Assembly: GCF_055900595.2 (NCBI RefSeq)
Contig: NZ_CM148325.1
Length of the DNA stretch: 64,000 nt
Direction: 5' to 3' (one strand)
Shown: piece after piece, positions 1 to 64,000 of the stretch
How the letters are laid out: every line of letters begins with the position of its first letter
Position numbering within the stretch: position 1 is the first letter of the stretch
Translations under genes and position numbers: made by a program
The notes under the pieces: model-generated
Database searches by the model: none
What the model was told of the DNA's origin: nothing
The model's input: only the letters and a program-made list of their open reading frames with translations

Positions 1-63
1 TCTGCGTCATTCCGGAGTTTATGAGGCACTAAGGCGAACATAAGAGATGGAATGAGCATCTAC
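1..63 (-). ncRNA. glmZ: GlmZ small RNA, 5' portion (gene runs off the window start)
   Basis: Reverse complement of 1..63 reads GTAGATGCTCATTCCATCTCTTATGTTCGCCTTAGTGCCTCATAAACTCCGGAATGACGCAGA, which I recognise as the 5' end of E. coli GlmZ; position upstream of aslA matches the known aslA-hemY intergenic location. Confidence 0.7.
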
Positions 64-487
64 TCGTTTAGTATGCCACAGAGAACCGGGAAATAACATC
101 CCTTAACACTTGTTATGAGATAATTCTGTAATCCTCTTTGCTTCCTGAGTAATAACTTCCTGAGTGAATATTTCTCCTGCGCACGATTCTACACATATAT
201 ATAATGAATAATAAAAGTCATTCAATTAATAATATATATATTAATTGCCATTAAAACTAAAAACAGCATCAATAATCAACGCGATATAACATCACCGCCT
301 TACATATCACCTGCGCCAGAGGTAGGATTGAAAACGCTCTCCTGATTTTCAAATTCATTATCTGGATAAATAAATAATTTATTTTCATCACTATTATTTA
401 TGCAATCATCCTGTCAGGGAGAGGGATCTCAATTATCAATGCTTAATTACGTCAACATTTTGACGACATGAAACCGGAGCATTTTGC

Positions 488-2143
488 ATGGAATTTTCGT
501 TTTCACCCAAACTTCTTGTTGTGGCTGTCGCCGCCGCTCTTCCACTCATGGCCAGCGCAGCAGATACCCCGTCAACCGCCACCGCACGCAAAGGCTTTGC
601 CGGATACGATCACCCAAACCAGTATCTGGTTAAACCGGCGACCACTATTGCCGACAACATGATGCCGGTGATGCAGCATCCTGCACAAGACAAAGAAACC
701 CAGCAGAAGCTGGCGGAATTAGAGAAAAAGACCGGTAAGAAACCGAACGTGGTTGTTTTCTTGCTGGATGATGTGGGCTGGATGGACGTTGGCTTTAACG
801 GCGGCGGCGTGGCGGTGGGTAACCCTACACCAGATATCGACGCCGTTGCCAGCCAGGGGCTGATTTTAACTTCGGCGTATTCTCAACCGAGTTCTTCCCC
901 AACCCGCGCCACGATTCTCACCGGACAATACTCCATCCACCACGGCATTCTGATGCCGCCAATGTACGGGCAACCGGGCGGTCTGCAAGGGTTAACCACT
1001 CTGCCGCAGTTGCTGCACGATCAGGGCTACGTCACCCAGGCCATCGGGAAATGGCATATGGGGGAAAACAAAGAGTCGCAGCCGCAGAACGTTGGCTTTG
1101 ATGATTTCCGCGGCTTTAACTCGGTATCCGATATGTATACCGAATGGCGTGATGTTCATGTCAACCCGGAAGTCGCCCTGAGCCCGGATCGTTCTGAATA
1201 CATCCAAAAACTGCCGTTCAGCAAAGATGACGTTCATGCCGTGCGCGGCGGTGAACAGGAAGCCATTGCCGACATTACGCCGAAATATATGGAAGACCTG
1301 GATCAACGCTGGATGGAATATGGCGTTAAGTTCCTCGACAAGATGGCGAAGAGCGATAAGCCTTTCTTCCTCTACTACGGCACTCGCGGCTGTCACTTCG
1401 ATAACTACCCAAATGCGAAATATGCGGGTAGCTCTCCGGCGCGCACCTCTTACGGCGACTGCATGGTGGAGATGAACGATATCTTCGCCAATCTGTATAA
1501 AGCACTGGAGAAAAACGGTCAGCTTGATAACACGCTGATTGTGTTCACCTCTGATAACGGTCCGGAAGCTGAAGTTCCGCCGCACGGTCGCACGCCGTTC
1601 CGCGGTGCGAAAGGTTCTACATGGGAAGGCGGCGTTCGTGTGCCAACCTTCGTTTACTGGAAAGGGATGATCCAACCGCGTAAATCTGACGGTATTGTCG
1701 ATCTGGCGGATCTCTTCCCTACGGCGCTGGATCTGGCAGGACATCCTGGAGCGAAAGTGGCGAATTTAGTGCCGAAAACCACCTTTATTGATGGTGTGGA
1801 CCAGACATCTTTCTTCCTGGGAACAAATGGTCAGTCTAACCGTAAGGCCGAGCACTACTTCCTCAACGGCAAACTTTCTGCTGTGCGTATGGATGAGTTT
1901 AAATATCACGTACTCATCCAACAGCCATACGCTTATACCCAGAGCGGGTATCAGGGTGGATTCACCGGCACAGTAATGCAAACGGCGGGATCGTCGGTGT
2001 TTAACCTGTACACCGATCCGCAGGAAAGCGACTCTATCGGCGTGCGCCATATCCCAATGGGTGTACCGCTACAGACCGAAATGCACGCGTATATGGAGAT
2101 CCTGAAAAAATATCCGCCGCGCGCGCAGATTAAATCTGATTAA
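488..2143 (+). CDS. aslA: arylsulfatase-like periplasmic sulfatase
   Basis: 551-aa ORF with N-terminal signal peptide ([24 protein letters not shown]) and sulfatase signature S-x-P-x-R ([12 protein letters not shown]); synteny with aslB. Confidence 0.9.
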
Positions 2144-2149
2144 GCCGGC

Positions 2150-2300
2150 GCTATCGCTACATCGGGCCACACTGACCTTGCCGGATGCGGCGTGAACGCC
2201 TTATCCGGCCTACAAGCCTTGCAAATTCAATAAATTGCAGCGTCCTGTAGGCCGGATAAGATGCGTCAGCATCGCATCCGGCAATCAACCGCAGGCGGCC
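2150..2300. repeat. REP/BIME-type palindromic repeat cluster between convergent aslA and aslB
   Basis: Repeated GCCGGATGCGGCGTGAACGCCTTATCCGGCCTAC-like units in both orientations (gccggatgcggcgtgaacgccttatccggcctac ... gtaggccggataagatgcgtcagcatcgcatccggc). Confidence 0.6.
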
Positions 2301-2317
2301 ACAAAATGGCTGCTTTT

Positions 2318-3553
2318 TTACTTATTCACCACCATCAAATGCGCCTGCATAATGTCGCTGGCCGGGCGACCGTGCGCCAGCAAATCAGCCATTGCTTTAA
2401 GATATGGCGGTAGATAGCGGAAATAACGCTGATACCCGGCACACAAATAATTCAGCCCCGGCTTACCGCTGGCATCGAGCATAAAGCGGTGTTTCGGGCA
2501 GCCTCCCCAACATGCTTTTAACACGTTACAACTGCGACACTGCGCCGGTAACTGCTTAAATTTATCTTCTCCAAACACCTGCTGCTGCGGGGAATCTAAC
2601 ATTTCTGCAATTGTTTGCTGAAGCATATTCCCTAGTCGATACTGGGGATAAACATAGTGATCGCAGGCATAAACGTCACCGTTGTGCTCAACAATCACCG
2701 AGCGTCCACAGGTCGGCTGATGATGGCAAACCGCGCCCGGTGCGCCAACAAAATTGGCGAACGCCCATTCGATATTCATTACGAAAATCTTACCGACGTC
2801 GCGCTTAATCCAGTGGTCGAAAATCGCCACCAGAAACTCACCGAACTCATCGGGGCGCACCGACCATTCTGTCAGTTCCCCCTGAATATCACCAGGCGCA
2901 TGTAATTTCAGTCCATTGCGGGCAGCTGTTTCATCAGCCAGGCGCTCCACCACCGGAATAAACTGGATGAACTCCACGCCTGCATTGCACAAAAAATCAT
3001 AAACCTGTAACGGTTGCTGCGCGCTGGTGCGGTTGACACAGACCAGCACGTTATAGTCGACATGATGTTTTTGCAGGAGCGTCAGGGCACGCATCACCAG
3101 CTTATGCGTGGGTCTGCCACCTTTGGTCACGCGATATTGATTGTGGATCTCAGCCGGACCGTCCAGCGATAACCCAACAAGAAAATGATTTTCTGCCAGA
3201 AATGCACACCACTCATCATCAAGCAGCACACCGTTAGTCTGGAAGCTGTTACTTACCTTCCTACCAGCACCATATTTCGCCTGTAGCGCCACGGCACGGC
3301 GGTAAAAATCCAGCCCGAGTAACGTTGGTTCGCCGCCCTGCCAGGTAAAAGCCACTTCGTTTTGGGGTTCGCTGGCAGCGATATAGTGACGGACATACGC
3401 TTCCAGCGTGTCATCGTCCATATGCGCAACTGGCTTTTCGCGGTAAAGGGATTGTTTTTCGAGATAAAAACAGTAGTCACAGTTCAGATTACAATCGGAA
3501 CCGCTTGGTTTCGCCATCACATGAAAAGCACGCGTTGGAACCTGTTGCAGCAT
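2318..3553 (-). CDS. aslB: anaerobic sulfatase-maturating enzyme (radical SAM)
   Basis: ORF with CxxxCxxC radical-SAM motif (CNLNCDYC) and C-terminal Cys clusters; the track ORF (to 3583) is N-terminally extended, start placed at MLQQVPTRAFHVMAKPSG from memory of K-12 AslB. Confidence 0.85.
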   Translation of the reverse strand: MLQQVPTRAFHVMAKPSGSDCNLNCDYCFYLEKQSLYREKPVAHMDDDTLEAYVRHYIAASEPQNEVAFTWQGGEPTLLGLDFYRRAVALQAKYGAGRKVSNSFQTNGVLLDDEWCAFLAENHFLVGLSLDGPAEIHNQYRVTKGGRPTHKLVMRALTLLQKHHVDYNVLVCVNRTSAQQPLQVYDFLCNAGVEFIQFIPVVERLADETAARNGLKLHAPGDIQGELTEWSVRPDEFGEFLVAIFDHWIKRDVGKIFVMNIEWAFANFVGAPGAVCHHQPTCGRSVIVEHNGDVYACDHYVYPQYRLGNMLQQTIAEMLDSPQQQVFGEDKFKQLPAQCRSCNVLKACWGGCPKHRFMLDASGKPGLNYLCAGYQRYFRYLPPYLKAMADLLAHGRPASDIMQAHLMVVNK

Positions 3554-3664
3554 GGTCGCTCCTTGCCTGAAGTCATCCTTCAATACGTTAAGGGCGAAAT
3601 CATACCGTGTAGCAATGAGTGACTACGGGCGTTTATTGCGAAGGGAGAGTGATGAAATGCACAG

Positions 3665-3691
3665 AAAACAAAAAACCCCGCCGAAGCGGGG
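3665..3691 (-). terminator. rho-independent terminator ending the tRNA operon
   Basis: GC-rich hairpin ccccgc-cgaa-gcgggg followed on the minus strand by a U-run, immediately downstream of proM. Confidence 0.6.
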
Positions 3692-3699
3692 TTCAAAAT

Positions 3700-3776
3700 T
3701 GGTCGGCGAGAGAGGATTCGAACCTCCGACCCACTGGTCCCAAACCAGTTGCGCTACCAAGCTGCGCTACTCGCCG
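3700..3776 (-). tRNA. proM: tRNA-Pro (anticodon UGG)
   Basis: Reverse complement gives CGGCGAGTAGCGCAGCTTGGTAGCGCAACTGGTTTGGGACCAGTGGGTCGGAGGTTCGAATCCTCTCTCGCCGACCA with cloverleaf and CCA end. Confidence 0.9.
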
Positions 3777-3818
3777 AAATACTGCTTTTTGAATTTTTAG
3801 TTCAATTTTTTAAAGTCG

Positions 3819-3905
3819 TGGTGCGAGGGGGGGGACTTGAACCCCCACGTCCGTAAGGACACTAACACCTGAAGCTAGCGCGTCTACCAATTCCGCCACC
3901 TTCGC
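3819..3905 (-). tRNA. leuT: tRNA-Leu (anticodon CAG), long variable arm
   Basis: Reverse complement gives GCGAAGGTGGCGGAATTGGTAGACGCGCTAGCTTCAGGTGTTAG...CCCCCCCCTCGCACCA, 87 nt. Confidence 0.9.
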
Positions 3906-3925
3906 ATTGTCACAACTTCTAATAA

Positions 3926-4001
3926 TGGGGTGGCTAATGGGATTCGAACCCACGACAACTGGAATCACAATCCAGGGCTCTACCAACTGAGCTATAGCCA
4001 C
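3926..4001 (-). tRNA. hisR: tRNA-His (anticodon GUG)
   Basis: Reverse complement gives GGTGGCTATAGCTCAGTTGGTAGAGCCCTGGATTGTGATTCCAGTTGTCGTGGGTTCGAATCCCATTAGCCACCCCA, including the extra 5' G typical of tRNA-His. Confidence 0.9.
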
Positions 4002-4059
4002 CACTACAAATCTTGTTACGCGGTATTACTACCACCGCAGCTCAAGCGCCGGGACTAAA

Positions 4060-4136
<77 letters not shown>

Positions 4137-4157
4137 TTAGCGCCGTTGCGGGGGTGG

Positions 4158-4200
4158 ATAATACGGACTTCCCACCCCTCTGTCTAGTCCCTTTTTAAAT
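4158..4200 (-). promoter_or_regulatory. candidate promoter of the argX-hisR-leuT-proM operon
   Basis: TATTAT -10-like hexamer (minus strand) followed by a GC-rich discriminator (CCACCCCCGC) about 20 nt upstream of argX; -35 not clear. Confidence 0.35.
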
Positions 4201-4238
4201 AAATTGCGCGTTTGGTTACGGTTTGTGCGTTTTGCTGC

Positions 4239-5624
4239 TTATTCCTCCAGTTTATGCGCTTTACCGTGGCGATTAAGCCCAAAAACTTTATAAATTGCCG
4301 TCACCGCCAGCATAAAGATGATACCGACAAACAGCGACATACGCGTATCTTCATTAAAGTACATGCCGATCAAAACGCAAATCAGGAATGCCATTGTTAC
4401 GTAGTTGGCCCACGGGAACAGGATTGAGCGGAACGGATGGCTGGCAATCGCCGCTTTGTGCGCTCGACGAAAACGCAACTGGCTAATCAAAATCACAAAC
4501 CATGGCACCATCCCCGGAAGCACGCTGGCACTGTAGACATAGACAAACACACGCTGTGGATTGGGAATGATGTAGTTCAGGCATGAGCCAATTAACAGAA
4601 TAGCAATTGATACCGCCACGCCTGCAACCGGAACACCTTGACGGGAAACTTTCGCCATTGCCGCCGGTAACTGACGGTTTTTCGCCAGTGCGTAGAGCAT
4701 ACGTCCACAACTGTACATGCCGCTGTTACAGCCAGAGAGCGCAGCCGTCAGTACCACAAAGTTGATAATACCCGCCGCTGCAGTAATGCCGATTTTGGCG
4801 AAAGTCAGTACGAACGGGCTGCCGTTACTGCCTATTTCATTCCACGGGAAGATGGTGACGATAACGAAAATCGCGCCTACGTAGAAAATCAGGATACGCC
4901 ACAGCACCTTGCCTACGGCACTGCGCAGCGTCACCTGCGGATTCTTCGCTTCACCGGCAGTAATGCCAATCAGCTCCACGCCCTGGTAGGACGCCACCAC
5001 AATACACAATGCGGTCAGGAACCCTTTCCAGCCACCCGCAAAGAAACCGCCATGCTCTGTGAGATTGCTAAAACCAATCGACTGCCCGCCATTGCCAAAG
5101 CCAAAGAAAATCACGCCCAGGCCAATAACAATCATCACGATAATCGTGGTGACTTTGATCATCGCGAACCAGAACTCGATTTCGCCGTACAACCGCACTG
5201 CCGCCAGATTCGCCAGCGCCACCAGCGCCACCGCGATCAATGCGGGTATCCACTGCGCCATCTCCGGGAACCAGAACTGGACATAAACGCCAATGGCGGT
5301 GATTTCTGAGATCCCCACCGCCATCCACATAAACCAGTAAGACCAGGCGGTGAGATAGCCAAAAAACGGGCTCATATAACGATGCGCATAAACGGCGAAC
5401 GAACCGGTAACCGGTTCGAGGAACAACATTTCGCCCATTGAACGCATGATGAAAAAGACAAACAGCCCGGCGATGATATAGGCCAACAATACGGATGGCC
5501 CGGCCCATTTCAGGGTACTGGCGGCCCCCATAAACAGGCCGACGCCAATGGTGCCCCCCAGGGCGATGAGTTCGATATGTCGAGCTTCCAGCCCACGCTG
5601 TAGCTCTGGTTTGTTATCTGCCAT
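4239..5624 (-). CDS. yifK: APC-family amino acid permease
   Basis: 461-aa ORF with 12 predicted hydrophobic segments and amino-acid permease-like sequence; synteny next to the wec cluster. Confidence 0.9.
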
Positions 5625-5814
5625 AAATCCTCGTGTTGTGTTTGCATGCTTTCCGGTGTTACCGGTTATCGTTATGGGTACATCGAGTGTTGCGAATGTT
5701 TTCGTAATTCAGGAGAAATGGCAAATAAAGCATTAAAAATTTGAATGCTTTGTGTAATAAAAAGACAGGCAGGCGACGAAGTGACCACTCCGTCGCTTTA
5801 CAGAGAGAGGAAAA

Positions 5815-6555
5815 TCAGAGGTTGCCGGTGTAATACCAGCGTAAATAACGCAGCAAACGAAGCTGACGCTTAATGCGGCTCGGCTGCGAAAGCAGGCGGT
5901 AGAGCCACTCCAGCCCCAGCGTTTGCCAGATTTTCGGTGCGCGTTTCACGTGACCGGTGAAAACATCGTAAGTCCCGCCAACGCCCATATACAGCGCATC
6001 CGGATGCACCAGACGGCAGTCGCGCATGAAGATCTCCTGCTTTGGCGATCCCATCGCAACGGTGACGATTTGCGCTCCGCTGGCATGAATGCGTTCAAAC
6101 AGCGCCTGACGCTGCTCGGGTTTAAAATAACCATCCTGACTGCCAACGATATTCACATTCCACTGATTGCGCAGTTTAGCTTCAGTTTGCGCCAGCACTT
6201 CAGGTTTACCGCCCACAAGAAATACCGGCGTCCCTTCTTTGCCTGCGCGCGCCATCAGCTCTTCCCAGAGATCGGCCCCGGCAACGCGGGAAACCTGCGC
6301 CTGCGGGTACTTTTTACGTACTGAACGTACAACGCTGATGCCATCAGCATATTTAAATTCGGCAGCATTAATTAACTCCCTGACCTCGGCGTTATCTTCA
6401 ATGGTCAGCATTTTTTCGGCATTAATGGCAACCAGCGTTCCCTGCTTAAGCTGCCCGTCAGCAAACAGATAATCGAGGGCGTGCTGCATATCACGCCAAC
6501 CAATCAACTGTAAGCCACGCAGCGTATAGGTCGGTGCTGTGGTGTTGTTATTCAT
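5815..6555 (-). CDS. wecG: UDP-N-acetyl-D-mannosaminuronic acid transferase (ECA lipid II synthesis)
   Basis: 246-aa ORF, WecG/TagA-family glycosyltransferase; last gene of the wec cluster. Confidence 0.9.
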
Positions 6556-6557
6556 TG

Positions 6558-7910
6558 TTATCCTTCAACCTGCGTCCGGAGCGATGATTTTGTACGTTTA
6601 TGAATGAGTCCGGCGCTTTCAAAAAGCCAGTACAACAGTTTTGCGATCATCAGACATGCGCCGAAGACCACGATAAAAAAGACCACGCGTGAGACAAACG
6701 AATCCAGCCCTTCACGCGCCAGTACGACCATATTGAAGATCGCCCCGAAGCAGAAACTGTGCAATATCGCAGCCTTATAGCGATTAGTTTCGCGATTGCC
6801 CAGTTCATACAGCCAGTCGAACCATTTGATGATCAGTCCAACCACAATCGCCCCGAGTGGGATGAACAACGCGCCGCCCATAACAACCAGTGAGCCTATA
6901 AGCGTAGGCGAGATCGCCAGCCCGGAGTGGTTATTCAGCACTTCCCAGGTAAAGTAGTTGGCGGAGTTCAGTACCATACTCGGGCGACCCGGCCACAGCC
7001 AGGAAGGGATAAAGACATAGAAATCGCGGACAATGGGAGCCAGGCCCTGGAAGTCGATGTTGTCGTAGTTCTGCAACAGCAACGCCAGATTCTCCCACGG
7101 CGAGAAGGTGTCGCGAGTGAGATAGAGAAACGTATAGAACGCTTCATCGCCGCTCACATTCATTCCATAGCGTTTTAGCGCCAGCCAGAACATGCCCACA
7201 ATCCCCAGCACGCCCGCCGCCGCCAGCATCCACAACGAAATCCAGCCGCGAATAATGCCAATAAACAGGAAGATAGCAAATGCGATGATAATATTGGCGC
7301 GAGTGCCGCCGACAATCATGTAAGTCAGCAAGCCAAAGGCGACCGTGCTGACGAGGAAAAACAGCCACGCTTTGCTGTCCTGGCGCAGAAAGTAGACCAC
7401 CAGCATTGCTGGGATGAAAAAGTAAAAGAAGCGCTTTAACGCCACGCCGGAGACTTCACTGGAGAAGATCTGACTGTAGGAGTTAAGACGGAACAGCAAA
7501 AAACCGTTGTGCATGAAGAAGATGCCGACGCTTACCAACGCAATGCCCATCAGGATCACCCACGTGAGATTGGTCTCCACGCGGTTCATGGTAAACAGCG
7601 GACGGCGCGGTACATCAGCAACGCGTTTGCGTAGGCGGGTTTTGTAGGTGACATAGTAAACCGCGTAGAAGCAGCCCGCAGAAAGCAACGCCTGCAACAA
7701 GATTTCTGGCGGCGCAACACCAACATCAAAGCGAAATACCAGCACGCTGGTCAGCGGAAAGCCGAAGAAAAAGGTGAGCAAAAACAGCAATGAAAAGAAG
7801 ACATTGAAGTTAAAGCGCACACGGCGAAACTCAAACCAGGTCAGCGTGGCAATAAACAACGTGCAGAGCAGCCAGACAACAAACAGGCCACTGAATTGCA
7901 GCAGACTCAT
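6558..7910 (-). CDS. wzyE: ECA polysaccharide polymerase
   Basis: 450-aa highly hydrophobic multi-pass membrane ORF in the conserved wec position; 4-nt overlap with wecF. Confidence 0.9.
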
Positions 7911-8986
7911 GCGACCTCCCCGGCGGCAATCGCCAATGCCCGCTGCCAGCCTTGCAGATAGTTCGGGCTAAAGAAGGCAATGGTGTTTTTATCCACCGAC
8001 GCCAGCTGGCGCTGCGCTTCACGCACAATATCCTCGTTGAGATCGTCGGTAGTAAACAGCACCGGCAAATGCTGTTCCGTCATATCCTGCCAGAACGGAT
8101 TTTCCCGGTTAAGCACACAAGGAATACCCGCCTGAATAAGTAAGCACAGCGTACCAATGCCCTGCTGGCGGGCAAAAATAAAGTAACCGAGATCGCACTG
8201 ACGAAGTAGCGTCAGATAGGCGTCAAATTCCAGTTTTTCGCTCAGAACTTGCAGATTTTCTTCGCTGAATAACGCCAGCCCCGCCTGACGAACTTCCTCG
8301 ATGTACGCTTCGTTATTAGGCGGATATCCCATCGGTACAACCACTTTTACAGTATCGCCAAATTGCTGATGAACGGCGCGTAAGGCGGCGACATGCTCAT
8401 TGCTGCGGTCGCCGGAGTTCCCCACCAGAATGGTCATTTTCCCTTCACGTTGGCGATCGTTCGCCATCGTATTGAGAGAAGGGTCCATCCGCGTCGGGAA
8501 GTACAGCAGTTCGCCCCGCACCTTTGGATGCGTTTTGGCAAAAAAACTCAAATCACCGCGGGTGGCAAATACACAGCCGACTCGCTTTTGCGCCAGGCGA
8601 CGCAACGGGTAAAAAAGCTTATATCTCAAGCCACTGGAAAGCTCATACAGGTCTGCCCCCCAGATATGCCAGAAAAACTGGCTGGGCTTAATGCCACCAC
8701 TCAGCAGAGCCAGCCACAGTTTGGGATTGAACTGACCGTGGAAAAAAAATCGCTGCTGACGGTTAGCTTTTGCTTTCGCGATGACCGCTTCCGCCAGCGA
8801 TTTTTTCCCAGGGAAAAATTGCACAGAAAGCGCCGGACAGCTATCACTTAAGCCGTCGTCCTTGCCAACAACCATAAACTCGCGCGCATGCTCGCTCGTC
8901 GCGGCCAGCACGTCGTTGAAAAACCGCAAAACGGTTTGGTTATGGTGAGGGATATCCGATCCCAGTACGTGAATCAGTACAGTCAT
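7907..8986 (-). CDS. wecF: TDP-Fuc4NAc:lipid II Fuc4NAc transferase
   Basis: 359-aa ORF in the conserved wec position; overlaps wzxE stop/start (translational coupling). Confidence 0.9.
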
Positions 8987-10233
8987 GCCCGCCTACGCCA
9001 GAGTAAAAACACGCCACAACAAAGAGAAAAATAGACGATATAGGTTGCCATATAGGCCTGCGCCGCGCCCAGTGCACCATGCGCAGGGATTAGCCAGTGG
9101 GCAAATACCATCAATAAAGTGAACTGGCTGACTTCCGCCAGAATATAAAACCGCAGTGACGCTTTGGCGATCACCAGATAACCAAAGACATAAGCGCCCA
9201 CTTTTAACACATCACCCACTAACTGCCAGGCAAAGAGATCGCGCATAGCGGTAAATTTATTCGACAACAGCAGCCAGATAGCAAAATCACGCAGCAACCA
9301 GACGGTAAAACTCGCCGCCGCCACTGCCGGTAAGACGAATTTCAGCGATTTAACCACTTCCCGGGTGATATCGCGCTTTTCCGTTAGCCGCGACAACGTG
9401 GGCAGTAAATATACGCTGAACGATGCCGTAATAAATTGCAGGTAGGCATCGGAAATACTGCTCACCCCTTGCCAGATACCCACTTCATCCCAGCTATACT
9501 GCGCCGCCAACAGTTTACGCATCATGATGTACGCAACGGGCAAGGTCACCGACGTAATCAACGCCATGAGCGTAAATTTGCTCAACTGCCCTGCCAGGCC
9601 GTTATCCCAGCAGGGTTTCAGATAGCTTAACGGGATGGCACCACGTTTGATCAACATGATGACGGCAGGAATCACCACCAACGCGGGAATCAGCGCCAGC
9701 CCCAGCAATGCCCCTTCATAACCGCCCAAACGGTAACTGACATAATAAGCAATTACGCCAATCAGGCTGCCGACAATCAGCGATAACGCATTACCTGCAG
9801 CATCGCGAAAGCCTTTCATCAGCGCCAGCAACAGGTTGCCCCAGGCGATCCCCATTTGCACCAGCGCCACTAAACGCACCAGCCCCACATAGTCGGTATT
9901 ACCAAACAATCCCTGGCTAATTGGCGCTGCCGCCAGCACAAAAACCAGCGCCATCAGCGTAGAGAAACCAAGCACCATCGCTGATGAAGTGCCGACCACG
10001 CGGCGCAGCTGCTGCGGATTATCATGGTACTGGGCAACGTATTTGGTTACGCCGTTAAAGATGCCTGCACCAGCAAGCACGCCGAGCACGGTAATCAACT
10101 GGCGGAAATTTGCCGCCAGCCCAAGCCCCGCAGGACCAAATGACACCGCCAGCAACTTACCGACTAGTAACCCGGCACCAATCTTGACCAGTGTACTGGC
10201 CGCCGTCCACAAGGACGCTTTTGCCAACGACAT
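8983..10233 (-). CDS. wzxE: ECA lipid III flippase (Wzx family)
   Basis: 416-aa polytopic membrane ORF, Wzx/MOP-type flippase features; synteny. Confidence 0.9.
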
Positions 10234-10234
10234 A

Positions 10235-11365
10235 TCAGGAGAAGTAGTTCAACAAGGTCGCAATTACCGTGCGCTGATTGACGGGCGACAGGTTGTAGAA
10301 CAACGGCAGGCGCAGCAGGCGCTCGCTCTCTTTGGTGGTGTAGCGATCTTCACCGTGGAACTCACCAAAGCGTTCCCCCGCAGGGCAACCGTGCAGCGGA
10401 ATGTAATGGAACACCGCCATGATTTCCGCTTCTTTCAGAAAGTTAATCAACGCGCTCCGGTCATCAATATCCCGCAGTTTAATGTAGAACATATGCGCGT
10501 TCTGCACGCAGCCATCGGGAATCGACGGCAGCTCGATACGCCCGGCTTTCGCCAGAGGTGCTAACGCATCGTAGTAGTTTTGCCACAGCGCCAGACGTTG
10601 CTGATTGATACGATCCGCTGCTTCCAGTTGCGCCCACAGGTACGCAGCTTGCAGATCGGACATCAAATAGCTGGAGCCAATATCGCGCCAGGTATATTTA
10701 TCGACCTGACCACGGAAGAACTGGCTGCGGTTTGTGCCTTTTTCACGGATGATCTCGGCTCGTTCGATTAACGCTTTATCGTTAATCAGCGTCGCGCCGC
10801 CTTCACCGCCCGCCGTGTAGTTTTTGGTTTCATGGAAGCTAAAGCAGCCAATATGACCAATGGTTCCCAGTGCACGCCCTTTATAAGTGGACATCACGCC
10901 CTGAGCGGCATCTTCCACCACAAACAGGTTATACTTTTTCGCCAACGCCATAATGGTGTCCATTTCGCAGGCCACACCCGCGTAATGGACCGGCACGATA
11001 ACGCGCGTTTTGTCGGTGATCGCCGCTTCAATCAGCGTTTCGTCGATGTTCATAGTGTCCGGGCGAACATCCACAAAGACGATTTTCGCGCCACGCAGCA
11101 CAAAGGCATTGGCGGTGGAGACAAAGGTGTAGCTCGGCATGATCACTTCATCGCCAGGCTGGATATCGAGCAGCAGCGCCGCCATCTCCAGAGAAGCGGT
11201 GCAGGACGGCGTCAGTAACACTTTGGCGCTGCCAAAACGTTGCTCCAGCCACTGCTGGCAGCGACGGGTAAAACCGCCATCGCCACACAGTTTGCCGCTA
11301 CCCATTGCCGACTGCATATAGTCGAGTTCGGTTCCCACCACCGGCGGTGCGTTAAATGGAATCAT
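10235..11365 (-). CDS. wecE: dTDP-4-oxo-6-deoxy-D-glucose aminotransferase (PLP-dependent, DegT family)
   Basis: 376-aa ORF with DegT/DnrJ/EryC1 aminotransferase character; synteny. Confidence 0.9.
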   Translation of the reverse strand: MIPFNAPPVVGTELDYMQSAMGSGKLCGDGGFTRRCQQWLEQRFGSAKVLLTPSCTASLEMAALLLDIQPGDEVIMPSYTFVSTANAFVLRGAKIVFVDVRPDTMNIDETLIEAAITDKTRVIVPVHYAGVACEMDTIMALAKKYNLFVVEDAAQGVMSTYKGRALGTIGHIGCFSFHETKNYTAGGEGGATLINDKALIERAEIIREKGTNRSQFFRGQVDKYTWRDIGSSYLMSDLQAAYLWAQLEAADRINQQRLALWQNYYDALAPLAKAGRIELPSIPDGCVQNAHMFYIKLRDIDDRSALINFLKEAEIMAVFHYIPLHGCPAGERFGEFHGEDRYTTKESERLLRLPLFYNLSPVNQRTVIATLLNYFS

Positions 11366-11369
11366 GTGA

Positions 11370-12044
11370 TCACCTGTATAACCAGTACGCGGTGCTTTCT
11401 ACATTCGCACCACTTTGTATGTATCGTTTAAGCGCGGCGGTGTTGCCCATCTGGGTCGCCACCCGCAAAGTTGTTTTACCGCGAGCATACGCCCAGTTTA
11501 GCGCTGTTTGCATCAGCTCAGCACCTGCACCGCGTCCAGCCAGCAGGCCAATTCGCGCATCTGTCGCATTGAGTTCCCGTAAAGAGACATAGCCGCGAAT
11601 ATCGCCGGACGCCGAACGTAAAATGAGGCATTGATGATCAAAGGTGCCGCGCACGGCATTTTCAACCCACTGCGCATAAAAGCGACCGCTGGCGTCAGGC
11701 GCATACCACGGCGCACGAAAACGGCTTTGCGCAAATGCGGCACTGGCTAACTGACGTAATACGGGAATATCTGTCTCTTGTGCCACTTCTGCGCCGCTAT
11801 CACTGACATTGTTCACGGGTAGCGCCAAATCAACTTCACCTTCAACCAGGCAGAATCCCAGCTGTTGCAAGGCATCCAGCTCAACAGTATTTGATGCAGC
11901 AATTTTGGCCTGCACTCGTGACCACGGCGCTAAAGCGTCTGGCGTCAGGAGTGGCGCATCAGGAGTGAGATGCACGATAGCGCTGTTAACGCCAAAGAAG
12001 GCATTTTCCCAGGTTAGTGGTTCAATACTGGCGCGGACGGGCAC
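11370..12044 (-). CDS. wecD: dTDP-fucosamine acetyltransferase (GNAT)
   Basis: 224-aa ORF with GNAT-like C-terminal half; 23-nt overlap with rffH. Confidence 0.85.
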
Positions 12045-12903
12045 GGAGTAACTCCAGCAGATATTGGCCGTAGCCAGTTTTCGCTAATGAACTGGCAGCA
12101 CGCTTCACACCTTCGTCATCGAGCCAGCCGTTACGCCAGGCAATCTCTTCCAGGCAGGCAATCTTAAAGCCCTGGCGTTTTTCCACCGTCTGTACAAAGG
12201 TACTGGCTTCAATCAGGCTGTCGTGTGTGCCGGTGTCCAGCCAGGCAAATCCGCGCCCGAGCAGTTCAACGGTCAGGTTGCCTGCCTCGAGGTACATCTG
12301 GTTGATGGAGGTAATCTCCAGTTCACCACGCTCCGACGGCTTCACCTGCTTTGCGTACTCCACAACTTTACTGTCGTAGAAATAAAGCCCGGTCACCGCC
12401 CAGTTTGATTTTGGCTGTTTTGGCTTTTCTTCCAGAGAGATAGCGCGGAAATTGTCGTCAAACTCCACGACGCCAAAGCGTTCTGGATCCATTACCTGAT
12501 AGCCAAATACCGTCGCCCCTTGCGTGCGCGCCGCAACATGACGCAGCTTCGGACTGAAGCCCTGGCCGAAGAAGATGTTATCGCCCAGCACCAGACAAGA
12601 TGGTTCACCATTAAGGAAGGTTTCACCGATGATAAATGCCTGCGCAAGACCGTCCGGGCTGGGCTGTTCGGCATATTCCAGCTGGATACCGAACTCACTA
12701 CCATCGCCCAGCAGGCGCTGGAAATAACCTTTATCTTCCGGCGTGGTGATGATGAGAATTTCGCGGATACCGGCCAGCATCAGCACCGACAGCGGATAGT
12801 AAATCATTGGCTTATCGTAAATCGGCAACAATTGCTTCGATACGCCGCGCGTAATCGGATGCAATCGGGTGCCGGAACCGCCCGCCAGGATAATACCTTT
12901 CAT
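12022..12903 (-). CDS. rffH: glucose-1-phosphate thymidylyltransferase
   Basis: 293-aa ORF, N-terminal [11 protein letters not shown] nucleotidyltransferase motif. Confidence 0.95.
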
Positions 12904-12921
12904 GTTTGCCTCCGCTGAGAA

Positions 12922-13989
12922 TTAGCCGTTCAGACCTAAACGCTCACCCTGATAGCTGCCGTCCTGCACCTGCTTCCACCAGCTTTCATTAGCCAGATAC
13001 CACTGCACTGTTTTACGCATTCCACTTTCAAAGGTTTCCTGCGGCAGCCAGCCAAGTTCACGGGCAATTTTCGAAGCATCAATGGCATAGCGTAGGTCAT
13101 GCCCTGGACGGTCAGCGACAAAGGTAATCAGATCGCGATAGTGCGCCACACCGTGCGATTTATTCGGGGCCAGTTCTTCCAGCAGCTCGCAGATGGTTTC
13201 CACAACCTCGAGATTCTTACGCTCGTTGTGACCACCAATATTATAGGTTTCACCGACTTTCCCGGTGGTCACCACGCAATACAGCGCGCGGGCATGATCT
13301 TCAACATATAACCAGTCACGGATTTGCTGCCCATTGCCATATACCGGCAGCGGTTTACCCGCCAGCGCGTTGAGGATCATCAGCGGGATCAGTTTTTCCG
13401 GAAAGTGGTAAGGACCGTAGTTATTAGAGCAGTTGGTGATTAACGTCGGCAGGCCGTAGGTCCGCAGCCAGGCGCGCACCAGATGGTCGCTGCTTGCTTT
13501 TGAAGCAGAATAAGGGCTGCTCGGCGAATACGGCGTGGTTTCGGTAAAGAAATCATCTGTGGAATGCAGGTCACCGTATACTTCGTCGGTGGAGATATGA
13601 TGAAAACGGAACGCCGATTTTTTGTCTTCTGCCAGCGCATTCCAGTAAGCCCGCGCCGCTTCAAGCAGTGTATAAGTCCCGACAATGTTGGTTTCGATAA
13701 ACGCTGCCGGGCCGTCAATAGAACGGTCAACATGGCTTTCAGCTGCCAGATGCATAACGCAGTCTGGCTGATGTTCTGTGAAAATGCGCGCCAACTCTGC
13801 CCGATCGCAGATATCAACTTTCTCAAAGGCAAAGCGATCGCTTTGCGCGACTGGTGCCAACGACATCAGGTTTCCGGCGTAGGTCAGCTTATCGACCACC
13901 ACCACCGCATCGTTCGTCTCGTTGATGATATAACGCACCAGCGCCGAGCCAATAAACCCGGCACCGCCTGTTATCAGAATCTTTCTCAT
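12922..13989 (-). CDS. rffG: dTDP-glucose 4,6-dehydratase
   Basis: 355-aa ORF, Rossmann GGAGFIGS motif and SDR catalytic YxxxK; synteny. Confidence 0.95.
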
Positions 13990-15251
13990 TAGCGCCAGAC
14001 TCCTTTGGCATCGACGACATACTGCTGATGGACGTTGTCGCCATTGATAACTTTGAACTGACTATGATCGACCAACATCACCAGCACATCTGCCGTTGCC
14101 AGCGCCTCGTCAAGCTGCGCCAGAGTACAAAGCCCATTCAGTTTGTTCGGCAACTGGTGAATGTTAGGCTCAACAACCAGCGTTTCGCCGCTGTGCCACT
14201 GAGCGATCAATTCAGCGATTTCCATCGCCGGACTTTCGCGCAGGTCATCAATATTCGGTTTAAACGCCAGACCAAAGCAGGCAATTTTCAGCTCACTGGC
14301 GCGTTTATCGGTAGCGGCCAGGCAGTCGGCAACCGCCGCTTTGACCTGATCAATCACCCAGAACGGTTTGTGATCGTTCACTTCGCGCGCGGTACGGATA
14401 AGCCGCGCCTGCTGCGGATTCTGTGCCACGATAAACCACGGATCAACAGCGATGCAGTGGCCGCCCACACCTGGGCCAGGCTGAAGAATATTGACGCGTG
14501 GGTGGCGATTCGCCAGGCGAATCAGTTCCCAGACGTTAATCCCCTGATCGGCACAAATCAGCGACAATTCATTAGCAAAAGCGATATTCACATCGCGGAA
14601 GCTGTTCTCGGTGAGTTTACACATTTCCGCCGTCCGTGAGTTAGTGACGACACACTCACCTTCGAGGAAAATTTTGTACAGTTCGCTGGCACGGGCCGAA
14701 CAAACCGGCGTCATACCACCAATCACGCGATCGTTTTTAATCAGCTCGACCATAACCTGGCCCGGTAACACTCGTTCCGGGCAGTAAGCAATGTTGACGT
14801 CCGCCTGCTCGCCCACCTGCTGTGGGAAAGTCAGGTCCGGACGCATCTCTGCTAACCATTCTGCCATCTTCTCGGTTGAACCCACCGGCGAGGTGGACTC
14901 AAGGATCACCAGCGCGCCTTTTTTCAGCACTGGCGCAATGGAGCGAGCAGCCGATTCAACGTAAGCCATATCAGGCTCATGATCGCCTTTAAACGGCGTG
15001 GGTACAGCAATCAGCCAGGCATCCGCTTCAACCGGCGTCGTGCTCGCTCGTAAAAAACCGCCTTCTACGGCAGTTTTTACTACGCTCGCCAAATCAGGCT
15101 CGACGATATGGATTTCGCCACGATTGATGGTATCAACCGCGTGTTGGTTGATATCAACACCAATCACCTGTTTTTGCCGGGAGGCAAACGCTGCCGCCGT
15201 TGGCAGTCCAATGTAACCCAGTCCAATGACAGAAATGGTCGCAAAACTCAT
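13989..15251 (-). CDS. wecC: UDP-N-acetyl-D-mannosamine dehydrogenase
   Basis: 420-aa ORF, N-terminal NAD-binding GLGYIGLP motif, UDP-sugar dehydrogenase family. Confidence 0.95.
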
Positions 15252-16378
15252 AGTGATATCCGATTATTTTTTAACGCTTCCAGAATGCGAGAGCATGCCT
15301 GACCATCACCATACGGGTTATGGGCGCGGCTCATGGTTTGATATTCGTTTTCGTCTTTTAAAAGACGCGTCACTTCCTCGACGATTCGCTGCTTATCCGT
15401 GCCGACCAGACGTACCGTACCCGCCTTCACTGCTTCCGGACGTTCAGTGGTTTCACGCATCACCAGCACTGGTTTCCCCAGCGAAGGCGCTTCCTCCTGA
15501 ATGCCACCTGAATCGGTCAAAATCAGCCAGGCGTGGTTCATCAGCCAGACAAACGGTAAATACTCCTGGGGATCGATCAGAATGACATTTTTCACGTGCC
15601 CCAGAATGCGATTGACCGGCTCTCTGACGTTCGGGTTGAGATGCACCGGATAGACAATCTGAATGTCCTGGTGAGTGGTGGCGATGTCTGCCAGCGCATG
15701 GCAGATTTCTTCAAAGCCACGACCAAAACTCTCACGTCTGTGACCGGTCACCAGAATCATTTTTTTATCAGGGTCGATAAACGGATAATTTGCCGCCAGT
15801 TCTGAACGCAGCGTATCGCTGCTCATCACCTGGTCACGCACCCATAACAGTGCATCAATAACGGTATTACCGGTAATGAAGATTCGGCTGTCAGCAACGT
15901 TTTCACGCAGCAAGTTTTGCCGGGAAGTTTCGGTTGGAGAGAAGTGATACATCGCCAGATGCCCGGTCAATGTACGGTTAGCCTCTTCCGGCCACGGCGA
16001 ATAGAGATCGCCCGTGCGCAGACCAGCCTCAACGTGACCAACAGGAATACGCTGATAAAACGCCGCCAGGCTGGTTGCCAGCGTCGTCGTCGTATCGCCG
16101 TGAACCAGCACGACGTCTGGTTTGAACTCGGCAAGAATAGGTTTTAGCCCTTCCAGAATCCGACAGGTTATCTCTGTCAGACCCTGTCCTGGCTGCATTA
16201 TGTTGAGATCGTAGTCAGGTACAATGGAAAAGAGTTTCAGCACCTGATCGAGCATCTCCCGATGCTGCGCAGTGACGCAAACTTTAGCCTCAAAAAAAGG
16301 ATCTTTTGCCAACGCATGCACCAACGGCGCCATCTTGATGGCTTCCGGGCGCGTACCAAATACAGTCAGTACTTTCAC
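15248..16378 (-). CDS. wecB: UDP-N-acetylglucosamine 2-epimerase
   Basis: Epimerase-family ORF; the track ORF (390 aa) is N-extended, start placed at GTG giving [20 protein letters not shown] (376 aa) as in K-12. Confidence 0.9.
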
Positions 16379-16433
16379 ATCGATTCTCTTCGAATAAGCG
16401 GCGAGCGCCTTTGCGCTCACCGCAGCAGTGTTG

Positions 16434-17480
16434 CTATTTCGAGCAACGGCGGGTTAATGCGACACCAGCCCCGATCAGCCCCCCGACAATGCCCCACATA
16501 ATCATCAGGAAGGCACGACGTGGGCTATCGCGTTTTACCGGTTCTTCCGGCGTACGCAAATAGCGATAGGTCTGAAAACGCGGATCCAGGGTTGGACCAA
16601 CATTCAGGGTGTTTAACATGGCCCGATTCTGATCATAGTCGAGATCAAAGGCCGGACCGACGGCCTGTAAATTTTCCAGTCGCGCCTGGAGCATTGGACG
16701 CCCAAGCAGGAACATTTCTGAATCAGGTAGTTCCTCGGCAGGTACATCTGTCGCACTGCGCGAAATATTATGCTGCTCAGCAATTTTCAGCGCCTGTTCA
16801 ATGCTGTTCATCCGGCGGTCGTAGATGGCTTTCGCCACTTCTTCCTGACGCTTCACCTGAGCTTTCATCTGGATGGTACGCGCCGCCCATGCGCCTTTCA
16901 GCTCATCATTCAGATGGCTGGCTGCTCGTTGGCTGGCAAACGCAACATACTGACGTAACAGGTTATTAGCGTCAGGCGCGGTTTCGGCAATCAGCTTAAC
17001 GCTATCATTGACCGCACGCGTGAAGTCACCGGGAATAAACACGATGTTGTTAATCATTTCATCCAGCAACGCCGCATCGGCTTTGCTGTTCCCGACCATC
17101 CGCTGTTTGTAATAGTCTGTCTGCAACCAGAAATCGCGGCGGGTATCCCACGAGGCCAGTTGCATAACAAACTCTTTATAGGCTTCATCCATGACCGATG
17201 GTTGGTCGGCAGAAGCCATGTTCGAACGGACGTCCAGGTTACGCAAAAATTGCTGCTGCGAGTAGTATCCTCCCAGCATATTCACTGTTGGACGATCGGT
17301 AATCGCCGTCGAGCTCCACTCCTGACGAGCAAAAAAAGTATACGCCAGCGCGATTAACGCAAACGCCAGCCCCATGCCAATAATCCACAGCTTCCCAGCC
17401 CACAAGGTACGAAACAACCCACGAATATCCAGTTCATTTTCAGCGTCTTCGGCCGGTTTCCCAGGCATTGGTTGTGTCAT
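16434..17480 (-). CDS. wzzE: ECA polysaccharide chain-length regulator (Wzz family)
   Basis: 348-aa ORF with N- and C-terminal TM segments flanking a coiled periplasmic domain. Confidence 0.9.
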
Positions 17481-17491
17481 CACATCCTCAT

Positions 17492-18595
17492 TTATTTGGT
17501 TAAATTGGGGCTGCCACCACGATTTCTACGCAGTCTGCGTTTTACGCGCTTAATAAAGCGAGCAACTTTCCAGGCACGCTTAATGCAATATCCATAGAGG
17601 AAGAATGCTAGCAAAAAGAGCACCAGCATGACCCATTCCGGGACAAAATGAGAGTATTCTGCCAGCACGCCAATTGAGGCGAGCAGTGCTGCGGCAAGGG
17701 TAATCAGCACAAACGCCTGGCGGGAAGTAAACCCGGCACGCATGATCAAATGGTGAATATGCTGACGGTCAGGAGAGAATGGGCTCATGCCTTTACGCAG
17801 GCGACGGTACATAATTGCCACCATATCCATTAGCGGAATGGCGATAATCCATAATGCAGTAACCGGGCTTATTGGGTGCGTTTTTCCCTGAGTCGTTTCG
17901 AGCAGGATCCAGATAACGGTAAAACCAATCAGCGTACTGCCCGCATCACCCATAAAGACTTTGTAGCGGCGACCCAGGATACCAAGGTTGAGCATGATAT
18001 AGGGCAGGATGGCGGCGATCATCGCAAAGCACCAGATAGCGAGGCTGGTTTGCCCGTCGAACCACAAAATCATACCGATTGCTGCAAACGAGACGCAGGA
18101 CAACCCGCCCAGCAAGCCATCAATGCCATCAACCATGTTGAAAGCATTAATTGCCGCCCAGACGGCAAATAGCGTCAGGAAGTAGCCAAACGGTCCGAGC
18201 ACCATCTCCCAGGAGCCAAAGATATAACCCAGGCTACTGAGATAAAGTTTGCCGAACACCATCATAACAATGCCAACAGCGGCCTGTATGGTGGCACGGA
18301 TTTTTACGCTGATATCAAAACGGTCATCCAGCGCACCGATGAACACAAGCACACCGGCACAAGCGAGATAGAGAGATGCATGCGGAATATAATAATCGAC
18401 AATTCCGAACGTGAAGCAAATCCCTGCGTAAACCGAAATACCCCCAACGAGAGGTATCAATCCCTGGTGACGTTTGCGGAAGTTAGGTTTATCCACTAAA
18501 CCGACTTTTTTTGCTACCTTTCGGGCAAAAAACAGAAACAGTGTCGTGAATAAAAAAATACTGATGAGATCAGTACTCACTGTCAGTAAATTCAC
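17492..18595 (-). CDS. wecA: UDP-GlcNAc:undecaprenyl-phosphate GlcNAc-1-phosphate transferase
   Basis: 367-aa polytopic membrane ORF of the MraY/WecA family; first gene of the wec cluster. Confidence 0.95.
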   Translation of the reverse strand: MNLLTVSTDLISIFLFTTLFLFFARKVAKKVGLVDKPNFRKRHQGLIPLVGGISVYAGICFTFGIVDYYIPHASLYLACAGVLVFIGALDDRFDISVKIRATIQAAVGIVMMVFGKLYLSSLGYIFGSWEMVLGPFGYFLTLFAVWAAINAFNMVDGIDGLLGGLSCVSFAAIGMILWFDGQTSLAIWCFAMIAAILPYIMLNLGILGRRYKVFMGDAGSTLIGFTVIWILLETTQGKTHPISPVTALWIIAIPLMDMVAIMYRRLRKGMSPFSPDRQHIHHLIMRAGFTSRQAFVLITLAAALLASIGVLAEYSHFVPEWVMLVLFLLAFFLYGYCIKRAWKVARFIKRVKRRLRRNRGGSPNLTK

Positions 18596-18789
18596 AATGC
18601 ATGCTCTCAGAGAAAATTATTAGCAGAAGTATAACCACGAAGACCTTTATTCAGAAGGGAAAGTCCGTTCCGAACCCACCAGTCCTGTGCAAAAATTAAT
18701 CATTCGATATGCAAATTGCATAACACACGAGCAAAACCCAGGAATTTTCCTAACATTGCCAGTGCGGCAATAAGATTACAGATATAAAA

Positions 18790-18820
18790 GCAAAACGCCA
18801 CGTAAACACGTGGCGTTTTT
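18790..18820. terminator. bidirectional rho-independent terminator between rho and the wec promoter region
   Basis: Perfect hairpin acgccacgt-aaac-acgtggcgt flanked by A-run and T-run (caaaacgccacgtaaacacgtggcgttttt). Confidence 0.7.
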
Positions 18821-18834
18821 GGCATAAGACAAAT

Positions 18835-20094
18835 TTATGAGCGCTTCATCATTTCGAAGAAATCGTCATTGGTCTTGGTCATCGCCAGTTTATTAATGAG
18901 GAACTCCATGGCATCGATTTCGCCCATCGGGTGAATGATTTTGCGCAGGATCCACATTTTCTGCAGCTCTTCCTGAGTAGTGAGCAGCTCTTCTTTACGG
19001 GTACCGGAACGGTTGTAGTCGATTGCCGGGAAGACGCGTTTTTCAGCGATCTTACGAGAGAGGTGCAGTTCCATGTTGCCTGTACCTTTAAACTCTTCGT
19101 AGATAACTTCGTCCATCTTGGAACCGGTATCGATAAGCGCGGTAGCGATGATGGTCAGGCTGCCGCCCTCTTCCACATTACGCGCCGCACCGAAGAAGCG
19201 TTTCGGGCGATGCAGGGCGTTGGCATCCACACCACCGGTCAGCACTTTACCTGACGCCGGAACAACGGTGTTGTAAGCACGCGCCAAACGAGTGATGGAG
19301 TCGAGCAGAATGATAACGTCTTTCTTGTGCTCAACCAGGCGTTTCGCCTTCTCGATCACCATTTCCGCAACCTGAACGTGGCGAGATGCGGGTTCGTCAA
19401 AGGTGGAAGCAACAACTTCACCTTTTACCAGACGCTGCATCTCGGTGACTTCTTCCGGACGTTCGTCAATCAGCAGAACCATCAGCACACAATCCGGGTG
19501 GTTGTAAGCAATGCTCTGAGCAATGTTCTGCAGCAGCATGGTTTTACCGGCTTTCGGCGGTGCCACAATCAGACCACGCTGACCACGACCGATAGGTGAT
19601 GCCAGATCCAGTACGCGAGCGGTTAAATCTTCAGTAGAACCGTTACCACGTTCCATGCGCAGACGAGAGTTTGCGTGCAGCGGGGTTAAGTTCTCAAAGA
19701 GGATTTTGTTGCGGGCGTTTTCAGGTTTGTCGAAGTTAACTTCGTTAACTTTCAGCAGCGCAAAATAGCGTTCACCTTCTTTCGGCGGGCGAATCTTACC
19801 AGAGATGGTATCACCAGTGCGGAGGTTGAAACGGCGGATTTGGCTAGGAGAAACGTAGATGTCATCAGGACCGGCGAGGTAGGAGCTGTCTGCGGAACGG
19901 AGGAAACCAAATCCATCCTGCAATATCTCCAGTACGCCATCACCAAAGATATCTTCGCCACTCTTTGCGTGCTGCTTCAGGATGGCAAAAATAATGTCCT
20001 GCTTACGCATACGAGCCAGGTTTTCCAGCCCCATATTTTCGCCGAGAGTGATCAGCTCAGAAACCGGCGTATTCTTTAATTCGGTAAGATTCAT
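18835..20094 (-). CDS. rho: transcription termination factor Rho
   Basis: Translation matches Rho ([33 protein letters not shown]..., Walker [11 protein letters not shown]); the track ORF (443 aa) is extended 24 codons upstream of the true start. Confidence 0.97.
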
Positions 20095-20178
20095 AGTGGT
20101 GTGAGTTCTTAAACTTGGGGTAAATCTCGAACTTAATGTTGTGAATGGTATGGCAGGATCATCCATGCCTGTTTACGG

Positions 20179-20280
20179 TCATCGACTCATGTCTTTTCGC
20201 TGCCTGGTCACAGGAGAGTACGCAGAACTGAAACGACAAGACGGATTGAGTGACGAGCCAGAAATCTGTTCACTTCGCAT
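20179..20280 (-). CDS. rhoL: rho operon leader peptide
   Basis: 33-codon ORF translating to MRSEQISGSSLNPSCRFSSAYSPVTRQRKDMSR upstream of rho. Confidence 0.7.
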   Translation of the reverse strand: MRSEQISGSSLNPSCRFSSAYSPVTRQRKDMSR

Positions 20281-20420
20281 TTAAGATAAAACGGGAAGCG
20301 TTGGAAATTACAAGATTCAAACTTAATAAGGTATGTTTAATACGAAGTCAACACTAAGTTAGCATGACTCACGCCGGGCGTCCAGTTTTTAGCGACAGGG
20401 CACCCGAACATGAAATTCCC

Positions 20421-20750
20421 TTACGCCAGGTTAGCGTCGAGGAACTCTTTCAACTGACCTTTAGACAGTGCGCCCACTTTGGTTGCCGCCACTTCACCGT
20501 TTTTGAACAGCAGCAGAGTCGGGATACCACGGATGCCATATTTCGGCGCAGTGCCAGGGTTTTGATCGATGTTCAGTTTTGCAACGGTCAGTTTGCCCTG
20601 ATATTCGTCAGCGATTTCATCCAGAATCGGGGCGATCATTTTGCACGGACCGCACCACTCTGCCCAGAAATCAACGAGGATCGCCCCGTCCGCTTTGAGT
20701 ACATCCGTGTCAAAACTGTCGTCAGTCAGGTGAATAATTTTATCGCTCAT
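20421..20750 (-). CDS. trxA: thioredoxin 1
   Basis: 109-aa product [53 protein letters not shown]... with WCGPC active site; the track ORF is N-extended. Confidence 0.97.
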
Positions 20751-20880
20751 ATATAACTCCACAGGAATAAGCCTGGCGTGTTGGTTTCGTTGTTGGTGTA
20801 ACATTAACCAACTAAAGGTTGACTTTATTTCACCGGATACGCTTTCGTAAAGCAATAGTAAGCTGATATTCTACCACACT

Positions 20881-22146
20881 ATGAGCAAAACACATTTAAC
20901 AGAACAGAAGTTTTCCGACTTCGCCCTGCATCCGAAGGTTGTAGAAGCCCTTGAAAAAAAAGGGTTTCATAACTGTACGCCCATTCAGGCACTGGCCCTT
21001 CCGCTGACGCTGGCGGGTCGTGACGTAGCCGGGCAGGCGCAAACCGGTACCGGGAAAACGATGGCGTTTCTTACGTCAACGTTTCATTATCTTCTCTCTC
21101 ATCCCGCGATTGCCGATCGCAAGGTGAATCAGCCGCGTGCCTTAATTATGGCACCGACGCGTGAACTTGCCGTGCAGATCCACGCCGATGCGGAGCCACT
21201 GGCGCAAGCTACCGGCCTGAAGCTGGGTCTGGCTTACGGTGGTGATGGCTACGACAAACAGCTGAAAGTGCTGGAAAGCGGCGTTGACATACTGATTGGC
21301 ACCACGGGTCGTTTAATTGACTACGCCAAGCAGAACCACATTAACCTCGGTGCCATTCAGGTGGTAGTACTGGACGAAGCCGATCGCATGTACGATCTGG
21401 GCTTTATTAAAGATATCCGCTGGCTGTTCCGCCGTATGCCGCCTGCAAACCAGCGCCTCAACATGCTGTTCTCCGCCACGCTTTCGTACCGGGTACGCGA
21501 ACTGGCATTCGAGCAGATGAACAATGCCGAATATATTGAAGTGGAACCGGAACAGAAAACGGGCCACCGTATAAAAGAAGAGCTTTTCTACCCTTCTAAC
21601 GAAGAAAAAATGCGTTTGCTGCAAACGCTGATTGAAGAAGAATGGCCAGACCGAGCGATTATTTTCGCCAACACCAAACATCGTTGTGAAGAGATCTGGG
21701 GCCACCTGGCAGCAGATGGTCATCGTGTCGGTTTGTTGACAGGCGATGTCGCGCAGAAAAAACGTCTGCGTATCCTTGATGAATTTACCCGTGGCGATCT
21801 GGATATTCTGGTTGCCACCGACGTTGCCGCGCGTGGTTTGCATATTCCGGCAGTGACGCACGTCTTTAACTACGATTTACCCGATGACTGTGAAGATTAC
21901 GTTCACCGTATTGGTCGTACAGGTCGCGCAGGAGCAAGCGGTCACTCTATCAGCCTGGCCTGTGAAGAGTATGCATTGAATTTGCCTGCTATTGAGACCT
22001 ATATTGGTCACTCAATTCCGGTAAGCAAATACAATCCGGACGCATTGATGACCGATCTGCCAAAACCGCTGCGCCTCACACGCCCGCGTACAGGTAATGG
22101 TCCGCGTCGTACTGGCGCTCCGCGTAATCGTCGTCGTTCAGGTTAA
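20881..22146 (+). CDS. rhlB: ATP-dependent RNA helicase RhlB (DEAD-box, degradosome)
   Basis: 421-aa ORF with Q-motif, Walker A (AQTGTGKT), DEAD box (VLDEADRM), SAT and HRIGRTGR motifs and Arg-rich C-terminus. Confidence 0.97.
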
Positions 22147-22281
22147 ATAAAAAATGTCATACTCAAAATCATTCAAACTGTATCAAGATGGCAAGAGAGT
22201 TAATCCCAATGAACTTACTGTAGTAAGTGATTCGGATGAAAGAACGCAGCCAACGCAGAGACAGAATGAAGGATGAAGAGT

Positions 22282-23766
22282 ATGGGTTCCACTTCGTCAT
22301 TATATGCAGCCATTGATCTCGGTTCGAATAGTTTTCATATGCTGGTTGTGCGCGAGGTGGCTGGAAGCATCCAGACGCTGACGCGAATTAAACGCAAAGT
22401 GCGTCTGGCTGCTGGCCTGAACAGCGAAAATGCCCTGTCTAATGAAGCAATGGAGCGCGGTTGGCAATGTTTGCGCCTGTTTGCTGAACGTCTGCAAGAT
22501 ATCCCTCCCTCGCAAATTCGCGTTGTCGCCACGGCGACATTACGCCTTGCCGTCAATGCCGGTGATTTTATTGCCAAAGCGCAGGAAATCCTCGGTTGTC
22601 CGGTACAAGTGATCAGCGGTGAAGAAGAAGCTCGCCTGATTTATCAGGGGGTTGCTCACACCACTGGCGGTGCCGATCAGCGCCTGGTGGTGGATATCGG
22701 CGGCGCCAGTACTGAACTGGTAACCGGCACGGGCGCACAAACCACCTCGTTGTTCAGCCTGTCGATGGGCTGCGTCACCTGGCTGGAACGCTATTTTGCC
22801 GATCGTAATCTGGGGCAGGAAAATTTTGATGCCGCAGAAAAAGCGGCACGCGAAGTGTTACGTCCGGTTGCCGATGAATTGCGGTATCACGGCTGGAAAG
22901 TATGCGTTGGTGCTTCCGGCACTGTGCAGGCCTTACAAGAAATCATGATGGCACAGGGGATGGATGAACGGATTACCCTGGAAAAGTTGCAGCAACTGAA
23001 ACAGCGCGCCATTCATTGTGGTCGACTGGAGGAACTGGAGATCGACGGGCTGACGCTGGAACGTGCGTTAGTGTTCCCGAGTGGTCTGGCGATCCTGATA
23101 GCCATTTTTACCGAACTGAATATTCAGTGTATGACCCTGGCTGGCGGTGCACTGCGTGAAGGCCTGGTCTACGGCATGTTGCATCTGGCCGTCGAGCAGG
23201 ATATTCGCAGCCGTACGCTGCGTAATATTCAACGCCGCTTTATGATCGATATTGATCAGGCTCAGCGAGTAGCCAAAGTTGCGGCTAATTTCTTCGATCA
23301 GGTGGAAAACGAATGGCATCTTGAAGCAATAAGCCGTGATTTGCTCATCAGCGCCTGTCAGCTTCATGAAATCGGTCTGAGCGTTGATTTCAAACAAGCG
23401 CCGCAACATGCTGCTTATCTGGTGCGTAATCTGGATCTTCCCGGTTTTACGCCTGCACAGAAAAAATTACTGGCGACGCTACTACTCAACCAGACGAACC
23501 CAATAGATCTCTCCTCGTTGCATCAACAAAATGCCGTACCGCCACGCGTCGCAGAACAACTCTGCCGTTTACTACGCCTGGCCATCATTTTTGCCAGCCG
23601 TCGCCGTGACGATCTCGTGCCAGAGATGACATTAAAGGCCAACCATGAACTGTTGACCTTGACGCTTCCGCAAGGTTGGCTAACCCAACATCCGCTGGGT
23701 AAAGAGATTATTGATCAGGAAAGCCAGTGGCAAAGCTATGTTCACTGGCCGTTGGAAGTGCATTAA
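22282..23766 (+). CDS. gppA: guanosine pentaphosphate phosphohydrolase / exopolyphosphatase family
   Basis: Ppx/GppA-family ORF; start placed at [20 protein letters not shown] (494 aa). Confidence 0.95.
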
Positions 23767-23813
23767 AGAGTAATATGCTGGGTGCGATGCTCGCGCATCT
23801 TACCCGGCCTTGA

Positions 23814-35950: not shown

Positions 35951-36049
35951 CTAAGCCTTTCCTCGTCCAAGTGCAGCCCCGCACGGTGGGATAATAATCA
36001 CCACCACGCTAATCACGACCAGGCTAATCACTCGTAGAAGGGCTGTCAT
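35951..36049 (-). CDS. ilvL: ilvGMEDA leader peptide
   Basis: 32-codon ORF MTALLRVISLVVISVVVIIIPPCGAALGRGKA rich in Leu/Val/Ile regulatory codons. Confidence 0.9.
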   Translation of the reverse strand: MTALLRVISLVVISVVVIIIPPCGAALGRGKA

Positions 36050-36401
36050 TTTGTCTTTTCTTGCATCTTGTTCGAAGGAATGCCTAAAGAGTTACCATAG
36101 ATTTTGCGAATAGCACAAGATATTTTTTGGCCGATTTTTATGATGCCTTTAATAATTTCAATAGAAATTGTTGTTTTTTAAAAAGAAAACAGTGAGTGAA
36201 AAAAATTCAATTTCAGTATGAATGTTGTTCCCTTCCTCGTAGTTAATCCTTTGTCCACTGCATTTTTGCGAGCATCGTTCCACCGCCAGAACAACTCAAC
36301 TTCACTTGCACAAATAAACAGGAATCAGCCACTAAAATTCACGAATTAGCGGGCTACAGCAGCGATATCTTATGCACATAATGGCGACTCAAGGAGGGCT
36401 T

Positions 36402-37922
36402 ATGTCACTGTCAATTGTTCATACCCGCGCAGCCCTGGGAGTAAATGCGCCCCCAATCACTGTTGAGGTACATATCAGTAAAGGTCTACCCGGCTTAACG
36501 ATGGTGGGCTTACCAGAAACAACGGTAAAAGAAGCTCGCGATCGCGTGCGCAGCGCCATTATCAATAGCGGATATGAATATCCGGCGAAAAAAATCACCA
36601 TCAACCTTGCTCCAGCCGATCTGCCAAAAGAAGGGGGACGATATGATTTACCTATCGCCATTGCGTTGCTGGCAGCCTCAGAACAGCTTACAGCCAATAA
36701 GTTAGATGAATATGAATTAGTCGGAGAACTGGCGCTTACAGGCGCTCTGCGTGGCGTTCCCGGCGCAATCTCCAGTGCAACTGAAGCCATTAAGTCGGGC
36801 AGAAAAATTATCGTCGCGAAAGATAACGAGGATGAAGTGGGGCTAATTAACGGTGAAGGATGCCTGATAGCCGATCATCTGCAGGCTGTCTGTGCGTTTC
36901 TGGAGGGTAAGCACGCTCTCGAACGCCCGAAACCAACTGATGCAGTATCCCGGGCGCTACAACATGATCTCAGTGATGTTGTCGGTCAGGAGCAAGGAAA
37001 GCGAGGACTGGAAATTACCGCAGCTGGCGGGCACAACCTTTTACTGATTGGACCGCCGGGAACAGGTAAAACAATGCTCGCCAGCCGTATTAATGGCCTG
37101 TTGCCAGATTTAAGCAATGAAGAGGCACTGGAGAGCGCTGCGATATTAAGTCTGGTAAATGCTGAATCAGTACAAAAACAATGGCGGCAGCGCCCGTTCC
37201 GCTCACCGCATCACAGTGCGTCGTTAACTGCGATGGTGGGCGGTGGTGCAATTCCAGGGCCTGGTGAAATTTCGCTGGCGCATAACGGCGTGCTTTTTCT
37301 TGATGAGCTACCTGAATTTGAACGGCGTACACTGGATGCCTTGCGAGAGCCGATTGAATCCGGGCAGATCCATCTTTCACGCACGCGAGCAAAAATAACC
37401 TATCCAGCCCGTTTCCAGCTTGTCGCGGCGATGAATCCCAGCCCTACCGGACATTATCAGGGAAACCATAACCGCTGCACACCAGAGCAAACGCTGCGTT
37501 ATCTCAACCGACTCTCTGGTCCCTTTCTTGACCGATTCGACCTCTCACTGGAGATCCCACTACCGCCACCCGGTATTTTGAGTAAAGCGGTTGTTCAGGG
37601 GGAAAACAGCGCCACCGTTAAACAACGCGTAATGGCCGCCAGAGAGCGCCAATTTAAGCGGCAGAATAAACTGAATGCCTGGCTGGATAGTCCGGAAATA
37701 CGCCAATTCTGCAAGCTTGAGAGCGAAGATGCGCAGTGGCTGGAAGAAACGCTGATCCATCTGGGGTTATCGATTCGTGCCTGGCAGCGGTTACTGAAAG
37801 TTGCACGAACCATTGCTGATATTGATCAGTCCGACATTATCACACGTCAGCATTTGCAGGAGGCAGTTAGCTATCGTGCCATTGACCGTTTGCTCATCCA
37901 TCTGCAAAAACTACTGACATAA
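36402..37922 (+). CDS. comM: Mg-chelatase-like AAA+ ATPase, competence protein ComM family
   Basis: Start at MSLSIVHTRAALGV after AAGGAGGG SD; Walker A GPPGTGKTMLA, ChlI/MCM-like AAA+ domain; the track ORF is 10 codons longer. Confidence 0.9.
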   Translation: MSLSIVHTRAALGVNAPPITVEVHISKGLPGLTMVGLPETTVKEARDRVRSAIINSGYEYPAKKITINLAPADLPKEGGRYDLPIAIALLAASEQLTANKLDEYELVGELALTGALRGVPGAISSATEAIKSGRKIIVAKDNEDEVGLINGEGCLIADHLQAVCAFLEGKHALERPKPTDAVSRALQHDLSDVVGQEQGKRGLEITAAGGHNLLLIGPPGTGKTMLASRINGLLPDLSNEEALESAAILSLVNAESVQKQWRQRPFRSPHHSASLTAMVGGGAIPGPGEISLAHNGVLFLDELPEFERRTLDALREPIESGQIHLSRTRAKITYPARFQLVAAMNPSPTGHYQGNHNRCTPEQTLRYLNRLSGPFLDRFDLSLEIPLPPPGILSKAVVQGENSATVKQRVMAARERQFKRQNKLNAWLDSPEIRQFCKLESEDAQWLEETLIHLGLSIRAWQRLLKVARTIADIDQSDIITRQHLQEAVSYRAIDRLLIHLQKLLT

Positions 37923-37947
37923 AAAAAAGGGCATTTCGCCCTTTTTA
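37921..37947. terminator. bidirectional terminator between convergent comM and yifE
   Basis: aaaaaaaagggcatttcgccctttttatt: hairpin agggc-atttc-gccct flanked by A-run and T-run. Confidence 0.7.
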
Positions 37948-38286
37948 TTAATCGTCAGAATCGGTGTAGTCTTCAGCACCTTCAACCTGCGGTTTACCGC
38001 CGGAAAGGGTGTGAAAACGTTTTGGACGCTTGATACGCGTCATATACTTGGACCACACGCGTTCTGCTTCTGTCACTGGCTCACGTTCGCCACGGCATAC
38101 TGCTACGAAGAGTTTCTCTTCCTCGGTAACCGGCTCGCGTTTGCCGAGATCCAGCTCATTGAAGGCATAACCATGACGCTCAAGCAGTTGTGCCTCTTTG
38201 ATGGTGAAATCACCATGACGAGAGAATCCACGTGGATAATGTTTATTGTCGAAATATCGATTAGTCGTCGTAAAGCTTTCCGCCAT
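37948..38286 (-). CDS. maoP: DUF413 protein YifE / MaoP (Ori macrodomain organiser)
   Basis: 112-aa [55 protein letters not shown]... Confidence 0.9.
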
Positions 38287-38320
38287 CCTGCACGCTCCTA
38301 ATTCTTTGACCGAGCTAGTT

Positions 38321-38337
38321 ATGGCGCGGAGTATTAG
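38321..38337. promoter_or_regulatory. candidate maoS site
   Basis: atggcgcggagtattag (reverse complement CTAATACTCCGCGCCAT) lies just upstream of yifE/maoP; from memory this matches the 17-bp maoS motif. Confidence 0.4.
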
Positions 38338-38404
38338 TTACGCTTGACAGAGTGTAAAACAAAACATTTAAATCATAACGACAAATAATTTTGCGGAGAG
38401 CACT

Positions 38405-39244
38405 GTGGATACGGAATTGTTAAAAACTTTCCTGGAAGTTAGCCGAACGCGTCACTTTGGTCGAGCAGCTGAATCGCTCTATCTGACCCAGTCAGCAGTG
38501 AGCTTTCGAATCAGACAACTGGAAAATCAACTGGGTGTGAACCTTTTCACCCGCCACAGAAACAATATCCGTTTAACCGCTGCCGGTGAAAAACTACTGC
38601 CTTACGCAGAAACGCTCATGAGCACCTGGCAGGCCGCCCGTAAGGAGGTGGCGCATACCTCACGACATAACGAGTTTTCTATCGGTGCCAGCGCCTCGTT
38701 GTGGGAATGTATGCTTAATCAGTGGCTGGGACGCTTGTATCAAAATCAGGATGCCCATACAGGTTTACAGTTCGAAGCGCGAATTGCCCAACGGCAGTCT
38801 CTGGTAAAACAGCTGCATGAACGCCAGCTTGATCTTCTTATTACTACTGAAGCACCCAAAATGGACGAATTTAGCAGTCAGTTGTTGGGGTATTTCACTT
38901 TAGCGCTTTATACCAGTGCCCCTTCTAAACTAAAGGGAGATCTAAACTATCTGCGATTAGAGTGGGGGCCAGATTTTCAACAGCATGAGGCAGGTTTGAT
39001 CGGTGCTGACGAAGTTCCCATTCTGACAACGAGTTCAGCTGAACTGGCACAGCAACAGATTGCGATGCTTAATGGTTGCACCTGGCTACCAGTCAGCTGG
39101 GCGCGTAAAAAAGGCGGTCTGCATACCGTTGTCGATAGCACAACACTTTCACGGCCGCTTTATGCTATATGGCTGCAAAATAGCGATAAAAATGCGTTGA
39201 TTCGTGATCTATTGAAAATTAACGTGCTGGATGAAGTGTATTAA
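38405..39244 (+). CDS. hdfR: LysR-family transcriptional regulator HdfR
   Basis: 279-aa GTG-initiated ORF with LysR HTH ([40 protein letters not shown]). Confidence 0.95.
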
Positions 39245-39303
39245 TCAAAATGACTGGCAAGGATGCCGGTGGAAGGATTTACTTCGGAGAGGGTTGGTAC
39301 AGA

Positions 39304-39335
39304 TAAAAAAAATCCTTAGCTTTCGCTAAGGATGA
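39304..39335 (-). terminator. rrnC operon terminator
   Basis: Downstream of trpT on the minus strand: hairpin atccttagc-tttcg-gctaaggat followed by a U-run (complement of aaaaaaaa at 39304..39311). Confidence 0.7.
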
Positions 39336-39339
39336 TTTC

Positions 39340-39415
39340 TGGCAGGGGCGGAGAGACTCGAACTCCCAACACCCGGTTTTGGAGACCGGTGCTCTACCAA
39401 TTGAACTACGCCCCT
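39340..39415 (-). tRNA. trpT: tRNA-Trp (anticodon CCA)
   Basis: Reverse complement gives AGGGGCGTAGTTCAATTGGTAGAGCACCGGTCTCCAAAACCGGGTGTTGGGAGTTCGAGTCTCTCCGCCCCTGCCA. Confidence 0.95.
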
Positions 39416-39423
39416 AATTAGGG

Positions 39424-39500
39424 TGGCGGAACGGACGGGACTCGAACCCGCGACCCCCTGCGTGACAGGCAGGTATTCTAACCGACTGAACTACCGCTCC
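39424..39500 (-). tRNA. aspT: tRNA-Asp (anticodon GUC)
   Basis: Reverse complement gives GGAGCGGTAGTTCAGTCGGTTAGAATACCTGCCTGTCACGCAGGGGGTCGCGGGTTCGAGTCCCGTCCGTTCCGCCA. Confidence 0.95.
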
Positions 39501-39552
39501 ACCGAATTCTTTTACAACCACCGGTTTTATGACCGGCTTACTGCTTAATTTG

Positions 39553-39672
39553 ATGCCTGGCAGTTCCCTACTCTCGCATGGGGAGACCCCACACTACCAT
39601 CGGCGCTACGGCGTTTCACTTCTGAGTTCGGCATGGGGTCAGGTGGGACCACCGCGCTAAGGCCGCCAGGCA
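39553..39672 (-). rRNA. rrfC: 5S ribosomal RNA
   Basis: 120-nt match to E. coli 5S rRNA (…CCCATGCCGAACTCAGAAGTGAAACGCCGTAGCGCCGATGGTAGTGTGGGGTCTCCCCATGCGAGAGTAGGGAACTGCCAGGCAT). Confidence 0.95.
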
Positions 39673-39755
39673 AATTCTGTTTCATCAGACCGCTTCTGCG
39701 TTCTGATTTAATCTGTATCAGGCTGAAAATCTTCTCTCAATCCGCCAAAACATCT

Positions 39756-42670
<2,915 letters not shown>

Positions 42671-42863
42671 TCACAACCCGAAGATGTTTCTTTCGATTCA
42701 TCATCGTGTTGCGAAAATTTGAGAGACTCACGAACAACTCTCGTTGTTCAGTGTTTCAATTTTCAGCTTGATCCAGATTTTTAAAGAGCAAATATCTCAA
42801 ACGTCACCCGAAGATGAGTTTTGAGATATTAAGGCAGGTGACTTTCACTCACAAACCAGCAAG

Positions 42864-42939
42864 TGGCGTCCCCTAGGGGATTCGAACCCCTGTTACCGCC
42901 GTGAAAGGGCGGTGTCCTGGGCCTCTAGACGAAGGGGAC
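42864..42939 (-). tRNA. gltU: tRNA-Glu (anticodon UUC), rRNA spacer tRNA
   Basis: Reverse complement gives GTCCCCTTCGTCTAGAGGCCCAGGACACCGCCCTTTCACGGCGGTAACAGGGGTTCGAATCCCCTAGGGGACGCCA. Confidence 0.95.
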
Positions 42940-43024
42940 GTATCAGTCTGCTTCGCAAGACGCCTTGCTTTTCACTTTCTATCAGACAATCTGTGTGAGC
43001 ACTGCAAAGAACAGTTCTTTAAGG

Positions 43025-44566
<1,542 letters not shown>

Positions 44567-44744
44567 AAAAGTTTGATGCTCAAAGAATTAAACTTCGTAA
44601 TGAATTACGTGTTCACTCTTGAGACTTGGTATTCATTTTTCGTCTTGCGACGTTAAGAATCCGTATCTTCGAGTGCCCACACAGATTGTCTGATAAATTG
44701 TTAAAGAGCAGTGCCGCTTCGCTTTTTCTCAGCGGCGCGGGGTG

Positions 44745-44776
44745 TGCATAATACGCTTTCCCGCTACAGAGTCAAG
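44745..44776 (-). promoter_or_regulatory. rrnC P2 promoter
   Basis: Minus strand TTGACT-16nt-TATTAT followed by GC-rich discriminator (fwd: ataatacgccttcccgctacagagtcaa). Confidence 0.75.
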
Positions 44777-44862
44777 CATTTATTTTTGCTTTCTCTGCCG
44801 AAGTTCTCAGGAGAACTCCGCTGACCCGGCGGCGTGTTTGCCGTTGTTCCGTGTCAGTGGTG

Positions 44863-44990
44863 GCGCATTATAGGGAGTTATTCCGGCCTGACAAGAGGAA
44901 ATTTAAAATAATTTTCCGACCGCGCATTTTTTCAGCAAAAGCCCCGTTAATGTGCCATAAAACAAGCAATTTGCCGTTTTTGCAACCGTA
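44863..44990 (-). promoter_or_regulatory. rrnC P1 promoter with upstream UP element / Fis-site region
   Basis: Minus strand TTGTCA-16nt-TATAAT-GCGCCACC (stringent discriminator), with AT-rich UP-like sequence (gaaatttaaaataatttt) and upstream activator region. Confidence 0.75.
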
Positions 44991-45046
44991 ATCACACTTC
45001 CTGGTGGCATACTAAGGAGGAATAAAAAGAAAAAGGAAGATTAGTA

Positions 45047-45739
45047 ATGCCTTTAAGCGCACAACAGTTAGCTGCACAGAAAAACCTTTCGTATGTTCTG
45101 GCTGAGAAGCTGGCGCAACGGATCTTAAAAGGTGAATATGAACCCGGCACCATTTTGCCTGGTGAGATTGAGCTGGGCGAGCAATTTGGAGTGAGTCGTA
45201 CAGCGGTACGCGAAGCGGTTAAAACGTTAACGGCAAAAGGGATGGTTTTACCGCGACCACGAATTGGTACCCGGGTCATGCCACAATCAAACTGGAATTT
45301 TCTTGATCAGGAATTGCTTACCTGGTGGATGACAGAAGAGAACTTTCATCAGGTCATCGATCACTTTCTGGTTATGCGTATCTGTCTGGAGCCGCAAGCT
45401 TGCCTACTGGCTGCAACGGTTGGCACCGCGGAACAGAAGGCGCATCTCAATACGTTAATGGCCGAAATGGTGGCATTAAAAGAGAACTTTCGCCGTGAAC
45501 GCTGGATTGAGGTCGATATGGCCTGGCATGAGCATATCTATGAAATGAGCGCCAATCCGTTTTTGACCTCATTCGCCTCGCTCTTCCATTCGGTTTATCA
45601 CACTTACTTCACGTCAATTACCAGCGACACAGTGATAAAGCTGGATCTGCACCAGGCGATTGTTGATGCGATTATCCAAAGCGATGGCGACGCGGCATTT
45701 AAAGCTTGTCAGGCGCTGCTACGCTCACCTGATAAGTGA
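45047..45739 (+). CDS. yieP: GntR/FadR-family transcriptional regulator
   Basis: 230-aa ORF with N-terminal GntR wHTH (LGEQFGVSRTAVREAVKTLTAKGMV) and FCD-type C-terminal domain. Confidence 0.9.
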   Translation: MPLSAQQLAAQKNLSYVLAEKLAQRILKGEYEPGTILPGEIELGEQFGVSRTAVREAVKTLTAKGMVLPRPRIGTRVMPQSNWNFLDQELLTWWMTEENFHQVIDHFLVMRICLEPQACLLAATVGTAEQKAHLNTLMAEMVALKENFRRERWIEVDMAWHEHIYEMSANPFLTSFASLFHSVYHTYFTSITSDTVIKLDLHQAIVDAIIQSDGDAAFKACQALLRSPDK

Positions 45740-45761
45740 CACCCCGATAACAGGACATTGA

Positions 45762-47189
45762 ATGAGCGATAAAAAGAAGCGCAGTATGGCGGGTTTGCCG
45801 TGGATCGCGGCGATGGCCTTCTTCATGCAGGCACTTGATGCCACTATTCTGAATACCGCCTTACCCGCAATCGCTCATAGCCTTAATCGTTCTCCTCTCG
45901 CGATGCAATCAGCCATCATCAGTTACACGCTGACGGTGGCGATGCTTATTCCGGTAAGCGGATGGCTAGCCGATCGCTTCGGTACGCGTCGCATATTTAC
46001 CCTTGCCGTGAGTCTGTTCACATTGGGTTCTCTGGCCTGCGCACTTTCTAACTCGCTACCACAGCTGGTTGTCTTCCGGGTTATTCAGGGGATAGGTGGC
46101 GCAATGATGATGCCTGTTGCTCGGCTGGCCTTACTGCGTGCTTATCCTCGTAATGAGCTTCTTCCTGTATTGAATTTTGTCGCCATGCCGGGTCTGGTGG
46201 GGCCAATTTTAGGCCCCGTACTTGGCGGCGTGCTGGTCACCTGGGCAACCTGGCACTGGATATTTTTAATCAATATCCCCATAGGTATTGCCGGCCTTCT
46301 TTACGCGCGCAAACATATGCCCAATTTCACCACCGCACGACGCAGATTCGATATCACTGGCTTTTTGCTGTTTGGCCTCAGCCTTGTTCTCTTCTCAAGC
46401 GGAATAGAGCTCTTCGGTGAAAAGATTGTCGCCAGTTGGATTGCCTTGACGGTAATTGTCACCAGCATCGGGTTACTGCTTCTCTATATTCTCCATGCAC
46501 GACGCACGCTAAACCCATTAATTTCATTAGATTTATTTAAAACCCGCACTTTCTCGATCGGTATAGTAGGCAATATTGCAACCCGTCTGGGGACCGGCTG
46601 TGTACCGTTCCTTATGCCATTGATGTTACAGGTAGGATTTGGTTATCAGGCGTTTATTGCCGGCTGTATGATGGCACCGACAGCGTTAGGTTCCATTATT
46701 GCAAAATCGATGGTTACCCAAGTCTTACGTCGTCTGGGCTATCGCCATACGTTAGTGGGGATCACGGTAATTATTGGGCTAATGATCGCTCAGTTCTCTT
46801 TGCAATCACCAGCAATGGCGATATGGATGCTGATCTTGCCGTTGTTTATATTAGGGATGGCTATGTCGACGCAATTTACCGCGATGAATACCATCACACT
46901 TGCCGATCTGACCGATGACAACGCCAGCAGCGGTAACAGTGTTCTGGCGGTCACGCAGCAACTGTCTATCAGTTTAGGCGTTGCTGTAAGTGCGGCCGTC
47001 CTTCGCGTTTATGAAGGGATGGAAGGCACAACGACTGTCGAACAATTCCACTATACGTTTATCACAATGGGCATTATTACTGTTGCTTCAGCAGCAATGT
47101 TCATGCTTCTGAAAACAACCGATGGTAATAATTTGATCAAAAGACAGCGTAAATCTAAGCCGAACCGCGTTCCATCAGAATCGGAGTAA
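45762..47189 (+). CDS. hsrA: MFS transporter (putative multidrug efflux, HsrA/YieO)
   Basis: 475-aa ORF with ~14 hydrophobic segments, DHA2-type MFS organisation. Confidence 0.9.
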
Positions 47190-48147
47190 GTTGTAATCGT
47201 TGTTGCTGAAGGGTCGGTTGGGTTATCCGATGGATGAGTACATCAATCGCCAGCTCCCCCAGTTCATCTTTCGGTTGATGGATAGTGGTTAATGGTGGCG
47301 TCATAAAGCTTGCCAGTTCGATATCGTCATAGCCAATCACCGCGATATCCTGCGGAACCTGTAACTCTGCCTGATATAGCGCCTGGTAAACGCCAACAGC
47401 CATAGCGTCATTTCCGGTAAAGACGGCCTGAGGACGCAGCGGATGTGATAACAGTTGGCGCATAGCGTCAAACCCGCCGTTAAATTCAAAATCACCAGTG
47501 ACTTCATAGCCATCAGGAATGTTGAGACCCGCACGTTTCATCGCCGCCCGATAACCTTCCAACCGCAGGCGCGCCGGAGTTTTATCCAGCGGGCCGGTAA
47601 TACAGGCGATACGGGTATGACCTTTATCGATCAGATATTGCGTTGCTAAGTCTCCGCCCAGCAACGAATTATCCTGAATGAGATCGCTGTCGCCATCGAA
47701 TGGTGCCCAGTCCATCATCACGGTAGGCACTGTCGGATAACGTTGCATGATTTCACGCGAAGGCTGATGCGTTTCGGTGCACAGTAACAGCAAGCCATCA
47801 ACGCGCTTTTGCATCAGCGTTTCCAGATTACGATTCATCCGCTGCTCATCGCCTTCGGTATTGCAAAGAACAAGACTATAGCCGCGCTCGAAGCAGCTGC
47901 GTTCAACGCCACGCACCAGTTCAGAATAAAAAGGATTGGTACTGGCAGTAATCAACATGCCAATGGTTCGAGTCTGATTGAGCTTGAGGCTACGCGCCAG
48001 AGCTGATGGCGCGTAATTGAGTTCTTTAATTGCCGCTTCAACTTTGGCAGTAATCGCTTCACTGACGAAGCGATCTTTATTGATGACGTGAGAAACTGTT
48101 GAGGTAGAAACGCCCGCCAGGCGGGCAACATCTTTCATTGTAGCCAA
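47155..48147 (-). CDS. rbsR: ribose operon repressor (LacI family)
   Basis: 330-aa ORF with LacI-type HTH ([33 protein letters not shown]) and periplasmic-binding-like core; last gene of rbsDACBKR. Confidence 0.95.
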
Positions 48148-48150
48148 GCG

Positions 48151-49080
48151 TCACCTCTGCCTGTCTAAAAATGCGTCGATCTCTTCACGCCATGGAACGG
48201 AAGGTTGTGCGCCTTTGCGCGTTACAGCAATCGCTGCGGCGGCATGAGCAAAACGAATCGCCTCCGGCAACGGTTTTTCTTCCAGCAACGCCGTGATTAA
48301 CGCGCCGTTAAAAGTATCTCCGGCAGCAATGGTATCGACAGCCTGCACCCGGAATCCAGGAACGCGCTGACCTTCACCATTCACGCTAGCCCATACACCA
48401 CGACTTCCTAAAGTAATCAGTACAGTACGGATACCTTTTTCATGCAGTACCTGCGCCGCTTTCGCTGCATCTTCATCATTTTCAACACGAATATCGGTGA
48501 GCTTTTCTGCTTCCGTTTCGTTTGGCGTAATAATGTCCACCAGCGCCAGCAGTTCGTCAGGAAGTTCGCGAGCCGGAGCCGGGTTAAGCGCAACGATAGT
48601 CTTATTTTGATGGGCGATTTTCGCCGCTGCCATCACACTTTCGAGTGGTGATTCCAGCTGCATTAATAATGCCGATGCGTTAGCAATACGCTCACGTTGC
48701 GCCTCCACCAGCGCAGGGGAAAGGGCTGCGTTAGCGCCGGCATGAATACCAATGACATTCTCACCTTCGCCATTAACAAAAATCAGCGCCACACCTGTTG
48801 ATTCGCCTTTGATCACGCTCACCGGAGAAATATCGATGTTATCAGTGGCGAGCTGCTGGCGAACGCTCTCACCAATGCTGTCATCACCCGTACAGGCAAT
48901 AAACGCGATATTCGCACCGCTACGCCCTGCAGCCACAGCCTGATTCGCGCCTTTGCCGCCAAATGCAACCTGATAGTGGTTACCGGTTACGGTTTCGCCT
49001 GGAGTAGGAAAAGATTGAAGATTAAGAATGTGGTCAGCATTAATGCTGCCAAGAACAACGAGGCTGCCTGCGTTTTGCAT
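48151..49080 (-). CDS. rbsK: ribokinase
   Basis: PfkB-family ORF; start placed at MQNAGSLVVLGSINADHILN (309 aa); the track ORF is 9 codons longer. Confidence 0.9.
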   Translation of the reverse strand: MQNAGSLVVLGSINADHILNLQSFPTPGETVTGNHYQVAFGGKGANQAVAAGRSGANIAFIACTGDDSIGESVRQQLATDNIDISPVSVIKGESTGVALIFVNGEGENVIGIHAGANAALSPALVEAQRERIANASALLMQLESPLESVMAAAKIAHQNKTIVALNPAPARELPDELLALVDIITPNETEAEKLTDIRVENDEDAAKAAQVLHEKGIRTVLITLGSRGVWASVNGEGQRVPGFRVQAVDTIAAGDTFNGALITALLEEKPLPEAIRFAHAAAAIAVTRKGAQPSVPWREEIDAFLDRQR

Positions 49081-49205
49081 ATTCGGGATGTCCATAAAAT
49101 GCGCCACCGTGTTAGGGTGGCGCGTGCCCTGCTTTTCTTTATTTTACACGTTCATCTGTCGATGACGTATTTATGTCACCATCAGGTCATACAACCTGAT
49201 TAAAA

Positions 49206-50096
49206 CTACTGCTTAACAACCAGTTTCAGATCAACCGGATACTTAGCCTGAACTTTCTCGCCTTTCAGCACTTTATCGGCGGTTTCGACGCCTTTCGCGC
49301 CAATCTGATCGGGTAGCTGAGCGATAGTCGCTGCTAGTTTGCCATCATTCACCGCTTTTTCGCCATCCGGTGTACCGTCAAATCCGACGACCATCACATC
49401 CGATTTACCAGCAGTTTGCAGTGCGCGCAGCGCGCCCAGCGCCATTTCATCATTCTGCGCGAACACAGCCTGAACATCCGGATGAGCGGTCAACAGGTTC
49501 TGCATTACGTTCAAACCTTTGGTGCGGTCAAAGTCCGCTGGCTGGCTGGCAAGAACATTAAACTTGTGAGCAGCAACGGCCTGCTGGAAACCTTCGCCAC
49601 GCTCACGGGCTGCGGAGGTACCGGCAATGCCTTGCAGCTCGATAACTTTGGCTCCTTCGCCCGCTTTCTTCGCGATGTAATCACCGGCGATTTTGCCGCC
49701 CAGTACGTTATCAGAAGCAATATGGCTCACTACTTCACCTTTCGTTGCCTGGCGGTCAAGAGTGATAACCGGGATATTCGCCTGGTTAGCCATCTTCACA
49801 GCATTACCCACTGCGTCGGAGTCGGTCGGGTTAATTAGCAGAATTTTGGTGCCGCGAACGGTTAAGTCCTGCACGTTCGCCAGCTCTTTCGCCGGGTTGT
49901 TCTGGGAGTCCAGCACCACCAGGTTATAGCCGAGTTTATCCGCCTCTTTCTGCGCGCCATCTTTCAGCGATACAAAGAACGGGTTGTTAAGCGTGGAGAC
50001 CACCAGCGCGATGGTGTCTTTTGCCATCGCATTCGCACTGACGGTGGCGCTTAGCGCAACAGCGGAAACCAGGGTAGCCAGTTTTTTCATGTTCAT
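49206..50096 (-). CDS. rbsB: periplasmic ribose-binding protein
   Basis: Start placed at [25 protein letters not shown] (signal peptide), 296 aa. Confidence 0.95.
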
Positions 50097-50120
50097 ATTC
50101 AAGATGTCCTGTAGTCGTTA

Positions 50121-51086
50121 TTACTGTTTTTTGTTGTCTACCAGCACCGCCAGCAAAATCACCACCGCTTTGACGATCATCTGGTAATAGGAGGAAACAC
50201 CTAACAAATTCAATCCATTATTAAGGAAGCCAAGAATTAATGCGCCGATCAACGTCCCAACAATGCGACCTTTTCCGCCCGCCAGACTCGTACCGCCCAG
50301 AACCACCGCAGCAATAGCATCCAGCTCATAGCCAGTTCCCGCAGTGGGTTGTGCGGAGGAGAGACGCGCCACTTCAATGATCCCGGCCAGCGATGCCAGC
50401 AGACCACAAAGAGAATAGACGATGATTTTGATTTTATTGACGTTGATACCAGAAAGGCGCGTAGCCGCTTCGTTGCCGCCCAGCGCGTAGATGTAACGCC
50501 CCAAACGTGTGTGATGCAGCATGTACCAGGCCGCGAGGAACACAATCCCCATGATCCAGACTGGCGTCGGTACGCCCAGCGGACGACCAATACCAAACCA
50601 GCCGAACAGATCGGCGTTCTCAGTAAAGCCGGTATTCACTGGGCTACCGTTGGTATAAACCATGGTCACGCCGCGCAGTAAAAGCATCATAACCAGCGTA
50701 GCGATAAACGCCTGGACGCGACCTTTCGCAACAATCACCCCGGTTACCGCACCAATAGCGGCACCTAACGCGAGAGCGGCAGCGACAGCCACCAGCGCAT
50801 TGACTTCAATGCCGACGATAGATGCAGCCACTGCGCCAGTCAGCGCCAATAGAGAACCTACCGACAAGTCGATGCCCGACGTCAGGATCACCAGCGTCAT
50901 CCCGACCGCCATAATGGCGTTCACCGAGGTTTGCTGGAGAATATTGAATAAGTTATTGATGGTGAAAAAGTTCGGGCTTAATGTCGAGACAATCGCGATC
51001 AGCACCAGCAGAGCGATAAGCGATTTCTGCTCCATCAGCCATGCTTTCGTGAAATAACGGCGACCAGAGACAGTCTGGGTTGTCAT
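50121..51086 (-). CDS. rbsC: ribose ABC transporter permease
   Basis: 321-aa polytopic membrane ORF of the AraH/RbsC permease family. Confidence 0.95.
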   Translation of the reverse strand: MTTQTVSGRRYFTKAWLMEQKSLIALLVLIAIVSTLSPNFFTINNLFNILQQTSVNAIMAVGMTLVILTSGIDLSVGSLLALTGAVAASIVGIEVNALVAVAAALALGAAIGAVTGVIVAKGRVQAFIATLVMMLLLRGVTMVYTNGSPVNTGFTENADLFGWFGIGRPLGVPTPVWIMGIVFLAAWYMLHHTRLGRYIYALGGNEAATRLSGINVNKIKIIVYSLCGLLASLAGIIEVARLSSAQPTAGTGYELDAIAAVVLGGTSLAGGKGRIVGTLIGALILGFLNNGLNLLGVSSYYQMIVKAVVILLAVLVDNKKQ

Positions 51087-51090
51087 TTTT

Positions 51091-52596
51091 TTACTCCTGA
51101 TTCACGCGATTAAGCTTGCCCACAGCGGCAGCCATTAACACTTCCTGGGTGGCCCGCTCACGAGTAAATTCCCCGCTGAGATGCCCTTCATGCATGACGA
51201 TGATGCGATCGCTCATGCCTAATACTTCTGGCATCTCCGATGACACCAGAATGATGCTCAAGCCATCGGCTTTGAACTGGTTAATCAGTTGATAGATCTC
51301 TTTTTTCGCACCAACATCTACGCCACGGGTAGGTTCATCAAGAATCAACACTTTGGGGCGTGTCATCAGTCCACGGGCAATCGCCACTTTTTGCTGATTG
51401 CCACCGGAGAGCAAACCAATTGCCTGTTCCATCGACGGCGTTTTCACATTAAACAGACGAATAAAATCACTCACTGCCTGCTGTTCATCGGCATGCTTCA
51501 AACTGCCGCCAGTACGGCTAAAGTAACGCAGCGCAGTCAGCGACATATTCTCTTTGACTGACATACCCAGCACTAAACCGTCACGTTTGCGGTCTTCGGA
51601 GATATACACAATGCCGTTTGCCAGGCCATCCTGCGGTGAACGGGTAACGACTTCATGCCCATCCAGAGTGACGTAACCGCTGGTACGCGGCAGTGCGCCG
51701 TAGAGCACTTTCATCAGTTCGGTACGCCCCGCGCCCATCAAACCAGAGACGCCAAGAATTTCACCTTTGCGTAAGGTAAATGAAACATCATTAACGCCAG
51801 GTCCGCAGAGATTATCGACTTTCAGGCGGATATCGCCCGGCGCTTTGTCCAGGTGTGGATATTGATCTTCCAGCTTGCGGCCCACCATCATCTCAATCAG
51901 CGAATCTTCGGTCAGTGATGCCACTTCGCGCTCAGCAATAAATTGCCCGTCACGAAAAACAGTAACGTCATCGCAAATTTCGAAGATTTCTTTCATGCGG
52001 TGGGAGATATAGACAATACCGCGGCCTTGCGATTTCAGCTCGCGGATGACGCGGAACAGGGATTCGGTTTCGGTATCGGTCAGCGCATCGGTCGGTTCAT
52101 CCATAATGATGACTTTCGACTCAAAGCTCAGCACTTTGGCGATTTCAACCATTTGCTGGTCACCGATGGAAAGATCGCCCACCAGCTTGTCACTTTTAAA
52201 ACGCAGGTTAAGTTTAGCCAGCAATTTATCCGCTTCGGCATACATGGTTTTCCAGTCAATTTTGCCAAAGCGATTAACAAACTCACGACCGAGGAAAATG
52301 TTTTCGGCAATGGTTAACTGCGGGATCAGGTTCAGTTCCTGATGGATGATTCCAATGCCGGCTTCCTGGGAGGATTTCGGCCCGGTAAACGTTGTTTCTT
52401 TCCCCAGCCATAAAAGCGTACCGGCATCACGCGTATAGATACCAGTAAGCACTTTCATCATGGTGGATTTACCCGCGCCGTTTTCACCCACCAGCGCCAT
52501 TACACGCCCCGGATAGACATTTAACGCGGCGCCCGAGAGGGCTTTTACGCCCGGAAAGGCTTTATCAATGCCTTTAAGCTGTAGTAATGCTTCCAT
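51091..52596 (-). CDS. rbsA: ribose ABC transporter ATP-binding protein (two fused ABC domains)
   Basis: 501-aa ORF with Walker [10 protein letters not shown] and duplicated ABC signature/Walker B regions. Confidence 0.95.
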
Positions 52597-52603
52597 GACG
52601 GCC

Positions 52604-53023
52604 TCAGAACGTCACGCCAGCACAGAGAATGATATTCGCATACGGAGAACATTCTCCGCTGCGAATTACCGCCTGACTTTCTGCGGTTTGTTGTTTGAAT
52701 TGTTCATGCGTGGTGTAACGAATTTCAATGGTATTTCCCTGGTGTTTTTGCAGCTGCTCAAGGTGAGTGAGCAACGTTTCGTGGAGTTGCGGATTATGTT
52801 GTTTGATCTCTTCCGCGATAATGGCAGCCTCGACCTGCATTTCATTTGTGACGACGCCCAGCACCTGCATAAAAGAAGGTACACCCTGGGTTAATGCCAT
52901 ATCGATACGCGTTGTACTTTTGGGGATGGGTAAACCAGCATCACACACCACCAACGTATCGGTATGTCCCAGACGGGAGATCACCGAAGAAATATCAGAA
53001 TTAAGAACGGTGCCTTTTTTCAT
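52604..53023 (-). CDS. rbsD: D-ribose pyranase
   Basis: Start placed at [22 protein letters not shown] (139 aa). Confidence 0.9.
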
Positions 53024-53035
53024 TTTTTTCTCCAT

Positions 53036-53053
53036 CAGCGAAACGTTTCGCTG
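53036..53053. promoter_or_regulatory. candidate RbsR operator (perfect 18-bp palindrome)
   Basis: cagcgaaacgtttcgctg is a perfect inverted repeat of the LacI/PurR-family half-site type, 13 bp upstream of the rbsD start codon. Confidence 0.5.
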
Positions 53054-53145
53054 ACCCGCAGTTTAATCCTGACTGAGTTGGGAAAACCATCGTGACGTTA
53101 CGGAAATGTGATCAACATCGAAACGTTTTACATGGTGATTAACCA

Positions 53146-53182
53146 TGAAAACAAAAACGCCCCCTTATGGAGAAAGGAGGCG
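53146..53182 (-). terminator. candidate terminator downstream of kup
   Basis: Minus-strand hairpin (acgcc...ggcgt) followed by ttttgtttt. Confidence 0.4.
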
Positions 53183-53189
53183 TCTGGCG

Positions 53190-55058
53190 TTAAATTTCGA
53201 CCTGAGTACCCAGTTCGATAACCCTGTTTGGCGGGATTTCAAATTGATCCGGTGCGCGCAGCGCATTACGTTGCAACAGCAAATACAGCTTGCCGCGCAA
53301 ACGCAAATACCACGGACGTTTGCCGAGGATCAGTGATTCATGCGACATAAAGAAGGAGGTTTCCATCATCCGGCAACTTAACCCTTCCAGACCACAGCGG
53401 TGGAAAACTTCTTCCACGTTTGGCGTTTCCCGCCATCCATAACTTGCCACCACGCGCCAGAAAGTGGACGACAGTTGTTCAATCTGTACCCGACGGACGT
53501 TATGGACATATGGCGCGTCTTCAGTGCGCAGAGTTAACAGAATCACCCGCTCATGCAACACCTTGTTATGTTTCAGGTTATGCATCAGTGCAAAGGGAAT
53601 GACGTTGATTGCACGCGACATATACACCGCGGTCCCTGGCACGCGAACGGGCGGTGATTTCTCCAGCGAAGCAATCATCGCTTCCAGAGAGTTGCCATGT
53701 TCATGCATCCGCCGCAGCAAGCGGAAACGCTCGCTCTTCCAGGTAGTCATCACGATAAACATTACCGTACCGAGACTCAGTGGCAACCAGCCGCCGGAGA
53801 GCAGTTTATCGAGGTTAGCGGTGAACAATGGAATATCAACACAAAGGAAAGCAATCAGGATCAGCGCAACAAAATACTTATTCCAGTGCCAGTTCTGACG
53901 TGCCACAGTAGTTGAGAGAATAGACGTCAGTACCATGGTTCCGGTCACCGCAATCCCGTACGCCGCCGCCAGGTTGCTGGAGTGCTCAAAGCTGACAATC
54001 ACAATCACGACCGCGACATAGAGCATCCAGTTCACAAACGGAATATAGATTTGCCCTGACTCCATTTCGGAGGTGTGAATAATGCGCATCGGCGACAAAT
54101 ATCCCAGACGTACCGCCTGACGCGTCAATGAGAAGACGCCAGAAATAACCGCCTGCGAGGCAATTACCGTCGCCAGTGCGGCGATGATCAGCAGCGGGAT
54201 CAGCGCCCAGTCCGGTGCCAACAGGAAGAACGGGTTCTTAATTGCTTCCGGGTTCTTTAACAACAGAGCGCCCTGGCCAAAGTAATTAAGAGTTAATGAA
54301 GGCAATACGACGGTGAACCACACCAGGCGAATCGGGAACTTACCAAAGTGCCCCATATCAGCGTACAGCGCCTCGACACCGGTAATCGACAGCACCACTG
54401 CCCCTAACGCAATAAACGAAACCGTTTTATATTCAAGGAAGAAATGCACCGCCCACATCGGATTCAACGCATGCAGTACTTCCGGGTTAGCAATAATGCT
54501 ACGCACCCCCAGTCCCGCCAGAATCAAAAACCAGGTCAGCATGATAGGCGCAAACAGCTTACCGACCATAGCAGTGCCATGTTTTTGAATCATAAATAGT
54601 AAAGTCAGAACGATGATTGAGAGGGGAACTATCCAGGTATCCAGCTGCGGAGCGACGATTTCCAGACCTTCAATGGCAGACATCACCGAAATAGCGGGTG
54701 TTATGACGACTTCACCATAGAAAAAGCTGCCGCCGATTAGCCCCATAATAACCAGCATTGATGTCGTTCGCGCCGACGTATTACGCCCGGCAAGCGACAT
54801 CAACGTCAGAATGCCCCCTTCCCCGGCGTTATCTGCCCGCATCACGAAGGTGAGATATTTAATGGAAACCACAAAGATTAGCAGCCAGAAGATCAGCGAT
54901 AAAAAGCCAAACACGGCATCGCGTTCAACGCCAAAACCAAACTGGCCGGACAAACATTCACGAAGTGTATATAACGGGCTGGTACCAATATCGCCGTAGA
55001 CAACTCCAATCGCCGCGAGGGTAATCGCGGGCAACGATTGCTTATTATCAGTGCTCAT
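53190..55058 (-). CDS. kup: low-affinity K+ uptake transporter (KUP family)
   Basis: 622-aa [35 protein letters not shown]... with 12 TM N-terminal domain and cytoplasmic C-terminal domain. Confidence 0.97.
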
Positions 55059-55280
55059 AGACTAGTCTTTCGTTGAAATATGAAATGTGTGCTTAGTCCC
55101 TTGGCCCACAAAAAAGCGCACAGTATGCACGATTAACGACAAAATCGTACTCCTAAATGCGGCCACATTAACCTGGCTCAAAGAAAAATAGACCTCTTTT
55201 GAGACTATTTTAGCCACCAGCAAGAAACGTCTATACTCGCAATTTACGCAGAACTTTTGACGAAAGGACGCCACTTCATT

Positions 55281-56777
55281 ATGGCTCACCCTCATTTATT
55301 AGCGGAAAGAATTTCCCGCCTGAGCAGTTCGTTGGAAAAGGGGCTTTATGAACGTAGCCACGCCATCCGCTTGTGTTTATTAGCGGCATTAAGTGGTGAA
55401 AGTGTGTTCCTCCTTGGCCCGCCAGGCATTGCCAAAAGTTTGATCGCCCGGCGCTTAAAATTCGCCTTTCAGAATGCCCGCGCGTTTGAATATCTGATGA
55501 CCCGCTTCTCCACGCCGGAAGAAGTTTTTGGTCCCCTTTCTATTCAGGCGCTAAAAGATGAAGGGCGCTATGAACGTTTAACCAGCGGTTACCTGCCGGA
55601 AGCAGAAATCGTCTTTCTGGATGAGATCTGGAAAGCGGGCCCGGCAATTCTTAATACCTTGCTCACCGCCATTAACGAGCGCCAGTTCCGTAACGGTGCA
55701 CACGTAGAAAAAATCCCGATGCGTCTGCTGGTGGCGGCCTCCAACGAGCTGCCGGAAGCAGACAGCAGTCTGGAAGCGTTATATGACCGCATGCTGATTC
55801 GTCTGTGGTTAGATAAAGTGCAGGATAAAGCGAATTTCCGCTCCATGCTGACCAGTCAACAGGATGAAAATGACAATCCGGTTCCTGCCTCCTTGCAGGT
55901 CACTGATGAAGAATATGAACGCTGGCAGAAAGAGATTGGTGAAATTACGCTGCCCGATCATGTATTTGAGCTGATTTTTATGCTGCGCCAGCAACTGGAT
56001 AAATTACCGGATGCGCCTTATGTCTCGGATCGTCGCTGGAAAAAAGCGATCCGCTTATTGCAGGCCAGCGCCTTTTTTAGCGGTCGCAGTGCTGTTGCCC
56101 CGGTAGATCTCATTTTGCTGAAAGATTGCCTGTGGTATGACGCGCAAAGCCTGAATTTGATACAACAACAAATTGATGTATTGATGACCGGTCATGCCTG
56201 GCAACAGCAAGGGATGTTGACCCGCCTGGGCGCGATTGTGCAACGTCACCTGCAACTACAGCAGCAACAAAGCGATAAAACAGCCTTAACGGTAATTCGT
56301 CTGGGCGGCATTTTCAGCCGTCGTCAGCAGTATCAACTCCCTGTTAACGTTACTGCTTCCAATCTGACTCTGCTGCTGCAAAAACCGTTAAAACTGCATG
56401 ATATGGAAGTGGTTCATATCTCCTTTGAGCGTAGCGCGCTGGAACAGTGGCTGAGCAGAGGTGGTGAAATTCGCGGCAAACTGAACGGTATCGGCTTTGC
56501 CCAGAAACTGAATCTGGAAGTTGATAGCGCCCAACATCTTGTCGTACGCGATGTAAGTTTACAAGGCAGTACGCTGGCACTTCCCGGTTCATCGGCTGAA
56601 GGTCTGCCAGGTGAAATAAAACAACAACTGGAAGAGCTTGAAAGCGACTGGCGCAAGCAACACGCTTTATTCAGCGAACAGCAAAAATGTCTGTTTATCC
56701 CAGGCGACTGGTTAGGTCGCATTGAAGCCAGCCTACAGGATGTCGGCACCCAGATTCGCCAGGCACAACAATGCTAA
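55281..56777 (+). CDS. ravA: MoxR-family AAA+ ATPase RavA
   Basis: Start placed at [21 protein letters not shown] (498 aa); Walker A GPPGIAKS, Walker [10 protein letters not shown]. Confidence 0.95.
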
Positions 56778-58222
56778 CGCTGGATACGCTTAATGTGATG
56801 CTGGCCGTCAGCGAAGAGGGATTGATCGAAGAGATGATCATCGCGCTGCTGGCCTCACCGCAGCTGGCAGTCTTCTTTGAAAAATTCCCACGACTGAAGG
56901 CGGCAATCACTGATGATGTTCCCCGCTGGCGTGAGGCGCTTCGCAGTCGGCTGAAAGATGCCCGAGTCCCGCCGGAACTCACCGAAGAGGTGATGTGCTA
57001 TCAGGAAAGCCAGCTCCTCTCCACGCCGCAGTTTATTGTGCAGCTACCACAGATCCTGGACTTACTGCATCGTCTGAATTCCCCATGGGCAGAACAAGCC
57101 CGACAGTTGGTTGATGCTAACAGCACGATCACTTCAGCGTTACACACACTTTTTCTCCAGCGTTGGCGTTTAAGTCTGATCGTGCAAGCAACGACGTTAA
57201 ATCAACAGCTATTAGAAGAAGAACGCGAACAACTGTTGAGTGAAGTTCAGGAACGCATGACGCTGAGCGGGCAACTTGAACCGATTCTCGCAGATAACAA
57301 TACCGCAGCTGGTCGTCTGTGGGATATGAGCGCCGGTCAGCTTAAACGTGGCGACTATCAGTTGATTGTGAAATACGGTGAATTTCTTAACGAACAGCCG
57401 GAACTGAAACGCCTGGCAGAACAGTTGGGGCGTTCCCGGGAAGCCAAATCAATACCGCGCAACGATGCGCAGATGGAAACCTTCCGTACCATGGTGCGCG
57501 AACCGGCGACCGTTCCTGAGCAGGTTGATGGACTGCAACAAAGCGACGATATTTTACGCCTTCTACCACCGGAATTGGCGACGCTGGGGATAACGGAACT
57601 GGAATATGAGTTTTATCGTCGGCTGGTGGAAAAACAATTGCTCACCTATCGCCTTCACGGTGAGTCGTGGCGTGAAAAAGTGATCGAACGCCCGGTAGTT
57701 CATAAAGATTACGACGAACAGCCGCGCGGACCGTTTATTGTCTGCGTGGATACTTCCGGCTCAATGGGCGGCTTTAATGAACAGTGTGCGAAAGCGTTCT
57801 GTCTGGCATTGATGCGCATAGCCCTCGCTGAAAACCGGCGCTGCTATATTATGCTATTTTCCACCGAGATCGTCCGTTATGAGCTTTCAGGCCCACAAGG
57901 TATTGAGCAAGCGATCCGCTTTTTAAGTCAGCAGTTTCGTGGTGGCACCGATCTTGCCAGTTGTTTCCGCGCCATTATGGAACGCTTGCAAAGCCGGGAA
58001 TGGTTTGATGCCGATGCGGTGGTGATTTCTGATTTTATCGCCCAGCGGTTGCCTGATGATGTGACGAGCAAAGTGAAAGAGTTGCAGCGGGTACATCAGC
58101 ATCGCTTTCATGCCGTGGCGATGTCGGCACATGGCAAACCCGGCATCATGCGCATTTTCGATCATATCTGGCGCTTTGATACCGGGATGCGAAGCCGCCT
58201 GCTCAGACGCTGGCGGCGATAA
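56771..58222 (+). CDS. viaA: von Willebrand factor A-domain protein ViaA
   Basis: 483-aa ORF with C-terminal VWA/MIDAS motif (VCVDTSGSM); 7-nt overlap with ravA. Confidence 0.95.
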
Positions 58223-58226
58223 ACAA

Positions 58227-59219
58227 TTACAGCAGAGAAGGGACGCTCTCGCGAACAGCAGTAGGCCATACACCACACTGAACCTGACCGATATGTGGTA
58301 GTTGCAACAGCAGCATGGTCAAACGAGACTGGCCGATACCGCCGCCAATGGTCTGCGGCATTTCACCGCGCAGCAGCGCCTGATGCCACTCCAGCTGCAG
58401 GCGATCTTCGTCACCGGTCAGCGCCAGCTGATGCTTCAACGTTTCGGCATCCACGCGAATCCCCATGGAAGAAAGCTCAAACGCATCTTCCAGTACCGGG
58501 TTCCACACCAGAATATCGCCGTTCAAACCCGCATGGCCCAGCTCTGACGGGGTGCTCCAGTCATCATAATCCGGTGCGCGCACGTCGTGACGATGACCAT
58601 CACTCAACTTGCCGCCAATCCCGACGAGGAATACCGCGCCAAGATCTTTCGCAATCGCCCGCTCACGTCCTTTGGCATCGAGATCCGGATAACGAGCCAG
58701 TAACTCCTGGCTGTGTACGAAGTGGATCTGATCCGGCAGGAACGGTGCCAGGCCAAACTCTTCGCTAACTGCAGCTTCGGTTGCTTTAATTCCCGCCCAG
58801 ATCGCCTCTACCGTGCTTTTCAGAGTCGAGAATTGACGCTCGCCGTCGCCCATTACGCGTTCCCAGTCCCACTGGTCAACATAGACCGAGTGCAACGGGG
58901 AAAGACGGTCTTCATCGGGGCGAAGGGCTTTCATGTGCGTGTACAGCCCTTCGCCTGCGCTGAAGTCGTGTTGCCCTAAGGTCTGACGTTTCCACTTCGC
59001 CAGTGAATGAACCACTTCGAACTGGGCATCAGGCAGAGCTTTCACTTTTACCTGCACCGCTTTTTCACAGCCCGACAAGTTATCCTGCGTGCCATCCCCC
59101 ACACGGCTAAGAATCGGCGCCTGGACTTCAATCAGCCCCAGACGTTCTTCCAGTTGACGAGAAAAGTGAGATTTCACGAAGCTAATTTGACGTTGTTTGG
59201 CAATGTAAGCGGTTTTCAT
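58227..59219 (-). CDS. asnA: aspartate-ammonia ligase (asparagine synthetase A)
   Basis: 330-aa [51 protein letters not shown]... Confidence 0.97.
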
Positions 59220-59370
59220 TTTTTATACTCCTGCGTCCTGTTGCTTATGATTAAGCAACAAAAACCGACACACATGCAATAATCATTCAATAAAAAGCCT
59301 CATGCACTTTTGATTCATTAAAAAATAGGGCTAAAATAGAATGAATCATCAATCCGCATAAGAAAATCCT

Positions 59371-59829
59371 ATGGAAAATTATCTGATCGACAATCTGGAC
59401 CGTGGCATCCTGGAAGCATTAATGGGCAATGCGCGCACCGCTTACGCCGAACTGGCGAAACAATTTGGCGTCAGTCCGGGGACAATTCACGTTCGAGTAG
59501 AGAAAATGAAGCAGGCGGGGATCATTACCGGGGCACGTATTGATGTCAGCCCGAAGCAGCTCGGTTATGACGTAGGCTGCTTTATCGGCATTATATTAAA
59601 GAGCGCCAAAGACTATCCTTCCGCGCTGGCAAAGCTGGAAAGCCTCGATGAAGTCACTGAAGCCTATTACACAACTGGCCACTACAGCATCTTTATCAAA
59701 GTGATGTGCCGTTCGATCGATGCTCTCCAGCATGTACTTATCAACAAGATCCAAACAATTGATGAAATTCAGTCCACCGAGACATTGATCGTCCTGCAGA
59801 ACCCGATCATGCGTACCATCAAGCCCTGA
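59371..59829 (+). CDS. asnC: Lrp/AsnC-family transcriptional regulator AsnC
   Basis: 152-aa ORF with N-terminal HTH (ARTAYAELAKQFGVSPGTIHVRVEKM) and RAM domain; divergent from asnA. Confidence 0.97.
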   Translation: MENYLIDNLDRGILEALMGNARTAYAELAKQFGVSPGTIHVRVEKMKQAGIITGARIDVSPKQLGYDVGCFIGIILKSAKDYPSALAKLESLDEVTEAYYTTGHYSIFIKVMCRSIDALQHVLINKIQTIDEIQSTETLIVLQNPIMRTIKP

Positions 59830-59850
59830 TCGGCTTTTTTAATCCCATAC

Positions 59851-59890
59851 TTTTCCACAGGTAGATCCCAACGCGTTCACAGCGTACAAT
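59851..59890 (+). promoter_or_regulatory. mioC promoter region with DnaA box
   Basis: TTTTCCACA DnaA-box-like 9-mer (59851..59859) upstream of a TACAAT -10-like hexamer (59885..59890) before mioC. Confidence 0.55.
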
Positions 59891-59918
59891 ACGCCACTCT
59901 TAATAAAGGTGGCGGTTT

Positions 59919-60362
59919 ATGGCAGATATCACTCTTATCAGCGGCAGCACCCTCGGCGGTGCCGAATATGTAGCAGAACACCTGGCTGAAAAGCTGGAAG
60001 AGGCGGGTTTTACCACCGAAACGCTGCACGGTCCGCTGTTGGAAGATTTATCTGCCTCTGGGATCTGGCTGGTTATCAGCTCAACCCACGGTGCCGGAGA
60101 TATTCCGGACAACCTTTCTCCTTTCTATGAAGCATTGCAGGAACAGAAGCCCGATCTTTCTGCGGTCCGCTTTGGCGCAATCGGTATTGGTAGTCGTGAA
60201 TATGACACCTTTTGTGGGGCTATCGATAAACTCAAGGCAGAACTCAAAAATTCCGGTGCAAAACAGACAGGCGAAACACTGAAGATCAACATCCTTGATC
60301 ACGAAATTCCGGAAGATCCGGCAGAAGAATGGCTGGGATCGTGGATTAATTTACTCAAATAA
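59919..60362 (+). CDS. mioC: flavodoxin-like FMN protein MioC
   Basis: 147-aa ORF MADITLISGSTLGGAEYVAEHLAEKLEEAGF... (flavodoxin fold), transcribed toward oriC. Confidence 0.95.
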   Translation: MADITLISGSTLGGAEYVAEHLAEKLEEAGFTTETLHGPLLEDLSASGIWLVISSTHGAGDIPDNLSPFYEALQEQKPDLSAVRFGAIGIGSREYDTFCGAIDKLKAELKNSGAKQTGETLKINILDHEIPEDPAEEWLGSWINLLK

Positions 60363-60384
60363 GTATACAGATCGTGCGATCTAC

Positions 60385-60652
60385 TGTGGATAACTCTGTC
60401 AGGAAGCTTGGATCAACCGGTAGTTATCCAAAGAACAACGGTTGTTCAGTTTTTGAGTTGTGTATAACCCCTCATTCTGATCCCAGCTTATACGGTCCAG
60501 GATCACCGATCATTCACAGTTAATGATCCTTTCCAGGTTGTTGATCTTAAAAGCCGGATCCTTGTTATCCACAGGGAAGTGCGATCCTAATAAGAGATCA
60601 CAATAGAACAGATCTCTAAATAAATAGATCTTCTTTTTAATACCCAGGATCC
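60385..60652. other. oriC: chromosomal replication origin oriC
   Basis: Reverse complement of canonical E. coli oriC: DnaA boxes R4 (60385..60393 tgtggataa), R3 (60424..60432), R2 (60459..60467), R5/M (60510..60518), R1 (60565..60573 ttatccaca); three AT-rich 13-mers at 60587..60599, 60602..60614, 60618..60630; 13 GATC sites; BamHI site ggatcc at 60647..60652. Confidence 0.97.
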
Positions 60653-60740
60653 CAGGTCTTTCTCAAGCCGACAAAGTTGAGTAGAATCCACGGCCCGGGC
60701 TTCAATCCATTTTCATACCGCGTTATGCGAGGCAATCACC

Positions 60741-62630
60741 ATGTTTTATCCGGATCCTTTTGACGTCATCATCATTGGCGGGGGTCATGCAGGCACCGAG
60801 GCCGCGATGGCCGCGGCGCGTATGGGTCAACAGACTCTGCTTTTGACACACAATATCGACACGCTGGGGCAGATGAGCTGCAACCCGGCGATCGGCGGTA
60901 TTGGGAAGGGACATCTGGTAAAAGAAGTGGATGCACTCGGCGGTCTGATGGCGAAAGCGATCGATCAGGCGGGTATCCAGTTTAGGATACTAAACGCAAG
61001 CAAGGGACCGGCAGTTCGCGCTACCCGAGCTCAGGCGGATCGTGTGCTCTACCGTCAGGCAGTACGTACGGCGCTGGAGAATCAACCGAATCTGATGATC
61101 TTCCAGCAGGCGGTTGAAGATCTTATTGTCGAAAATGATCGCGTGGTCGGTGCTGTTACCCAAATGGGACTGAAGTTCCGTGCCAAAGCCGTCGTGCTCA
61201 CCGTTGGGACGTTCCTCGACGGTAAAATTCATATCGGTCTGGATAACTACAGCGGTGGCCGTGCTGGTGATCCGCCGTCCATTCCGCTCTCTCGCCGTTT
61301 GCGTGAACTGCCGCTGCGCGTTGGTCGTCTGAAAACCGGGACACCGCCGCGTATTGATGCGCGTACTATCGACTTCAGCGTGCTGGCGCAACAGCATGGC
61401 GATAACCCAATGCCGGTATTCTCGTTTATGGGCAATGCGTCCCAGCATCCACAGCAGGTGCCGTGTTATATCACTCATACCAACGAGAAAACCCATGATG
61501 TGATCCGCAGTAACCTCGATCGTAGCCCAATGTACGCAGGGGTGATCGAAGGTGTCGGCCCACGCTACTGTCCGTCGATCGAAGACAAAGTCATGCGCTT
61601 CGCCGACAGAAATCAGCATCAGATCTTCCTTGAACCGGAAGGGCTGACCTCTAACGAAATTTATCCGAACGGTATCTCCACCAGCCTGCCGTTCGATGTG
61701 CAGATGCAAATCGTCCGCTCCATGCAGGGGATGGAAAACGCGAAGATCGTGCGTCCGGGATATGCCATTGAGTATGACTTCTTCGATCCACGCGACCTGA
61801 AACCGACGCTGGAGAGCAAGTTTATCCAGGGGCTGTTCTTTGCTGGTCAGATTAACGGCACTACCGGTTATGAAGAAGCCGCTGCGCAAGGTTTGTTGGC
61901 CGGTCTTAACGCTGCCCGTCTGTCTGCTGACAAAGAAGGTTGGGCTCCGGCGCGTTCTCAGGCGTATCTCGGCGTACTGGTTGATGACCTGTGCACTTTA
62001 GGAACCAAAGAACCGTATCGTATGTTTACCTCGCGCGCAGAATATCGTCTGATGCTGCGCGAAGATAATGCGGATCTGCGTTTGACTGAAATTGGTCGTG
62101 AACTGGGCCTGGTGGATGACGAACGTTGGGCGCGCTTTAACGAGAAACTTGAGAATATCGAGCGTGAGCGTCAGCGTCTGAAATCGACCTGGGTAACCCC
62201 GTCGGCGGAAGCTGCAGCCGAAGTGAATGCTCACCTGACTGCGCCGCTTTCCCGTGAAGCCAGTGGTGAAGATCTGCTGCGTCGTCCGGAAATGACTTAT
62301 GAAAAATTAACCATGCTGACGCCGTTTGCCCCTGCGTTGACAGACGAACAGGCGGCGGAACAGGTTGAGATTCAGGTTAAATACGAAGGTTACATTGCGC
62401 GCCAGCAAGATGAGATCGAAAAGCAGCAGCGTAACGAGAATACCTTGCTGCCAGCGACGCTGGATTACCGCCAGGTATCCGGTCTTTCTAACGAAGTGAT
62501 CGCCAAACTTAACGATCACAAACCGGCTTCTATCGGTCAGGCTTCGCGTATTTCTGGCGTCACGCCTGCTGCCATCTCCATTCTGCTGGTGTGGCTAAAA
62601 AAACAGGGTATGCTGCGTCGTAGCGCATAA
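60741..62630 (+). CDS. mnmG: tRNA uridine-5-carboxymethylaminomethyl modification enzyme MnmG (GidA)
   Basis: 629-aa ORF with N-terminal FAD-binding [10 protein letters not shown] motif. Confidence 0.97.
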
Positions 62631-62693
62631 CGCATTAAAAATGCCTGGTAAGCACCCGCTTACCAGGCAACGCATCAAGAACAGGTAATCACC

Positions 62694-63317
62694 GTGCTCA
62701 ACAAACTCTCCTCACTGCTGAAAGACGCAGGAATTTCGCTTACCGATCACCAGAAAAACCAGCTTATTGCCTACGTGAATATGCTGCATAAGTGGAATAA
62801 AGCGTACAACCTGACTTCGGTCCGCGATCCTAATGAGATGCTGGTACGCCATATTCTCGATAGCATTGTGGTGGCACCGTATCTGCAAGGTGAACGGTTT
62901 ATCGATGTCGGCACCGGACCAGGACTGCCTGGCATTCCACTCTCTATCGTGCGTCCTGAAGCCCATTTCACGTTGTTGGATAGCCTTGGTAAACGCGTGC
63001 GTTTCCTTCGTCAGGTGCAACATGAGCTTAAACTGGAGAATATTGAGCCAGTACAGAGCAGGGTAGAAGAGTTTCCATCAGAGCCGCCCTTTGATGGCGT
63101 AATTAGCCGCGCCTTTGCCTCTTTGAACGATATGGTGAGCTGGTGCCACCATCTTCCTGGTGAGCAAGGTCGTTTCTACGCGCTGAAAGGCCAAATACCG
63201 GAAGATGAAATCGCTTTGTTGCCCGAAGAATATCAGGTCGAATCAGTGGTTAAACTTCACGTTCCGGCCCTGGATGGCGAACGTCATCTGGTGGTGATTA
63301 AAGCAAATAAAATTTAA
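62694..63317 (+). CDS. rsmG: 16S rRNA m7G527 methyltransferase RsmG (GidB)
   Basis: 207-aa ORF with SAM-binding [12 protein letters not shown] motif; immediately downstream of mnmG. Confidence 0.95.
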
Positions 63318-63402
63318 TTTTTATCAAAAAAAACATAAAAAAATGACCGGTTAGACTGTTAACAACAACCAGGTTTTCTACTGATATAACTGGTTACATT
63401 TA

Positions 63403-63448
63403 ACGCCACGTTCACTCTTTTGCATCAACGAGCTAACGTGGCTTTTTT
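63403..63448 (+). terminator. candidate terminator downstream of rsmG
   Basis: Inverted repeat gccacgtt...aacgtggc followed by TTTTTTGG. Confidence 0.45.
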
Positions 63449-63814
63449 GGGTAAGCAGAAAATAAGTCAGCAGTGAAAATATCAGGCTGCTAAAAATCGG
63501 CGCTAAGAACCATAATCATCTGTTAAAACATTATTAAAAATGTCAATGGGTGGTTTTTGTTGTGTAAATGTCACTTATTAAAAGAGTGTCTGTTTTTGGA
63601 CTTAAATATCATAAACTTGCAATGGCATCATTTGCCAAGTAAATAAATATGCTGTGCGCGAACATGCTCAATATGTGATCTGAAGCACGCTTTATCGCCA
63701 GTGTTTACGCGTTATTTACAGTTTTTCATGATCGAACAGCGTTAGCAGAAAAGTCGCAATTGTATGCACTGGAAAAATATTTAAACATTTATTCACCTTT
63801 TGGCTACTTATTGT

Positions 63815-63842
63815 TTGAAATCACGGGGGCGCACCGTATAAT
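63815..63842 (+). promoter_or_regulatory. candidate atp operon promoter
   Basis: TTGAAA (63815..63820) - 16 nt - TATAAT (63837..63842), about 90 nt upstream of atpI. Confidence 0.5.
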
Positions 63843-63933
63843 TTGACCGCTTTTTGATGCTTGACTCTAAGCCTTAAAGAAAGTTTTATACGACACGCGG
63901 CATACCTCGAAGGGAGCAGGAGTGAAAAACGTG

Positions 63934-64000
63934 ATGTCTGTGTCGCTCGTGAGTCGAAACGTTGCTCGGAAGCTTCTGCTCGTTCAGTTACTGGTGGTGA
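63934..64000 (+). CDS. atpI: ATP synthase protein I, N-terminal fragment (runs off window end)
   Basis: ATG at 63934 followed by MSVSLVSRNVARKLLLVQLLVV, matching the N-terminus of AtpI. Confidence 0.8.
   Translation, partial: MSVSLVSRNVARKLLLVQLLVV

Follow-up and report, generated by a model that had tools for sequence, protein, structure and literature searches.

Does the strand layout around the replication origin of this chromosome reflect anything other than the known tendency of genes to be transcribed the same way as the fork moves, and how firmly does that tendency hold once it is counted? An earlier note on the window, the whole 64-kb stretch analyzed here, had described gene orientation left of oriC (at lower coordinates) as strongly co-directional with replication, with a defined set of head-on exceptions. 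The window is E. coli chromosome, with 99.95% identity to NZ_CM128605.1 5071645-5135644, and it matches the reverse complement of MG1655 3,922,374-3,986,494 gene for gene in content, order, and orientation. Identity to K-12 is 96-97%, and the differences are at strain level only: ilvG and yifN are intact in the window but pseudogenes in K-12, and ~59 bp at the ilvY/ilvA junction are absent relative to K-12. All annotated CDSs are intact ORFs, and Rfam and ARAGORN searches independently recovered the rRNA, tRNA, and GlmZ genes. The window represents the canonical oriC region, comprising the clockwise-replichore side and 3.3 kb of the opposite side.

Judged from its sequence, an E. coli-type oriC (60385-60630, no strand) is present with all of the elements looked for, namely DnaA boxes R4, R3, R2, and R1 and the 13-mers R, M, and L. 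Box R4 lies at 60385-60393 (minus), R2 at 60459-60467 (minus), and R1 at 60565-60573 (plus), together with an R3-like box, TTATCCAAA, at 60424-60432; the DnaA-box consensus TTATNCACA has six matches in the 64-kb window, three of them inside ~190 bp at oriC. The AT-rich 13-mers (GATCTnTTnTTTT) that form the unwinding element beside R1 occupy 60587-60599 (R), 60602-60614 (M), and 60618-60630 (L). GATC (Dam/SeqA) sites number 13 in 60363-60640 (278 bp) compared with 4.7 per kb window-wide, and this cluster is the top-density 300-bp stretch of the whole window. Enterobacterial oriC likewise has R1-R4 boxes, L/M/R 13-mers, and a GATC cluster between mioC and mnmG. The position between mioC and mnmG/gidA is that of the experimentally defined K-12 origin, whose origin_of_replication feature maps to 60399-60630, and oriC with its flanks is identical to K-12 at 389 of 391 bases (2 substitutions in 391 aligned bp). 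The origin had been placed at 60.4 kb, and DnaA boxes, 13-mers, and K-12 identity bear this out within ~0.2 kb: 60.4 kb is the oriC edge on the mioC side, and unwinding would begin near 60.6 kb. Because 60363-60740 contains no gene, the classification of genes is unchanged by the exact origin point.

Since a fork leaves oriC leftward, minus-strand genes on that side are co-directional. They make up 45 of the 59 annotated genes left of oriC (76%; 14 are on the plus strand) and 74% of genic bases, and the minus:plus ratio among CDSs is 35:14 (71%). From low to high coordinates, the co-directional minus-strand units are the 5' part of the glmZ sRNA (1-63; Rfam RF00083 and K-12 annotation), aslB (2318-3553), the argX-hisR-leuT-proM tRNA operon (3700-4136), thrP/yifK (4239-5624), the ECA cluster wecA-wzzE-wecBC-rffGHC-wecE-wzxE-wecF-wzyE-wecG (5815-18595; 12 genes, 12.8 kb), rhoL-rho (18835-20280), trxA (20421-20750, with a 5'-UTR thermometer at 20721-20820), the rep helicase gene (23814-25835), ilvC (26980-28455), the ilvL-ilvX-ilvGMEDA operon (29494-36049; 6.6 kb, Rfam leader match at 35831-36120), maoP/yifE (37948-38286), rrnC (rrsC-gltU-rrlC-rrfC-aspT-trpT; 39340-44566), the rbsDACBKR operon (47155-53023; 5.9 kb), kup (53190-55058), and asnA (58227-59219). 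Right of oriC, mnmG/gidA (60741-62630), rsmG/gidB (62694-63317), and the 5' part of atpI (63934-64000) are all on the plus strand (3/3), co-directional with the rightward fork.

The head-on units, all on the plus strand left of oriC, are aslA (488-2143), rhlB (20881-22146), gppA (22282-23766), yifN (26052-26501; an intact PemK/MazF-like ORF), ppiC (26653-26934), ilvY (28607-29497; a LysR-type regulator divergent from ilvC), yifB/comM (36402-37922), hdfR (38405-39244; a LysR-type regulator divergent from maoP), yieP-hsrA (45047-47189; hsrA is labeled mdtD by PGAP), ravA-viaA (55281-58222), asnC (59371-59829; a regulator divergent from asnA), and mioC (59919-60362), which is transcribed toward oriC and head-on to the leftward fork. 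Each comprises one or two genes and spans at most 2.9 kb, the length of ravA-viaA. A strand tabulation confirmed every gene strand named in the earlier note, and its list of 14 head-on genes is complete; its co-directional list was right in the genes that it named but left out rep, aslB, thrP/yifK, maoP/yifE, rhoL, and the partial glmZ. We rejected divergent promoters at the starts of head-on blocks as an informative signal: the pattern is trivial geometry because strand switches are necessarily divergent and convergent by turns; the three known regulator pairs are excepted.

This arrangement is stable. The order and orientation kup (minus), ravA-viaA (plus), asnA (minus), asnC-mioC (plus), oriC, mnmG-rsmG (plus) was found without exception in 68 of 68 species from ~20 genera, so the proposed check against other Enterobacteriaceae came out positive for the ~10 kb around oriC covered by this comparison, in which the exact unwinding-element block served as the search pattern. 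Within E. coli, positions 1-25000 lie on the same strand in a single place in 5422 of 5426 genomes, positions 25001-39300 in 5415, and positions 44900-60400 in 5396; this collinearity (>99% of 5,426 genomes) refers to the three segments on either side of the rrnC stretch and outward from it.

Expression separates the two classes where it could be compared. In this comparison with expression data, which the earlier note had suggested as a check, all 10 stable-RNA genes are co-directional, and so is each queried protein that reaches 1,000 copies per cell among the matches listed in Table S2 of Ishihama 2008 (PMC2292177). The listed co-directional values are 4450 for Rho, 4630 for RbsB, 2660 for TrxA, 1160 for AsnA, 471 for IlvC, and 453 for IlvE, and the head-on values are 613 for MioC, 241 for RhlB, and 117 for ViaA (Ishihama 2008, PMC2292177). 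A further ten head-on proteins were absent from the matches listed in that table, which covers the cytosolic proteome, and such absence is no proof of non-expression. In proteome mass fractions, compared for gene names from a to ~m, the co-directional ilvC (1.0e-2, ~1%), ilvE (7e-4), and asnA (3e-4) stand above the head-on mioC (1.3e-4), gpp (6e-5), hdfR (3.5e-5), ilvY (2.6e-5), and asnC (0) (Mori 2021, PMC8144880). The codon adaptation index (CAI), a rough proxy here, calculated with weights after Sharp & Li 1987, has a median of 0.352 in co-directional and 0.315 in head-on genes (Mann-Whitney P=0.04), and its four highest values belong to ilvC, trxA, rho, and ilvE, each co-directional.

The claim that the highly expressed units are co-directional thus stands where data were found but does not extend to every unit named. 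The wec genes (CAI 0.24-0.42) and kup (0.28), with low to middling values, are unlikely to be strongly expressed; the rbs operon is sugar-inducible, and RbsB alone stands out among its products. The description of head-on genes as mostly regulators or low-expression genes is likewise only partly right. The head-on proteins with copy numbers among the listed matches reach at most 613, but regulators account for only 4 of the 14 genes, and the CAI values of ppiC (0.46) and aslA (0.41) are fairly high and do not suggest weak expression. Dispensability or low expression of head-on genes is a local and not a strict rule; on the mirror side of oriC in K-12, rpmH-rnpA-yidD-yidC-mnmE and tnaCAB are head-on, and these include the essential or abundant rpmH, rnpA, yidC, and tnaA.

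The strand layout is very probably the known replication-associated gene-strand bias at E. coli oriC, with nothing novel about it. Bidirectional replication would begin from the unwinding element, close to 60.6 kb, making minus the leading strand leftward, and the units that carry dense or prolonged RNA polymerase traffic would be read along with the fork, namely rrnC, two tRNA clusters, rho, trxA, ilvC, and the three long operons ilv, wec, and rbs. Such co-orientation would avoid head-on collisions between replisome and RNA polymerase, and selection against these is the probable cause, as we infer from the literature. Brewer reportedly noted as early as 1988 that rrn operons, tRNA operons, and genes of high expression run with the fork in E. 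coli. Every rRNA operon of E. coli is co-directional, and turning rRNA operons head-on by inversion is harmful (PMC7451550; PMC11040001). Head-on units, being short and weakly expressed, may bear their orientation cheaply, so that it persists. The regulator genes ilvY, asnC, and hdfR share a divergent control region with the co-directional ilvC, asnA, and maoP, and it is from the orientation of these neighbors that their own head-on orientation follows.

Operon length, or interrupted expression, might instead be the main driver, since forks meet long operons more often per transcript; Price, Alm, and Arkin (cited as ref. 39 in PMC7451550) are said to have concluded in 2005 that long operons are driven onto the leading strand. 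The four transcription units that span at least 3 kb (wec, ilv, rbs, and rrnC) are all co-directional; head-on units reach 2.9 kb at most, compared with 12.8 kb on the co-directional side. The difference in unit length between the two classes is, however, not significant in the window (Mann-Whitney P=0.16), and the short, highly expressed trxA, tRNA operon, and rhoL-rho are co-directional too. We regard length as a possible but doubtful main driver. Much the same can be said of essentiality, which Rocha and Danchin (cited in PMC11040001) reportedly identified in 2003, in place of expression level, as what maintains co-directionality, with selection acting on the cost of truncated transcripts of essential genes. 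The essential rho and single-copy tRNA genes hisR, trpT, and proM are co-directional here, and we know of no classic essential gene among the 14 head-on genes. Yet most co-directional genes of the window (wec, rbs, ilv, kup, asnA, and aslB) are dispensable, whereas the essential rpmH, rnpA, and yidC are head-on on the mirror side and the essential hemC and hemD in the next K-12 segment. We regard essentiality, too, as a possible but doubtful keeper of the layout.

A further reading attributes the figure of 76% to chance and operon structure, the orientation of units being effectively random and four long operons happening to lie on the minus strand. Counted by gene, the bias is clear (binomial P=3e-5 against 50%, P=6e-4 against the genome-wide 55%), but this count overstates the statistics because operons, not genes, are the independent units, and the per-gene bias arises because wec, ilv, rbs, and rrnC are on the minus strand. 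By transcription unit, the split is ~15 co-directional to 12 head-on (P=0.35, not significant in this small window); when units are oriented at random, the base fraction seen here is attained with P=0.058, or 0.11 under a 55% prior, and four of four long units would be co-directional with a probability of 1/16. The word "strongly" in the earlier note is not borne out at the level of units in this window taken by itself. Against chance as the whole account, all stable RNAs are co-directional, as are all proteins with 1,000 or more copies among the listed matches, and the arrangement is frozen across ~20 genera. Moreover, two neighboring control regions in K-12, the mirror 60 kb across oriC (40/59 genes) and the next 50 kb outward (34/50 genes), are both 68% co-directional, and the ~170 kb around oriC are 71% co-oriented, compared with 55% genome-wide (PMC7451550), in keeping with the statement that such a bias is expected for an origin-proximal region. 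Genome-wide significance has been established in the literature (PMC7451550), and we consider chance improbable. The B. subtilis (Bacillota) bias of 75% is numerically near the local 76%, but the E. coli value is local and carried by a few long operons, whereas the bias in Bacillota is genome-wide, PolC-linked, and a separate phenomenon.

It also seems hardly likely that head-on orientation is kept for a positive reason, be it faster evolution, or a functional requirement that transcription run toward oriC (mioC) or toward a shared regulatory region. Such a reason would fit the finding that ravA-viaA, asnC, and mioC are head-on in 68 of 68 species, the divergence of three head-on regulators from a co-directional target or neighbor, and the geometry of the sequence, in which mioC transcription reads into oriC. 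A mere lack of inversions predicts equal invariance, however, and the co-directional neighbors are equally invariant; mioC and gid transcription is also said to be dispensable for chromosomal initiation. A review argues that mutation-selection balance is enough (PMC7451550). Least probable of all is the pair of proposals that asnC-mioC and ravA-viaA are selected rather than inert and, separately, that the ~170-kb co-orientation goes beyond operon structure; if true, oriC-directed transcription could shape local supercoiling, initiation timing, or the first kilobases of the leftward fork.

The layout had also been offered as an internal consistency check on the annotation. The strands are indeed reliable, but the check is partly circular because GC skew and Chi, which mostly follow the coding strand, provide no independent test in a short window. 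Left of oriC, 15 Chi sites (GCTGGTGG) are on the minus and 2 on the plus strand, and 16 of 17 share the coding strand of the gene that contains them. Chi was accordingly rejected as an independent polarity marker, being confounded with gene orientation; its density (14 in 35.8 kb co-directional vs 2 in 14.4 kb head-on) does not differ significantly (estimated P ~0.12). KOPS motifs (GGGNAGGG) are too few for use, with 3 on the minus strand and none on the plus strand left of oriC and a single plus-strand site to its right. Third-position GC skew, at +0.049 in one class and +0.056 in the other, tracks the coding strand in each and so offers no replication signal that can be told apart from it. 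Four-fold degenerate sites show a weak replication component (~+0.03 +/- 0.015) compared with a coding-strand component of ~0.10; the replication component is ~0 when all third positions are pooled, and the intergenic skew of -0.02 is not significant.

In conclusion, the co-orientation observed here is textbook biology and already known. Two lessons of method follow from the analysis: operons rather than genes should be counted, and skew and Chi in a short window should not be taken as an independent check of orientation. The value of the result lies in quality control, in that this is a canonical oriC region with reliable gene calls and strands, and its layout follows the long-established rule that transcription and replication are co-oriented.

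Left of oriC the leftward fork travels to lower coordinates, and minus-strand genes there are therefore co-directional with replication. The minus strand carries 45 of the 59 annotated genes left of oriC (76%) and 74% (74.5%) of the genic bases; the other 14 genes are on the plus strand, that is, head-on, and the CDS split is 35:14 (co-directional to head-on). Right of oriC, mnmG, rsmG and atpI are all on the plus strand (3/3). The 16S, 23S and 5S rRNA genes, seven tRNA genes and the 5' part of GlmZ are all on the minus strand according to Rfam and ARAGORN independently, and 10 of 10 stable-RNA genes in the window are co-directional. All CDSs of the PGAP annotation projected onto the window are intact ORFs. 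Every strand stated by the earlier note was correct and its list of 14 head-on genes complete; absent from its co-directional list were rep, aslB, thrP/yifK, maoP/yifE, rhoL and glmZ.

At the gene level, the excess is significant by a binomial test against 50% (P=3e-5) and against 55% (P=6e-4), the latter being the co-directional figure for the whole E. coli genome (PMC7451550). Because the genes of an operon are not independent, the transcription unit is the appropriate basis for a test of chance, and at this level the window contains approximately 15 co-directional versus 12 head-on units, no significant excess (P=0.35). Random orientation of units reaches the observed 74.5% of bases with P=0.058, or P=0.11 under a 55% prior. 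The strand bias of the window derives from its four units of at least 3 kb, all of them co-directional (4/4): the wec cluster (12.8 kb), the ilv and rbs operons (6.6 and 5.9 kb) and rrnC (5.2 kb). No head-on unit is longer than ravA-viaA, at 2.9 kb. "Strongly co-directional" is thus apt as a description, but it reflects a small number of long operons.

The identity of oriC is a firm anchor for fork direction. Between mioC (end 60362) and mnmG (start 60741) are DnaA boxes R4 (60385-60393, minus), R3-like TTATCCAAA (60424-60432), R2 (60459-60467, minus) and R1 (60565-60573, plus), as well as the 13-mers R (60587-60599), M (60602-60614) and L (60618-60630). GATC occurs 13 times in 60363-60640, compared with 4.7 sites per kb on average across the window, and the oriC stretch is the densest 300-bp GATC stretch of the window. 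In the oriC alignment to MG1655, 389 of 391 bases are identical, and the annotated K-12 origin of replication corresponds to window positions 60399-60630. These elements and the identity to K-12 place the origin where it had been proposed, the position of 60.4 kb marking its mioC-proximal edge and unwinding starting at about 60.6 kb. Since the interval 60.4-60.6 kb is free of genes, this shift leaves the gene classes unchanged.

Gene orientation had also been offered as an internal consistency check. Identity of oriC supplies such an anchor, but skew and Chi sites in the window largely restate gene orientation. Cumulative GC skew descends through the window, with an upturn at about 60 kb. The G excess at third codon positions of the coding strand is +0.049 in co-directional and +0.056 in head-on genes; skew at four-fold degenerate sites is +0.129 +/- 0.015 and +0.074 +/- 0.026, respectively, corresponding to a coding-strand component of about 0.10 and a replication component of about 0.03 +/- 0.015. 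Chi sites number 15 versus 2 in the expected sense, and 16 of 17 are on the coding strand of their own gene.

The expression labels of the earlier note were borne out in part. In an excerpt of the cytosolic proteome of Ishihama 2008 (PMC2292177, Table S2), copies per cell of co-directional products are 4450 for Rho, 4630 for RbsB, 2660 for TrxA, 1160 for AsnA, 471 for IlvC, 453 for IlvE and 117 for IlvD, compared to 613, 241 and 117 for head-on MioC, RhlB and ViaA. Head-on GppA, AsnC, IlvY, RavA, HdfR, YifB, YieP, YieO, AslA and PpiC are absent among the entries of that table listed in the excerpt, as is co-directional Rep. Proteome mass fractions excerpted from Mori 2021 (PMC8144880) are 1.0e-2 for ilvC, 7e-4 for ilvE and 3.3e-4 for asnA (co-directional), and 1.3e-4 for mioC, 6e-5 for gpp, 3.5e-5 for hdfR, 2.6e-5 for ilvY and 0 for asnC (head-on). 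The codon adaptation index (CAI), a rough proxy with weights after Sharp & Li 1987, is weakly in line with this contrast (median 0.352 co-directional versus 0.315 head-on; Mann-Whitney P=0.04), and the four highest values (ilvC, trxA, rho, ilvE) are all co-directional. Each protein listed at 1,000 or more copies per cell (Rho, RbsB, TrxA and AsnA) is co-directional. By codon usage, wec (CAI 0.24-0.42) and kup (0.28) do not appear to be highly expressed. The rbs operon is sugar-inducible, and only RbsB is prominent within it. Description of the head-on genes as mostly regulators or weakly expressed needs qualification: only 4 of 14 are regulators (ilvY, hdfR, yieP, asnC), and CAI does not suggest weak expression of ppiC (0.46) and aslA (0.41).

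Recent inversion as the source of the head-on genes is ruled out by invariance across relatives and E. coli genomes. An exact-pattern scan with the block of oriC 13-mers M and R retrieved genomes representing 68 species in about 20 genera of the Enterobacteriaceae; each locus was oriented on oriC, and flanking genes were placed by tblastn. Among loci long enough to include the gene, kup (17/17) and asnA (55/55) are always minus and ravA (31/31), viaA (44/44), asnC (57/57) and mioC (60/60) always plus left of oriC, with mnmG (57/57) and rsmG (38/38) plus on its right: zero exceptions for eight flanking genes. Within E. coli, segments outside the rrnC stretch (39301-44899) each lie in one place and on one strand in nearly all of 5426 genomes: 1-25000 in 5422, 25001-39300 in 5415 and 44900-60400 in 5396. 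The head-on genes thus match the co-directional ones in age and stability. In K-12 HMS174, only 26% of 44900-60400 (yieP to oriC) is covered and an IS5 transposase is annotated at the junction, which looks like an IS-mediated deletion of the rbs-kup region.

Among 5,426 complete E. coli genomes, 5,424 match positions 58000-64000 (megablast). The closest genome is that of strain E200086 (NZ_CM128605.1, 5071645-5135644; 99.95% identity over the whole window), which differs from the window at 31 positions, by 29 substitutions and 2 gaps of one base. Of these differences, 20 fall within rrnC (40798-44798), among them two 1-bp indels in the 23S gene; this would fit either gene conversion between rrn copies or differences in assembly. 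The reverse complement of MG1655 from approximately 3,922,374 to 3,986,494 is gene-for-gene collinear with the window at 96-97% identity. By comparison, the ilvC-ilvY segment (26975-29493) has 92.7% identity to K-12, suggestive of a recombinant or divergent allele; for segment 25001-39300, 308 E. coli genomes fall within the 90-95% band. Both ilvG (34165-35811, minus; 548 codons) and yifN (26052-26501, plus; 149 amino acids, PemK/MazF toxin domain, Pfam E=7.5e-11) are intact in the window, whereas in K-12 ilvG is the classic frameshift pseudogene and yifN a pseudogene. The annotation has no antitoxin gene next to yifN, whose neighbors are rep upstream and ppiC downstream.

At 29494-29497, the stop codons of convergent ilvA (co-directional, operon) and ilvY (head-on) overlap in one TTAA, whereas K-12 has a 51-bp spacer; about 59 bp are absent from the window, leaving no space for an intergenic terminator. 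The 3' ends of hsrA (head-on; PGAP mdtD) and co-directional rbsR overlap by 35 bp (47155-47189), as they do in K-12. A palindromic REP-like element between convergent aslA and aslB (2178-2284) also matches K-12 inverted; its part 2180-2215 recurs elsewhere, including in a plasmid record. Segment 1-25000, in which tRNA genes also lie, has about 30 matching places in the median E. coli genome. The 17-bp maoS site of the MaoP/maoS literature (CTAATACTCCGCGCCAT) is present as an exact copy at 38321-38337 (minus), within the 118 bp that separate the divergent genes maoP and hdfR; by chance, 0.01 matches per window would be expected. Three Rfam hits to cis-elements or sRNAs, all minus and co-directional, are Rev39_5p_UTR (ilvL leader and attenuator, 35831-36120), the TrxA 5'-UTR thermometer (20721-20820) and, within rrnC, StyR-44 (42678-42786), which directly precedes the 23S gene.

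Orientation of this kind had been called expected for an origin-proximal region, and K-12 agrees: 40 of 59 genes are co-directional in the mirror 60 kb across oriC and 34 of 50 in the next 50 kb further out along the same replichore (68% each), giving 119 of 168 (71%) with the window, above the 55% genome figure. Head-on genes in these controls include rpmH-rnpA-yidD-yidC-mnmE, tnaCAB, hemCDXY and fadBA. On the mirror side, K-12 3,884,026-3,895,218 is a 16-gene head-on block with the ribosomal protein gene rpmH, essential rnpA and yidC, and highly inducible tnaCAB. That head-on genes are dispensable or weakly expressed is no general rule, and this block is a clear counter-example to the equation of head-on with low expression.

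In conclusion, the observation is confirmed and its interpretation supported, with caveats on the operon-level test and the expression labels. With 27 transcription units, too few to tell them apart, models based on expression, essentiality and operon length cannot be separated. Three head-on genes, ilvY, asnC and hdfR, encode regulators and diverge from a co-directional target or neighbor (ilvC, asnA and maoP, respectively), an arrangement that fixes their orientation. Co-orientation has been ascribed to selection against head-on encounters of replisome and RNA polymerase, acting on heavily or lengthily transcribed or essential units, with head-on orientation tolerated in short, weakly expressed ones (PMC7451550, PMC11040001). 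Such selection, a cause taken from these reviews, would account for the co-directional placement of the heavily or lengthily transcribed units of the window. Overall, the window displays a co-orientation of transcription and replication that has long been known, and nothing new.

Follow-up and report, generated by a model that had tools for sequence, protein, structure and literature searches.

The glmZ start and its known sigma70 promoter, with a rare -10 variant, beside the AT-rich upstream region of aslA in an Escherichia coli chromosome

The small RNA gene glmZ (sraJ, b4456) of Escherichia coli K-12 lies between a divergent aslA and a convergent hemY. The sigma70 promoter of glmZ in Escherichia and Shigella has been described as ATGTTA-N15-tggCATAAT (Göpel 2011, Nucleic Acids Res 39:1294, PMC3045617), and the interval from -40 to +32 was enough for promoter activity in K-12. 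In that strain, mutation of three consensus bases of the -35 element strongly reduced glmZ expression and mutation of the right half of the -10 element abolished it; deletion of rpoN or glrR left glmZ unaffected, and GlrR did not bind a fragment spanning -424 to +32 (PMC3045617). The gene, its sigma70 promoter and its independence of sigma54 and GlrR in E. coli were already established experimentally in 2011. A second described group consists of the sigma54/GlrR (QseF) promoters of glmY and glmZ in Yersinia, Salmonella and most Enterobacterales, with which, according to the same authors, the glmZ promoters of Escherichia and Klebsiella are not alignable (PMC3045617).

The K-12 spacer between aslA and glmZ is also already known as a binding site of RNA polymerase and H-NS. 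It appears as the genomic SELEX entry 'aslA < HNS > glmZ', with an RpoD-holoenzyme and an H-NS site (Shimada et al. 2014, PMC3946193), and is itself listed among the type-A 'constitutive promoter' spacers of that study, with an H-NS mark. The promoters assigned to it there are computational best matches. The pick in the glmZ direction, TTGAGA-17-GATGAT, is not the verified glmZ promoter and differs from the one shown experimentally, and the pick in the aslA direction, made within the SELEX fragment, is the only promoter published for that direction (PMC3946193). For aslA of E. coli K1, an indirect dependence on RpoE has been reported in one paper.

In this study, we describe the corresponding locus at the left end of a stretch of 64,000 nucleotides (contig NZ_CM148325.1 of assembly GCF_055900595.2), which is called the window throughout and whose positions are used below. 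The chromosome of E. coli strain Z0117EC0005, from a dog in South Korea, contains positions 1-487 at 100% identity, and a match to them was found in 5,425 of 5,426 complete E. coli genomes. The window comes from an E. coli chromosome and opens inside glmZ, so that its edge cuts a known gene, with no new feature there. The gene order in Z0117EC0005 is hemX, hemY, a hypothetical ORF of 196 aa, the stretch matching the window, aslA and aslB; K-12 has the same layout minus the hypothetical ORF, with glmZ annotated between aslA and hemY. Elsewhere in the window, the proM-leuT-hisR-argX tRNA cluster, the trxA leader and a ribosomal RNA operon are consistent with this chromosomal region. The features of the locus are the following.

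1..63, minus strand: nucleotides 1-63 of the 207-nt small RNA GlmZ (Rfam RF00083, K-12 identity); +1 is the G encoded at position 63, and the remainder lies beyond the left edge.
64..487, no strand: divergent glmZ-aslA spacer, 424 bp, 33.5% G+C (composition; K-12 SELEX entry).
70..75, minus strand: -10 hexamer CATACT of the glmZ promoter (-12 to -7); the published and genus-wide form is CATAAT, and the C at -8 is window position 71.
76..78, minus strand: TGG before the -10 hexamer, its TG (-15/-14) in the extended -10 TGn position (sequence, published motif).
94..99, minus strand: -35 hexamer ATGTTA (-36 to -31), matching TTGACA at three of six bases, 15 nt from the TGG (published motif).
103..132, plus strand: candidate distal aslA promoter TTAACA-18-TGTAAT (hexamers at 103-108 and 127-132), a computational pick (PMC3946193).
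141..170, plus strand: tandem direct repeat CTTCCTGAGTAATAA / CTTCCTGAGTGAATA, invariant in seven E. coli strains.
180..260, no strand: AT-richest core, about 20% G+C, where the spacer haplotypes mostly differ.
450..465, plus strand: polymorphic quasi-palindrome CGTCAAcattTTGACG that precedes the aslA ATG by 23-38 nt, with register shifts between strains.
475..478, plus strand: GGAG, which is probably the aslA Shine-Dalgarno sequence, 9 nt from the ATG and invariant in nine Escherichia sequences.
488..2143, plus strand: aslA, arylsulfatase of 551 aa (ORF; Pfam Sulfatase, E 4e-71; RefSeq annotation in the identical genome).

The minus strand from 63 to 1 matched positions 1-63 of the Rfam model GlmZ_SraJ, its 3' end cut. 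The match reached 63.0 bits, where the gathering score is 60, with an E value of 5e-14 in a search of 3 kb and of 1.1e-12 in one of the whole window. A competing match from the same Rfam clan scored lower and was dropped. Extension to the left in the identical genome recovered the full gene (L001, 2857-3063; 218.4 bits, model positions 1-214), which bears out the first-pass annotation in its view that only the first 63 nt of glmZ, starting at the true 5' end, are present in the window and that the body and terminator lie outside it. The recovered gene is identical to that of K-12 at 207 of 207 nucleotides, terminator included, and at all 63 within the window. It is glmZ rather than its paralogue glmY, as shown by hemX-hemY downstream (L001) and by the 100% identity to K-12 b4456, together with the 3' extension. 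Judged by its identity to the characterised K-12 RNA, it would activate glmS by base-pairing and be processed via RapZ and RNase E; the parts of the RNA relevant to pairing and processing are outside the window.

Several variations were seen around this gene. The 196-aa ORF (L001, 2268-2858), which lies to the left of the window in Z0117EC0005 and is absent from K-12, has a stop codon that abuts the glmZ terminator and gave no Pfam match above the cut-off. Of 5,426 E. coli genomes, 689 have this ORF, which falls into two diverged alleles: 104 genomes carry it at 95% identity or above and 585 at 80-90%. About 1,890 of the 5,426 genomes deviate from the window within GlmZ nucleotides 1-22 or -1 to -7 (window 42-70), examples being a C-to-T change at nucleotide 14 in S1-CAM-01-A and a G at -1 in EC20017429. 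The E. coli O9:H10 strain Res13-Lact-PEB21-38-A (L008, 3001-3960) has a match to the window that ends at position 57, with IS1A next; in this strain IS1 has apparently taken the place of the glmZ promoter, the bases at the start of the gene and most of the spacer, and its aslA is a short pseudogene fragment.

Immediately upstream of the gene, on the minus strand, the published sigma70 motif was found at 70-99, so that the AT-rich spacer does hold a glmZ promoter, as had been proposed from the sequence. Counted from +1 at 63, the strand reads ATGTTA, 15 nt (93..79), TGG (-15 to -13), CATACT, AAACGA and the G of +1, with the predicted start at 63. This is the published layout: ATGTTA, a 15-nt spacer, tgg and a hexamer that ends 6 nt before +1, of which five of six bases are identical to CATAAT. 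ATGTTA was invariant in seven E. coli strains and four other Escherichia species, and TG at -15/-14 was present in 105 of 117 enterobacterial species representatives. Compared with the K-12 promoter, there is no difference in the -35 hexamer, the 15-nt spacing, the TGG or the start site, whereas the -10 hexamer is CATACT instead of CATAAT and base -23 in the spacer is G instead of A. The cited promoter experiments were done in K-12 and would apply to the window strain by analogy. In the proposed arrangement, glmZ would run leftward from +1 at 63, driven by the sigma70 promoter directly upstream (99..94, 15 nt, 78..76, 75..70), and the rest of the AT-rich spacer would form the upstream and leader region of aslA. 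We regard this explanation as highly probable as a whole, that is, an E. coli glmZ start with its known sigma70 promoter and the AT-rich upstream region of aslA, with no involvement of sigma54 or GlrR.

A different assignment had been raised by the first-pass annotation, which quoted the string tggcatactaaacg from the minus strand of 64..85 as a weak TGGCA-type element and possible sigma54 promoter. The string is present, as the reverse complement of 65-78. If its TGGCA were the -24 box of a weak sigma54 promoter, which it resembles, glmZ would need sigma54 and GlrR/QseF, like its counterparts in Yersinia or Salmonella. Species-representative genomes were scanned with a pattern for the GlmZ 5' end, which gave 120 loci in Enterobacterales, 117 of them with enough upstream sequence. 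A -24 box (nGGC[AG]N) at -27 to -22 was found in 98 of the 117, a distribution in favour of a sigma54 promoter here as well. The 19 representatives lacking it belong to Escherichia (4), Klebsiella and Raoultella (7), Kluyvera (4) and Pseudocitrobacter (2), with Phytobacter massiliensis and Superficieibacter; the loss in Kluyvera, Pseudocitrobacter, Raoultella, Superficieibacter and P. massiliensis extends beyond the published Escherichia and Klebsiella. One record of the scan (L112), titled Chryseobacterium sp. 18061, carries an enterobacterial-type glmZ and promoter, which suggests contamination or a mislabelled assembly.

The register of the window sequence decides against sigma54. TGGCA starts at -15 in the window but at -27 in the true sigma54-type glmZ promoters, and at -15 to -11 it is part of the sigma70 tggCA: the TG extension, a G and the CA that begins the -10 hexamer. 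In the 93 loci whose box is precisely in register, GG stands at -26/-25 in 93 of 93 and GC at -14/-13 in 92 of 93, whereas the window has CC and GG at these positions. The window strain does have GG at -24/-23 where K-12 has GA, but this GG is 10 nt, not 11, from the sole GC, and is flanked by CC..TT, not T..CAC. A search of 1-487 for the GlrR site TGTCN10GACA with up to one mismatch found none, and a search for the sigma54 consensus (TGGCACN5TTGCW-like) gave no match in register, the matches over the whole window being at chance level. In K-12, glmZ shows no rpoN or glrR effect and no GlrR binding (PMC3045617). Since TGGCA is out of register, the GG and GC are replaced, and both the GlrR site and an in-register consensus match are missing from 1-487, the sigma54 promoter was rejected; its probability is minimal and it can be regarded as close to refuted. 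This check removes a tempting but wrong reading of TGGCA. Sigma54 and GlrR would play no part at the glmZ promoter of the window.

The description of 64..470 as very AT-rich was confirmed: its G+C content is 32.9% (33.5% for 64-487) against 51.6% for the window, and the string quoted as an example lies at 195-249, within the AT-richest core. Only 0.13% of all 424-nt segments in the 64 kb are as poor in G+C as the spacer. In E. coli the spacer occurs as two haplotypes about 6% apart, that of the window being the second, with an identity to K-12 of about 94%. They diverge mainly at 180-300, and about 84-168 is invariant in seven strains. Two stretches are conserved across Escherichia species: one comprises the glmZ promoter and some 45 nt upstream, the other the 85 nt before the aslA ATG. 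In S1-CAM-01-A seven base pairs (ATTGATA, read on the glmZ strand) are duplicated in tandem some 55 nt before the aslA ATG (L005 about 960-975, window about 430-437), within a block that is otherwise conserved across Escherichia.

Two sequence elements of the spacer were considered as regulatory sites and set aside. The direct repeat, with two copies of CTTCCTGAGT, was rejected as a conserved factor-binding site, the second copy not being kept in other Escherichia species. The arms of the quasi-palindrome at 450-465 are CGTCAA/TTGACG in the window, GTCATC/GATGAC one register over in K-12 and GACATC/GATGTC in E. albertii, so that perfect 6-bp palindromes occur in different registers depending on the strain, with a compensatory change in E. 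albertii. Its consensus fold has -5.8 kcal/mol with a positive (unfavourable) covariation term, one compensatory pair and several broken ones. As an RNA hairpin or operator the element was rejected, there being no support for an RNA structure and the sequence folding no better than shuffles (z -0.03). In its sequence, this polymorphism hotspot resembles template-switch mutation in quasi-palindromes, and the element is possibly a mutable quasi-palindrome.

The spacer could also contain an unannotated small gene or RNA, such as a 16-codon ORF at 204-254 (plus strand) or a minus-strand transcript ending at a terminator-like hairpin at 298..281. The ORF has the same length in both E. coli haplotypes, but it has no Shine-Dalgarno sequence and four of its 16 codons differ non-synonymously between them. 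The hairpin is the one terminator-like structure predicted, but its stem is not kept in K-12. The 85-nt block at about 84-168, invariant in the seven E. coli strains, might be taken as the trace of such a gene; it largely dissolves in other Escherichia species except beside the glmZ promoter. No Rfam family was found in the spacer, where the only match was a chance-level SNORD20 at 341-417 (E 7.3). The ORF and the hairpin were rejected as having neither supporting features nor conservation, and a hidden gene in the spacer appears very improbable. We retain the spacer as the upstream and leader region that aslA would use.

Downstream of the spacer, aslA was confirmed as the gene starting at ATG 488, an ORF of 551 aa with a Sulfatase domain. 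That the aslA promoter lies within 64-487, as the first-pass annotation had held for the AT-rich region, is plausible, and the sequence offers candidate positions for it. The published candidate at 103-132 is back to back with the glmZ -35 element and would imply a leader some 350 nt long; its -10 hexamer is not kept in E. albertii (TGCAAC). A promoter scan found no plus-strand candidate, the overall number of promoters being that expected by chance, and a looser scan gave many weak candidates, as expected in AT-rich DNA. No mapped aslA start was found in the supplementary data of two Cappable-seq papers, where neither aslA and glmZ nor the K-12 coordinates appear. In EC20017429 (L007, 1387-1524) aslA is an annotated pseudogene fragment of 138 nt that runs straight into the aslB region, which indicates that aslA is dispensable in some lineages. 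In the aslA-aslB gap (window 2143-2315), several below-threshold naRNA4 and ES036 matches were seen, typical of REP/BIME palindromic repeat elements.

In its composition the spacer fits the class of 'constitutive promoter' spacers in which its K-12 counterpart is listed, and it has the marked drop in G+C of H-NS-type regions (33.5% against 51.6%, within the lowest 0.13% of 424-nt segments). The high-affinity H-NS motif TCGATAAATT has a single match in the spacer, at 363-372, with two mismatches. By analogy with K-12, and on the basis of this composition and the in vitro SELEX entry, the spacer is most likely a promoter region silenced by H-NS, serving a gene with poor expression under laboratory conditions.

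The -10 hexamer is where the window departs from its genus. CATAAT is present in all six other aligned E. coli strains and in four other Escherichia species, and the window has CATACT, an A-to-C change at -8. Among the 3,536 complete E. coli genomes that share window 42-70 exactly, nine extend through the C at 71; the roughly 1,890 genomes that differ elsewhere in 42-70 were left out of this count. The exact 50-mer at 36-85 is common to the same nine genomes. Since these nine assemblies come from dog, human and goat hosts, CATACT is a genuine allele carried by a small lineage and does not stem from a sequencing error.

Position 5 of the sigma70 -10 hexamer is the least constrained. The CATACT promoter retains the important -11 A and -7 T together with the TG extension, and from its sequence the change probably weakens the glmZ promoter mildly without abolishing activity. 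A harsher effect is also conceivable, in which the A-to-C change strongly cripples the promoter, so that little GlmZ is made or another upstream start is used, for example a TTGAGA-16-GATGAT match at 432..405 (minus strand). The change does fall in the right half of the -10 element, mutation of which abolished expression in K-12 (PMC3045617), but that experiment altered the whole right half and not a single base. Apart from CATACT, which is very rare, the hexamer does not vary across Escherichia; yet the variant persists in nine assemblies and is thus not lethal. With a -35 element that matches at only three of six positions, the promoter would rely heavily on its -10 region; the least constrained position is the one that changed, and the -11 A, -7 T and TG were kept. 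As for an alternative start, two upstream promoter-like matches were found against 2.1 expected in shuffled sequence. A strongly crippled promoter is on balance unlikely, and we favour the mild weakening.

The sigma54-type promoters of other Enterobacterales also bear on the ancestry of the window promoter. They drive the same small RNA, glmZ, from the same +1, with a similar core at -17 to -1 (TGTG..ATAAT..ACG). The window differs from them in having no -24 box TGGCAC, no GC of the -12 box and no GlrR or IHF sites, and in showing no detectable similarity upstream of -18. At -17 to -1, the window matches the sigma54-type consensus TGTGCAATAATATACGC at 12 of 17 positions, and its mean identity to the 93 sigma54-type sequences is 8.8/17, against 4.5 for shuffles (maximum 8.6; 2,000 shuffles). 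At -40 to -18 the identity is 5.6/23, which is at chance. From these comparisons, the core of the glmZ promoter in E. coli appears to go back to the overlapping sigma54/sigma70 promoter of its relatives (TGGCAC-N5-GTGCAATAAT). Rather than descent, part of the similarity may reflect a convergence on the TGn-ATAAT form of a -10 element, since the two promoter groups could not be aligned in the published study (PMC3045617).

In Pseudocitrobacter GTGCAATAAT is intact and the -24 box is absent, and its glmZ promoter looks, by sequence, like an intermediate state. The gene aslA lies divergently upstream of glmZ at 8 of 16 loci without the -24 box, against 0 of 85 loci with it; the eight fall in three genera only (Escherichia, Kluyvera and Pseudocitrobacter). 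Under descent from a shared promoter, the -24 box and the upstream activator sites would have been lost and the GC of the -12 box would have become GG, the loss being seen in lineages with aslA beside glmZ. On one reading, the rearrangement that brought aslAB beside glmZ would have removed the activator sites and the -24 box and left the overlapping sigma70 promoter. In Klebsiella the -24 box has been lost without aslA adjoining glmZ, which hints at independent events in which the box was lost without prior arrival of aslA.

The importance of the locus is low in that everything essential at the glmZ start, promoter and spacer is already known, and only the -10 variant and the comparison of promoter ancestry are modest additions. 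Tentatively, and as a possibility well short of a probable outcome, each may be read further: CATACT would be a functional promoter-down allele that lowers the constitutive supply of GlmZ and shifts the set-point at which GlmY, GlmZ and RapZ control GlmS; separately, the glmZ promoter in E. coli may be a visible remnant of an ancestral sigma54/sigma70 dual promoter truncated when aslAB arrived. Across 117 species, the comparison suggests a path by which a small-RNA promoter under sigma54 control decayed to a constitutive sigma70 one. A natural one-base variant in a -10 box that is invariant across the genus is a ready-made test of how much the supply of GlmZ matters and, if the variant is promoter-down, it would alter, in a small lineage of E. 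coli from dogs, humans and goats, the control of GlmS, the enzyme at the first step of the amino-sugar pathway for the cell envelope.

What the first reader, a model, noticed from the sequence alone, without database searches (positions are those of the whole stretch)
2144..2317. REP/BIME cluster filling the convergent aslA-aslB gap
The 174-bp gap consists almost entirely of REP-like palindromic units in alternating orientation. Such elements can stabilise upstream mRNA and bind gyrase/IHF; here they separate two convergent sulfatase-system genes.
Basis: partly seen in the sequence, partly recalled or inferred. Interest (0 to 1): 0.15.

Follow-up and report, generated by a model that had tools for sequence, protein, structure and literature searches.

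The report
REP doublet between aslA and aslB
The gap between the convergent sulfatase genes aslA and aslB holds one ordinary E. coli repeat element, two inverted REP palindromes around an IHF-site linker, followed by a small terminator hairpin. The only unusual point is that the same element sits flipped end-for-end in K-12 and most other strains.

Summary
The finding is real and ordinary. The gap 2144-2317 lies between aslA (+) and aslB (-). It contains one REP doublet, not a larger cluster: a y-type REP (2179-2213, 35/35 to the published y consensus), a 33-nt L-type linker (2214-2246) with an IHF-like site, and an inverted 37-nt z2-length REP (2247-2283, 32/37 to z2). The doublet covers 107 of 174 bp. 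The rest is unique flank plus a strand-specific terminator hairpin with T6 (2293-2317) serving aslA. Transcripts from either strand fold the doublet into one hairpin of about -66 kcal/mol.

By the strict nomenclature this is an L-linker, RIP/RIB-like "atypical" BIME (y + L + z2-like), not canonical BIME-1 (y + z1).

Across 5,426 complete E. coli genomes:
- 51 carry the doublet in the window orientation.
- 2,210 carry the same doublet inverted (K-12, O157).
- About 590 and about 850 have it collapsed to a single palindrome.
- About 1,725 have lost aslA by a deletion ending inside the REP.

Both orientations also occur in other Escherichia species. Salmonella, Citrobacter and three other genera have only a terminator hairpin here.

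Most likely it is a semi-selfish repeat acting incidentally as an RNA 3' barrier and IHF site. Interest is low.

The parts
488..2143 (+). aslA coding sequence (context; arylsulfatase), stop codon 2141-2143
   Evidence: ORF list; RefSeq annotation of the 99.8%-identical strain Z0117EC0005
2144..2177 (.). Non-repeated aslA-side flank. 2144-2158 (GCCGGCGCTATCGCT) is shared by all alleles. 2159-2177 (ACATCGGGCCACACTGACC) is found only with the window orientation; K-12-orientation alleles have GAGATCTGCCT instead.
   Evidence: Allele comparison. The 19-nt flank type is linked to orientation in the 10 full doublets and 2 collapsed remnants compared. Weak similarity to the reverse complement of the aslB-side flank.
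2179..2213 (-). REP#1, y-type (35 nt). Read on the minus strand it is GTAGGCCGGATAAGGCGTTCACGCCGCATCCGGCA, with the GTAG head and AA/GC bulge.
   Evidence: 35/35 identity to the published y consensus (PMC2817692 Table 1; y = 35 nt in PMC8266576). Hairpin arms I3. RNA hairpin -21.3 kcal/mol, z = -5.1.
2214..2246 (+). L-type linker (33 nt) with conserved core 2221-2240, GCAAATTCAATAAATTGCAG
   Evidence: Unique in the window, 0.01 expected by chance. The identical core occurs at about 7 distinct loci in metagenome contigs, always next to a y REP. L linker definition from PMC3333891.
2225..2237 (+). IHF-consensus-like site ATTCAATAAATTG (8 of 9 specified positions of WATCAANNNNTTR)
   Evidence: Read directly from the sequence. 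The consensus is from my own knowledge. IHF binding by BIME-1 linkers is cited in PMC3333891 and PMC2817692. Binding here was not tested.
2247..2283 (+). REP#2, a 37-nt z2-length variant: GTAGGCCGGATAAGATGCGTCAGCATCGCATCCGGCA, with GTAG head and AA/GC bulge
   Evidence: 32/37 to the z2 consensus at the same length. Hairpin arms I4. RNA hairpin -22.0 kcal/mol, z = -5.7. Among the L-linker loci sampled this variant occurs only at this locus. Queries that include this REP have a median of only 1-2 places per E. coli genome.
2178..2284 (.). The whole REP doublet (107 bp), bounded by 12-nt terminal inverted repeats TTGCCGGATGCG / CGCATCCGGCAA. It folds as one long hairpin on either strand.
   Evidence: Inverted repeats I1 and I2. 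RNA MFE -65.8 (+) and -67.6 (-) kcal/mol, z about -10. In context, z = -6.9 and -6.3. The same element is inverted in K-12, O157, Z30 and others.
2293..2317 (+). Intrinsic-terminator-like hairpin (stem-loop 2293-2315) followed by a T-run that abuts the aslB stop codon. It is directional, serving aslA.
   Evidence: Consensus scan. -12.9 kcal/mol on the + strand (z = -3.3) against -8.2 (z = 0) on the - strand. A hairpin plus T-run occupies the same position next to the aslB stop in Salmonella, Citrobacter, Pseudocitrobacter, Pluralibacter and Superficieibacter. Present in 3,610 of 5,426 E. coli genomes and lost in the K-12 type.
2318..3553 (-). aslB coding sequence (context; anaerobic sulfatase maturase), stop codon complement at 2318-2320
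   Evidence: ORF 2318-3583. RefSeq aslB is 1,236 nt in the near-identical strain.

Best explanation
The gap holds one copy of a well-known E. coli repeat: a REP doublet (a BIME of the L-linker, RIP/RIB type). It consists of a y REP, a 33-nt linker with an IHF-type site, and an inverted 37-nt z2-like REP. It was inserted in the Escherichia lineage between the aslA stop codon and an older terminator hairpin that abuts the aslB stop codon. Shown here: the identity of the parts, the repeat-family relationship, the folding potential, the absence of REPs in other genera, and the allelic series in E. coli. Inferred from what is known of the family: on DNA the linker binds and bends with IHF between two cruciform-prone palindromes. 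In RNA read from either gene the doublet folds into a hairpin of about -66 kcal/mol that should block 3'-to-5' exonucleases and dampen read-through into the convergent partner. Actual termination of aslA is by the separate hairpin plus U6 at 2293-2317. The population data show the doublet is dispensable and structurally labile. It is found flipped, collapsed to single palindromes and used as a deletion end point. It therefore behaves mainly as a semi-selfish, REPIN-like repeat whose host effects are incidental.
For: Identity of the parts:
- y REP 35/35 and z2-length REP 32/37 to the published consensus, each with the GTAG head and AA/GC bulge (PMC2817692, PMC8266576).
- The linker core is identical to linkers flanked by y REPs at about 7 other loci.
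- The match is far from chance, with 0.00-0.5 expected.
- y-containing queries hit a median of 30-40 places per E. coli genome, limited by the output cap.

Folding:
- -65.8 and -67.6 kcal/mol, z about -10.
- The terminator hairpin is strand-specific.

Insertion in Escherichia:
- Five other enterobacterial genera have only a terminator hairpin between aslA and aslB.

Dispensability and lability in 5,426 genomes:
- 51 in the window orientation.
- 2,210 in the inverted orientation.
- About 592 plus about 853 single-palindrome remnants, each explainable as a deletion between short direct repeats.
- About 1,725 with an aslA deletion ending in REP#2.

Functions of the family are taken from PMC3333891 and PMC2817692.
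Against: No expression, 3'-end or protein-binding data were available for this locus, so all functional steps are inferred. The partner REP is not the 29-nt z1 that defines BIME-1, so the transfer of IHF binding from BIME-1 rests on the linker alone. The IHF match has one mismatch. The REPs start 35 nt from the aslA stop codon and 33 nt from the aslB stop codon. That is outside the roughly 15-nt range in which REPs are reported (from my own knowledge) to affect translation termination. K-12-type alleles lack the terminator hairpin yet keep the doublet, which could mean the doublet does carry a termination role there.
Confidence: 0.8

Rival explanations
1. The doublet is a purely selfish REPIN-like element with no host function at all. 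Any RNA or IHF effect is negligible, and only the separate hairpin matters for aslA/aslB expression.
For: Extreme polymorphism: two orientations, two kinds of collapsed remnant, and use as a deletion end point. The element is absent from other genera, which manage with a terminator hairpin alone. Both REPs keep the GTAG head, the bulge and the GGCC|TACA motif that TnpA-REP needs (PMC3333891).
Against: About 42% of genomes keep a full doublet. A hairpin of -66 kcal/mol in a 3' UTR can hardly be without effect on RNA decay. K-12-type alleles have lost the terminator hairpin but kept the doublet.
Confidence: 0.3
2. The doublet is an invertible switch. It flips recurrently, through its 12-nt terminal inverted repeats or through TnpA-REP, and orientation changes which gene is insulated or where IHF bends the DNA.
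For: Both orientations occur within E. coli and in other Escherichia species. Linker variant and y-loop base occur in all four combinations with orientation. Flanking coding SNPs are not linked to orientation.
Against: Orientation is linked to an adjacent 8-bp indel in all ten full doublets and both collapsed remnants, which recurrent flipping between the REP ends would not recreate. Clonal groups sampled are uniform: all listed O145:H28 in one orientation, all listed O157:H7 in the other. No other L-linker locus in the metagenome sample shows two orientations. Recombination can explain the mosaic flanks.
Confidence: 0.05
3. The region encodes a REP-derived small RNA, naRNA4-like or ES036/CssrF-like.
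For: Sub-threshold Rfam matches: naRNA4 at 40.4, 35.1 and 30.7 bits on the REPs, and ES036 at 29.7 bits on the linker.
Against: All matches are below the gathering scores (59.5 and 37.6). naRNA4 derives from the tandem REP325 cluster, so the hits simply reflect shared REP sequence. The only promoter-like site in 1900-2600 lies inside aslB at 2325-2353, none falls in the gap, and the count equals the chance expectation.
Confidence: 0.05

Closest known systems
BIME-1 / RIP / RIB elements of E. coli (y REP, L linker with IHF site, z1 REP; single copy at 3' ends of transcription units)
   Same: Two REPs in inverted orientation. A y REP identical to the consensus. A long conserved L linker with the same 20-nt core as other such elements and an IHF-like site. 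A single copy lying between the 3' ends of two genes. Presence/absence polymorphism among strains, as reported for BIME-1 (PMC1187871).
   Different: The partner REP is 37 nt, which is z2 length (32/37 to z2). It is not the 29-30-nt palindrome that partners the same linker at most other loci in my sample, which I take to be the 29-nt z1 (PMC8266576). By the strict scheme it therefore falls under 'atypical BIME'.
BIME-2 (tandem y/z2 REPs with short S linkers; strong gyrase sites)
   Same: Contains a y REP and a z2-length REP.
   Different: It has a long L linker instead of S, and a single doublet instead of tandem copies. The gyrase enrichment documented for BIME-2 (PMC6379681) cannot be assumed here.
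REPINs (REP doublets forming hairpins, mobilised by RAYT/TnpA-REP; Bertels and Rainey)
   Same: An inverted REP doublet that folds as one long hairpin. The single-palindrome alleles (for example TTGCCGGATGCG-ATGCTGA-CGCATCCGACAA in ST131) look like the 'long palindromic REP singlets' said to arise when the centre of a doublet is excised (PMC3337134).
   Different: The two REPs are of different types (y and z2-like), and the spacer is a conserved protein-binding linker. Mobilisation by TnpA-REP was not tested.
naRNA4 (Rfam RF02564; REP325-derived nucleoid-associated RNA)
   Same: It shares the REP hairpin sequence, giving sub-threshold matches.
   Different: The score is below the family cut-off. 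REP325 is a six-unit tandem cluster at another locus (PMC4550694).

Membership tests
E. coli REP (palindromic unit) | Imperfect GC-rich palindrome of 29-37 nt preceded by GTAG | tested here: met
   Both units have GTAG plus 14-nt arms that are 86% complementary. Their lengths are 35 and 37 nt.
E. coli REP (palindromic unit) | Conserved AA/GC mismatch bulge in the stem | tested here: met
   GCCGGAT-AA-GGCG...CGCC-GC-ATCCGGC and GCCGGAT-AA-GATGC...GCATC-GC-ATCCGGC, read. The feature is described in PMC8266576.
E. coli REP (palindromic unit) | Match to the y, z1 or z2 consensus | tested here: met
   y 35/35; z2 32/37 (consensus from PMC2817692).
E. coli REP (palindromic unit) | Extragenic location and high copy number in the genome | tested here: met
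   It lies between two stop codons. y-containing queries hit a median of 30-40 places per genome, limited by the output cap.
BIME-1 (RIP/RIB) | Two REPs in inverted orientation, as a single copy | tested here: met
   No further units lie in the gap, and no other full-length REP lies in the 64-kb window. One degenerate REP-like palindrome sits at 23783-23810.
BIME-1 (RIP/RIB) | Composition of one y and one z1 (29 nt) | tested here: not met
   The partner REP is 37 nt and z2-like. Most other loci with the same linker carry a 30-nt partner, GTAGGCCTGATAAGCGNAGCGCATCAGGCA.
BIME-1 (RIP/RIB) | Long conserved L linker carrying an IHF consensus | tested here: met
   The 20-nt core is identical at about 7 loci. 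ATTCAATAAATTG matches 8 of 9 consensus positions.
BIME-1 (RIP/RIB) | IHF actually binds | not testable with these tools
   Needs EMSA, footprinting or ChIP.
BIME-2 | Tandem y/z2 units with short S linkers | tested here: not met
   One doublet with a 33-nt L linker.
Atypical BIME (any other combination of y, z1, z2, L, S...) | Mixed composition, here y + L + z2-like | tested here: met
   It fits by the definitions in PMC3333891 and PMC1187871. However, atypical BIMEs are described as usually multi-copy, and this one is single.
REPIN | REP doublet that folds as one hairpin | tested here: met
   -65.8 and -67.6 kcal/mol for the doublet, against -43.3 for two separate hairpins.
REPIN | Mobilised by a cognate RAYT/TnpA-REP | not testable with these tools
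   The sequence requirements (GTAG, bulge, GGCC|TACA) are present (PMC3333891). Activity and the presence of yafM in this genome were not examined.
Rfam naRNA4 (RF02564) | Score at or above the gathering threshold of 59.5 bits | tested here: not met
   Best score 40.4 bits.
Intrinsic terminator (for 2293-2317) | GC-rich stem-loop followed directly by a U-run on the transcribed strand | tested here: met
   9-pair stem, 5-nt loop and a T-run. It is stable only on the + strand. Whether it terminates transcription was not tested.

The most novel reading that the evidence does not exclude
The doublet was turned around in place, and the two orientations have persisted or recurred across Escherichia species. 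One possibility is a fold-back (template-switch) replication event that also copied the aslB-side flank, inverted, onto the aslA side. Another is repeated flipping through the REP ends or TnpA-REP. Either way this would be a documented in-situ inversion polymorphism of a BIME/REPIN, which I did not find described in the library I could search. If flipping were recurrent, the doublet would be a natural orientation switch between two convergent genes.
Probability: 0.1. Interest if true: 0.5.

Novelty: already known. Interest (0 to 1): 0.18.

Why it matters
As found, it matters little. It is a textbook repeat element at the 3' ends of two poorly studied genes, and its likely roles (RNA 3' barrier, IHF site) are generic.

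The locus is a compact natural experiment. The same 107-bp doublet exists in two orientations, in two collapsed forms and as a deletion end point, with and without an adjacent terminator hairpin, all at appreciable frequency in sequenced E. coli. That makes it a convenient place to measure what a REP doublet actually does to convergent transcription, and to study how REP doublets rearrange.

Tried and rejected
- **Rfam.** All families, with permissive filters on 1-4000, gave only sub-threshold REP-derived hits (naRNA4, ES036). I rejected these as evidence for an sRNA gene.
- **K-12 annotation.** I looked for a REP/RIP annotation in the K-12 RefSeq record. The local copy lists no repeat features even at the known REP325 locus between yjdN and yjdM, so its silence at aslA-aslB means nothing.
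- **Older papers.** The primary BIME/RIB papers (PMC413762, PMC1207841) are not held. The z1 consensus sequence was therefore not available as text. Only its length of 29 nt was (PMC8266576). I inferred the z1 identity of the 30-nt partners at other loci.
- **Independent insertions as the origin of the two orientations.** Rejected. In one register, alleles at this locus are 86-95% identical to the window element, against 75-83% for other L-type BIMEs. They also share the locus-specific partner REP.
- **Simple inversion of flank plus doublet.** Rejected. The reverse complement of the left flank does not appear on the right.
- **Inversion of the linker alone through the inner 15-nt arms.** Not seen in any allele.
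- **Template-switch idea.** Support is weak: p = 0.003 in one of 20 comparisons.
- **Linkage of flanking coding SNPs to orientation.** None was found. The flanks are mosaic.
- **Literature.** Searches for aslA/aslB with REP, and for BIME orientation or inversion, found nothing relevant.

Full report
**Observation**

The window has an ORF at 488-2143 (+) and one ending at 2318 (-), leaving a 174-bp gap at 2144-2317. A RefSeq E. coli genome (Z0117EC0005) that is 99.8% identical over 574 bp annotates the two genes as aslA (arylsulfatase) and aslB (anaerobic sulfatase maturase), convergent.

**Anatomy of the gap**

Reading from aslA towards aslB:
- 2144-2177: non-repeated flank.
- 2179-2213: a REP in the inverted sense. 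On the minus strand it reads GTAGGCCGGATAAGGCGTTCACGCCGCATCCGGCA. This is 35/35 identical to the y consensus printed in Table 1 of PMC2817692, and 35 nt long as stated for y in PMC8266576.
- 2214-2246: a 33-nt linker.
- 2247-2283: a second REP in the forward sense, GTAGGCCGGATAAGATGCGTCAGCATCGCATCCGGCA. It is 37 nt long and matches the z2 consensus 32/37.
- 2285-2292: a short spacer.
- 2293-2317: a stem-loop followed by a T-run that abuts the aslB stop codon.

Both REPs have the GTAG head and the AA/GC bulge described for E. coli REPs (PMC8266576). The whole doublet is bounded by 12-nt perfect inverted repeats at 2178-2189 and 2273-2284. Inner 15-nt perfect inverted repeats flank the linker.

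Chance is excluded. The REP pattern, the REP tail and the linker core have 0.00, 0.49 and 0.01 expected matches in shuffles of the window.

REPs proper make up 72 of the 174 bp, and the doublet 107 bp. 'Almost entirely REP' and 'cluster' are therefore overstatements.

**What kind of BIME it is**

The literature I could read defines three classes (PMC3333891, PMC1187871, PMC8266576):
- BIME-1: one y plus one z1 (29 nt), separated by a long conserved L linker that often carries an IHF site, as a single copy.
- BIME-2: tandem y/z2 units with short S linkers.
- Atypical BIME: everything else.

I scanned metagenome contigs for the 20-nt linker core GCAAATTCAATAAATTGCAG. This gave 58 loci from about seven distinct genomic sites.
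- At every site a y REP lies on the same side of the core as here, so the linker is a genuine L linker.
- At most sites the partner is a 30-nt palindrome, GTAGGCCTGATAAGCGNAGCGCATCAGGCA. From its length I infer this is z1.
- One site has a 38-nt z2-like partner.
- The CCGG/ATGC 37-nt partner occurs only at the aslA-aslB site.

The linker contains ATTCAATAAATTG (2225-2237). This matches 8 of 9 specified positions of the IHF consensus WATCAANNNNTTR, which I quote from my own knowledge.

The element therefore works like a BIME-1 / RIP / RIB. By strict composition (y + L + z2-like) it is an atypical BIME.

Rfam gives only sub-threshold hits: naRNA4, which derives from REP325, on the REPs, and ES036 on the linker.

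**Folding**

- The doublet folds as one long hairpin on either strand: -65.8 kcal/mol (+) and -67.6 kcal/mol (-), z about -10.
- The two REPs folded separately give -21.3 and -22.0 kcal/mol.
- In full 3'-UTR context the same structure is predicted, with z = -6.9 and -6.3.
- The small hairpin at 2293-2315 is -12.9 kcal/mol on the + strand (z = -3.3) and is followed by U6.
- On the - strand it is only -8.2 kcal/mol (z about 0) and has no U-run.

It therefore looks like a one-way terminator for aslA.

**Other genera and species**

A degenerate pattern for the AslA C-terminus retrieved the site from nine enterobacterial species-representative genomes; a tenth match, in an archaeal metagenome-assembled genome, was not used.
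- Salmonella enterica subsp. arizonae, a Citrobacter, two Pseudocitrobacter, Pluralibacter and Superficieibacter have no REP. Each has a short gap with one hairpin plus T-run abutting the aslB stop codon.
- The terminator position is therefore old, and the doublet is an Escherichia-lineage insertion between the aslA stop codon and that terminator.
- E. whittamii and E. coli E69 carry the doublet in the window orientation.
- Escherichia sp. E1V33 carries it in the opposite orientation.

**Polymorphism within E. coli**

K-12 MG1655 has a 158-bp gap. It holds the same doublet turned end-for-end, with the z2-like REP next to aslA and the y REP next to aslB.

Put into one register, alleles from this locus are 86-95% identical to the window element, whatever their chromosomal orientation. 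L-type BIMEs from other loci are only 75-83% identical. The locus alleles also share the locus-specific partner REP. This is the same element inverted in place, not two insertions.

Junction-specific queries against 5,426 complete genomes gave the following counts.

| Allele | Genomes |
|---|---|
| Window-type aslA-side flank plus y REP | 643 |
| of these, full doublet in the window orientation (including O145:H28) | 51 |
| K-12-type aslA-side flank | 3,063 |
| of these, full doublet in the K-12 orientation | 2,210 |
| No aslA 3' end | about 1,725 |

The remaining genomes with a flank, about 592 and about 853, carry single palindromes.
- Example: TTGCCGGATGCGGCGTGAACGCCTTATCCGGCAA in strain WCHEC040047, where the gap is 101 bp. 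This equals the window allele minus the 73 bp between the direct repeats reported.
- Example: TTGCCGGATGCGATGCTGACGCATCCGACAA in ST131 strain EC958, where the gap is 90 bp.
- Both lack the GTAG/CTAC head. They are best read as collapse products, like the 'long palindromic REP singlets' described in PMC3337134.

In the genomes without an aslA 3' end, the aslA-deleted genomes and contigs inspected carry a deletion of about 1.6 kb. It runs from near codon 46 of aslA to inside the z2-like REP, with TATC microhomology.

The terminator hairpin is present in 3,610 genomes. It is lost in K-12-type alleles.

**What remains unexplained**

- Orientation is linked to the aslA-side flank in all ten full doublets and in both collapsed remnants compared. 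The window orientation goes with the 19-nt ACATCGGGCCACACTGACC type, the K-12 orientation with the 11-nt GAGATCTGCCT type. The aslB-side flank is the same in both. A plain inversion between the terminal repeats does not explain this.
- Inside the element, a linker variant (CCTT against ATCGT) and the y-loop base occur in all four combinations with orientation.
- Coding SNPs within 200 bp are mosaic.
- One hypothesis is a fold-back template switch that copied the aslB-side flank, inverted, onto the aslA side together with the doublet. The E. whittamii flank aligns to the reverse complement of the K-12-type right flank with p = 0.003 by shuffling. That was one of 20 comparisons, and the E. coli versions are not significant. 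I treat this as an idea, not a result.
- The number of inversion events is unresolved. The linked indel, the uniformity of the listed O145:H28 and O157:H7 genomes, and the absence of dimorphism at other L-linker loci in the sample argue against frequent flipping.

**Mechanism and verdict**

Shown here: the identity of the parts, the family relationship, the folding potential, the lineage-specific insertion and the allelic series.

Inferred from the family (PMC3333891, PMC2817692): IHF binding to the linker, and an RNA hairpin acting as a 3'-exonuclease barrier and read-through damper for both convergent transcripts. The separate hairpin plus U6 would end aslA transcripts.

Strong gyrase binding is documented for tandem BIME-2 elements (PMC6379681), not for this type.

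The element is dispensable and labile, so it is best seen as a semi-selfish repeat with incidental host effects. This is a known kind of element at an unremarkable place, and interest is low. The in-place inversion polymorphism is the only feature a specialist might want to follow up.

Noticed in passing
window 1-63 (-): The 5' part of the GlmZ (SraJ) small RNA gene, cut by the window edge (Rfam 63 bits, above the gathering score). This matches the K-12 order hemY-glmZ-aslA.
   Followed up: partly
window 3700-4136 (-): Four tRNA genes in a row downstream of aslB's start: Pro(tgg), Leu(cag), His(gtg) and Arg(ccg).
   Followed up: partly
window 23783-23810, within the gap 23767-23813: A degenerate REP-like palindrome, GGGTGCGATGCTCGCGCATCTTACCCGGCC. 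It is 25/28 identical to REP#2 but has no GTAG head. It fills a 47-bp gap between convergent ORFs 22273-23766 (+) and 23814-25886 (-).
   Followed up: partly
related loci L007 and L008, plus six metagenome contigs (L025, L031, L046, L055, L059 and others): About a third of complete E. coli genomes (about 1,725 of 5,426, including O26 and O111:H8) lack the aslA 3' end; in the aslA-deleted genomes and contigs inspected, most of aslA is gone. The deletion of about 1.6 kb runs from near codon 46 to inside the z2-like REP of the K-12-orientation doublet, at TATC microhomology. It leaves the linker and the y REP.
   Followed up: partly
window 643-2143 and 2318-3553: aslA and aslB of this strain are unusually diverged from other E. 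coli. Differences from K-12, O157 and O145 are 97-104 over the last 1,500 nt of aslA. They are 64-82 over the roughly 1,200 nt of aslB compared. K-12, O157 and O145 themselves differ by 3-4% in aslB.
   Followed up: no
window 2293-2317 compared with L001 (K-12), L004, L074, L078: The terminator hairpin next to the aslB stop codon is replaced by GGCGGCCGCCGATTTCTA, with no loop and no T-run, in K-12-type alleles. These make up about a third of E. coli genomes. In those strains the REP doublet is the only structure left in the gap.
   Followed up: partly
window 2112-2130 (-): A terminator-like site on the minus strand inside the last codons of aslA (ATCTGCGCGCGCGGCGGAT followed by ATTTTTT). It could end aslB transcripts that pass the doublet, but the hit count equals the chance expectation for the region.
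   Followed up: no
metagenome loci such as L026, L030, L038, L012: At several other L-linker BIME loci the y REP is preceded by a shared motif of about 30 nt (ATTGCTGACAAAGTGCGCTTTGT...). The far flank is partly its inverted complement. This suggests conserved outer motifs of the mosaic that the aslA-aslB copy does not share.
   Followed up: no
L001 and L009 (NC_000913.3 in the local collection): The local RefSeq copy of K-12 lists no REP or repeat features at all, not even at the known REP325 locus between yjdN and yjdM. Absence of a repeat annotation in this collection is therefore uninformative.
   Followed up: yes
one search hit table (K-12 yahH): The y REP query hits an annotated 'protein YahH' gene in many genomes. 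This appears to be a protein annotation laid over REP sequence.
   Followed up: no

What the first reader, a model, noticed from the sequence alone, without database searches (positions are those of the whole stretch)
18596..18834. wecA upstream region contains a short perfect inverted repeat and the rho bidirectional terminator
The 239-bp region between rho and wecA carries a strong bidirectional terminator (18790..18820) and, further toward wecA, the inverted repeat atgcaa-a-ttgcat (18707..18719) in an AT-rich stretch. This is the only obvious dyad in the promoter region of the 12-gene ECA cluster and could be a regulator binding site.
Basis: seen in the sequence. Interest (0 to 1): 0.2.

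Follow-up and report, generated by a model that had tools for sequence, protein, structure and literature searches.

The report
rho terminator and wecA promoter palindrome
The gap between the E. coli rho and wecA genes holds rho's conserved terminator hairpin and a small 15-base palindrome found only in Escherichia, which is probably a docking site for a regulator already reported to bind this promoter region, so the finding is ordinary.

Summary
The window is E. coli. rho (18835..20094) and wecA (17492..18595) both lie on the minus strand, 239 bp apart.

**What is there**
- The terminator is real: stem 18792..18819, about -19 kcal/mol, with a stem core invariant in 27 enterobacterial genera.
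- It is "bidirectional" in shape only, because no gene converges on it.
- The dyad is real but lies 2 bp from the stated position. It is a perfect 7-1-7 palindrome, TATGCAA-A-TTGCATA, at 18708..18722, centred 120 bp upstream of the wecA GTG. That is about 80 bp upstream of the only family-wide conserved -10-like element (TATACT, 18628..18633).

**How strong the evidence is**
- About 5% of shuffled regions contain such a dyad by chance.
- It is invariant in 13 Escherichia alleles whose flanks vary (P about 0.012).
- It is absent from 39 non-Escherichia Enterobacteriaceae (about 25 genera) and from a divergent allele carried by 6.4% of E. coli genomes.

**Likely reader**
- Published work shows that PdeL and NsrR bind the wecA promoter region.
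- Each dyad arm is a strong NsrR half-site (11.1 and 10.7 bits).
- The promoter-proximal arm begins an NsrR-like 11-1-11 site at 18695..17.
- The pdeL promoter region carries a TATGCATA palindrome.

**Verdict**
This is probably a lineage-specific, dispensable operator for NsrR or PdeL. Chance is not excluded. Novelty and interest are low.

The parts
18835..20094 (-). rho coding sequence (stop codon TAA at 18835..18837)
   Evidence: ORF list; RefSeq annotation of an identical E. coli locus and of K-12
18782..18819 (-). Intrinsic (Rho-independent) terminator of the rho transcript: stem 18819..18808 / 18803..18792, loop 18807..18804, then TTTTGCTTTT
   Evidence: Terminator scan, inverted repeat I1, RNA fold -18.9 kcal/mol with z -4.85; stem core invariant in 27 genera, two pairs with compensatory changes
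18708..18722 (.). Perfect 7-1-7 palindrome TATGCAA-A-TTGCATA, centred 120 bp upstream of the wecA GTG; candidate operator
   Evidence: Invariant in 13 main-allele Escherichia sequences. Absent from other genera and from the divergent E. coli allele. Arms score 11.1 and 10.7 bits against an NsrR half-site matrix
18695..18717 (-). NsrR-like 11-1-11 site (AATTTGCATAT-C-GAATGATTAAT), whose first half is the promoter-proximal arm of the palindrome
   Evidence: The 23-mer matrix scores 10.1 (window), 12.7 (K-12), 14.3 (E. albertii), 16.7 (Escherichia sp. MOD1) and 8.9 (CFT073). The weakest training site scores 12.2. 2.8% of shuffled K-12 regions reach 12.7
18740..18751 (.). Second, weaker dyad AGGAA-tt-TTCCT (5-2-5), upstream of the main palindrome
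   Evidence: nearly invariant in main alleles (one substitution in two of 13); untested alternative docking site, for example for PdeL
18685..18703 (-). Block conserved across the family just downstream of the palindrome (E. coli TGGTTAATTTTTGCACA; other genera TTGATTGAAAAATATACAAA); function unknown
   Evidence: Family alignment
18628..18656 (-). Best sigma-70 promoter candidate for wecA: -35-like TTCTGA (18656..18651), 17-bp spacer, -10 TATACT (18633..18628)
   Evidence: Own consensus scan, 8 of 12 matches. GGTTATACTTC is nearly invariant across about 40 species. The tool's stricter scan found no promoter on this strand. No start-site data could be retrieved
17492..18595 (-). wecA coding sequence (GTG start at 18595..18593), first of the 12 ECA genes

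Best explanation
The interval has two ordinary parts.

(1) rho's own intrinsic terminator. This is shown: a GC-rich hairpin plus U-run, conserved across Enterobacteriaceae, which ends the rho transcript before the ECA operon.

(2) The distal part of the wecA promoter region. The 15-bp palindrome here is most likely an operator for a dimeric helix-turn-helix regulator. This is inferred.
- The leading candidate is the NO-sensing Rrf2-family repressor NsrR. Each arm reads as an NsrR 11-bp half-site (AAnTTGCATAn). The promoter-proximal arm begins an 11-1-11 NsrR-like site at 18695..18717.
- The second candidate is the LuxR-type regulator and c-di-GMP phosphodiesterase PdeL, which represses the wec operon and binds a fragment of this region in vitro.

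Bound protein would modulate, not switch, transcription from upstream start sites or by contact with the proximal promoter about 80 bp downstream.

The element arose within Escherichia and is dispensable.

My sub-estimates: any regulator site about 0.65-0.7; NsrR about 0.3; PdeL about 0.2-0.25; another regulator about 0.15. The confidence given below is for 'NsrR and/or PdeL operator'.
For: Terminator.

Operator:
- The palindrome is perfect 7-1-7.
- All 15 columns are invariant in 13 main-allele Escherichia sequences, including E. albertii and a cryptic-clade Escherichia. In the same central region 30 of 124 columns vary. P = 0.012 for these pre-specified columns. The longest invariant run (20 columns, -130..-111) sits exactly on the dyad.

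NsrR:
- The matrix was built from the 26 distinct 11-1-11 sites listed in PMC5320621.
- The arms score 11.1 and 10.7 bits, above the median of real half-sites (10.1), and fall in the top 0.01% of 11-mers in the window. The next-best hits from -239 to +400 are the adjoining second half of this same 23-mer (7.8 and 6.5) and, elsewhere, at most about 5.
- The 23-mer reaches 12.7-16.7 bits in K-12, E. albertii and Escherichia sp. MOD1.
- rfe/wecA is an NsrR ChIP target in both K-12 and CFT073.

PdeL:
- ChIP-seq peak at the wecA promoter, SPR KD 83 nM on one of five promoter fragments, and repression shown by reporter (PMC8669472).
- The pdeL upstream region carries a TATGCATA palindrome and shares the 8-mer GTTATGCA with the dyad's distal (rho-side) arm and the two bases before it.

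RNA-level readings are weak: the dyad hairpin has z -1.3.
Against: - 5-7% of shuffles contain an equal palindrome.
- 16% of shuffled regions reach the half-site score, because the NsrR matrix and this region are both AT-rich.
- The dyad does not fit the canonical NsrR 11-1-11 register. Its ATGCA cores are 4 bp too close.
- The window's own 23-mer scores only 10.1, below every training site.
- The CFT073 NsrR ChIP-seq summit (4468281) lies 201 bp inside wecA, about 320 bp from the dyad. It is weak (2.7-fold) and was reported without a motif.
- The review cites a report that GSNO lowers rfe mRNA, the opposite of relief from NsrR repression (PMC12212991).
- None of the other seven PdeL ChIP targets has a dyad-like site. 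No shared motif rose above shuffled controls.
- The exact PdeL and NsrR sites of PMC8669472 appear only in a figure that I could not read.
- The dyad is absent from every other genus sampled, although NsrR is, from general knowledge, widespread in the family. It is also absent from 346 of 5425 E. coli genomes.
- It lies far upstream of the best promoter candidate.
Confidence: 0.45

Rival explanations
1. Chance palindrome with no function. An AT-rich, fast-evolving spacer between a terminator and a promoter happens to contain a 15-bp palindrome. Its invariance in the sampled Escherichia alleles reflects few haplotypes and clustered polymorphism.
For: 5-7% of shuffles give an equal dyad, and such dyads occur at about 0.6-0.8 per kb in the window. 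There is no conservation outside Escherichia, and the dyad is replaced wholesale in 6.4% of E. coli that keep an identical WecA protein. No promoter-like site overlaps it. The longest-run test is only P = 0.07.
Against: All 15 pre-specified columns are invariant while 24% of neighbouring columns vary (P = 0.012). The dyad coincides with the best NsrR-matrix hits at a locus that is an NsrR ChIP target. Two regulators are known to bind this 239-bp region.
Confidence: 0.27
2. Operator for PdeL rather than NsrR. A PdeL dimer or tetramer binds the palindrome and represses the wec operon when c-di-GMP is low, which limits the UDP-ManNAc supply for the phage N4 receptor glycan.
For: PdeL binding and repression at the wecA promoter are published. 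LuxR-type helix-turn-helix dimers typically read short palindromes (general knowledge). The pdeL upstream region has TATGCATA, shares GTTATGCA, and has an imperfect palindrome GATGTTATACGTATGGCATC that matches K-12 wecA at 15 of 24 positions across the dyad.
Against: Similarities of that strength between the two regions are at chance level: 21 hits at 14-mers with 3 mismatches. The spacing of the TATGCA halves differs (0 versus 3 bp). The K-12 'GCATG' flank is polymorphic, GTGTG in the window. The other PdeL ChIP targets lack the motif. PMC8669472 places the PdeL site upstream of the NsrR site. That fits PdeL at the AGGAAAATTCCT dyad (18740..18751) equally well.
Confidence: 0.22
3. Operator for some other regulator not yet linked to wecA, for example a protein that reads TTGCAT or TATGCA halves. 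CytR octamers (GTTGCATT) and PadR/AphA-type boxes (ATATGCA-N6-TGCATAT) have similar arms.
For: The arms match the CytR octamer at 6 of 8 positions on each strand (octamer recalled from memory). An AphA-box paper surfaced in the sequence search. The dyad is conserved within Escherichia.
Against: The spacing differs from both models. No convincing CRP sites flank it, at best 7 of 10. No experimental link of these regulators to wecA was found. No second copy of the motif occurs in the 64-kb window.
Confidence: 0.12
4. RNA- or peptide-level element: a small hairpin in a long wecA leader or rho read-through transcript, or part of the 41-codon ORF 18700..18825 (-).
For: A 6-bp stem with a 3-nt loop can form. 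An ORF covers the dyad, and an ORF named c4703 is listed between rho and rfe in CFT073.
Against: The hairpin energy is not unusual: z -1.25 and -1.42, with 22-25 of 200 shuffles folding as well. There is no credible Rfam match; the Thr_leader hit has E 0.77. The ORF starts inside the terminator hairpin, has no visible ribosome-binding site, differs in length between alleles (41 versus about 73 codons, read by eye), and is not annotated in K-12.
Confidence: 0.03

Closest known systems
Intrinsic (Rho-independent) terminator downstream of rho in Enterobacteriaceae
   Same: GC-rich 12-bp stem, 4-nt loop, U-run, located 15 nt after the stop codon. Stem core invariant in 27 genera with two compensatory pairs.
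   Different: Nothing unusual. The A-run upstream makes the sequence symmetric in Escherichia, but there is no convergent gene, so the 'bidirectional' label has no demonstrated role.
NsrR operators of E. coli (11-1-11 inverted repeat AAGATGCATTT-N-AAATGCATCTT; single 11-bp half-sites are also proposed to work, Partridge 2009 as cited in PMC5320621)
   Same: Each arm of the dyad is a high-scoring half-site. A 23-mer starting at the promoter-proximal arm resembles weak genuine sites. rfe/wecA is listed as an NsrR ChIP target in two strains.
   Different: The palindrome's own symmetry is not the NsrR symmetry: the halves overlap, with the AA ends inward. The second half of the 23-mer is poor. The site does not overlap a recognisable core promoter. 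The CFT073 ChIP summit is 320 bp away. NsrR-dependent regulation of wecA has not been confirmed (PMC12212991).
PdeL (YahA) binding site in the wecA promoter (Sellner et al. 2021, PMC8669472) and the PdeL boxes CIB/CDB of the pdeL promoter
   Same: Same 239-bp region. A palindromic site is expected for a LuxR-type regulator. The TATGCA half-site is also palindromic upstream of pdeL.
   Different: The published site sequence appears only in a figure, so identity with the dyad is unverified. The paper places PdeL upstream of the NsrR site, which may point to the weaker AGGAA/TTCCT dyad instead.

Membership tests
Intrinsic terminator | Stable GC-rich hairpin directly followed by a U-run on the transcribed strand | tested here: met
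   12-bp stem, -18.9 kcal/mol, z -4.85, followed by UUUUGCUUUU
Intrinsic terminator | Located just downstream of a gene end, and conserved as a structure | tested here: met
   The stem starts 15 nt after the rho stop codon. Nine of 11 pairs are invariant or G-U-tolerant across 27 genera, and two pairs show compensatory changes
Bidirectional terminator | Convergent transcription units on both sides that use the same hairpin | tested here: not met
   rho and wecA are on the same strand. The one plus-strand promoter-like match (18591..18620) is no more than chance gives
Bidirectional terminator | A-run upstream and T-run downstream, so that both strands end in U-runs | tested here: met
   In this window there are AAAA upstream and TTTT(T) downstream. 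The A-run is short in most other genera
NsrR operator | 11-1-11 inverted repeat matching AAGATGCATTT-N-AAATGCATCTT | tested here: inconclusive
   The palindrome itself is out of register. The offset 23-mer at 18695..18717 scores 10.1 (window) to 16.7 bits, against a training minimum of 12.2. 2.8% of shuffles reach the K-12 score
NsrR operator | At least one good 11-bp half-site | tested here: met
   11.1 and 10.7 bits, top 0.01% of window 11-mers, but 16% of shuffled regions do as well
NsrR operator | NsrR occupancy at the site in vivo or in vitro | not testable with these tools
   Literature only: ChIP-chip in K-12 and ChIP-seq in CFT073 list rfe, but the CFT073 summit is +201 inside wecA
NsrR operator | NO-responsive derepression of the target | not testable with these tools
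   The review states that regulation is unconfirmed and that GSNO lowers rfe mRNA
PdeL operator | Direct PdeL binding to the sequence | not testable with these tools
   SPR binding to one of five promoter fragments is published. Fragment coordinates were not retrievable
PdeL operator | Similarity to the PdeL boxes of the pdeL promoter and to the other ChIP targets | tested here: inconclusive
   Shared GTTATGCA and a TATGCATA palindrome upstream of pdeL. No dyad-like site in the seven other targets, and motif support is not above shuffles
Sigma-70 core promoter element | The dyad overlaps a -35 or -10 hexamer pair | tested here: not met
   The only gene-strand candidate in both the window and K-12 alleles is TTCTGA-17-TATACT at 18628..18656. 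The tool's scan found none on this strand
RfaH ops / JUMPStart element | GGCGGTAG in the leader | tested here: not met
   No match with up to 1 mismatch in the region

The most novel reading that the evidence does not exclude
The palindrome is an Escherichia-specific composite operator where the NO sensor NsrR and the c-di-GMP sensor PdeL bind overlapping sites. The PdeL-like left flank would lie at about -133..-113 and the NsrR-like site at -122..-100. The two would compete to set ECA and UDP-ManNAc output, and with it phage N4 sensitivity. The divergent allele in 6.4% of E. coli would then be a natural rewiring that removes this control.
Probability: 0.08. Interest if true: 0.4.

Novelty: already known. 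Interest (0 to 1): 0.12.

Why it matters
ECA-operon transcription is poorly understood, and only PdeL is a confirmed regulator. Pinning a regulator to a defined 15-bp site would give a clean handle for mutating that control. It would also explain why control differs between Escherichia and other enterics, and between the two E. coli alleles. Even so, it would only refine published work: PdeL and NsrR binding to the wecA promoter is already reported. The terminator is a textbook feature.

Tried and rejected
**Rejected or negative**
- Rfam scan of 17400..20900: only the known TrxA thermometer and a spurious Thr_leader hit with E 0.77.
- RNA hairpin reading of the dyad: not unusual.
- Other copies of the motif: none in the 64-kb window beyond chance; among the 94 loci held at that point, only main-allele Escherichia loci carry it.
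- EcaR: published as not binding PwecA.
- Sigma-54: the published site is inside wecA (17610..17626), not in the gap.
- CRP, CytR, RcsAB and ops consensus scans: only weak matches or none.
- NsrR sites at other positions in other genera (site turnover): not seen, apart from two isolated half-site hits.
- Small ORF 18700..18825: rejected. It starts inside the terminator, varies in length between alleles, and is not annotated in K-12.

**Inconclusive**
- De novo motif search across nine PdeL ChIP target regions: best support 7 of 9 for an AT-only word and 6 of 9 for words with at least 3 G/C. Shuffled sets give 5-7.
- pdeL presence across E. coli: 5153 of 5426 genomes. This could not be matched genome by genome to the divergent wecA allele.

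**Not retrievable**
- Transcription start sites: five papers tried. One was not held, one had no supplement text, and three had no entries for this region.
- Partridge 2009 and Reinders 2016 are not held.
- The SPR fragment sequences are not in the supplement of PMC8669472.
- Full-text search for the dyad sequence found no E. coli paper.

Full report
**Identity of the region.** The 239 bases are 100% identical to several E. coli chromosomes and occur once in 5423 of 5426 complete E. coli genomes. On the minus strand, rho (18835..20094) is followed by wecA (17492..18595, GTG start). wecA is the first of the 12 ECA genes, wecA to wecG. All positions below are also given relative to the first base of the wecA GTG (18595 = +1, 18596 = -1).

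**The observation.**
The arms are 18792-18803 and 18808-18819 with a 4-nt loop. Folding gives -18.9 kcal/mol as the rho-strand RNA (z -4.85) and -19.2 on the opposite strand (z -5.44).
- The dyad is real but shifted by two bases. atgcaa-a-ttgcat is at 18709..18721, and it extends to a perfect 7-1-7 palindrome, TATGCAAATTGCATA, at 18708..18722 (-127..-113).
- Two weaker dyads exist. AGGAA-tt-TTCCT lies at 18740..18751. ATTGCC-N5-GGCAAT lies at 18755..18771 and is absent from most other alleles sampled, K-12 included.
- A perfect dyad with arms of at least 7 nt and a spacer of at most 4 nt appears in 5.0-6.7% of dinucleotide shuffles of the region. The 64-kb window contains 54 entries of this kind, about 35-40 distinct sites. 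The palindrome alone is therefore weak evidence.

**The terminator.**
- I aligned the start of the gap from 27 Enterobacteriaceae sequences, about 20 genera. The predicted stem has 11 pairs. The core CGCCACG/CGUGGCG never varies, and the two top pairs show compensatory changes: G-C to A-U, and U-A to C-G.
- The U-run after the stem is universal.
- The A-run before the stem would give the opposite strand its U-run. It has 4-5 A in Escherichia, Citrobacter and Salmonella but mostly 2-3 A elsewhere.
- Both flanking genes are on the same strand. The single plus-strand promoter-like match is what chance gives.
- This is rho's intrinsic terminator. 'Bidirectional' describes its shape, not a shown function.

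**Conservation of the dyad.** One genome per species was sampled with WecA as the query: 80 loci, 41 of them used.
- The gap length is strikingly constant, 237-249 bp in most.
- Three things are conserved family-wide: the terminator, a block at -108..-90, and GGTTATACTTC around -40..-30.
- The dyad is not conserved family-wide. It occurs only in E. coli, E. albertii and Escherichia sp. MOD1.
- E. coli itself has two alleles. 346 of 5425 genomes carry a 227-bp allele, about 80% identical, in which the central part is replaced and the dyad is gone. WecA protein is identical.
- Among 13 main-allele sequences, 30 of the 124 central columns (-185..-62) vary, but none of the 15 dyad columns does (P = 0.012).
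- The longest invariant run, 20 columns at -130..-111, sits exactly on the dyad. P = 0.07 for a run that long occurring anywhere.
- This suggests purifying selection within the genus. It also shows that the element is young and dispensable.

**Position relative to promoters.**
- The tool's scan finds no sigma-70 match on the wecA strand.
- A looser scan gives TTCTGA-17-TATACT, with the -10 at -38..-33 (18628..18633), as the only candidate found in both the window and K-12 alleles. It coincides with the family-wide conserved block.
- The dyad centre lies about 80 bp upstream of that -10.
- Published start sites could not be retrieved. PMC8669472 cites four, from RegulonDB v8.

**What is known to bind here.**
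- Sellner et al. (PMC8669472) found a PdeL ChIP-seq peak at the wecA promoter. SPR gave binding (KD 83 nM) to one of five overlapping promoter fragments. [quoted passage not shown] Reporter assays showed repression.
- NsrR occupancy of rfe/wecA was reported by ChIP-chip in K-12 and by ChIP-seq in CFT073 (PMC5320621).
- In CFT073 the summit (4468281) is 201 bp inside wecA. It is weak (2.7-fold) and was reported without a motif.
- The 2025 review lists NsrR control as unconfirmed and notes that GSNO lowers rfe mRNA.
- EcaR does not bind PwecA.

**Test of NsrR.** I built half-site and 23-mer matrices from the 26 distinct 11-1-11 sites printed in PMC5320621. I scanned -239..+400 in three alleles.
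- The two best half-site hits are the dyad arms: AATTTGCATAT (11.1 bits, -122..-112) and AAATTGCATAA on the other strand (10.7 bits).
- Both exceed the median of real half-sites (10.1) and fall in the top 0.01% of window 11-mers.
- The only other notable hit adjoins them, at -108..-98 (7.8 bits in the window, 6.5 in K-12). It is the second half of the 23-mer described next. Everything else scores about 5 or less.
- The best 23-mer starts at the promoter-proximal arm of the dyad (-122..-100; window 18695..18717). It scores 10.1 (window), 12.7 (K-12), 14.3 (E. albertii), 16.7 (MOD1) and 8.9 (CFT073). The training range is 12.2-31.8.
- Controls temper this. 16% of shuffled gaps reach the half-site score, and 2.8% reach the K-12 23-mer score.
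- The palindrome's own symmetry is not the NsrR symmetry. Its ATGCA cores are 4 bp closer than in the canonical site.
- A second, low-scoring NsrR-like core (AGCATGCATTG, 4.3 bits) lies at -10..0. It could equally be the site annotated in the literature.

**Test of PdeL.**
- The pdeL upstream region contains a TATGCATA palindrome at -438..-431. It shares the 8-mer GTTATGCA with the dyad's distal (rho-side) arm and the two bases before it.
- An imperfect palindrome nearer pdeL, GATGTTATACGTATGGCATC, matches K-12 wecA at 15 of 24 positions across the dyad, by my own count.
- Similarities of this strength between the two regions are common.
- The relevant flank is polymorphic.
- The seven other PdeL ChIP targets have no dyad-like site.
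- A de novo word search did not beat shuffled controls.
- The weaker dyad AGGAAAATTCCT, upstream of the main one, is an equally good guess for the PdeL site, given the published order (PdeL upstream of NsrR).

**Other readings.**
- As RNA, the dyad forms only a 6-bp stem, with z about -1.3.
- Rfam finds nothing relevant.
- A 41-codon ORF (18700..18825) covers the dyad, but it starts inside the terminator hairpin and differs in length between alleles.
- CRP, CytR, RcsAB and ops consensus scans give weak matches or none.
- No second copy of the motif occurs in the window.

**Conclusion.**
- The terminator is a known, conserved feature.
- The palindrome is most likely a lineage-specific operator in the distal wecA promoter region, read by NsrR (about 0.3) or PdeL (about 0.2-0.25). 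Both are already published as binding this region.
- A functionless chance palindrome remains a serious alternative (about 0.27).
- Nothing here departs from known kinds of elements.
- Reading one published figure or running one footprint would settle the question.

Noticed in passing
window 18640..18785 versus L085:301-527 (NZ_CP104665.1): E. coli has two alleles of the central rho-wecA gap. 346 of 5425 complete genomes carry a 227-bp allele, about 80% identical, with a different sequence between TAATCTTAA and about -70. The terminator, the proximal -10 and the WecA protein are unchanged. The pattern looks like an imported recombinant segment.
   Followed up: partly
L086:1700-2520 (NZ_CM132962.1, strain 405): An IS200C copy is inserted in the T-run of the rho terminator, between rho and wecA, on the divergent allele. 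The ECA operon in that strain therefore lies downstream of an insertion sequence.
   Followed up: no
window 18685..18703 (-): A block just downstream of the palindrome is conserved across Enterobacteriaceae (E. coli TGGTTAATTTTTGCACA; Enterobacter, Leclercia and Citrobacter TTGATTGAAAAATATACAAA). It is better conserved than the dyad and unexplained. It may be an upstream promoter element or a site for a family-wide regulator.
   Followed up: no
window 18628..18640 (-): GGTTATACTTC, containing the -10-like TATACT, is nearly invariant in about 40 species. It is the best candidate for the main wecA promoter, although its -35 is poor.
   Followed up: partly
window 20721..20820 (-): Rfam TrxA 5'UTR thermometer (RF02773), 78.8 bits, above the gathering score, upstream of trxA.
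   Followed up: no
window 17610..17626 (-): The published intragenic sigma-54 binding site IS46 (CTGGTGCTCTTTTTGCT; PMC4591121) is present unchanged inside wecA, upstream of wzzE.
   Followed up: partly
window 53035..53054: A perfect 20-bp palindrome, TCAGCGAAACGTTTCGCTGA, the longest zero-spacer palindrome in the window. It has the look of a LacI-family operator. From memory it may be the rbs operator, but I did not check this.
   Followed up: no
window 18700..18825 (-): A 41-codon ORF starts inside the terminator hairpin and runs across the dyad. It is about 73 codons in the K-12 allele and is probably the ORF named c4703 in CFT073. In 13 Escherichia alleles, variable sites fall mostly on its third codon positions (11 of 20, hand count). 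It has no ribosome-binding site and is not annotated in K-12.
   Followed up: partly
CFT073 NC_004431.1 4476183 (from PMC5320621): A second NsrR ChIP-seq peak lies inside the wec operon, within wecE and 259 bp before wzxE. Together with the summit inside wecA, this suggests that NsrR signals here may be weak or non-canonical.
   Followed up: no

Follow-up and report, generated by a model that had tools for sequence, protein, structure and literature searches.

How the spacer between trxA and rho controls the rho gene in Escherichia coli, and whether the short reading frame rhoL within it works as a peptide gene or as a piece of RNA, is the question that this locus raises. In the analysed stretch of 64,000 nt (the window), the spacer occupies 326 nt at 20095..20420 on the minus strand, as do all features given below, and is bordered upstream by trxA (20750..20421) and downstream by rho (20094..18835). 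The rhoL frame is located between the two genes on the same strand as rho and runs from ATG to TGA at 20280..20179; it contains 33 codons and a stop, is annotated as "rho operon leader peptide" (RefSeq annotation and NCBIfam NF007433), and its translation is MRSEQISGSSLNPSCRFSSAYSPVTRQRKDMSR. A sequence-only reading had recognised here a rho leader with a 33-codon rhoL frame at 20179..20280, and the frame was confirmed on the minus strand with the same peptide; RefSeq annotation, the MG1655 gene map and the NF007433 match agree on the identity of the region.

The 326-nt interval was matched in 5425 of 5426 complete E. coli genomes, with an identity of 99-100% in 5378 of these, and "rhoL: rho operon leader peptide RhoL" is annotated by RefSeq beneath the match. 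The RhoL peptide matched NF007433 over its full length (1-33) with 95.2 bits (cutoff 85, E 1.5e-27). No family for rhoL was found in Pfam and Rfam, and an Rfam scan of 19500..21000 (E<=1) revealed no rho-leader family, only a TrxA thermometer and a chance fluoride-riboswitch match. In MG1655 coordinates, rhoL is located at 3966231..3966332 and rho at 3966417..3967676, and window positions were converted as MG1655 = 3966417 + 20094 - window.

This is the very same locus as the E. coli rho autogenous attenuator with rhoL (b3782; Barik 1985, Matsumoto 1986, EcoCyc, RefSeq), with 99.7-100% identity to the K-12 sequence and to those of other E. coli; it shares the ORF, the gene order trxA-rhoL-rho and the attenuation by Rho that acts in the leader and the early coding region. 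Over the 326-nt spacer, K-12 MG1655 differs at one position only, 20397, where it has C instead of T; the position falls in the trxA hairpin, and the change, GGGTGCCCTGTC versus GGGTGCCCCGTC, left the predicted stability of that hairpin unaltered (-20.5 versus -20.4 kcal/mol). The locus and its Rho autoregulation have been described for about 40 years already, and what is added here is modest: arguments that rhoL is not conserved as a coding gene, and a location for the likely rut and the termination zone that falls partly beyond the flagged coordinates.

Rho-dependent autoregulation through the leader, which the sequence-only reading had called known, is established (Barik 1985, Matsumoto 1986; ChIP, PMC12121999; H-SELEX, PMC9499579; Term-seq, PMC7815308). 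Attenuation of rho by Rho in its own leader goes back to Barik 1985 and Matsumoto 1986, as they are cited in passages of PMC6582626. In ChIP data, RNA polymerase (RNAP) occupancy drops from the leader to the rho ORF (PMC5499598, PMC12121999); in a rho R66S mutant the occupancy within rho is increased 12-fold, and with tetracycline the occupancy in rho is not significantly altered (both PMC12121999). In H-SELEX, the rho 5′ UTR gave a Rut peak of about 160 nt (PMC9499579). By Term-seq, a bicyclomycin-sensitive 3′ end with a Rho score of 7.07 ("Yes") was mapped at rho +50, MG1655 3966467 or window 20044, and a bicyclomycin read-through of 7.8-fold (p 1e-215) was given at MG1655 3966504, window 20007 and about rho +87 (PMC7815308 supplement). 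We therefore list 20007..20044, in the early rho codons, as a documented Rho-dependent termination zone (Term-seq, PMC7815308; ChIP, PMC5499598 and PMC12121999). The published Rho-dependent 3′ ends (20044 and about 20007) fall just outside the interval 20095..20420 that had been flagged.

Another published RNA 3′ end lies inside rhoL, at MG1655 3966322 (window 20189, minus strand; PMC7815308 supplement), in rhoL codon 31 and 2 nt past the upper part of the hairpin HP2 described below. It appears in two of three growth-condition lists and is absent from the LB OD 0.4 list, the one with Rho scores, so that it carries no Rho score (PMC7815308). Silencing of rho by knock-down de-represses a rho-leader reporter, a rhoL fragment in multicopy imitates Rho inhibition, and rhoL deletion as well as IS2 or transposon insertions give Rho- or RpoS-related phenotypes. 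Ribo-RET detected initiating-ribosome reads at rhoL with RPM of at least 5 and a rise of at least 3-fold in low Mg2+ (PMC11429745), and from this signal some rhoL translation probably takes place in E. coli.

The transcript that reaches these sites most likely begins in the region where trxA ends. The trxA 3′ hairpin was found at 20414..20368 (minus strand; MFE -20.5 kcal/mol); its 3′ arm CTGGACGCCCG is invariant, and its 5′ arm varies with complementarity retained. Published trxA 3′ ends lie at the foot of this hairpin, at MG1655 3966142 and 3966145, corresponding to window 20369 and 20366 (Term-seq, PMC7815308 supplement). The hairpin is followed by GUCAUGCUAAC without a U run, so it does not have the form of an intrinsic terminator for trxA, and a consensus scan of 19900..20900 found neither a canonical sigma-70 promoter nor an intrinsic terminator.

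A relaxed scan combined with conservation gave a candidate main rho promoter, P(A), at 20356..20384 on the minus strand. It is composed of a -35 element TGGACG (20384..20379), a 17-nt spacer and an extended -10 element TGcTAACTT (TG at 20364..20363, hexamer at 20361..20356), and its predicted start is the G at 20349. Of 12 Enterobacterales leaders that were scanned for the pattern T(G/A)GACG-17-TGnTAA(C/G)TT, 11 carried it, among them those of Yersinia, of Acerihabitans and of one Photorhabdus out of two, and by its sequence P(A) would belong to the extended -10 class of sigma-70 promoters, conserved in relatives. If P(A) is used, the rho leader (5′ UTR) would extend over about 255 nt at 20095..20349. 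Matsumoto in 1986 reportedly gave the rho leader a length of 255 nt, in agreement with this start. A second promoter-like site, P(B), is located at 20323..20351 (minus strand), with TTGACT (20351..20346), a 17-nt spacer, TATTAA (20328..20323) and a predicted start near 20316; it is the best consensus match in E. coli (9/12) and is kept only in Escherichia, Citrobacter and one Enterobacter.

The earlier proposal that the trxA terminator and the rho promoter share this short region thus stood in part: the hairpin at 20414..20368 contains the -35 element at 20384..20379, but without a U tract it is not a canonical intrinsic terminator. Among 80 gammaproteobacterial loci, trxA was located upstream of rho in 71, and the trxA-rho spacer measured 143-598 nt in 70 of these 71 and 89 nt in a reduced-genome symbiont (locus L014). 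Just upstream of the rho leader region, at 20721..20820 on the minus strand, the trxA 5′ UTR carries a known cis-regulatory element, the Rfam TrxA_thermometer (RF02773; 78.8 bits, gathering score 58, E 2e-13).

With the ends of the leader placed, the status of rhoL can be considered. Dinucleotide shuffling produced an ATG-started ORF of at least 33 codons in 22% of cases for the 255-nt leader and in 37% for the 326-nt spacer, and because so many shuffles carry a frame of that length, the rhoL ORF alone is not beyond chance. It has no Shine-Dalgarno sequence (anti-SD pairing +1.2 kcal/mol), and in the predicted fold its AUG (20280..20278) is wholly paired in the 3′ arm of the hairpin HP1. The accessible ribosome-binding site and start codon of a translated leader-peptide attenuator were thus missing; we also found no intrinsic terminator/antiterminator hairpins and no sensing codons, and the RhoL peptide contains no regulatory-codon run.

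For comparison, we assembled 38 distinct Enterobacteriaceae leaders, eight from genomes and 30 unique ones from 42 metagenome contigs. In this set, which is biased in that it was partly retrieved by a pattern fixing 26 nt and excluding the Escherichia variant and which holds no named Salmonella sequence, an ATG ORF across the conserved core was found in the E. coli frame in six leaders, in another frame in nine, and in neither in 26; three Klebsiella-like leaders carry an ORF in both frames and are counted in both of the first two numbers. The E. coli ATG is used only by E. coli and E. albertii among the six E. coli-frame leaders. The remaining four are one Citrobacter-like contig with a different upstream ATG and the three Klebsiella-like leaders, in which indels lead to a peptide unrelated to RhoL. 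ATG, frame and stop together were kept only in Escherichia among the 38 leaders; indels of 1, 2 and 5 nt occurred within the rhoL region, and the TGA was often TGG.

Column entropy at codon positions 1, 2 and 3 was 0.36, 0.33 and 0.375 in rhoL versus 0.12, 0.15 and 0.55 in rho (nt 61-300 of the same genomes as reference), and the excess of substitutions at the third codon position that was present in rho was absent in rhoL. With the frame retained in six of 38 leaders, frame-shifting indels and flat entropy, purifying selection on the rhoL ORF was not detected in the relatives. Comparative sequence offers no support for rhoL as a conserved peptide gene; judged by these alignments, rhoL looks like conserved structured RNA and not like a conserved protein-coding gene. 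A lineage-specific RhoL peptide could be functional in Escherichia, and the Ribo-RET signal is the chief observation that speaks against reading rhoL as RNA alone.

The structure in question consists of two hairpins. HP1, CGCUUCCCG-loop-UGCGAAGUG, is located at 20271..20300 (minus strand) by folding and by comparison of the 38 leaders; its MFE is -10 kcal/mol with a z of -3.5, and it occupies 87% of the ensemble. Its pairing was retained in 92.7% of the cells in the 38 leaders versus 27-67% when slid, with compensatory changes in two pairs and a loop length that differs by 0-30 nt. HP2, seen in the centroid structure of the leader fold, is a long imperfect hairpin over rhoL codons 8-34 (20177..20259, minus strand) and holds the 15-nt core GTCGTTTCAGTTCTG (20237..20223), which is unchanged in all eight genome-derived Enterobacteriaceae leaders, its invariance in the 30 metagenome rows being imposed by the search pattern. 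The pairing of HP2, which was taken from the E. coli fold, was retained in 91.3% of the cells in the 38 leaders versus 26-48% when slid, with compensatory changes in just three pairs; this comparative support is suggestive and not proof. Global RNAalifold of the 38 leaders gave a weak consensus of -16.7 kcal/mol with 0 compensatory pairs. The covariation support is modest for HP1 and weaker for HP2, and the nucleotide conservation fits an arrangement in which the rhoL region forms two hairpins and an unstructured tract, rich in C and poor in G, comes next.

That tract, C-rich, G-poor and weakly structured, extends from -85 to about +30 of the rho ATG (20065..20179, minus strand) and is the best rut (Rho-loading) candidate in the leader. 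The sequence-only reading had called the leader C-rich and G-poor in places, as for a rut-like site, which holds for 20175..20075 and weakly for 20320..20225 but not for rhoL itself (C=25, G=25). The strong C>G tract at 20175..20075 contains 27-28% C and 10% G, with C/G up to 2.75; it begins downstream of rhoL and extends into rho. In the weaker tract at 20320..20225, C/G is about 1.5. When every 78-nt segment of the 64 kb is ranked by its excess of C over G, the largest value here stands no higher than about the 94th percentile. RNAalifold left the -85..+30 tract mostly unpaired, so a stretch of about 80 nt with the composition and weak structure of a rut is present upstream of the stop points.

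Conservation to Yersinia and Photorhabdus is restricted to -85..+30. The rho start at 20094 lies inside this tract and has no Shine-Dalgarno sequence. Third-position entropy of rho in Enterobacterales was 0.05 in codons 1-10, 0.30 in codons 11-20 and 0.5-0.9 later, and these near-frozen synonymous sites in codons 1-20 (20094..20035) indicate that the nucleotide constraint of the leader does not end at the start codon but reaches into rho. Over the 100 nt that precede rho, C exceeded G in 76 of 80 Gammaproteobacteria (loci L002-L081), whatever the G+C content of the genome, with means of 27.5 for C versus 15.0 for G, a pattern suggesting that many Gammaproteobacteria autoregulate Rho through a proximal rut. 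Judged by eye, an obvious Shine-Dalgarno sequence before rho is usually missing in those Gammaproteobacteria.

Two other possible coding features were considered in this part of the leader and rejected, and both fall within the deeply conserved block. An ATG at 20166, in frame with rho and with no stop between, would give a 24-codon N-terminal extension of Rho (443 aa); it is missing in Yersinia and Photorhabdus, and the frame is broken by 2-nt indels. A 9-codon ORF at 20162..20133, despite an AGG 5 nt upstream, showed entropies of 0.16/0.27/0.18 without a codon-position signature; a 1-nt deletion lies inside it in seven of 38 leaders, and its stop is lost in two.

Two further observations concern the rho coding sequence. 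One contig from a human gut metagenome (L104) shows a frameshift and a stop at rho codons ~26-40, with 25% identity past codon 25; with its low coverage (3x), misassembly is the probable cause, and the contig was left out of the codon statistics. The fluoride-riboswitch match in the rho coding sequence (19849..19953, minus strand) scored 14.8 bits versus a gathering score of 34 (E 0.54) and is almost certainly due to chance.

Taken together, we consider it quite probable that in this E. coli rho leader the rut is the conserved -85..+30 tract and not rhoL, and that the rhoL ORF is an Escherichia-specific by-product whose translation stands outside the conserved mechanism. Transcription would start just past trxA, most likely at the extended -10 promoter whose -35 element lies inside the trxA hairpin, which would make the leader about 255 nt long. 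HP1 and HP2 would form in its first two thirds, where the whole rhoL ORF lies, and the last 85 nt or so, together with the first 30 nt or so of rho, would form an unstructured, C-rich and G-poor tract without a Shine-Dalgarno sequence. When Rho is abundant, it would load on this naked tract and halt RNA polymerase after 50-90 nt of rho; with little Rho present, the polymerase would read through. Negative feedback by premature termination early in rho has been shown in the literature. For the placement of rut at -85..+30, we infer it from composition, deep conservation, suppressed synonymous change, the C>G bias in 76 of 80 loci and the predicted lack of structure. The rhoL ORF would be a by-product of a structured RNA region poor in stop codons. 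A further step, which we put forward tentatively and hold to be less probable than not, is that the "leader peptide" owes its label to an accident of annotation in a single genus, and that selection across Enterobacteriaceae preserves the two-hairpin RNA domain, in which HP1 buries the AUG and HP2 carries the 15-nt core. This domain would gate the access of Rho to an unstructured, C-rich rut whose composition is common to Gammaproteobacteria, and it would answer RNA-structure inputs such as sRNAs (SraL) or Mg2+ and not a peptide.

Other explanations of the same region have to be weighed against this one. The rhoL-region RNA (HP1, HP2 and the core) might mainly be a dock or switch for trans-acting RNAs such as SraL, hiding or exposing rut, and this would be compatible with the rut at -85..+30. 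Reviews describe the pairing of Salmonella SraL with the rho 5′ UTR, by which premature termination is prevented; the 15-nt core is invariant in the eight genome-derived Enterobacteriaceae leaders; and among the better E. coli SraL duplexes in the prediction, one spans the core (20242..20221, -17.9 kcal/mol). However, 89 of 200 shuffles did as well as the whole-length duplex, and windowed duplexes gave eight near-equivalent sites, and we regard such a dock as the main role of this RNA as rather unlikely. That rhoL is truly translated, with ribosomes opening HP2, setting the naked RNA seen by Rho and tuning attenuation by translation efficiency as in mgtL/mgtA and tnaC, is less likely still. 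It would account for the leader-peptide annotation in EcoCyc and RefSeq with the NCBIfam equivalog match, for the Ribo-RET start signal induced in low Mg2+ (PMC11429745), for the rhoL stop codon marking precisely where the C-rich tract begins and for the phenotypes of rhoL insertions or deletion. These phenotypes, however, would follow just as well from a disrupted leader RNA or from polarity on rho; the frame has no Shine-Dalgarno sequence, its AUG is paired in a stable conserved hairpin, the ORF is missing or frame-shifted outside Escherichia without a coding substitution pattern, and tetracycline had no significant effect on RNAP occupancy in rho (PMC12121999).

Least probable of the three, in our judgement, is that the -85..+30 block is conserved for SD-independent initiation of rho translation or as an internal promoter, and not for Rho loading. 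The missing Shine-Dalgarno sequence of rho, the conserved start-codon context and first 10 codons, and a conserved weak promoter-like sequence TAAACA-17-TGcCATACC would be in line with this, but the -10 candidate lacks the key final T, and the C>G bias in 76 of 80 Gammaproteobacteria with differing sequences fits a compositional requirement of rut. The H-SELEX Rut peak (PMC9499579) and the Rho-dependent ends just downstream (PMC7815308) also speak for Rho loading on this block.

The reading with the rut at -85..+30 and rhoL as a by-product can be set beside known leaders. The Salmonella sRNA SraL prevents premature termination by pairing with the rho leader there (Silva 2019, as related in reviews). 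The Salmonella leader is orthologous to the present one, and the block of premature Rho termination by the sRNA there probably works through occlusion of rut, as far as the reviews report it (Silva 2019); the non-Escherichia Enterobacteriaceae leaders compared here mostly have no rhoL ATG. The mgtL-mgtA, corL-corA and tnaC-tnaA leaders and the topAI uORF resemble rhoL in that a long leader carries a short ORF, with a zone of Rho-dependent termination farther downstream. Those uORFs are conserved and have specific sensing codons as well as ribosome-binding sites, and termination there responds to translation stress, whereas rhoL has no SD, a buried AUG, no conservation and no tetracycline effect. 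The trpL, hisL, pheL and leuL genes stand in the same "leader peptide" annotation list as rhoL; unlike them, rhoL has no regulatory-codon runs, no terminator/antiterminator pair and no U-tract terminator, and termination is factor-dependent.

Since Rho terminates a large share of bacterial transcription, the circuit that sets the level of Rho matters. On the reading preferred here, mutational studies of rho autoregulation and of "ΔrhoL" phenotypes would be redirected from the peptide to the RNA element.

What the first reader, a model, noticed from the sequence alone, without database searches (positions are those of the whole stretch)
36402..37922. comM (yifB) competence-family AAA+ ATPase conserved next to the ilv promoter region
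ComM homologues act in DNA uptake/recombination in naturally competent bacteria; its role in E. coli is unclear. It is separated from ilvL by a 352-bp AT-rich divergent region that also carries the ilvGMEDA promoter and upstream activating sequences, so its expression may be linked to ilv promoter architecture.
Basis: partly seen in the sequence, partly recalled or inferred. Interest (0 to 1): 0.25.

Follow-up and report, generated by a model that had tools for sequence, protein, structure and literature searches.

The report
Known E. coli comM/yifB helicase gene
This is the ordinary, intact E. coli copy of comM (yifB), a ring-shaped DNA motor that other bacteria use to integrate DNA taken up from outside; it carries its own conserved competence-type control site and is already well described.

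Summary
A 506-aa ORF at 36402..37922 (+) is the RefSeq-annotated yifB. It lies exactly 352 bp from the divergent ilvL.

The protein has the full ComM architecture: a Lon-like N-domain, an MCM-type AAA+ core and a Mg-chelatase C-domain. It is 48% identical to the solved Legionella ComM. It keeps Walker A/B, sensor and arginine-finger residues, and all 88 columns that are at least 90% conserved among 122 diverse relatives. Among E. coli strains dN/dS is 0.03-0.09, so it is not a pseudogene.

The spacer is AT-rich only in its ilv-proximal half. The comM-proximal half carries an exact E. coli CRP-S (Sxy-dependent CRP) motif at 36267..36282. That site sits at a fixed distance from the start codon, with at most one mismatch, in 50 of 80 enterobacterial species. 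comM therefore has its own competence-type control.

Coupling to ilv promoter architecture is untested speculation. The comM-ilv adjacency is old but is absent in naturally competent Pasteurellaceae.

One minor new point: the zinc-finger cysteines typical of ComM are missing here. They are also missing in all 120 Pasteurellaceae relatives sampled, so this is a clade trait.

Verdict: already known, low interest.

The parts
36402..37922 (+). comM (yifB) coding sequence, 506 aa plus stop
   Evidence: ORF. Same as the RefSeq yifB CDS in the identical genome. NF007365 YifB equivalog 1143 bits, TIGR00368 829 bits. 48.1% identity over 493 aa to L. pneumophila ComM 8rxd, E 9e-142.
36462..36827 (+). 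[quoted passage not shown]
   Evidence: PF13541 ChlI, E 1.5e-44. The Lp ComM DNA-contact residues K43/K46/K64 map to K43/R46/K64 (roles from PMC11612176).
36966..37559 (+). MCM-type AAA+ ATPase core (aa 189-386)
   Evidence: PF01078, E 1.3e-89; PF00493 MCM, E 7.5e-12. R315 (sensor 3), R327 (pre-sensor-1 beta hairpin) and N345 are kept.
37050..37073 (+). Walker A codons, GPPGTGKT (aa 217-224)
   Evidence: Read from the sequence. Aligns to Lp ComM 218-225 with K223 = Lp K224.
37290..37307 (+). Walker B codons, VLFLDE (aa 297-302). This is also the region that TnsF-guided Tn6022/Tsy elements target in E. coli comM.
   Evidence: Sequence. D301/E302 align to Lp D302/E303. Targeting is from PMC10293859. 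An IS91-family insertion breaks the gene at 37304 in strain 2015C-3101.
37434..37478 (+). Degenerate, shortened 'zinc-finger' insert, NPSPTGHYQGNHNRC (aa 345-359), lacking the CxC...CxC cysteines
   Evidence: 104 of 123 diverse representatives have 4-5 Cys here; this protein has one. The Cys-less form is also found in 120/120 Pasteurellaceae hits and in Alteromonas and Shewanella.
37599..37877 (+). C-terminal Mg-chelatase-C domain (aa 400-492); carries the arginine finger R459 and, in V. cholerae ComM, the DprA-binding surface
   Evidence: PF13335, E 1.6e-30. R459 = Lp R463. DprA interface from PMC12012524.
36267..36282 (+). CRP-S site (Sxy-dependent CRP site), TGCGAGCATCGTTCCA
   Evidence: Exact match to the E. 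coli CRP-S motif TGCGA-N6-TTCCA as quoted in PMC6728893. It is the only exact match in the 64-kb window. 91 of 200000 shuffles of the spacer contain one. Half-sites are invariant in 6 E. coli strains. At most 1 mismatch at 120-132 bp before the ATG in 50/80 species, with 45 different N6 spacers, against 0/80 in five control windows.
36333..36338 (+). Candidate -10 hexamer TAAAAT of the CRP-S-dependent promoter (inferred start near 36345)
   Evidence: A 'TAAAA' block is conserved across genera. It puts the CRP-S centre near -70.5, a class I position (class I positions from PMC1635313). No transcript data here.
36377..36382 (+). Second conserved -10-like hexamer CATAAT (CATAnT), possibly a basal promoter
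   Evidence: Strict CATAnT lies 12-40 nt before the ATG in 56/80 species. Function not tested.
36391..36397 (+). Shine-Dalgarno AAGGAGG, 4 nt before ATG 36402
   Evidence: Sequence. (A)GGAGG is conserved in the aligned species.
37924..37946 (.). Bidirectional intrinsic terminator hairpin shared by the convergent comM and maoP genes
   Evidence: Terminator scan. Fold -18.7 kcal/mol, z -5.15, 0 of 200 shuffles as stable. Invariant in 6 strains.
35951..36049 (-). ilvL leader peptide gene (context: divergent neighbour)
   Evidence: ORF and annotation. Rfam RF02744 covers 35831..36120 (-).
36050..36214 (-). ilv-side half of the spacer: ilvL 5' UTR, TATGGT -10-like hexamer (36094..36099), and the AT-rich upstream activating / IHF region
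   Evidence: GC 26-35%. Conserved blocks at 36038-36100, 36117-21, 36173-83 and 36211-14. IHF/UAS1 about 90 bp upstream of the start, per PMC10783518. Element positions are my inference.
37948..38286 (-). maoP (yifE), convergent downstream neighbour (context)
   Evidence: ORF and annotation. Present downstream in 79/80 species.

Best explanation
The ORF encodes the E. coli orthologue of ComM. This is an ATP- and DNA-dependent hexameric motor: a Lon-like ring plus an MCM-type AAA+ ring. In transformable Gram-negative bacteria, DprA recruits it to the RecA D-loop, where it drives three-strand branch migration and lengthens the tract of incoming single-stranded DNA that is integrated. In this genome the gene is intact and under strong purifying selection. 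It is most likely transcribed from its own CRP-S promoter, so it should be switched on only when cAMP-CRP and the competence co-activator Sxy are both present, as part of the E. coli competence-gene regulon. A second conserved -10-like element may give basal expression. Shown here: gene integrity, family membership, conservation of catalytic residues, and conservation and position of the CRP-S motif. Inferred from relatives and literature: helicase and branch-migration activity, DprA recruitment, Sxy dependence of this particular promoter, and the transcription start.
For: Family and domains. Homologue with a solved structure, 48% identity, with Walker A K223/T224, Walker B D301/E302, R315, R327, N345 and R459 aligned to the Legionella residues named as catalytic or DNA-binding. 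All 88 columns that are at least 90% conserved among 122 representatives (one per 50%-identity cluster) are kept. Purifying selection (dN/dS 0.03-0.09, dS 0.06-0.14) and presence in 5396/5426 genomes at >=80% coverage. CRP-S: exact motif, chance about 5e-4, positional conservation in 50/80 species with free spacer sequence and clean controls. Pasteurellaceae comM has a palindromic CRP-S about -60.5 from a TATAGT/TATATT hexamer, and the E. coli site lies one helical turn further from TAAAAT. Published work: ComM mechanism (PMC6158740; PMC11612176; PMC12012524). CRP-S sites were found by footprinting upstream of Enterobacteriaceae orthologues of the H. influenzae competence regulon, which includes comM, and Sxy+CRP dependence was shown for ppdD, yrfD and sbmC (PMC1635313).
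Against: E. coli has never been shown to undergo natural chromosomal transformation (PMC3330819), so the process ComM serves elsewhere is undocumented here. No transcript data were available, so the transcription start and both -10 assignments are inferences. The embedded zinc finger described for ComM is absent, and I could not obtain the V. cholerae sequence to check the biochemically characterised protein. A yifB frameshift slowed growth of a genome-reduced E. coli in minimal medium (PMC6389913), which a transformation-only role does not explain.
Confidence: 0.8

Rival explanations
1. YifB has a second or main role in E. coli outside transformation, for example processing recombination or replication-fork intermediates after DNA damage or nucleotide starvation. 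On this view the competence label is only part of the story.
For: There is strong purifying selection and near-universal presence in a species not known to transform. comM (b3765) is reported as UV-inducible, and the CRP-S regulon is proposed to relieve stalled replication (PMC1635313). Nero et al. note ComM conservation in non-competent species. A yifB frameshift lowered the growth rate of strain MS56 to 69%, and yifB mutations recurred in two evolution experiments (PMC6389913).
Against: No LexA-box-like sequence (CTGT-N8-ACAG, at most 1 mismatch) lies in the spacer. The conserved control element is a competence-type CRP-S site. yifB deletion had no effect in the one chromosome-dynamics assay reported (PMC5023128). 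The growth effect was seen in one engineered background only.
Confidence: 0.25
2. comM expression is mechanically coupled to the ilvGMEDA promoter. The coupling would run through the shared AT-rich, supercoiling-sensitive upstream region (IHF/UAS1, H-NS), so that branched-chain amino-acid control and comM expression influence each other.
For: The divergent arrangement and a narrow spacer length (318-357 bp, median 341) are kept in 73/80 species. comM also sits inside the ilv cluster in Alteromonas. ilvPG activation depends on superhelical destabilisation of the upstream region (PMC10783518). An RNA polymerase SELEX peak with H-NS was reported between yifB and ilvL (PMC3946193).
Against: There is no direct evidence. 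Conserved comM elements lie in the GC-normal proximal 140 bp, separated from the ilv blocks by non-conserved sequence. Pasteurellaceae and Shewanella comM have no ilv neighbour. The promoter-like TTGGCC-18-AATAAT inside the AT-rich core is not conserved. Synteny alone can be inherited without function.
Confidence: 0.1
3. The protein is what older annotations call it: a magnesium chelatase subunit or an ATP-dependent (Lon-type) protease.
For: Pfam domain names (Mg_chelatase, ChlI) and source names such as 'putative magnesium chelatase YifB' and 'ATP-dependent protease'.
Against: BchI/ChlI equivalog TIGR02030 scores 24 bits against a cutoff of 467. LonB models score 36-39 bits against cutoffs of 517-723. 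There is no Lon_C protease domain hit. The closest solved structure is a DNA-bound ComM helicase.
Confidence: 0.02
4. The gene is a decaying relic of lost competence, that is, a functional pseudogene.
For: E. coli is not known to transform. The zinc-finger cysteines are lost. About 0.5% of genomes carry disrupted copies, e.g. an IS91 insertion.
Against: The reading frame is intact, every strongly conserved family column is kept, and dN/dS is 0.03-0.09. The Cys-less insert is shared with Pasteurellaceae ComM, including Haemophilus-type and P. multocida 'competence protein ComM'. The promoter motif is conserved.
Confidence: 0.02

Closest known systems
ComM of Legionella pneumophila (PDB 8RXD/8RXK/8RXS/8RXT), Vibrio cholerae and Haemophilus influenzae: transformation-specific hexameric branch-migration helicase
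   Same: Same three-domain architecture and length. 48% identity to the Legionella protein over 493 aa. Identical Walker A lysine/threonine, Walker B DE, sensor-3 Arg, pre-sensor-1 hairpin Arg and arginine finger. A CRP-S-type site lies upstream, as in Pasteurellaceae comM.
   Different: The host is not known to be naturally transformable. The embedded C4 zinc finger seen in Legionella and most ComM proteins is replaced by a shorter Cys-less insert; Pasteurellaceae share this. The E. coli CRP-S is the asymmetric TGCGA-N6-TTCCA form, and its centre lies about 10 bp further from the candidate -10 than in Pasteurellaceae.
RadA/Sms (branch-migration helicase of Firmicute transformation and of general repair)
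   Same: Hexameric ring built on a Lon-protease-like domain, acting with RecA on D-loops (PMC11612176).
   Different: RadA has a RecA-like rather than an AAA+/MCM-like ATPase, an N-terminal zinc finger and the opposite domain order. No RadA model matched this protein.
MCM replicative helicases and the MoxR ATPase RavA
   Same: The AAA+ core is of the same clade: PF00493 MCM at E 7.5e-12, and MCM6/7 chains matched in the PDB search.
   Different: Similarity is limited to about 100-200 residues of the ATPase core at E 1e-5 to 1e-6. The N- and C-terminal domains are unrelated.
Mg-chelatase I subunit (BchI/ChlI)
   Same: Shares the AAA+ core that gave the Pfam families their names.
   Different: Scores far below the BchI/ChlI equivalog cutoff (24 vs 467 bits). 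BchI chains match only aa 286-347. E. coli makes no chlorophyll, and no chelatase partner subunits are encoded nearby.
E. coli CRP-S (Sxy-dependent) promoters such as ppdD, yrfD/hofM, sbmC and sxy
   Same: The 10 specified bases of the published E. coli CRP-S motif are all present. The inferred distance to the promoter is class I-like.

Membership tests
ComM / YifB family (NCBIfam NF007365, TIGR00368) | Full-length match above the curated family cutoff | tested here: met
   NF007365 1143.4 bits (cutoff 530), aa 1-506 on profile 1-506. TIGR00368 829.5 bits (cutoff 362).
ComM / YifB family | Three-domain architecture: Lon-like N-domain, AAA+ (MCM/ChlI type) core, Mg-chelatase C-domain | tested here: met
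   PF13541 at 21-142, PF01078 at 189-386, PF13335 at 400-492, all far above gathering scores.
ComM / YifB family | Intact ATPase site: Walker A GxxGxGKT, Walker B DE, sensor-3 Arg, arginine finger | tested here: met
   G217-T224, D301/E302, R315 and R459 align to Lp ComM 218-225, D302/E303, R316 and R463. All 88 columns >=90% conserved in 122 representatives are kept.
ComM / YifB family | Embedded C4 zinc finger in the AAA+ domain (as described for ComM in PMC11612176) | tested here: not met
   NPSPTGHYQGNHNRC has one Cys; 104/123 representatives have 4-5. The feature is also absent in 120/120 Pasteurellaceae hits and in Alteromonas/Shewanella. It therefore does not define the family across all clades.
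ComM / YifB family | ATP- and DNA-dependent hexamerisation; helicase/branch-migration activity | not testable with these tools
   Known for V. cholerae and L. pneumophila ComM. Needs purified E. coli protein.
ComM / YifB family | Recruitment by the DprA C-terminal winged helix through the Mg-chelatase C-domain | not tested
   The interface residues are defined in V. cholerae numbering (L455, R497) and I could not obtain that sequence. dprA is not in the window.
ComM / YifB family | Required for efficient integration of transforming DNA | not testable with these tools
   Genetic assay. E. coli is not known to transform naturally.
E. coli Sxy/CRP-S competence regulon | CRP-S motif TGCGA-N6-TTCCA upstream at a class I-like distance | tested here: met
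   Exact site at 36267..36282, unique in the window. Conserved in position in 50/80 species. Centre about -70.5 from the candidate -10 (the start site is inferred).
E. coli Sxy/CRP-S competence regulon | Transcription induced by Sxy and dependent on cAMP-CRP | not testable with these tools
   Reported for the regulon in Sinha et al. 2009, which I could not read. Shown for ppdD, yrfD and sbmC in PMC1635313.
Mg-chelatase I subunit (BchI/ChlI) | Match to the BchI/ChlI equivalog model above cutoff | tested here: not met
   TIGR02030 24.2 bits against cutoff 466.95. The cobaltochelatase model scores 36.6 against 779.
Lon / LonB ATP-dependent protease | Match to Lon family models above cutoff, with a Lon_C protease domain | tested here: not met
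   TIGR02902 38.7 vs 723; TIGR00764 36 vs 517; TIGR02903 19 vs 679. No PF05362 hit at E <= 0.01.

The most novel reading that the evidence does not exclude
Enterobacteriaceae keep a fully competent ComM motor under strong purifying selection, together with a positionally conserved Sxy/CRP-S switch, although they have never been seen to transform. Either natural transformation happens in the wild under unknown Sxy-inducing conditions, or ComM has a second job in chromosome maintenance; the reported growth defect of a yifB frameshift hints at the latter. A subsidiary possibility is that the long-conserved divergent pairing with the supercoiling-sensitive ilv promoter, with a spacer held at 318-357 bp, couples the two promoters topologically.
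Probability: 0.25. Interest if true: 0.5.

Novelty: already known. Interest (0 to 1): 0.15.

Why it matters
The window holds no new kind of element. yifB/comM is annotated in every E. coli genome, the mechanism of ComM has been worked out biochemically and structurally in other species, and CRP-S control of enterobacterial competence-gene orthologues was published in 2006-2009.

The locus still bears on one open question: why bacteria that do not transform in the laboratory keep an intact competence recombination motor and its regulatory site. comM is also a preferred landing site for resistance islands and Tn7-like or tyrosine-recombinase elements, which recognise the Walker B codons. E. coli comM has been shown to be targetable in this way (PMC10293859).

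The session adds three modest points:
- an 80-species footprint that pins the CRP-S site and two further conserved promoter-proximal blocks;
- evidence that comM-ilv synteny reaches Alteromonas but is absent in Pasteurellaceae and Shewanella;
- the observation that the ComM zinc finger has been lost in the Enterobacterales/Pasteurellaceae/Alteromonadales group.

Tried and rejected
- **Palindromic CRP-S.** The H. influenzae-type TGCGA-N6-TCGCA gave only a 2-mismatch hit in the spacer, and hits in the whole window were at chance level (33 found, 44 expected). The site became convincing only with the asymmetric E. coli motif.
- **LexA box.** CTGT-N8-ACAG with at most 1 mismatch gave no hit in 36050..36401, so the reported UV induction is not explained by an obvious SOS box.
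- **Generic promoter scan.** It found TTGGCC-18-AATAAT (36127..36156 +), the same pair listed in the SELEX paper. This pair lies in the non-conserved AT-rich core, so I do not take it as the comM promoter.
- **Zinc-finger loss as decay.** Rejected, because all 120 Pasteurellaceae relatives share the loss.
- **IS91-family insertion at the Walker B codons (strain 2015C-3101) as a site-specific element.** Rejected: the same IS occurs in 1543 genomes, mostly on plasmids.
- **Sinha et al. 2009.** Not held, whether asked for by DOI or by PMC id. No supplementary tables are held for PMC1635313.
- **V. cholerae ComM.** Not obtained. Two protein searches landed on Alteromonas and Shewanella instead. 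A query typed from my memory of H. influenzae ComM did recover real Pasteurellaceae sequences.
- **Structure prediction.** Not run, because a solved structure of a 48%-identical homologue exists.
Full report
**Observation**

The window contains a 516-codon ORF at 36372..37922 (+). The finding's start, ATG 36402, gives 506 aa and coincides with the RefSeq yifB CDS in the one genome that matches the window at 100%, E. coli Z0117EC0005.

ATG 36402 is preceded by AAGGAGG four bases upstream. The ATG and this ribosome-binding site are conserved across enterobacterial genera, while the upstream in-frame ATG is not.

The spacer has 36.9% GC against 51.6% for the window. Only the ilv-proximal 200 bp are truly AT-rich (30.5% GC); the comM-proximal 150 bp have 45.4% GC.

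Downstream, a hairpin at 37924..37946 fills the 25-bp gap to the convergent maoP gene. It folds at -18.7 kcal/mol (z -5.15) and has runs of A and T on either side, so it looks like a bidirectional terminator.

**What the protein is**

Pfam finds three domains: a Lon-like ChlI domain (aa 21-142), the Mg_chelatase AAA+ core (189-386, with a secondary MCM match) and Mg_chelatase_C (400-492). NCBIfam's YifB equivalog matches end to end at 1143 bits against a cutoff of 530. True Mg-chelatase and Lon/LonB models score 19-39 bits against cutoffs of 467-779. The 'magnesium chelatase' and 'ATP-dependent protease' names are therefore historical misnomers.

The best solved structure is ComM of Legionella pneumophila (8RXD and three related entries), at E 9e-142 and 48.1% identity over 493 residues. 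I mapped the residues that its authors name:

- Walker A K224/T225 maps to K223/T224.
- The Walker B acidic pair maps to D301/E302.
- Sensor-3 R316 maps to R315.
- Hairpin R328 maps to R327.
- Arginine finger R463 maps to R459.
- Lon-domain DNA contacts K43/K46/K64 map to K43/R46/K64.

I also searched 1.8 billion protein-cluster representatives and aligned 122 full-length relatives. Every one of the 88 columns that are at least 90% conserved is retained in this protein.

**Is it alive in E. coli?**

The locus is found in 5425 of 5426 complete E. coli genomes, and 5396 cover at least 80% of the query in one piece. Pairwise dN/dS between the window allele and five other strains, and among those strains, is 0.03-0.09 with dS of 0.06-0.14.

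Rare disruptions exist. One strain has an IS91-family element inserted at window position 37304, inside the Walker B codons. That IS is common and mostly plasmid-borne, so it is not site-specific.

**A difference from textbook ComM**

ComM is described as having a zinc finger embedded in the AAA+ domain. In my alignment 104 of 123 diverse representatives have the CxC...CxC pattern. The E. coli protein instead has a shorter NPSPTGHYQGNHNRC with a single cysteine.

This is a clade trait rather than decay. All 120 Pasteurellaceae relatives retrieved carry the same Cys-less NPSPTG(H/N)Y.G.HNR insert, including a Haemophilus-type cluster of 4177 sequences and Pasteurella multocida 'competence protein ComM'. 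Alteromonas, Glaciecola and Shewanella proteins lack the cysteines too.

I could not obtain the V. cholerae sequence, so that species is inferred only by phylogenetic bracketing.

**The spacer and comM control**

The published E. coli CRP-S motif (the Sxy-dependent CRP site of competence genes) is TGCGA-N6-TTCCA (PMC6728893 quoting Sinha et al. 2009). TGCGAGCATCGTTCCA at 36267..36282 matches all ten specified bases:

- It is the only exact match on either strand of the 64-kb window.
- Only 91 of 200000 shuffles of the spacer contain such a site.
- Both half-sites are invariant among six E. coli strains that differ at 24 other spacer positions.

I then fetched comM loci from 80 species genomes, covering Escherichia, Citrobacter, Salmonella, Enterobacter, Kosakonia, Lelliottia, Trabulsiella, Pantoea, Erwinia and Mixta. 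A site centred 120-132 bp before the ATG is exact in 29 species and has one mismatch in 21. There are 45 different N6 spacers among those 50 sites. None of five control windows yields a single site with at most one mismatch. The ten Erwiniaceae-like loci lack the site.

In the otherwise scrambled upstream sequence, four further blocks stand out: an A-tract (36312-18), (G/T)GAA(T/C) (36321-25), TAAAA (36333-37) and CATAnT (36377-82, strict in 56/80 species).

If TAAAAT is the -10 hexamer, the CRP-S centre lies near -70.5, a class I position. The class I positions are given in PMC1635313, and class I-like activation at CRP-S sites is argued in PMC6728893. In Haemophilus- and Pasteurella-type contigs, comM is preceded by a palindromic TGCGATCTCGATCG(C/T)A centred about -60.5 from TATAGT/TATATT, one helical turn closer. 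CATAAT may be a second, basal promoter. Both start sites are inferences.

**The ilv side**

Conserved blocks cover the ilvL start, its 5' UTR and a TATGGT hexamer (36038-36100), then 36117-21, 36173-83 and 36211-14. These lie inside the 26-30% GC core, which is where the literature places IHF/UAS1, about 90 bp upstream of the ilvPG start, and the superhelically destabilised site (PMC10783518).

An Rfam family built on the orthologous 5' UTR matches 35831..36120 (-). A SELEX study reported an RNA polymerase peak with H-NS between yifB and ilvL. The hexamer pair it lists (36127..36156, also found) is not conserved. Between the ilv blocks and the CRP-S site lies a non-conserved stretch (36215-36262).

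**Synteny**

ilvL is divergent from comM in 73 of 80 species, with a spacer of 318-357 bp (median 341). maoP is convergent downstream in 79 of 80.

In Alteromonas pelagimontana, comM lies between ilvEDA and ilvY-ilvC. In Pasteurella and Haemophilus it follows engB, and in Shewanella it is elsewhere. The pairing is therefore old, but transformable Pasteurellaceae do not have it.

Coupling between the two promoters through supercoiling is conceivable. It is unsupported, and I give it about 0.1.

**Mechanism**

From the literature:

- ComM is monomeric until ATP and DNA drive hexamer formation, and it is a helicase that promotes branch migration (PMC6158740).
- The structure shows a Lon-domain ring stacked on an AAA+ ring around DNA (PMC11612176).
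- DprA recruits ComM through the Mg-chelatase C-domain (PMC12012524).
- A 2026 preprint pairs ComM with the YraN nuclease for D-loop resolution.

The E. coli protein has every sequence feature needed for the same chemistry. What it does in E. coli is open. No natural transformation is known. yifB deletion did not affect Ori macrodomain behaviour. comM is reported as UV-inducible, yet I found no LexA box. A yifB frameshift reduced growth of a genome-reduced strain to 69% and recurred in evolution experiments.

comM is also a known target of mobile elements that recognise the Walker B codons, and E. coli comM has been shown experimentally to be targetable.

**Verdict**

The regulatory speculation is not supported, and the data favour an autonomous CRP-S promoter. 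The gene, its family, its mechanism and its regulon membership are all published, so this is 'already known'. The zinc-finger loss and the 80-species promoter footprint are small additions.

Noticed in passing
window 34165..35811 (-): ilvG is an intact 548-aa ORF, whereas K-12 MG1655 carries it as a pseudogene. The window is therefore from a non-K-12 strain; the exact match is E. coli Z0117EC0005 from a dog in Korea.
   Followed up: partly
window 35900..38000: The yifB allele is rare: only 10 of 5425 E. coli records are >=99% identical, and most are about 97%. Synonymous divergence within yifB reaches 0.13-0.14. The flanking ilvL, the attenuator and the yifB-maoP spacer are invariant among six strains, which suggests locally elevated diversity or past recombination.
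   Followed up: partly
window 37434..37478 (aa 345-359): The C4 zinc finger typical of ComM (CxC...CxC in 104/123 diverse representatives) is replaced by a shorter Cys-poor insert in Enterobacterales, in all 120 Pasteurellaceae hits, and in Alteromonas, Glaciecola and Shewanella. I found no mention of this in the papers read.
   Followed up: yes
L002 7406..9227 (break at window 37304): In E. coli 2015C-3101 a 1.8-kb IS91-family element splits yifB inside the Walker B codons, next to a CTTG. The same IS is in 1543 genomes, mostly on plasmids, so the position looks incidental.
   Followed up: yes
window 36312..36326 and 36377..36382: Conserved but unassigned blocks upstream of comM across genera: an A-tract, (G/T)GAA(T/C), and CATAnT 20-25 nt before the ATG. 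The last is a possible second promoter or a binding site for an unknown factor.
   Followed up: partly
L090 (Alteromonas pelagimontana), L088/L091 (Pasteurellaceae), L089 (Shewanella): comM lies between ilvEDA and ilvY-ilvC in Alteromonas. It follows engB in Pasteurella/Haemophilus and is unlinked to ilv in Shewanella. In the Haemophilus-type contig it sits a few genes from a secretin/PilP competence cluster.
   Followed up: partly
window 35831..36120 (-): Rfam RF02744 'Rev39_5p_UTR' (described from soft-rot Enterobacteriaceae) matches the ilvL leader/attenuator at 158.8 bits. That family is evidently the ilvGMEDA leader.
   Followed up: no
window 1..63, 20721..20820, 39343..44566 (all -): Other RNA features in the window: the 5' part of GlmZ cut by the window start, the TrxA 5' UTR thermometer, tRNA-Trp and tRNA-Asp, and a complete rrn operon with StyR-44. 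Many draft-genome comM contigs end about 1.5-2 kb downstream of comM, presumably at this rRNA operon.
   Followed up: no
window 38287..38404: The 118-bp maoP-hdfR intergenic region is the location reported for maoS, the cis site of the Ori macrodomain system. In that study yifB deletion had no effect (PMC5023128).
   Followed up: no
protein collection, cluster of window:36402-37919: The 90%-identity cluster holding this YifB protein (3857 members) has a 483-aa 'tagaturonate reductase' as its representative and several such members. This looks like a clustering or indexing artefact in the database.
   Followed up: no

Follow-up and report, generated by a model that had tools for sequence, protein, structure and literature searches.

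Genomic context of the maoP-hdfR region

We analysed a 64-kb stretch of DNA (the window) around the two divergently transcribed genes maoP (yifE) and hdfR. The genes, the DNA between them and the replication origin were located as follows.

37948..38286, minus strand: maoP (yifE), 112 aa, the trans-acting partner of maoS; open reading frame with PF04219/DUF413 (E 2.4e-38)
38287..38404, no strand: maoP/hdfR divergent intergenic region, 118 bp, bounded by the two start codons
38405..39244, plus strand: hdfR, 279 aa, divergent LysR-type regulator; open reading frame with HTH_1 and LysR_substrate domains, and RefSeq annotation
60602..60630, minus strand: L and M 13-mers of oriC; matched exactly over 29 nt, versus 0 matches in 100 shuffles

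Both maoP and hdfR are intact in the window, and the matching RefSeq E. coli genomes annotate maoP as "macrodomain Ori organization protein MaoP". A 601-bp piece around the site matched 5,425 of the 5,426 complete E. coli genomes, in which the genes are annotated as yifB, maoP and hdfR, indicating that the window is E. coli DNA. The 118-bp intergenic region is identical to its counterpart in MG1655. For the origin, the textbook oriC 13-mer consensus GATCTNTTNTTTT gave 0 matches and was set aside, and the actual L and M 13-mer string was found instead.

The yifB-maoP-hdfR region was also contained in 16 of 72,556 PLSDB records (e.g., NZ_CP134663.1 and NZ_OY843411.1). Plasmid-borne copies were rejected as an explanation; all 16 records are non-mobilizable and several are 1-4.9 Mb in length, and they appear to be mislabelled chromosomes or chromosome fragments. 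A hairpin with a 10-bp stem (AAAAAGGGCGAAATGCCCTTTTT, 37924-37946), flanked by A and T runs, occupies the gap in which yifB and maoP converge, and by its sequence it looks like a bidirectional intrinsic terminator.

Identification of the maoS site

An earlier note on this DNA had proposed that a 17-mer in the yifE/hdfR intergenic DNA is maoS, the site that functions with MaoP to organise the Ori macrodomain. On the plus strand, positions 38321..38337 are atggcgcggagtattag, as confirmed from the letters of the window. The reverse complement, CTAATACTCCGCGCCAT, was equal letter for letter to the published maoS sequence (Valens et al. 2016, PMC5023128), with 17/17 identity and zero differences.

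38337..38321, minus strand (same strand as maoP): maoS, 17-nt cis-acting site CTAATACTCCGCGCCAT; exact match to the published sequence

maoS was defined as a 17-nt motif within the hdfR-yifE intergenic region and was described as a single chromosomal site (PMC5023128). When the 64-kb window was searched with up to 3 mismatches, one copy of CTAATACTCCGCGCCAT was found, with 0 mismatches. An exact 17-mer is expected by chance in about 7.5e-6 copies in 64 kb on both strands (2 x 64,000 / 4^17); therefore, the match in the window is not a chance occurrence. The site is placed 34 bp upstream of the maoP ATG and corresponds to MG1655 3948035-3948051. It lies 22.27 kb from the L and M 13-mers of oriC, in agreement with the distance of about 22 kb given earlier. 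The claim that the MaoP/maoS pair is intact was also confirmed, as a full-length DUF413 maoP gene is accompanied by the exact 17-mer.

We conclude, with a probability of about 0.9, that the site in the window is the E. coli maoS that acts with MaoP, at its native location between maoP and hdfR. It shares with maoS of Valens, Thiel and Boccard 2016 (PLoS Genet 12:e1006309) the same 17 nt, strand relative to maoP, location and proximity to oriC. The identity of the element is already known; i.e., the window carries the same element in another E. coli strain. In practice, the match yields a correct annotation: in this strain, the MaoP/maoS pair is intact and lies as far from oriC as expected.

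Conservation of maoS in Enterobacterales

A 61-bp piece centred on maoS was present in 5,425 of the 5,426 complete E. coli genomes and identical in 5,418 of these, although in 1,495 E. coli genomes the identity over the surrounding 601 bp was no more than 95-99%. Conservation beyond the species was assessed with an exact scan for the 17-mer in a 298-Gb collection holding one genome per bacterial or archaeal species, which gave at least 120 loci. Enterobacterales accounted for 119 of the 120 exact-match loci listed, with all major families represented. The genera include Escherichia, Klebsiella, Erwinia, Pantoea, Yersinia, Serratia, Dickeya, Hafnia, Edwardsiella, Budvicia, Proteus, Providencia, Morganella, Photorhabdus and Arsenophonus. 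Among the matches listed, the distance from the 17-mer is 33-43 bp to the maoP ATG downstream and 63-68 bp to the start of the divergent hdfR, as scored in the loci long enough to tell; each locus has one copy, and no contig was listed twice. Further copies were found neither in the 64-kb window nor, among the matches listed, in six complete Enterobacterales chromosomes, each of which was listed once.

The remaining exact match listed was in a Rhizobium contig (L117) with neither maoP nor hdfR. This copy in an unrelated organism, together with the roughly 35 chance matches that arithmetic predicts over the 298-Gb collection, is what would be seen if CTAATACTCCGCGCCAT were a chance occurrence or a generic repeated motif. 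However, the expectation of about 7.5e-6 copies applies to the window, the sequence is an experimentally defined site, and 119 of the 120 matches listed occupy the same position beside maoP, one per locus. We excluded this reading on the results from the window, the published sequence and the species scan, and its probability is negligible.

The 17/17 conservation in the 119 listed loci is partly by construction since the scan required an exact match. The loci picked by the MaoP protein, independently of the 17-mer, comprised four in Enterobacterales; Leminorella and strain ESL0689 showed 17/17 identity, and a 1.4-Mb Pantoea symbiont showed 16/17. In locus L133 (CP073321.1, 1010360-1013059), from a 4.8-Mb genome, maoP is cut to 99 aa, no hdfR was called and yifB is fragmented. 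There, one substitution and a deletion of 1 bp have changed the maoS position to CCAATAC-CCGCGCCAT; from its sequence, this locus looks like a natural case of maoS decaying along with its genes. Judging from these alignments, maoS is under very strong purifying selection.

No maoS-like sequence was found upstream of the distant DUF413 genes outside Enterobacterales. Loci with a Pasteurellaceae-like arrangement (dsbA-DUF413-trmA), loci neighboured by rmf and further ones lack hdfR and differ from the 17-mer by 7 mismatches or more, indicating that the 17-mer is not general to DUF413 loci. In a metagenome contig (L123) and in a second locus (L130), a DUF413 gene about 50% identical to MaoP faces a divergent HdfR-like LysR gene. 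These two loci keep the promoter layout (TTTTAC, 17 nt, GATACT or GATAAT), and their match to the 17-mer is 10/17 or none. As they keep the gene pair but not the 17-mer, the pairing of the maoP/hdfR type is older than the exact maoS sequence.

Overlap of maoS with the maoP core promoter

We scanned the intergenic region on the maoP strand for sigma-70-like hexamers. One such site was found (TTTACA, 17 nt, AATACT), with 9/12 matches to the consensus. Taken alone, the scan is weak, as chance predicts roughly one match of this quality in the region. In 106 unique Enterobacterales sequences, the candidate -35 element keeps its offset and showed 89-100% per-base conservation, and both hexamers were marked by peaks in the published mutagenesis data of Reg-Seq (PMC7567609), which are described below.

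38353..38358, minus strand: candidate maoP -35, TTTACA; promoter scan, Reg-Seq peak, conserved
38330..38335, minus strand: candidate maoP -10, AATACT, maoS bases 3-8; promoter scan, Reg-Seq peak TAATA, RNAP index
38323..38329, minus strand: GC-rich discriminator CCGCGCC, maoS bases 9-15; read from the sequence
38314, minus strand: RACE start, position 0 of Reg-Seq; MG1655 3948058, converted from supplementary files 1 and 11

The predicted start of maoP, inferred from the position of the -10 element about 7 nt upstream, is the A at 38322 (MG1655 about 3948050). The RACE start at 3948058 is 8 nt downstream of it, and a second RACE start of maoP sits upstream of 3948058 according to Reg-Seq (PMC7567609). 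The maoS site coincides with the maoP core promoter, i.e., with the -10 element AATACT, the discriminator CCGCGCC and the predicted +1. The 2016 authors wrote that the intergenic region "presumably contains the promoter" (PMC5023128). In the MaoP/maoS papers, we found no statement on the overlap of the site with the -10, discriminator and start of maoP or on its order-wide invariance. The promoter overlap and the Enterobacterales-wide invariance in the loci examined are modest additions to a known site.

maoS is asymmetric, with no dyad other than GCGC. By eye only, CTAATTC (38299-38305) and GTATTAG (38331-38337) form a short inverted repeat (CTAAT, 29 nt, ATTAG) that connects the 5' end of maoS with the stretch immediately preceding the ribosome-binding site of maoP; at this length, the repeat does not allow a judgement. 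On the hdfR strand, a perfect TTGACA (38345-38350, plus strand) with 83-95% per-base conservation lies inside the spacer of the maoP promoter, and an invariant TTTAAAT sits 17-18 nt downstream of it. As read from the sequence, the two could form a candidate hdfR promoter. If this promoter is real, the divergent promoters overlap and are possibly mutually exclusive.

Conserved block upstream of maoS

An ungapped alignment anchored on maoS revealed a second conserved block.

38353..38385, no strand: conserved upstream block, -48..-16 from maoS base 1; ungapped alignment anchored on maoS

On the maoP strand, this block reads …ATTTGTCGTTATGATTTAAATGTTTTGTTTTACA. Its mean majority-base frequency was 0.947, and 26 of its 33 columns were conserved at 95% or more. 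In the same genomes, the third positions of maoP codons showed a value of 0.59, and positions 1 and 2 showed 0.91-0.93. The upstream block is therefore conserved above codon positions 1 and 2 of maoP across Enterobacterales (0.947 versus 0.91-0.93). The 17 bases of maoS and the next two were invariant or nearly so in this sample, which was chosen by the exact 17-mer, whereas the 15 bases directly upstream of maoS were only about 80% conserved. No indels occur between the blocks, indicating that the spacing of the -35 element and upstream block relative to maoS is fixed. The upstream block overlaps the "PhoP" site of Reg-Seq and part of its "HdfR" site.

Mutagenesis data on the maoP promoter

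The Reg-Seq mutagenesis of the maoP promoter takes MG1655 3948058 as position 0 (PMC7567609), and mutational footprints are already published for each base of maoS. The smoothed footprints show peaks of the same sign at -43..-39 (TTACA) and -22..-18 (TAATA) (PMC7567609). These fall on the candidate -35 and -10 elements, indicating that mutations in the hexamers alter maoP expression, given our interpretation of the mapping from index to position. A further peak at -16..-12 (TCCGC) has a sign opposite to that of the -35 and -10 peaks (PMC7567609). The RNAP index for maoP is 94, compared with about 104 at most promoters (PMC7567609), which we read as a -10 element near -21. The opposite-sign signal over the maoS discriminator is repressor-like, given how we interpret the signs and indices in the Reg-Seq tables.

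Reg-Seq assigned a "GlpR repressor" site at -25..-11 and activator sites for PhoP at -55..-35 and HdfR at -100..-55 (PMC7567609). The "GlpR" site corresponds to 38339..38325 of the window (AACTAATACTCCGCG) and covers the first 13 bases of maoS. HdfR was set aside as a binder of the 17-mer, its Reg-Seq site at -100..-55 being away from maoS.

These data bear on another explanation, in which the 17-mer is the core promoter of maoP plus an ordinary operator; its conservation would then arise from the control of maoP only, and the macrodomain effect would be indirect. The layout of TTTACA, 17 nt and AATACT fits this explanation, as do the Reg-Seq peaks on those hexamers, the RNAP index pointing to about -21 and the repressor-like signal over the discriminator, which was assigned to GlpR. 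The distant DUF413/LysR loci that keep the promoter layout and lose the rest of the 17-mer also favour it, and so does the authors' remark in 2016 that the intergenic region presumably holds the promoter (PMC5023128). However, at an ectopic position, the 17 nt without a -35 element constrained a marker in a non-structured region when MaoP was supplied in trans, and a plasmid with the intergenic region and maoP did not complement the chromosomal deletion of the site (PMC5023128). In addition, the near-invariance of the 17 bases and the next two, compared with about 80% in the spacer, exceeds the need of a -10 hexamer. We consider it quite improbable that control of maoP alone accounts for the site.

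Proposed mechanism of MaoP and maoS

Several properties of the system are known from K-12, which has the identical sequence. The chromosome must carry the 17-mer in cis, MaoP is able to work in trans, and together they make the DNA to either side of the site less mobile and limit contacts between Ori and Right (PMC5023128). The 2016 authors proposed tracking or loop extrusion from maoS (PMC5023128). In the 2017 follow-up, a second maoS in a non-structured region did not extend the Ori interactions, and the mechanism of MaoP/maoS was called unknown. We found no published ChIP, EMSA or footprint of MaoP on maoS, and the 2016 paper, in which the term "ChIP" occurs 0 times, reports no binding assay (PMC5023128).

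The MaoP protein was also characterized. Its search returned 513 representative homologues at E <= 0.001, and an AlphaFold model built from 75 sequences was mostly helical with a pLDDT of 77. In this model, no recognisable DNA-binding fold or fold match was found, and a sequence search against PDB chains gave no match. Residues about 49-82 contain an internal direct repeat of 11 residues followed by 11 residues, and some distant homologues have two or three DUF413 stretches per protein (P0155, 213 aa; P0179, 371 aa). Deleting hdfR and deleting maoP have near-identical effects on an RpoS-dependent reporter, which fits the activation of maoP by HdfR.

We propose that a MaoP-dependent complex would assemble on the asymmetric maoS site, with the DNA contacted by MaoP itself or via RNA polymerase or another bound factor. 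Because maoS extends over the maoP promoter from -10 to +1, a complex bound at the native locus may also regulate maoP transcription by feedback. With maoS as its only point of entry, a process of tracking or loading would then propagate through the Ori region. For this mechanism as a whole (the complex on maoS, the feedback on maoP and the spread from a single entry point), we regard the chances as about even. Counted against it are the assignment by Reg-Seq of the repressor-like footprint in maoS to GlpR, not to MaoP, the negative literature result on binding of MaoP to maoS, and the failure of the second maoS of the 2017 study to extend the Ori interactions.

A bolder reading is that maoS and the maoP core promoter are one functional element; i.e., maoS would work as the -10, discriminator and +1 of maoP, and nucleation would be due to RNA polymerase, to a MaoP complex with an autoregulatory role, or to both, on promoter DNA that is melted or poised. 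Such an arrangement would explain why all 17 bases are invariant and in fixed register with the -35 element and the upstream block, and it would explain a MaoP protein without a DNA-binding fold. If it is true, several hundred kilobases are organised from one entry point, which is a promoter core. We put this reading forward tentatively, as a possibility with the odds against it.

Alternatively, RNA polymerase bound at the promoter core may be the organiser; MaoP would then associate with the polymerase or the open complex and would not be a classical site-specific DNA-binding protein. The composition of maoS (-10, discriminator and +1), its asymmetry without a dyad beyond GCGC, the predicted lack of a recognisable DNA-binding fold in MaoP and the near-identical reporter effects of the two deletions are consistent with such a role. 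However, we found no MaoP-polymerase interaction reported in the literature on MaoP, and a 17-mer without a -35 or extended -10 element is not expected to recruit the holoenzyme stably. We therefore consider a polymerase-based organiser unlikely. The wider question is by what means a single site of 17 bp can constrain DNA across hundreds of kilobases, and the promoter overlap and the invariance at a fixed spacing in the Enterobacterales loci examined make it easier to test.

Comparison with known systems

The matS sites and MatP of the E. coli Ter macrodomain likewise form a site-specific system that defines a macrodomain. The palindromic matS occurs as 23 repeats over 800 kb and is directly bound by MatP, whereas maoS is a single asymmetric site whose direct binder is only putative. 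The parS site is likewise palindromic and is recognised by ParB, a DNA-binding CTPase, in contrast to MaoP, a 112-aa DUF413 protein without a recognisable fold match in its model. E. coli is not known to have a chromosomal ParABS system. Like maoS, parS consists of one or few origin-proximal cis sites that nucleate a long-distance effect, a comparison drawn by the 2016 authors (PMC5023128). The genes for MatP and MaoP are also both members of a set whose evolution in enterobacteria was coupled to that of Dam (PMC5023128).

An operator placed over a sigma-70 core promoter, which acts by steric repression or autoregulation, resembles maoS in another way; maoS similarly spans the -10 to +1 of maoP and carries a repressor-like footprint. 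For an ordinary operator, unlike maoS, no influence on the mobility of DNA at a distance of hundreds of kilobases has been reported.

Follow-up and report, generated by a model that had tools for sequence, protein, structure and literature searches.

The window analysed in this work, a stretch of 64,000 nucleotides from contig NZ_CM148325.1 (NCBI RefSeq assembly GCF_055900595.2), carries two convergent genes, hsrA (yieO) and rbsR, whose 3' ends share 35 nt on opposite strands at positions 47155–47189, according to the ORF listing and to direct reading of the sequence. The features of this locus are the following:

45047..45739, plus strand: yieP, a GntR/FadR-type regulator and first gene of its operon, which drives hsrA transcription toward rbsR (ORF, PGAP, K-12, PMC11340327)
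45762..47189, plus strand: hsrA (yieO) coding sequence, 475 aa (ORF; PGAP and curated K-12 annotation); the product is a putative 14-TM MFS transporter and the gene is the second of the yieP-hsrA operon (Pfam; PMC11340327)
46093 (K-12 3940281, minus strand), plus strand: published Rho termination region inside hsrA, listed with a Rho score of 2.16 (PMC7815308)
47139..47159, plus strand: A-rich stretch of Lys/Arg codons in the hsrA tail, site of frame-changing indels between genera (junction alignment)
47155..47189, both strands: tail-to-tail overlap of 35 nt, antiparallel phase (123:132) (direct reading)
47155..47157, minus strand: rbsR stop TAG, CTA on the plus strand (direct reading)
47156..47158, plus strand: out-of-frame TAA beside the rbsR stop (cTAAg); it is the hsrA end position in the class with a 4-nt overlap (shared TTAA/CTAA)
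47187..47189, plus strand: hsrA stop TAA (direct reading)
47155..48147, minus strand: rbsR coding sequence, 330 aa with a TTG start, LacI-family ribose operon repressor (ORF, PGAP, K-12)
47190..47451, plus strand: untranslated part of the hsrA transcript beyond its stop codon, which lies antisense to rbsR and runs to a published Rho region
47987..48074, minus strand: premature-termination zone in the 5' part of rbsR (Rho region, Term-seq 3' end and hairpin)
49096–49329, minus strand: small RNA RbsZ (K-12 b4804), which covers the 3' end of rbsB and the spacer between rbsB and rbsK

Within the overlap each gene has 10 sense codons, its stop codon and 2 nt of another codon, and the hsrA codon positions 1, 2 and 3 lie opposite positions 1, 3 and 2 of rbsR. 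The PGAP annotation of strain Z0117EC0005, in which this segment is 100% identical, shows the identical 35-nt overlap, and so does the curated annotation of K-12 MG1655, with rbsR at 3938227..3939219 (plus) and hsrA at 3939185..3940612 (minus). The window aligns with K-12 without gaps over 11 kb at 97.4% identity, and a K-12 coordinate x corresponds to window position 47189 + (3939185 − x). The window is E. coli DNA; the segment was found in 5417 of the 5426 complete E. coli genomes, and the junction at an identity of at least 95% in 5356 of them. The original prediction had proposed a convergent overlap of 35 nt between the coding ends of hsrA and rbsR; this was borne out by the ORFs, by PGAP and by the K-12 annotation, and a check for any annotation that would place either stop further upstream revealed none, given that PGAP and K-12 mark the same stops. 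A mis-called stop or an annotation artefact was also considered and discarded, since PGAP agrees with curated K-12, the crystallised RbsR comprises 330 residues and the stops are conserved in position. The standard K-12 record already includes the overlap, and the pair is already present in a published excludon catalogue. As for nomenclature, PGAP names the gene at 45762–47189 'mdtD: multidrug transporter subunit MdtD' in RefSeq genomes of E. coli, versus hsrA (putative transporter) in curated K-12, an inconsistency that could mislead.

Both partners are real protein-coding genes, as indicated by their domain matches, by the structure of RbsR and by the orthologues of both that are found in 80 species. 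HsrA shows a Pfam MFS_1 match over residues 17–406 (E=1.8e-54). Inspection of the sequence puts the end of its last hydrophobic helix at ...AAMFMLL, after which comes a hydrophilic tail of 25 residues; the residues encoded in the overlap are part of this tail, beyond the final membrane helix. RbsR contains the Pfam LacI HTH and Peripla_BP_3 domains, with the match extending up to residue 329 of 330, and its residues 2–330 align with the 330-residue chain of PDB 9ny7/9ny8 ("Ribose operon repressor") with one substitution. Likewise, the alignment of PurR to RbsR runs to RbsR residue 329, through the stretch HPRLIERRS of PurR. Given that the RbsR domains and the solved structures reach its last residues, the rbsR stop is as far upstream as the fold permits, and the overlap is due to the HsrA tail. 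If the rbsR TAG is read through in E. coli, the next in-frame stop lies six codons further, which is the state of the class with a 53-nt overlap described below. The shared segment encodes the last beta-strand of RbsR, needed by the fold, and, on the other strand, a hydrophilic and presumably cytoplasmic tail of HsrA that would be translated and mildly selected.

The arrangement was compared across the Enterobacteriaceae by scanning one genome per species, which yielded 80 loci. In all 80 species hsrA and rbsR are convergent and abut without a spacer, in a range that goes from a 3-nt gap to a 53-nt overlap, with the following forms:

Gap of 2–3 nt: Kluyvera, Phytobacter, Atlantibacter
Overlap of 4 nt, the stops sharing TTAA or CTAA: many genera
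Overlap of 9 nt: Kosakonia
Overlap of 24 nt: one Kosakonia species, in which a TGA was lost
Overlap of 35 nt: Escherichia, Citrobacter, Salmonella, Intestinirhabdus and part of Enterobacter/Leclercia
Overlap of 53 nt, with an RbsR six residues longer: Lelliottia, Huaxiibacter

The 35-nt or the 53-nt form is present in 40 distinct species (of Escherichia, Citrobacter, Salmonella, Enterobacter, Leclercia, Lelliottia and others). Regarding conservation of the overlap across the family, the part that stands is the junction with zero spacer, found in 80/80 species; its length varies, and many genera are without the 35-nt form. In the five loci with the 53-nt overlap (L031, L032, L035, L036 and L043, from Lelliottia, Huaxiibacter and one Enterobacter sp. 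MAG), the rbsR stop is displaced and six residues are added, e.g., SAGGDL. In the course of this comparison it was observed that contig CACSKA010000004.1 (L033), recorded as 'Chryseobacterium sp. 18061', carries an Enterobacteriaceae hsrA-rbsR junction, which has two differences over the 111-nt junction segment with respect to that of 'Citrobacter sp. 18056' (L027), from the same project; this Chryseobacterium record is probably mislabelled or contaminated.

A DNA alignment of the junctions, anchored on the rbsR stop, revealed that the classes differ by indels in the A-rich run of lysine codons near the hsrA 3' end. The distance between a conserved His/Arg codon of the hsrA tail and the rbsR stop, taken modulo 3, decides the class, i.e., a remainder of 2 gives the 4-nt overlap, 0 gives 9 nt and 1 gives 35 nt, and in every class hsrA runs along the antisense of the conserved end of rbsR only until its frame meets a stop. 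In E. coli, the three possible plus-strand frames into rbsR give overlaps of 35, 42 or 4 nt, and the TAA at 47156–47158 is bypassed because hsrA is in another frame. The hsrA frame on the rbsR antisense contains 25 stops per 330 codons, approximately one per 13; an open run of 11 codons is therefore typical, and the length of 35 nt is the chance expectation once the frame had changed. In a rough NJ tree the junction classes are clade-specific, the 53-nt form falling inside the 35-nt clade and the 24-nt form inside the 9-nt one. From this tree, whose deep branches are poorly resolved, the 4-nt overlap is likely ancestral and the 35-nt overlap derived, and the latter may have arisen once or twice. 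Previously, Lillo and Krakauer (2007, PMC2174442) reported 58 convergent overlaps in E. coli, and the phase (123:132) was the commonest among convergent overlaps of at least 5 nt; the 4-nt TTAA/CTAA form was the commonest one, and an origin by displacement of a stop agrees with these overlap statistics.

From these results, the following course of events may be proposed. The yieP-hsrA and rbs operons face each other, stop against stop, and the older form was likely a shared TTAA or CTAA tetranucleotide. An indel of 1 nt in the A-rich run of lysine codons near the hsrA 3' end would have put hsrA in a new frame, in which it would read the antisense of the last 10 rbsR codons up to the first in-frame TAA, opposite the Leu-Thr codons CTT-ACT. 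The outcome would be the 35-nt overlap of Escherichia, Citrobacter, Salmonella and part of the Enterobacter group.

Another aspect of this junction is how transcription ends on each side. The original prediction held that neither gene can have an intergenic terminator and that the transcripts must read into the coding sequence of each other. The first statement agrees with the lack of intergenic DNA at a junction that is without spacer in the 80 Enterobacteriaceae species. A scan revealed no hairpin resembling an intrinsic terminator within several hundred nt of either stop; the nearest candidate on the plus strand is located approximately 865 nt downstream, and there is none on the minus strand inside hsrA. 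A G+C-rich stem-loop flanked by A- and U-tracts, as expected for a bidirectional terminator, was not found at the junction either, the predicted RNA structure of the junction was no better than that of shuffled sequences (z = -0.78 and -0.35 on the two strands), and no Rfam family matched it at E≤1. Elsewhere in the window, a sub-threshold Rfam match to Ysr197 (80.8 bits, for a gathering score of 167) was noticed at 44688–44939 on the minus strand, directly ahead of the 16S rRNA gene; its most likely source is the conserved rrn leader region rather than a separate sRNA.

With no spacer and no terminator hairpin, any full-length mRNA enters the coding sequence of the partner. This second part of the original prediction is upheld by the lack of a terminator at the junction and also by two published data sets. 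In the ExcludonFinder catalogue (NAR 2025, PMC12288877), rbsR-hsrA is one of the 165 convergent excludons given for E. coli MG1655, with overlapping transcription in at least 50% of 58 RNA-seq sets. In turn, supplementary file 2 of Adams et al. (2021, PMC7815308), a study that used bicyclomycin, lists a Rho termination region at K-12 3938923 on the minus strand, described as "antisense rbsR", with a Rho score of 2.78 and P=7.6e-6. This coordinate corresponds to position ~47451 of the window, 262 nt past the hsrA stop. The overlapping transcription of hsrA and rbsR is thus real, as judged from these published entries. For the opposite strand, the listed entries of Adams et al. (PMC7815308) include neither a Rho region nor a Term-seq peak past the rbsR stop, antisense to hsrA, and the SMRT-Cappable-seq supplements contain no mention of rbsR, hsrA, yieO or yieP. 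Patches rich in C and poor in G were detected after the hsrA stop, at +120..220 and +260..400 on either side of the Rho region, with a C/G ratio of up to 1.86 (+280..360), and after the rbsR stop, with a ratio of up to 1.71 (+480..560); these patches are modest and mostly fall under the 95th percentile of the window (C/G 1.72).

On both sides, transcription is also reduced before it reaches the junction. It has been reported that yieP and hsrA form an operon that is autoactivated by YieP (PMC11340327), and the Rho region at 46093 lies within hsrA itself. On the rbs side, the entries listed by Adams et al. (PMC7815308) include a Rho region inside rbsR (K-12 3938387, plus strand, score 3.77) and a Term-seq 3' end at K-12 3938325 (plus strand), which is window position 48049, 98 nt into the ORF. 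A perfect palindromic hairpin of 8 bp is present at 48053–48074 on the minus strand, 4 nt upstream of this 3' end, and the Rho region is just downstream; this suggests a Rho-dependent attenuation of rbsR, the 3' ends being trimmed back to the hairpin. Further upstream, the strongest Term-seq 3' end of the region among the entries of the same source (K-12 3937278, PMC7815308) corresponds to the RbsZ terminator that follows rbsB. The terminator, GCGCCACC-CTAACAC-GGTGGCGC-ATTTTAT, is intact in the window, and it limits transcription into rbsK-rbsR. Regarding rbsK (48151–49107, minus strand), its longest ORF starts from a GTG at 49107 (318 aa) versus the annotated ATG at 49080 (309 aa), and the extra codons overlap the RbsZ terminator. 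Given the Rho region in hsrA, the RbsZ terminator, and the Rho region and 3' end in rbsR, the convergent flux is probably low.

The stop codon of hsrA imposes a particular demand on rbsR. The TAA is the complement of position 1 of an rbsR Thr codon and of positions 3 and 2 of the adjacent Leu codon, and the stop requires that this Leu codon be CTT, which gives TAA, or CTC, which gives TGA. Among the species with the 35-nt or the 53-nt overlap, the codon is CTT in 95%, and CTC in the other two, so that all 40 distinct species carry one or the other; at the same position in the remaining junction classes six different Leu codons are found. Codon variability was then compared using rbsR codons with fourfold or higher degeneracy and a conserved amino acid, the upstream codons of the same species serving as control. 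In the species that bear the overlap, the mean codon entropy was 0.70 bits for the 8 rbsR codons inside the overlap versus 1.45 bits for 87 upstream codons (resampling P≈2e-5), a signal that comes from only 8 codons and from related species. In the 41 species without a long overlap the same rbsR codons showed 1.37 versus 1.37 bits (P=0.49). The tail of HsrA follows the pattern K-x-K-P-x-x-x-P-S-[E/K]-x-E. Complementarity between the two RNAs was considered as a cause of the conservation of synonymous sites and was rejected, since the two strands of one DNA are always complementary and therefore no constraint arises. The conservation may best be read, although from few codons, as selection at the protein level on the HsrA tail and its stop; translation of the tail, under weak selection, appears likely.

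An alternative is that the overlap is nominal, i.e., that the extension of HsrA is a neutral read-through tail or is left untranslated, with no consequence for either protein. The sequence of the tail is indeed variable, it is located outside the MFS domain, and many genera are without any extension of HsrA. Nevertheless, the synonymous sites of rbsR that face the HsrA tail and the hsrA stop show far higher conservation than those upstream, and this is so only in species with the overlap; moreover, the position of the hsrA stop is kept in 40/40 distinct species of the 35-nt and 53-nt classes, despite its reliance on a non-preferred Leu codon of rbsR. We consider this alternative unlikely. A stronger claim would be that the junction is a functional excludon, in which transcription of yieP-hsrA and of the rbs operon antagonise each other by polymerase collision and/or by RNase III cleavage of the duplex, their expression being reciprocally coupled; it would be predicted, for example, that induction by ribose leads to less hsrA, and activation by YieP to less RbsR. 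The catalogued overlap of transcription in at least half of the 58 RNA-seq sets (PMC12288877) is in line with this claim, as is a hsrA transcript that, according to the entry in PMC7815308, covers at least ~260 nt of antisense rbsR before termination by Rho, together with the family-wide arrangement with zero spacer and the precedent of the convergent E. coli genes mscL-arfA, in which antisense RNA and RNase III regulate mscL (PMC10070815). However, ExcludonFinder assigns its classes by coverage overlap alone, which is automatic where the coding sequences overlap, and both streams of transcription are attenuated ahead of the junction, by the RbsZ terminator and by the Rho regions inside rbsR and hsrA. 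Both the length and the phase of the overlap vary freely from genus to genus, which also argues against selection for a particular duplex, and no obvious physiological link between the functions of HsrA and RbsR is known. A functional excludon is therefore improbable in our judgement, and the same evidence makes it distinctly improbable that the junction couples, as a working excludon, the ribose regulon to the YieP-controlled transporter operon (by collisions or RNase III) with the HsrA tail as a selected dual-coding element. Our literature search found no report on reciprocal expression of hsrA and rbsR or on RNase III processing of this pair, and none naming yieO together with rbsR.

It could also be that polymerases arriving from the two sides halt one another at a fixed position, and that this collision acts as a bidirectional terminator and is the normal mode of termination for both genes. 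These are convergent genes without terminator DNA between them, and programmed head-on collisions have been described for convergent pairs of E. coli (bioRxiv 10.1101/2022.10.23.513370). Nevertheless, the mechanism described in that work needs a stem-loop in the nascent RNA between the gene boundaries; none is present at hsrA/rbsR, where the folds equal those of shuffled sequences. In addition, according to the entry in PMC7815308, bicyclomycin increases readthrough on the hsrA strand, a response that implicates Rho, and collisions of multiple polymerases are unlikely at low expression. This makes a collision-type terminator very hard to credit. That genera differ freely in the length and phase of the overlap, that no structured element is present and that transcription is attenuated upstream on both sides all favour an incidental arrangement with at most weak cross-talk. 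Interference or antisense regulation between the hsrA and rbsR mRNAs is plausible as a putative effect, and probably weak. Taken as a whole, the locus is best explained, and we hold this with good confidence, as an ordinary convergent overlap of two real genes that came from a frame change rather than from design.

For an ordinary convergent overlap of this kind, each transcript would enter the partner gene as untranslated antisense RNA and would be stopped by Rho, about 260 nt in for the hsrA strand, as the published data suggest, and presumably in a similar manner for the rbsR strand. The two mRNAs would then carry complementary 3' regions, and polymerases could meet head-on or RNase III could cut the duplex; with low transcription that is attenuated upstream on both sides, any regulatory effect would be small.

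The junction may be placed next to several known systems. It is like the convergent overlaps surveyed previously (PMC2174442), in which a pair of real genes, one on each strand, overlap at their 3' ends, with the commonest phase, with a 4-nt TTAA/CTAA form among its relatives and with a length set by the next in-frame stop. Nothing essential differs; what hsrA-rbsR adds is a change of class best explained by a frame-shifting indel in an A-rich run rather than by a point mutation in the stop codon, as well as a dual-coding constraint that can be measured. Concerning excludons, rbsR-hsrA itself is an entry of the catalogue (PMC12288877), and its transcripts are necessarily complementary at their 3' ends; however, excludons are defined by mutually exclusive expression and RNase III-dependent processing, whereas the membership of hsrA-rbsR comes from overlapping transcripts, and here the overlap is between coding sequences with no long UTRs. 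The mscL-arfA pair (PMC10070815) is also formed by convergent E. coli genes with complementary 3' regions, but its antisense regulation and RNase III cleavage were shown experimentally, and the likeness of hsrA-rbsR to it is one of arrangement. Finally, as in the programmed RNAP collisions and bidirectional intrinsic terminators reported by Wang et al. (bioRxiv 10.1101/2022.10.23.513370), a convergent pair must stop both streams of polymerases; in contrast with those terminators, the hsrA/rbsR junction is without a stem-loop and without an A/U-tract element, and the termination on the hsrA strand is sensitive to bicyclomycin, which indicates Rho.

The hsrA-rbsR overlap is thus of little consequence in itself, being one of roughly 58 convergent overlaps of E. 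coli and a textbook member of this group. If reciprocal regulation were true, it would be one more case of antisense coupling between unrelated operons, and no new principle would follow. The added value is modest and lies in the natural series that the family offers of how such overlaps arise and change in length, by indels in an A-rich run at a junction without spacer, and in a dual-coding constraint that appears only where the overlap exists.
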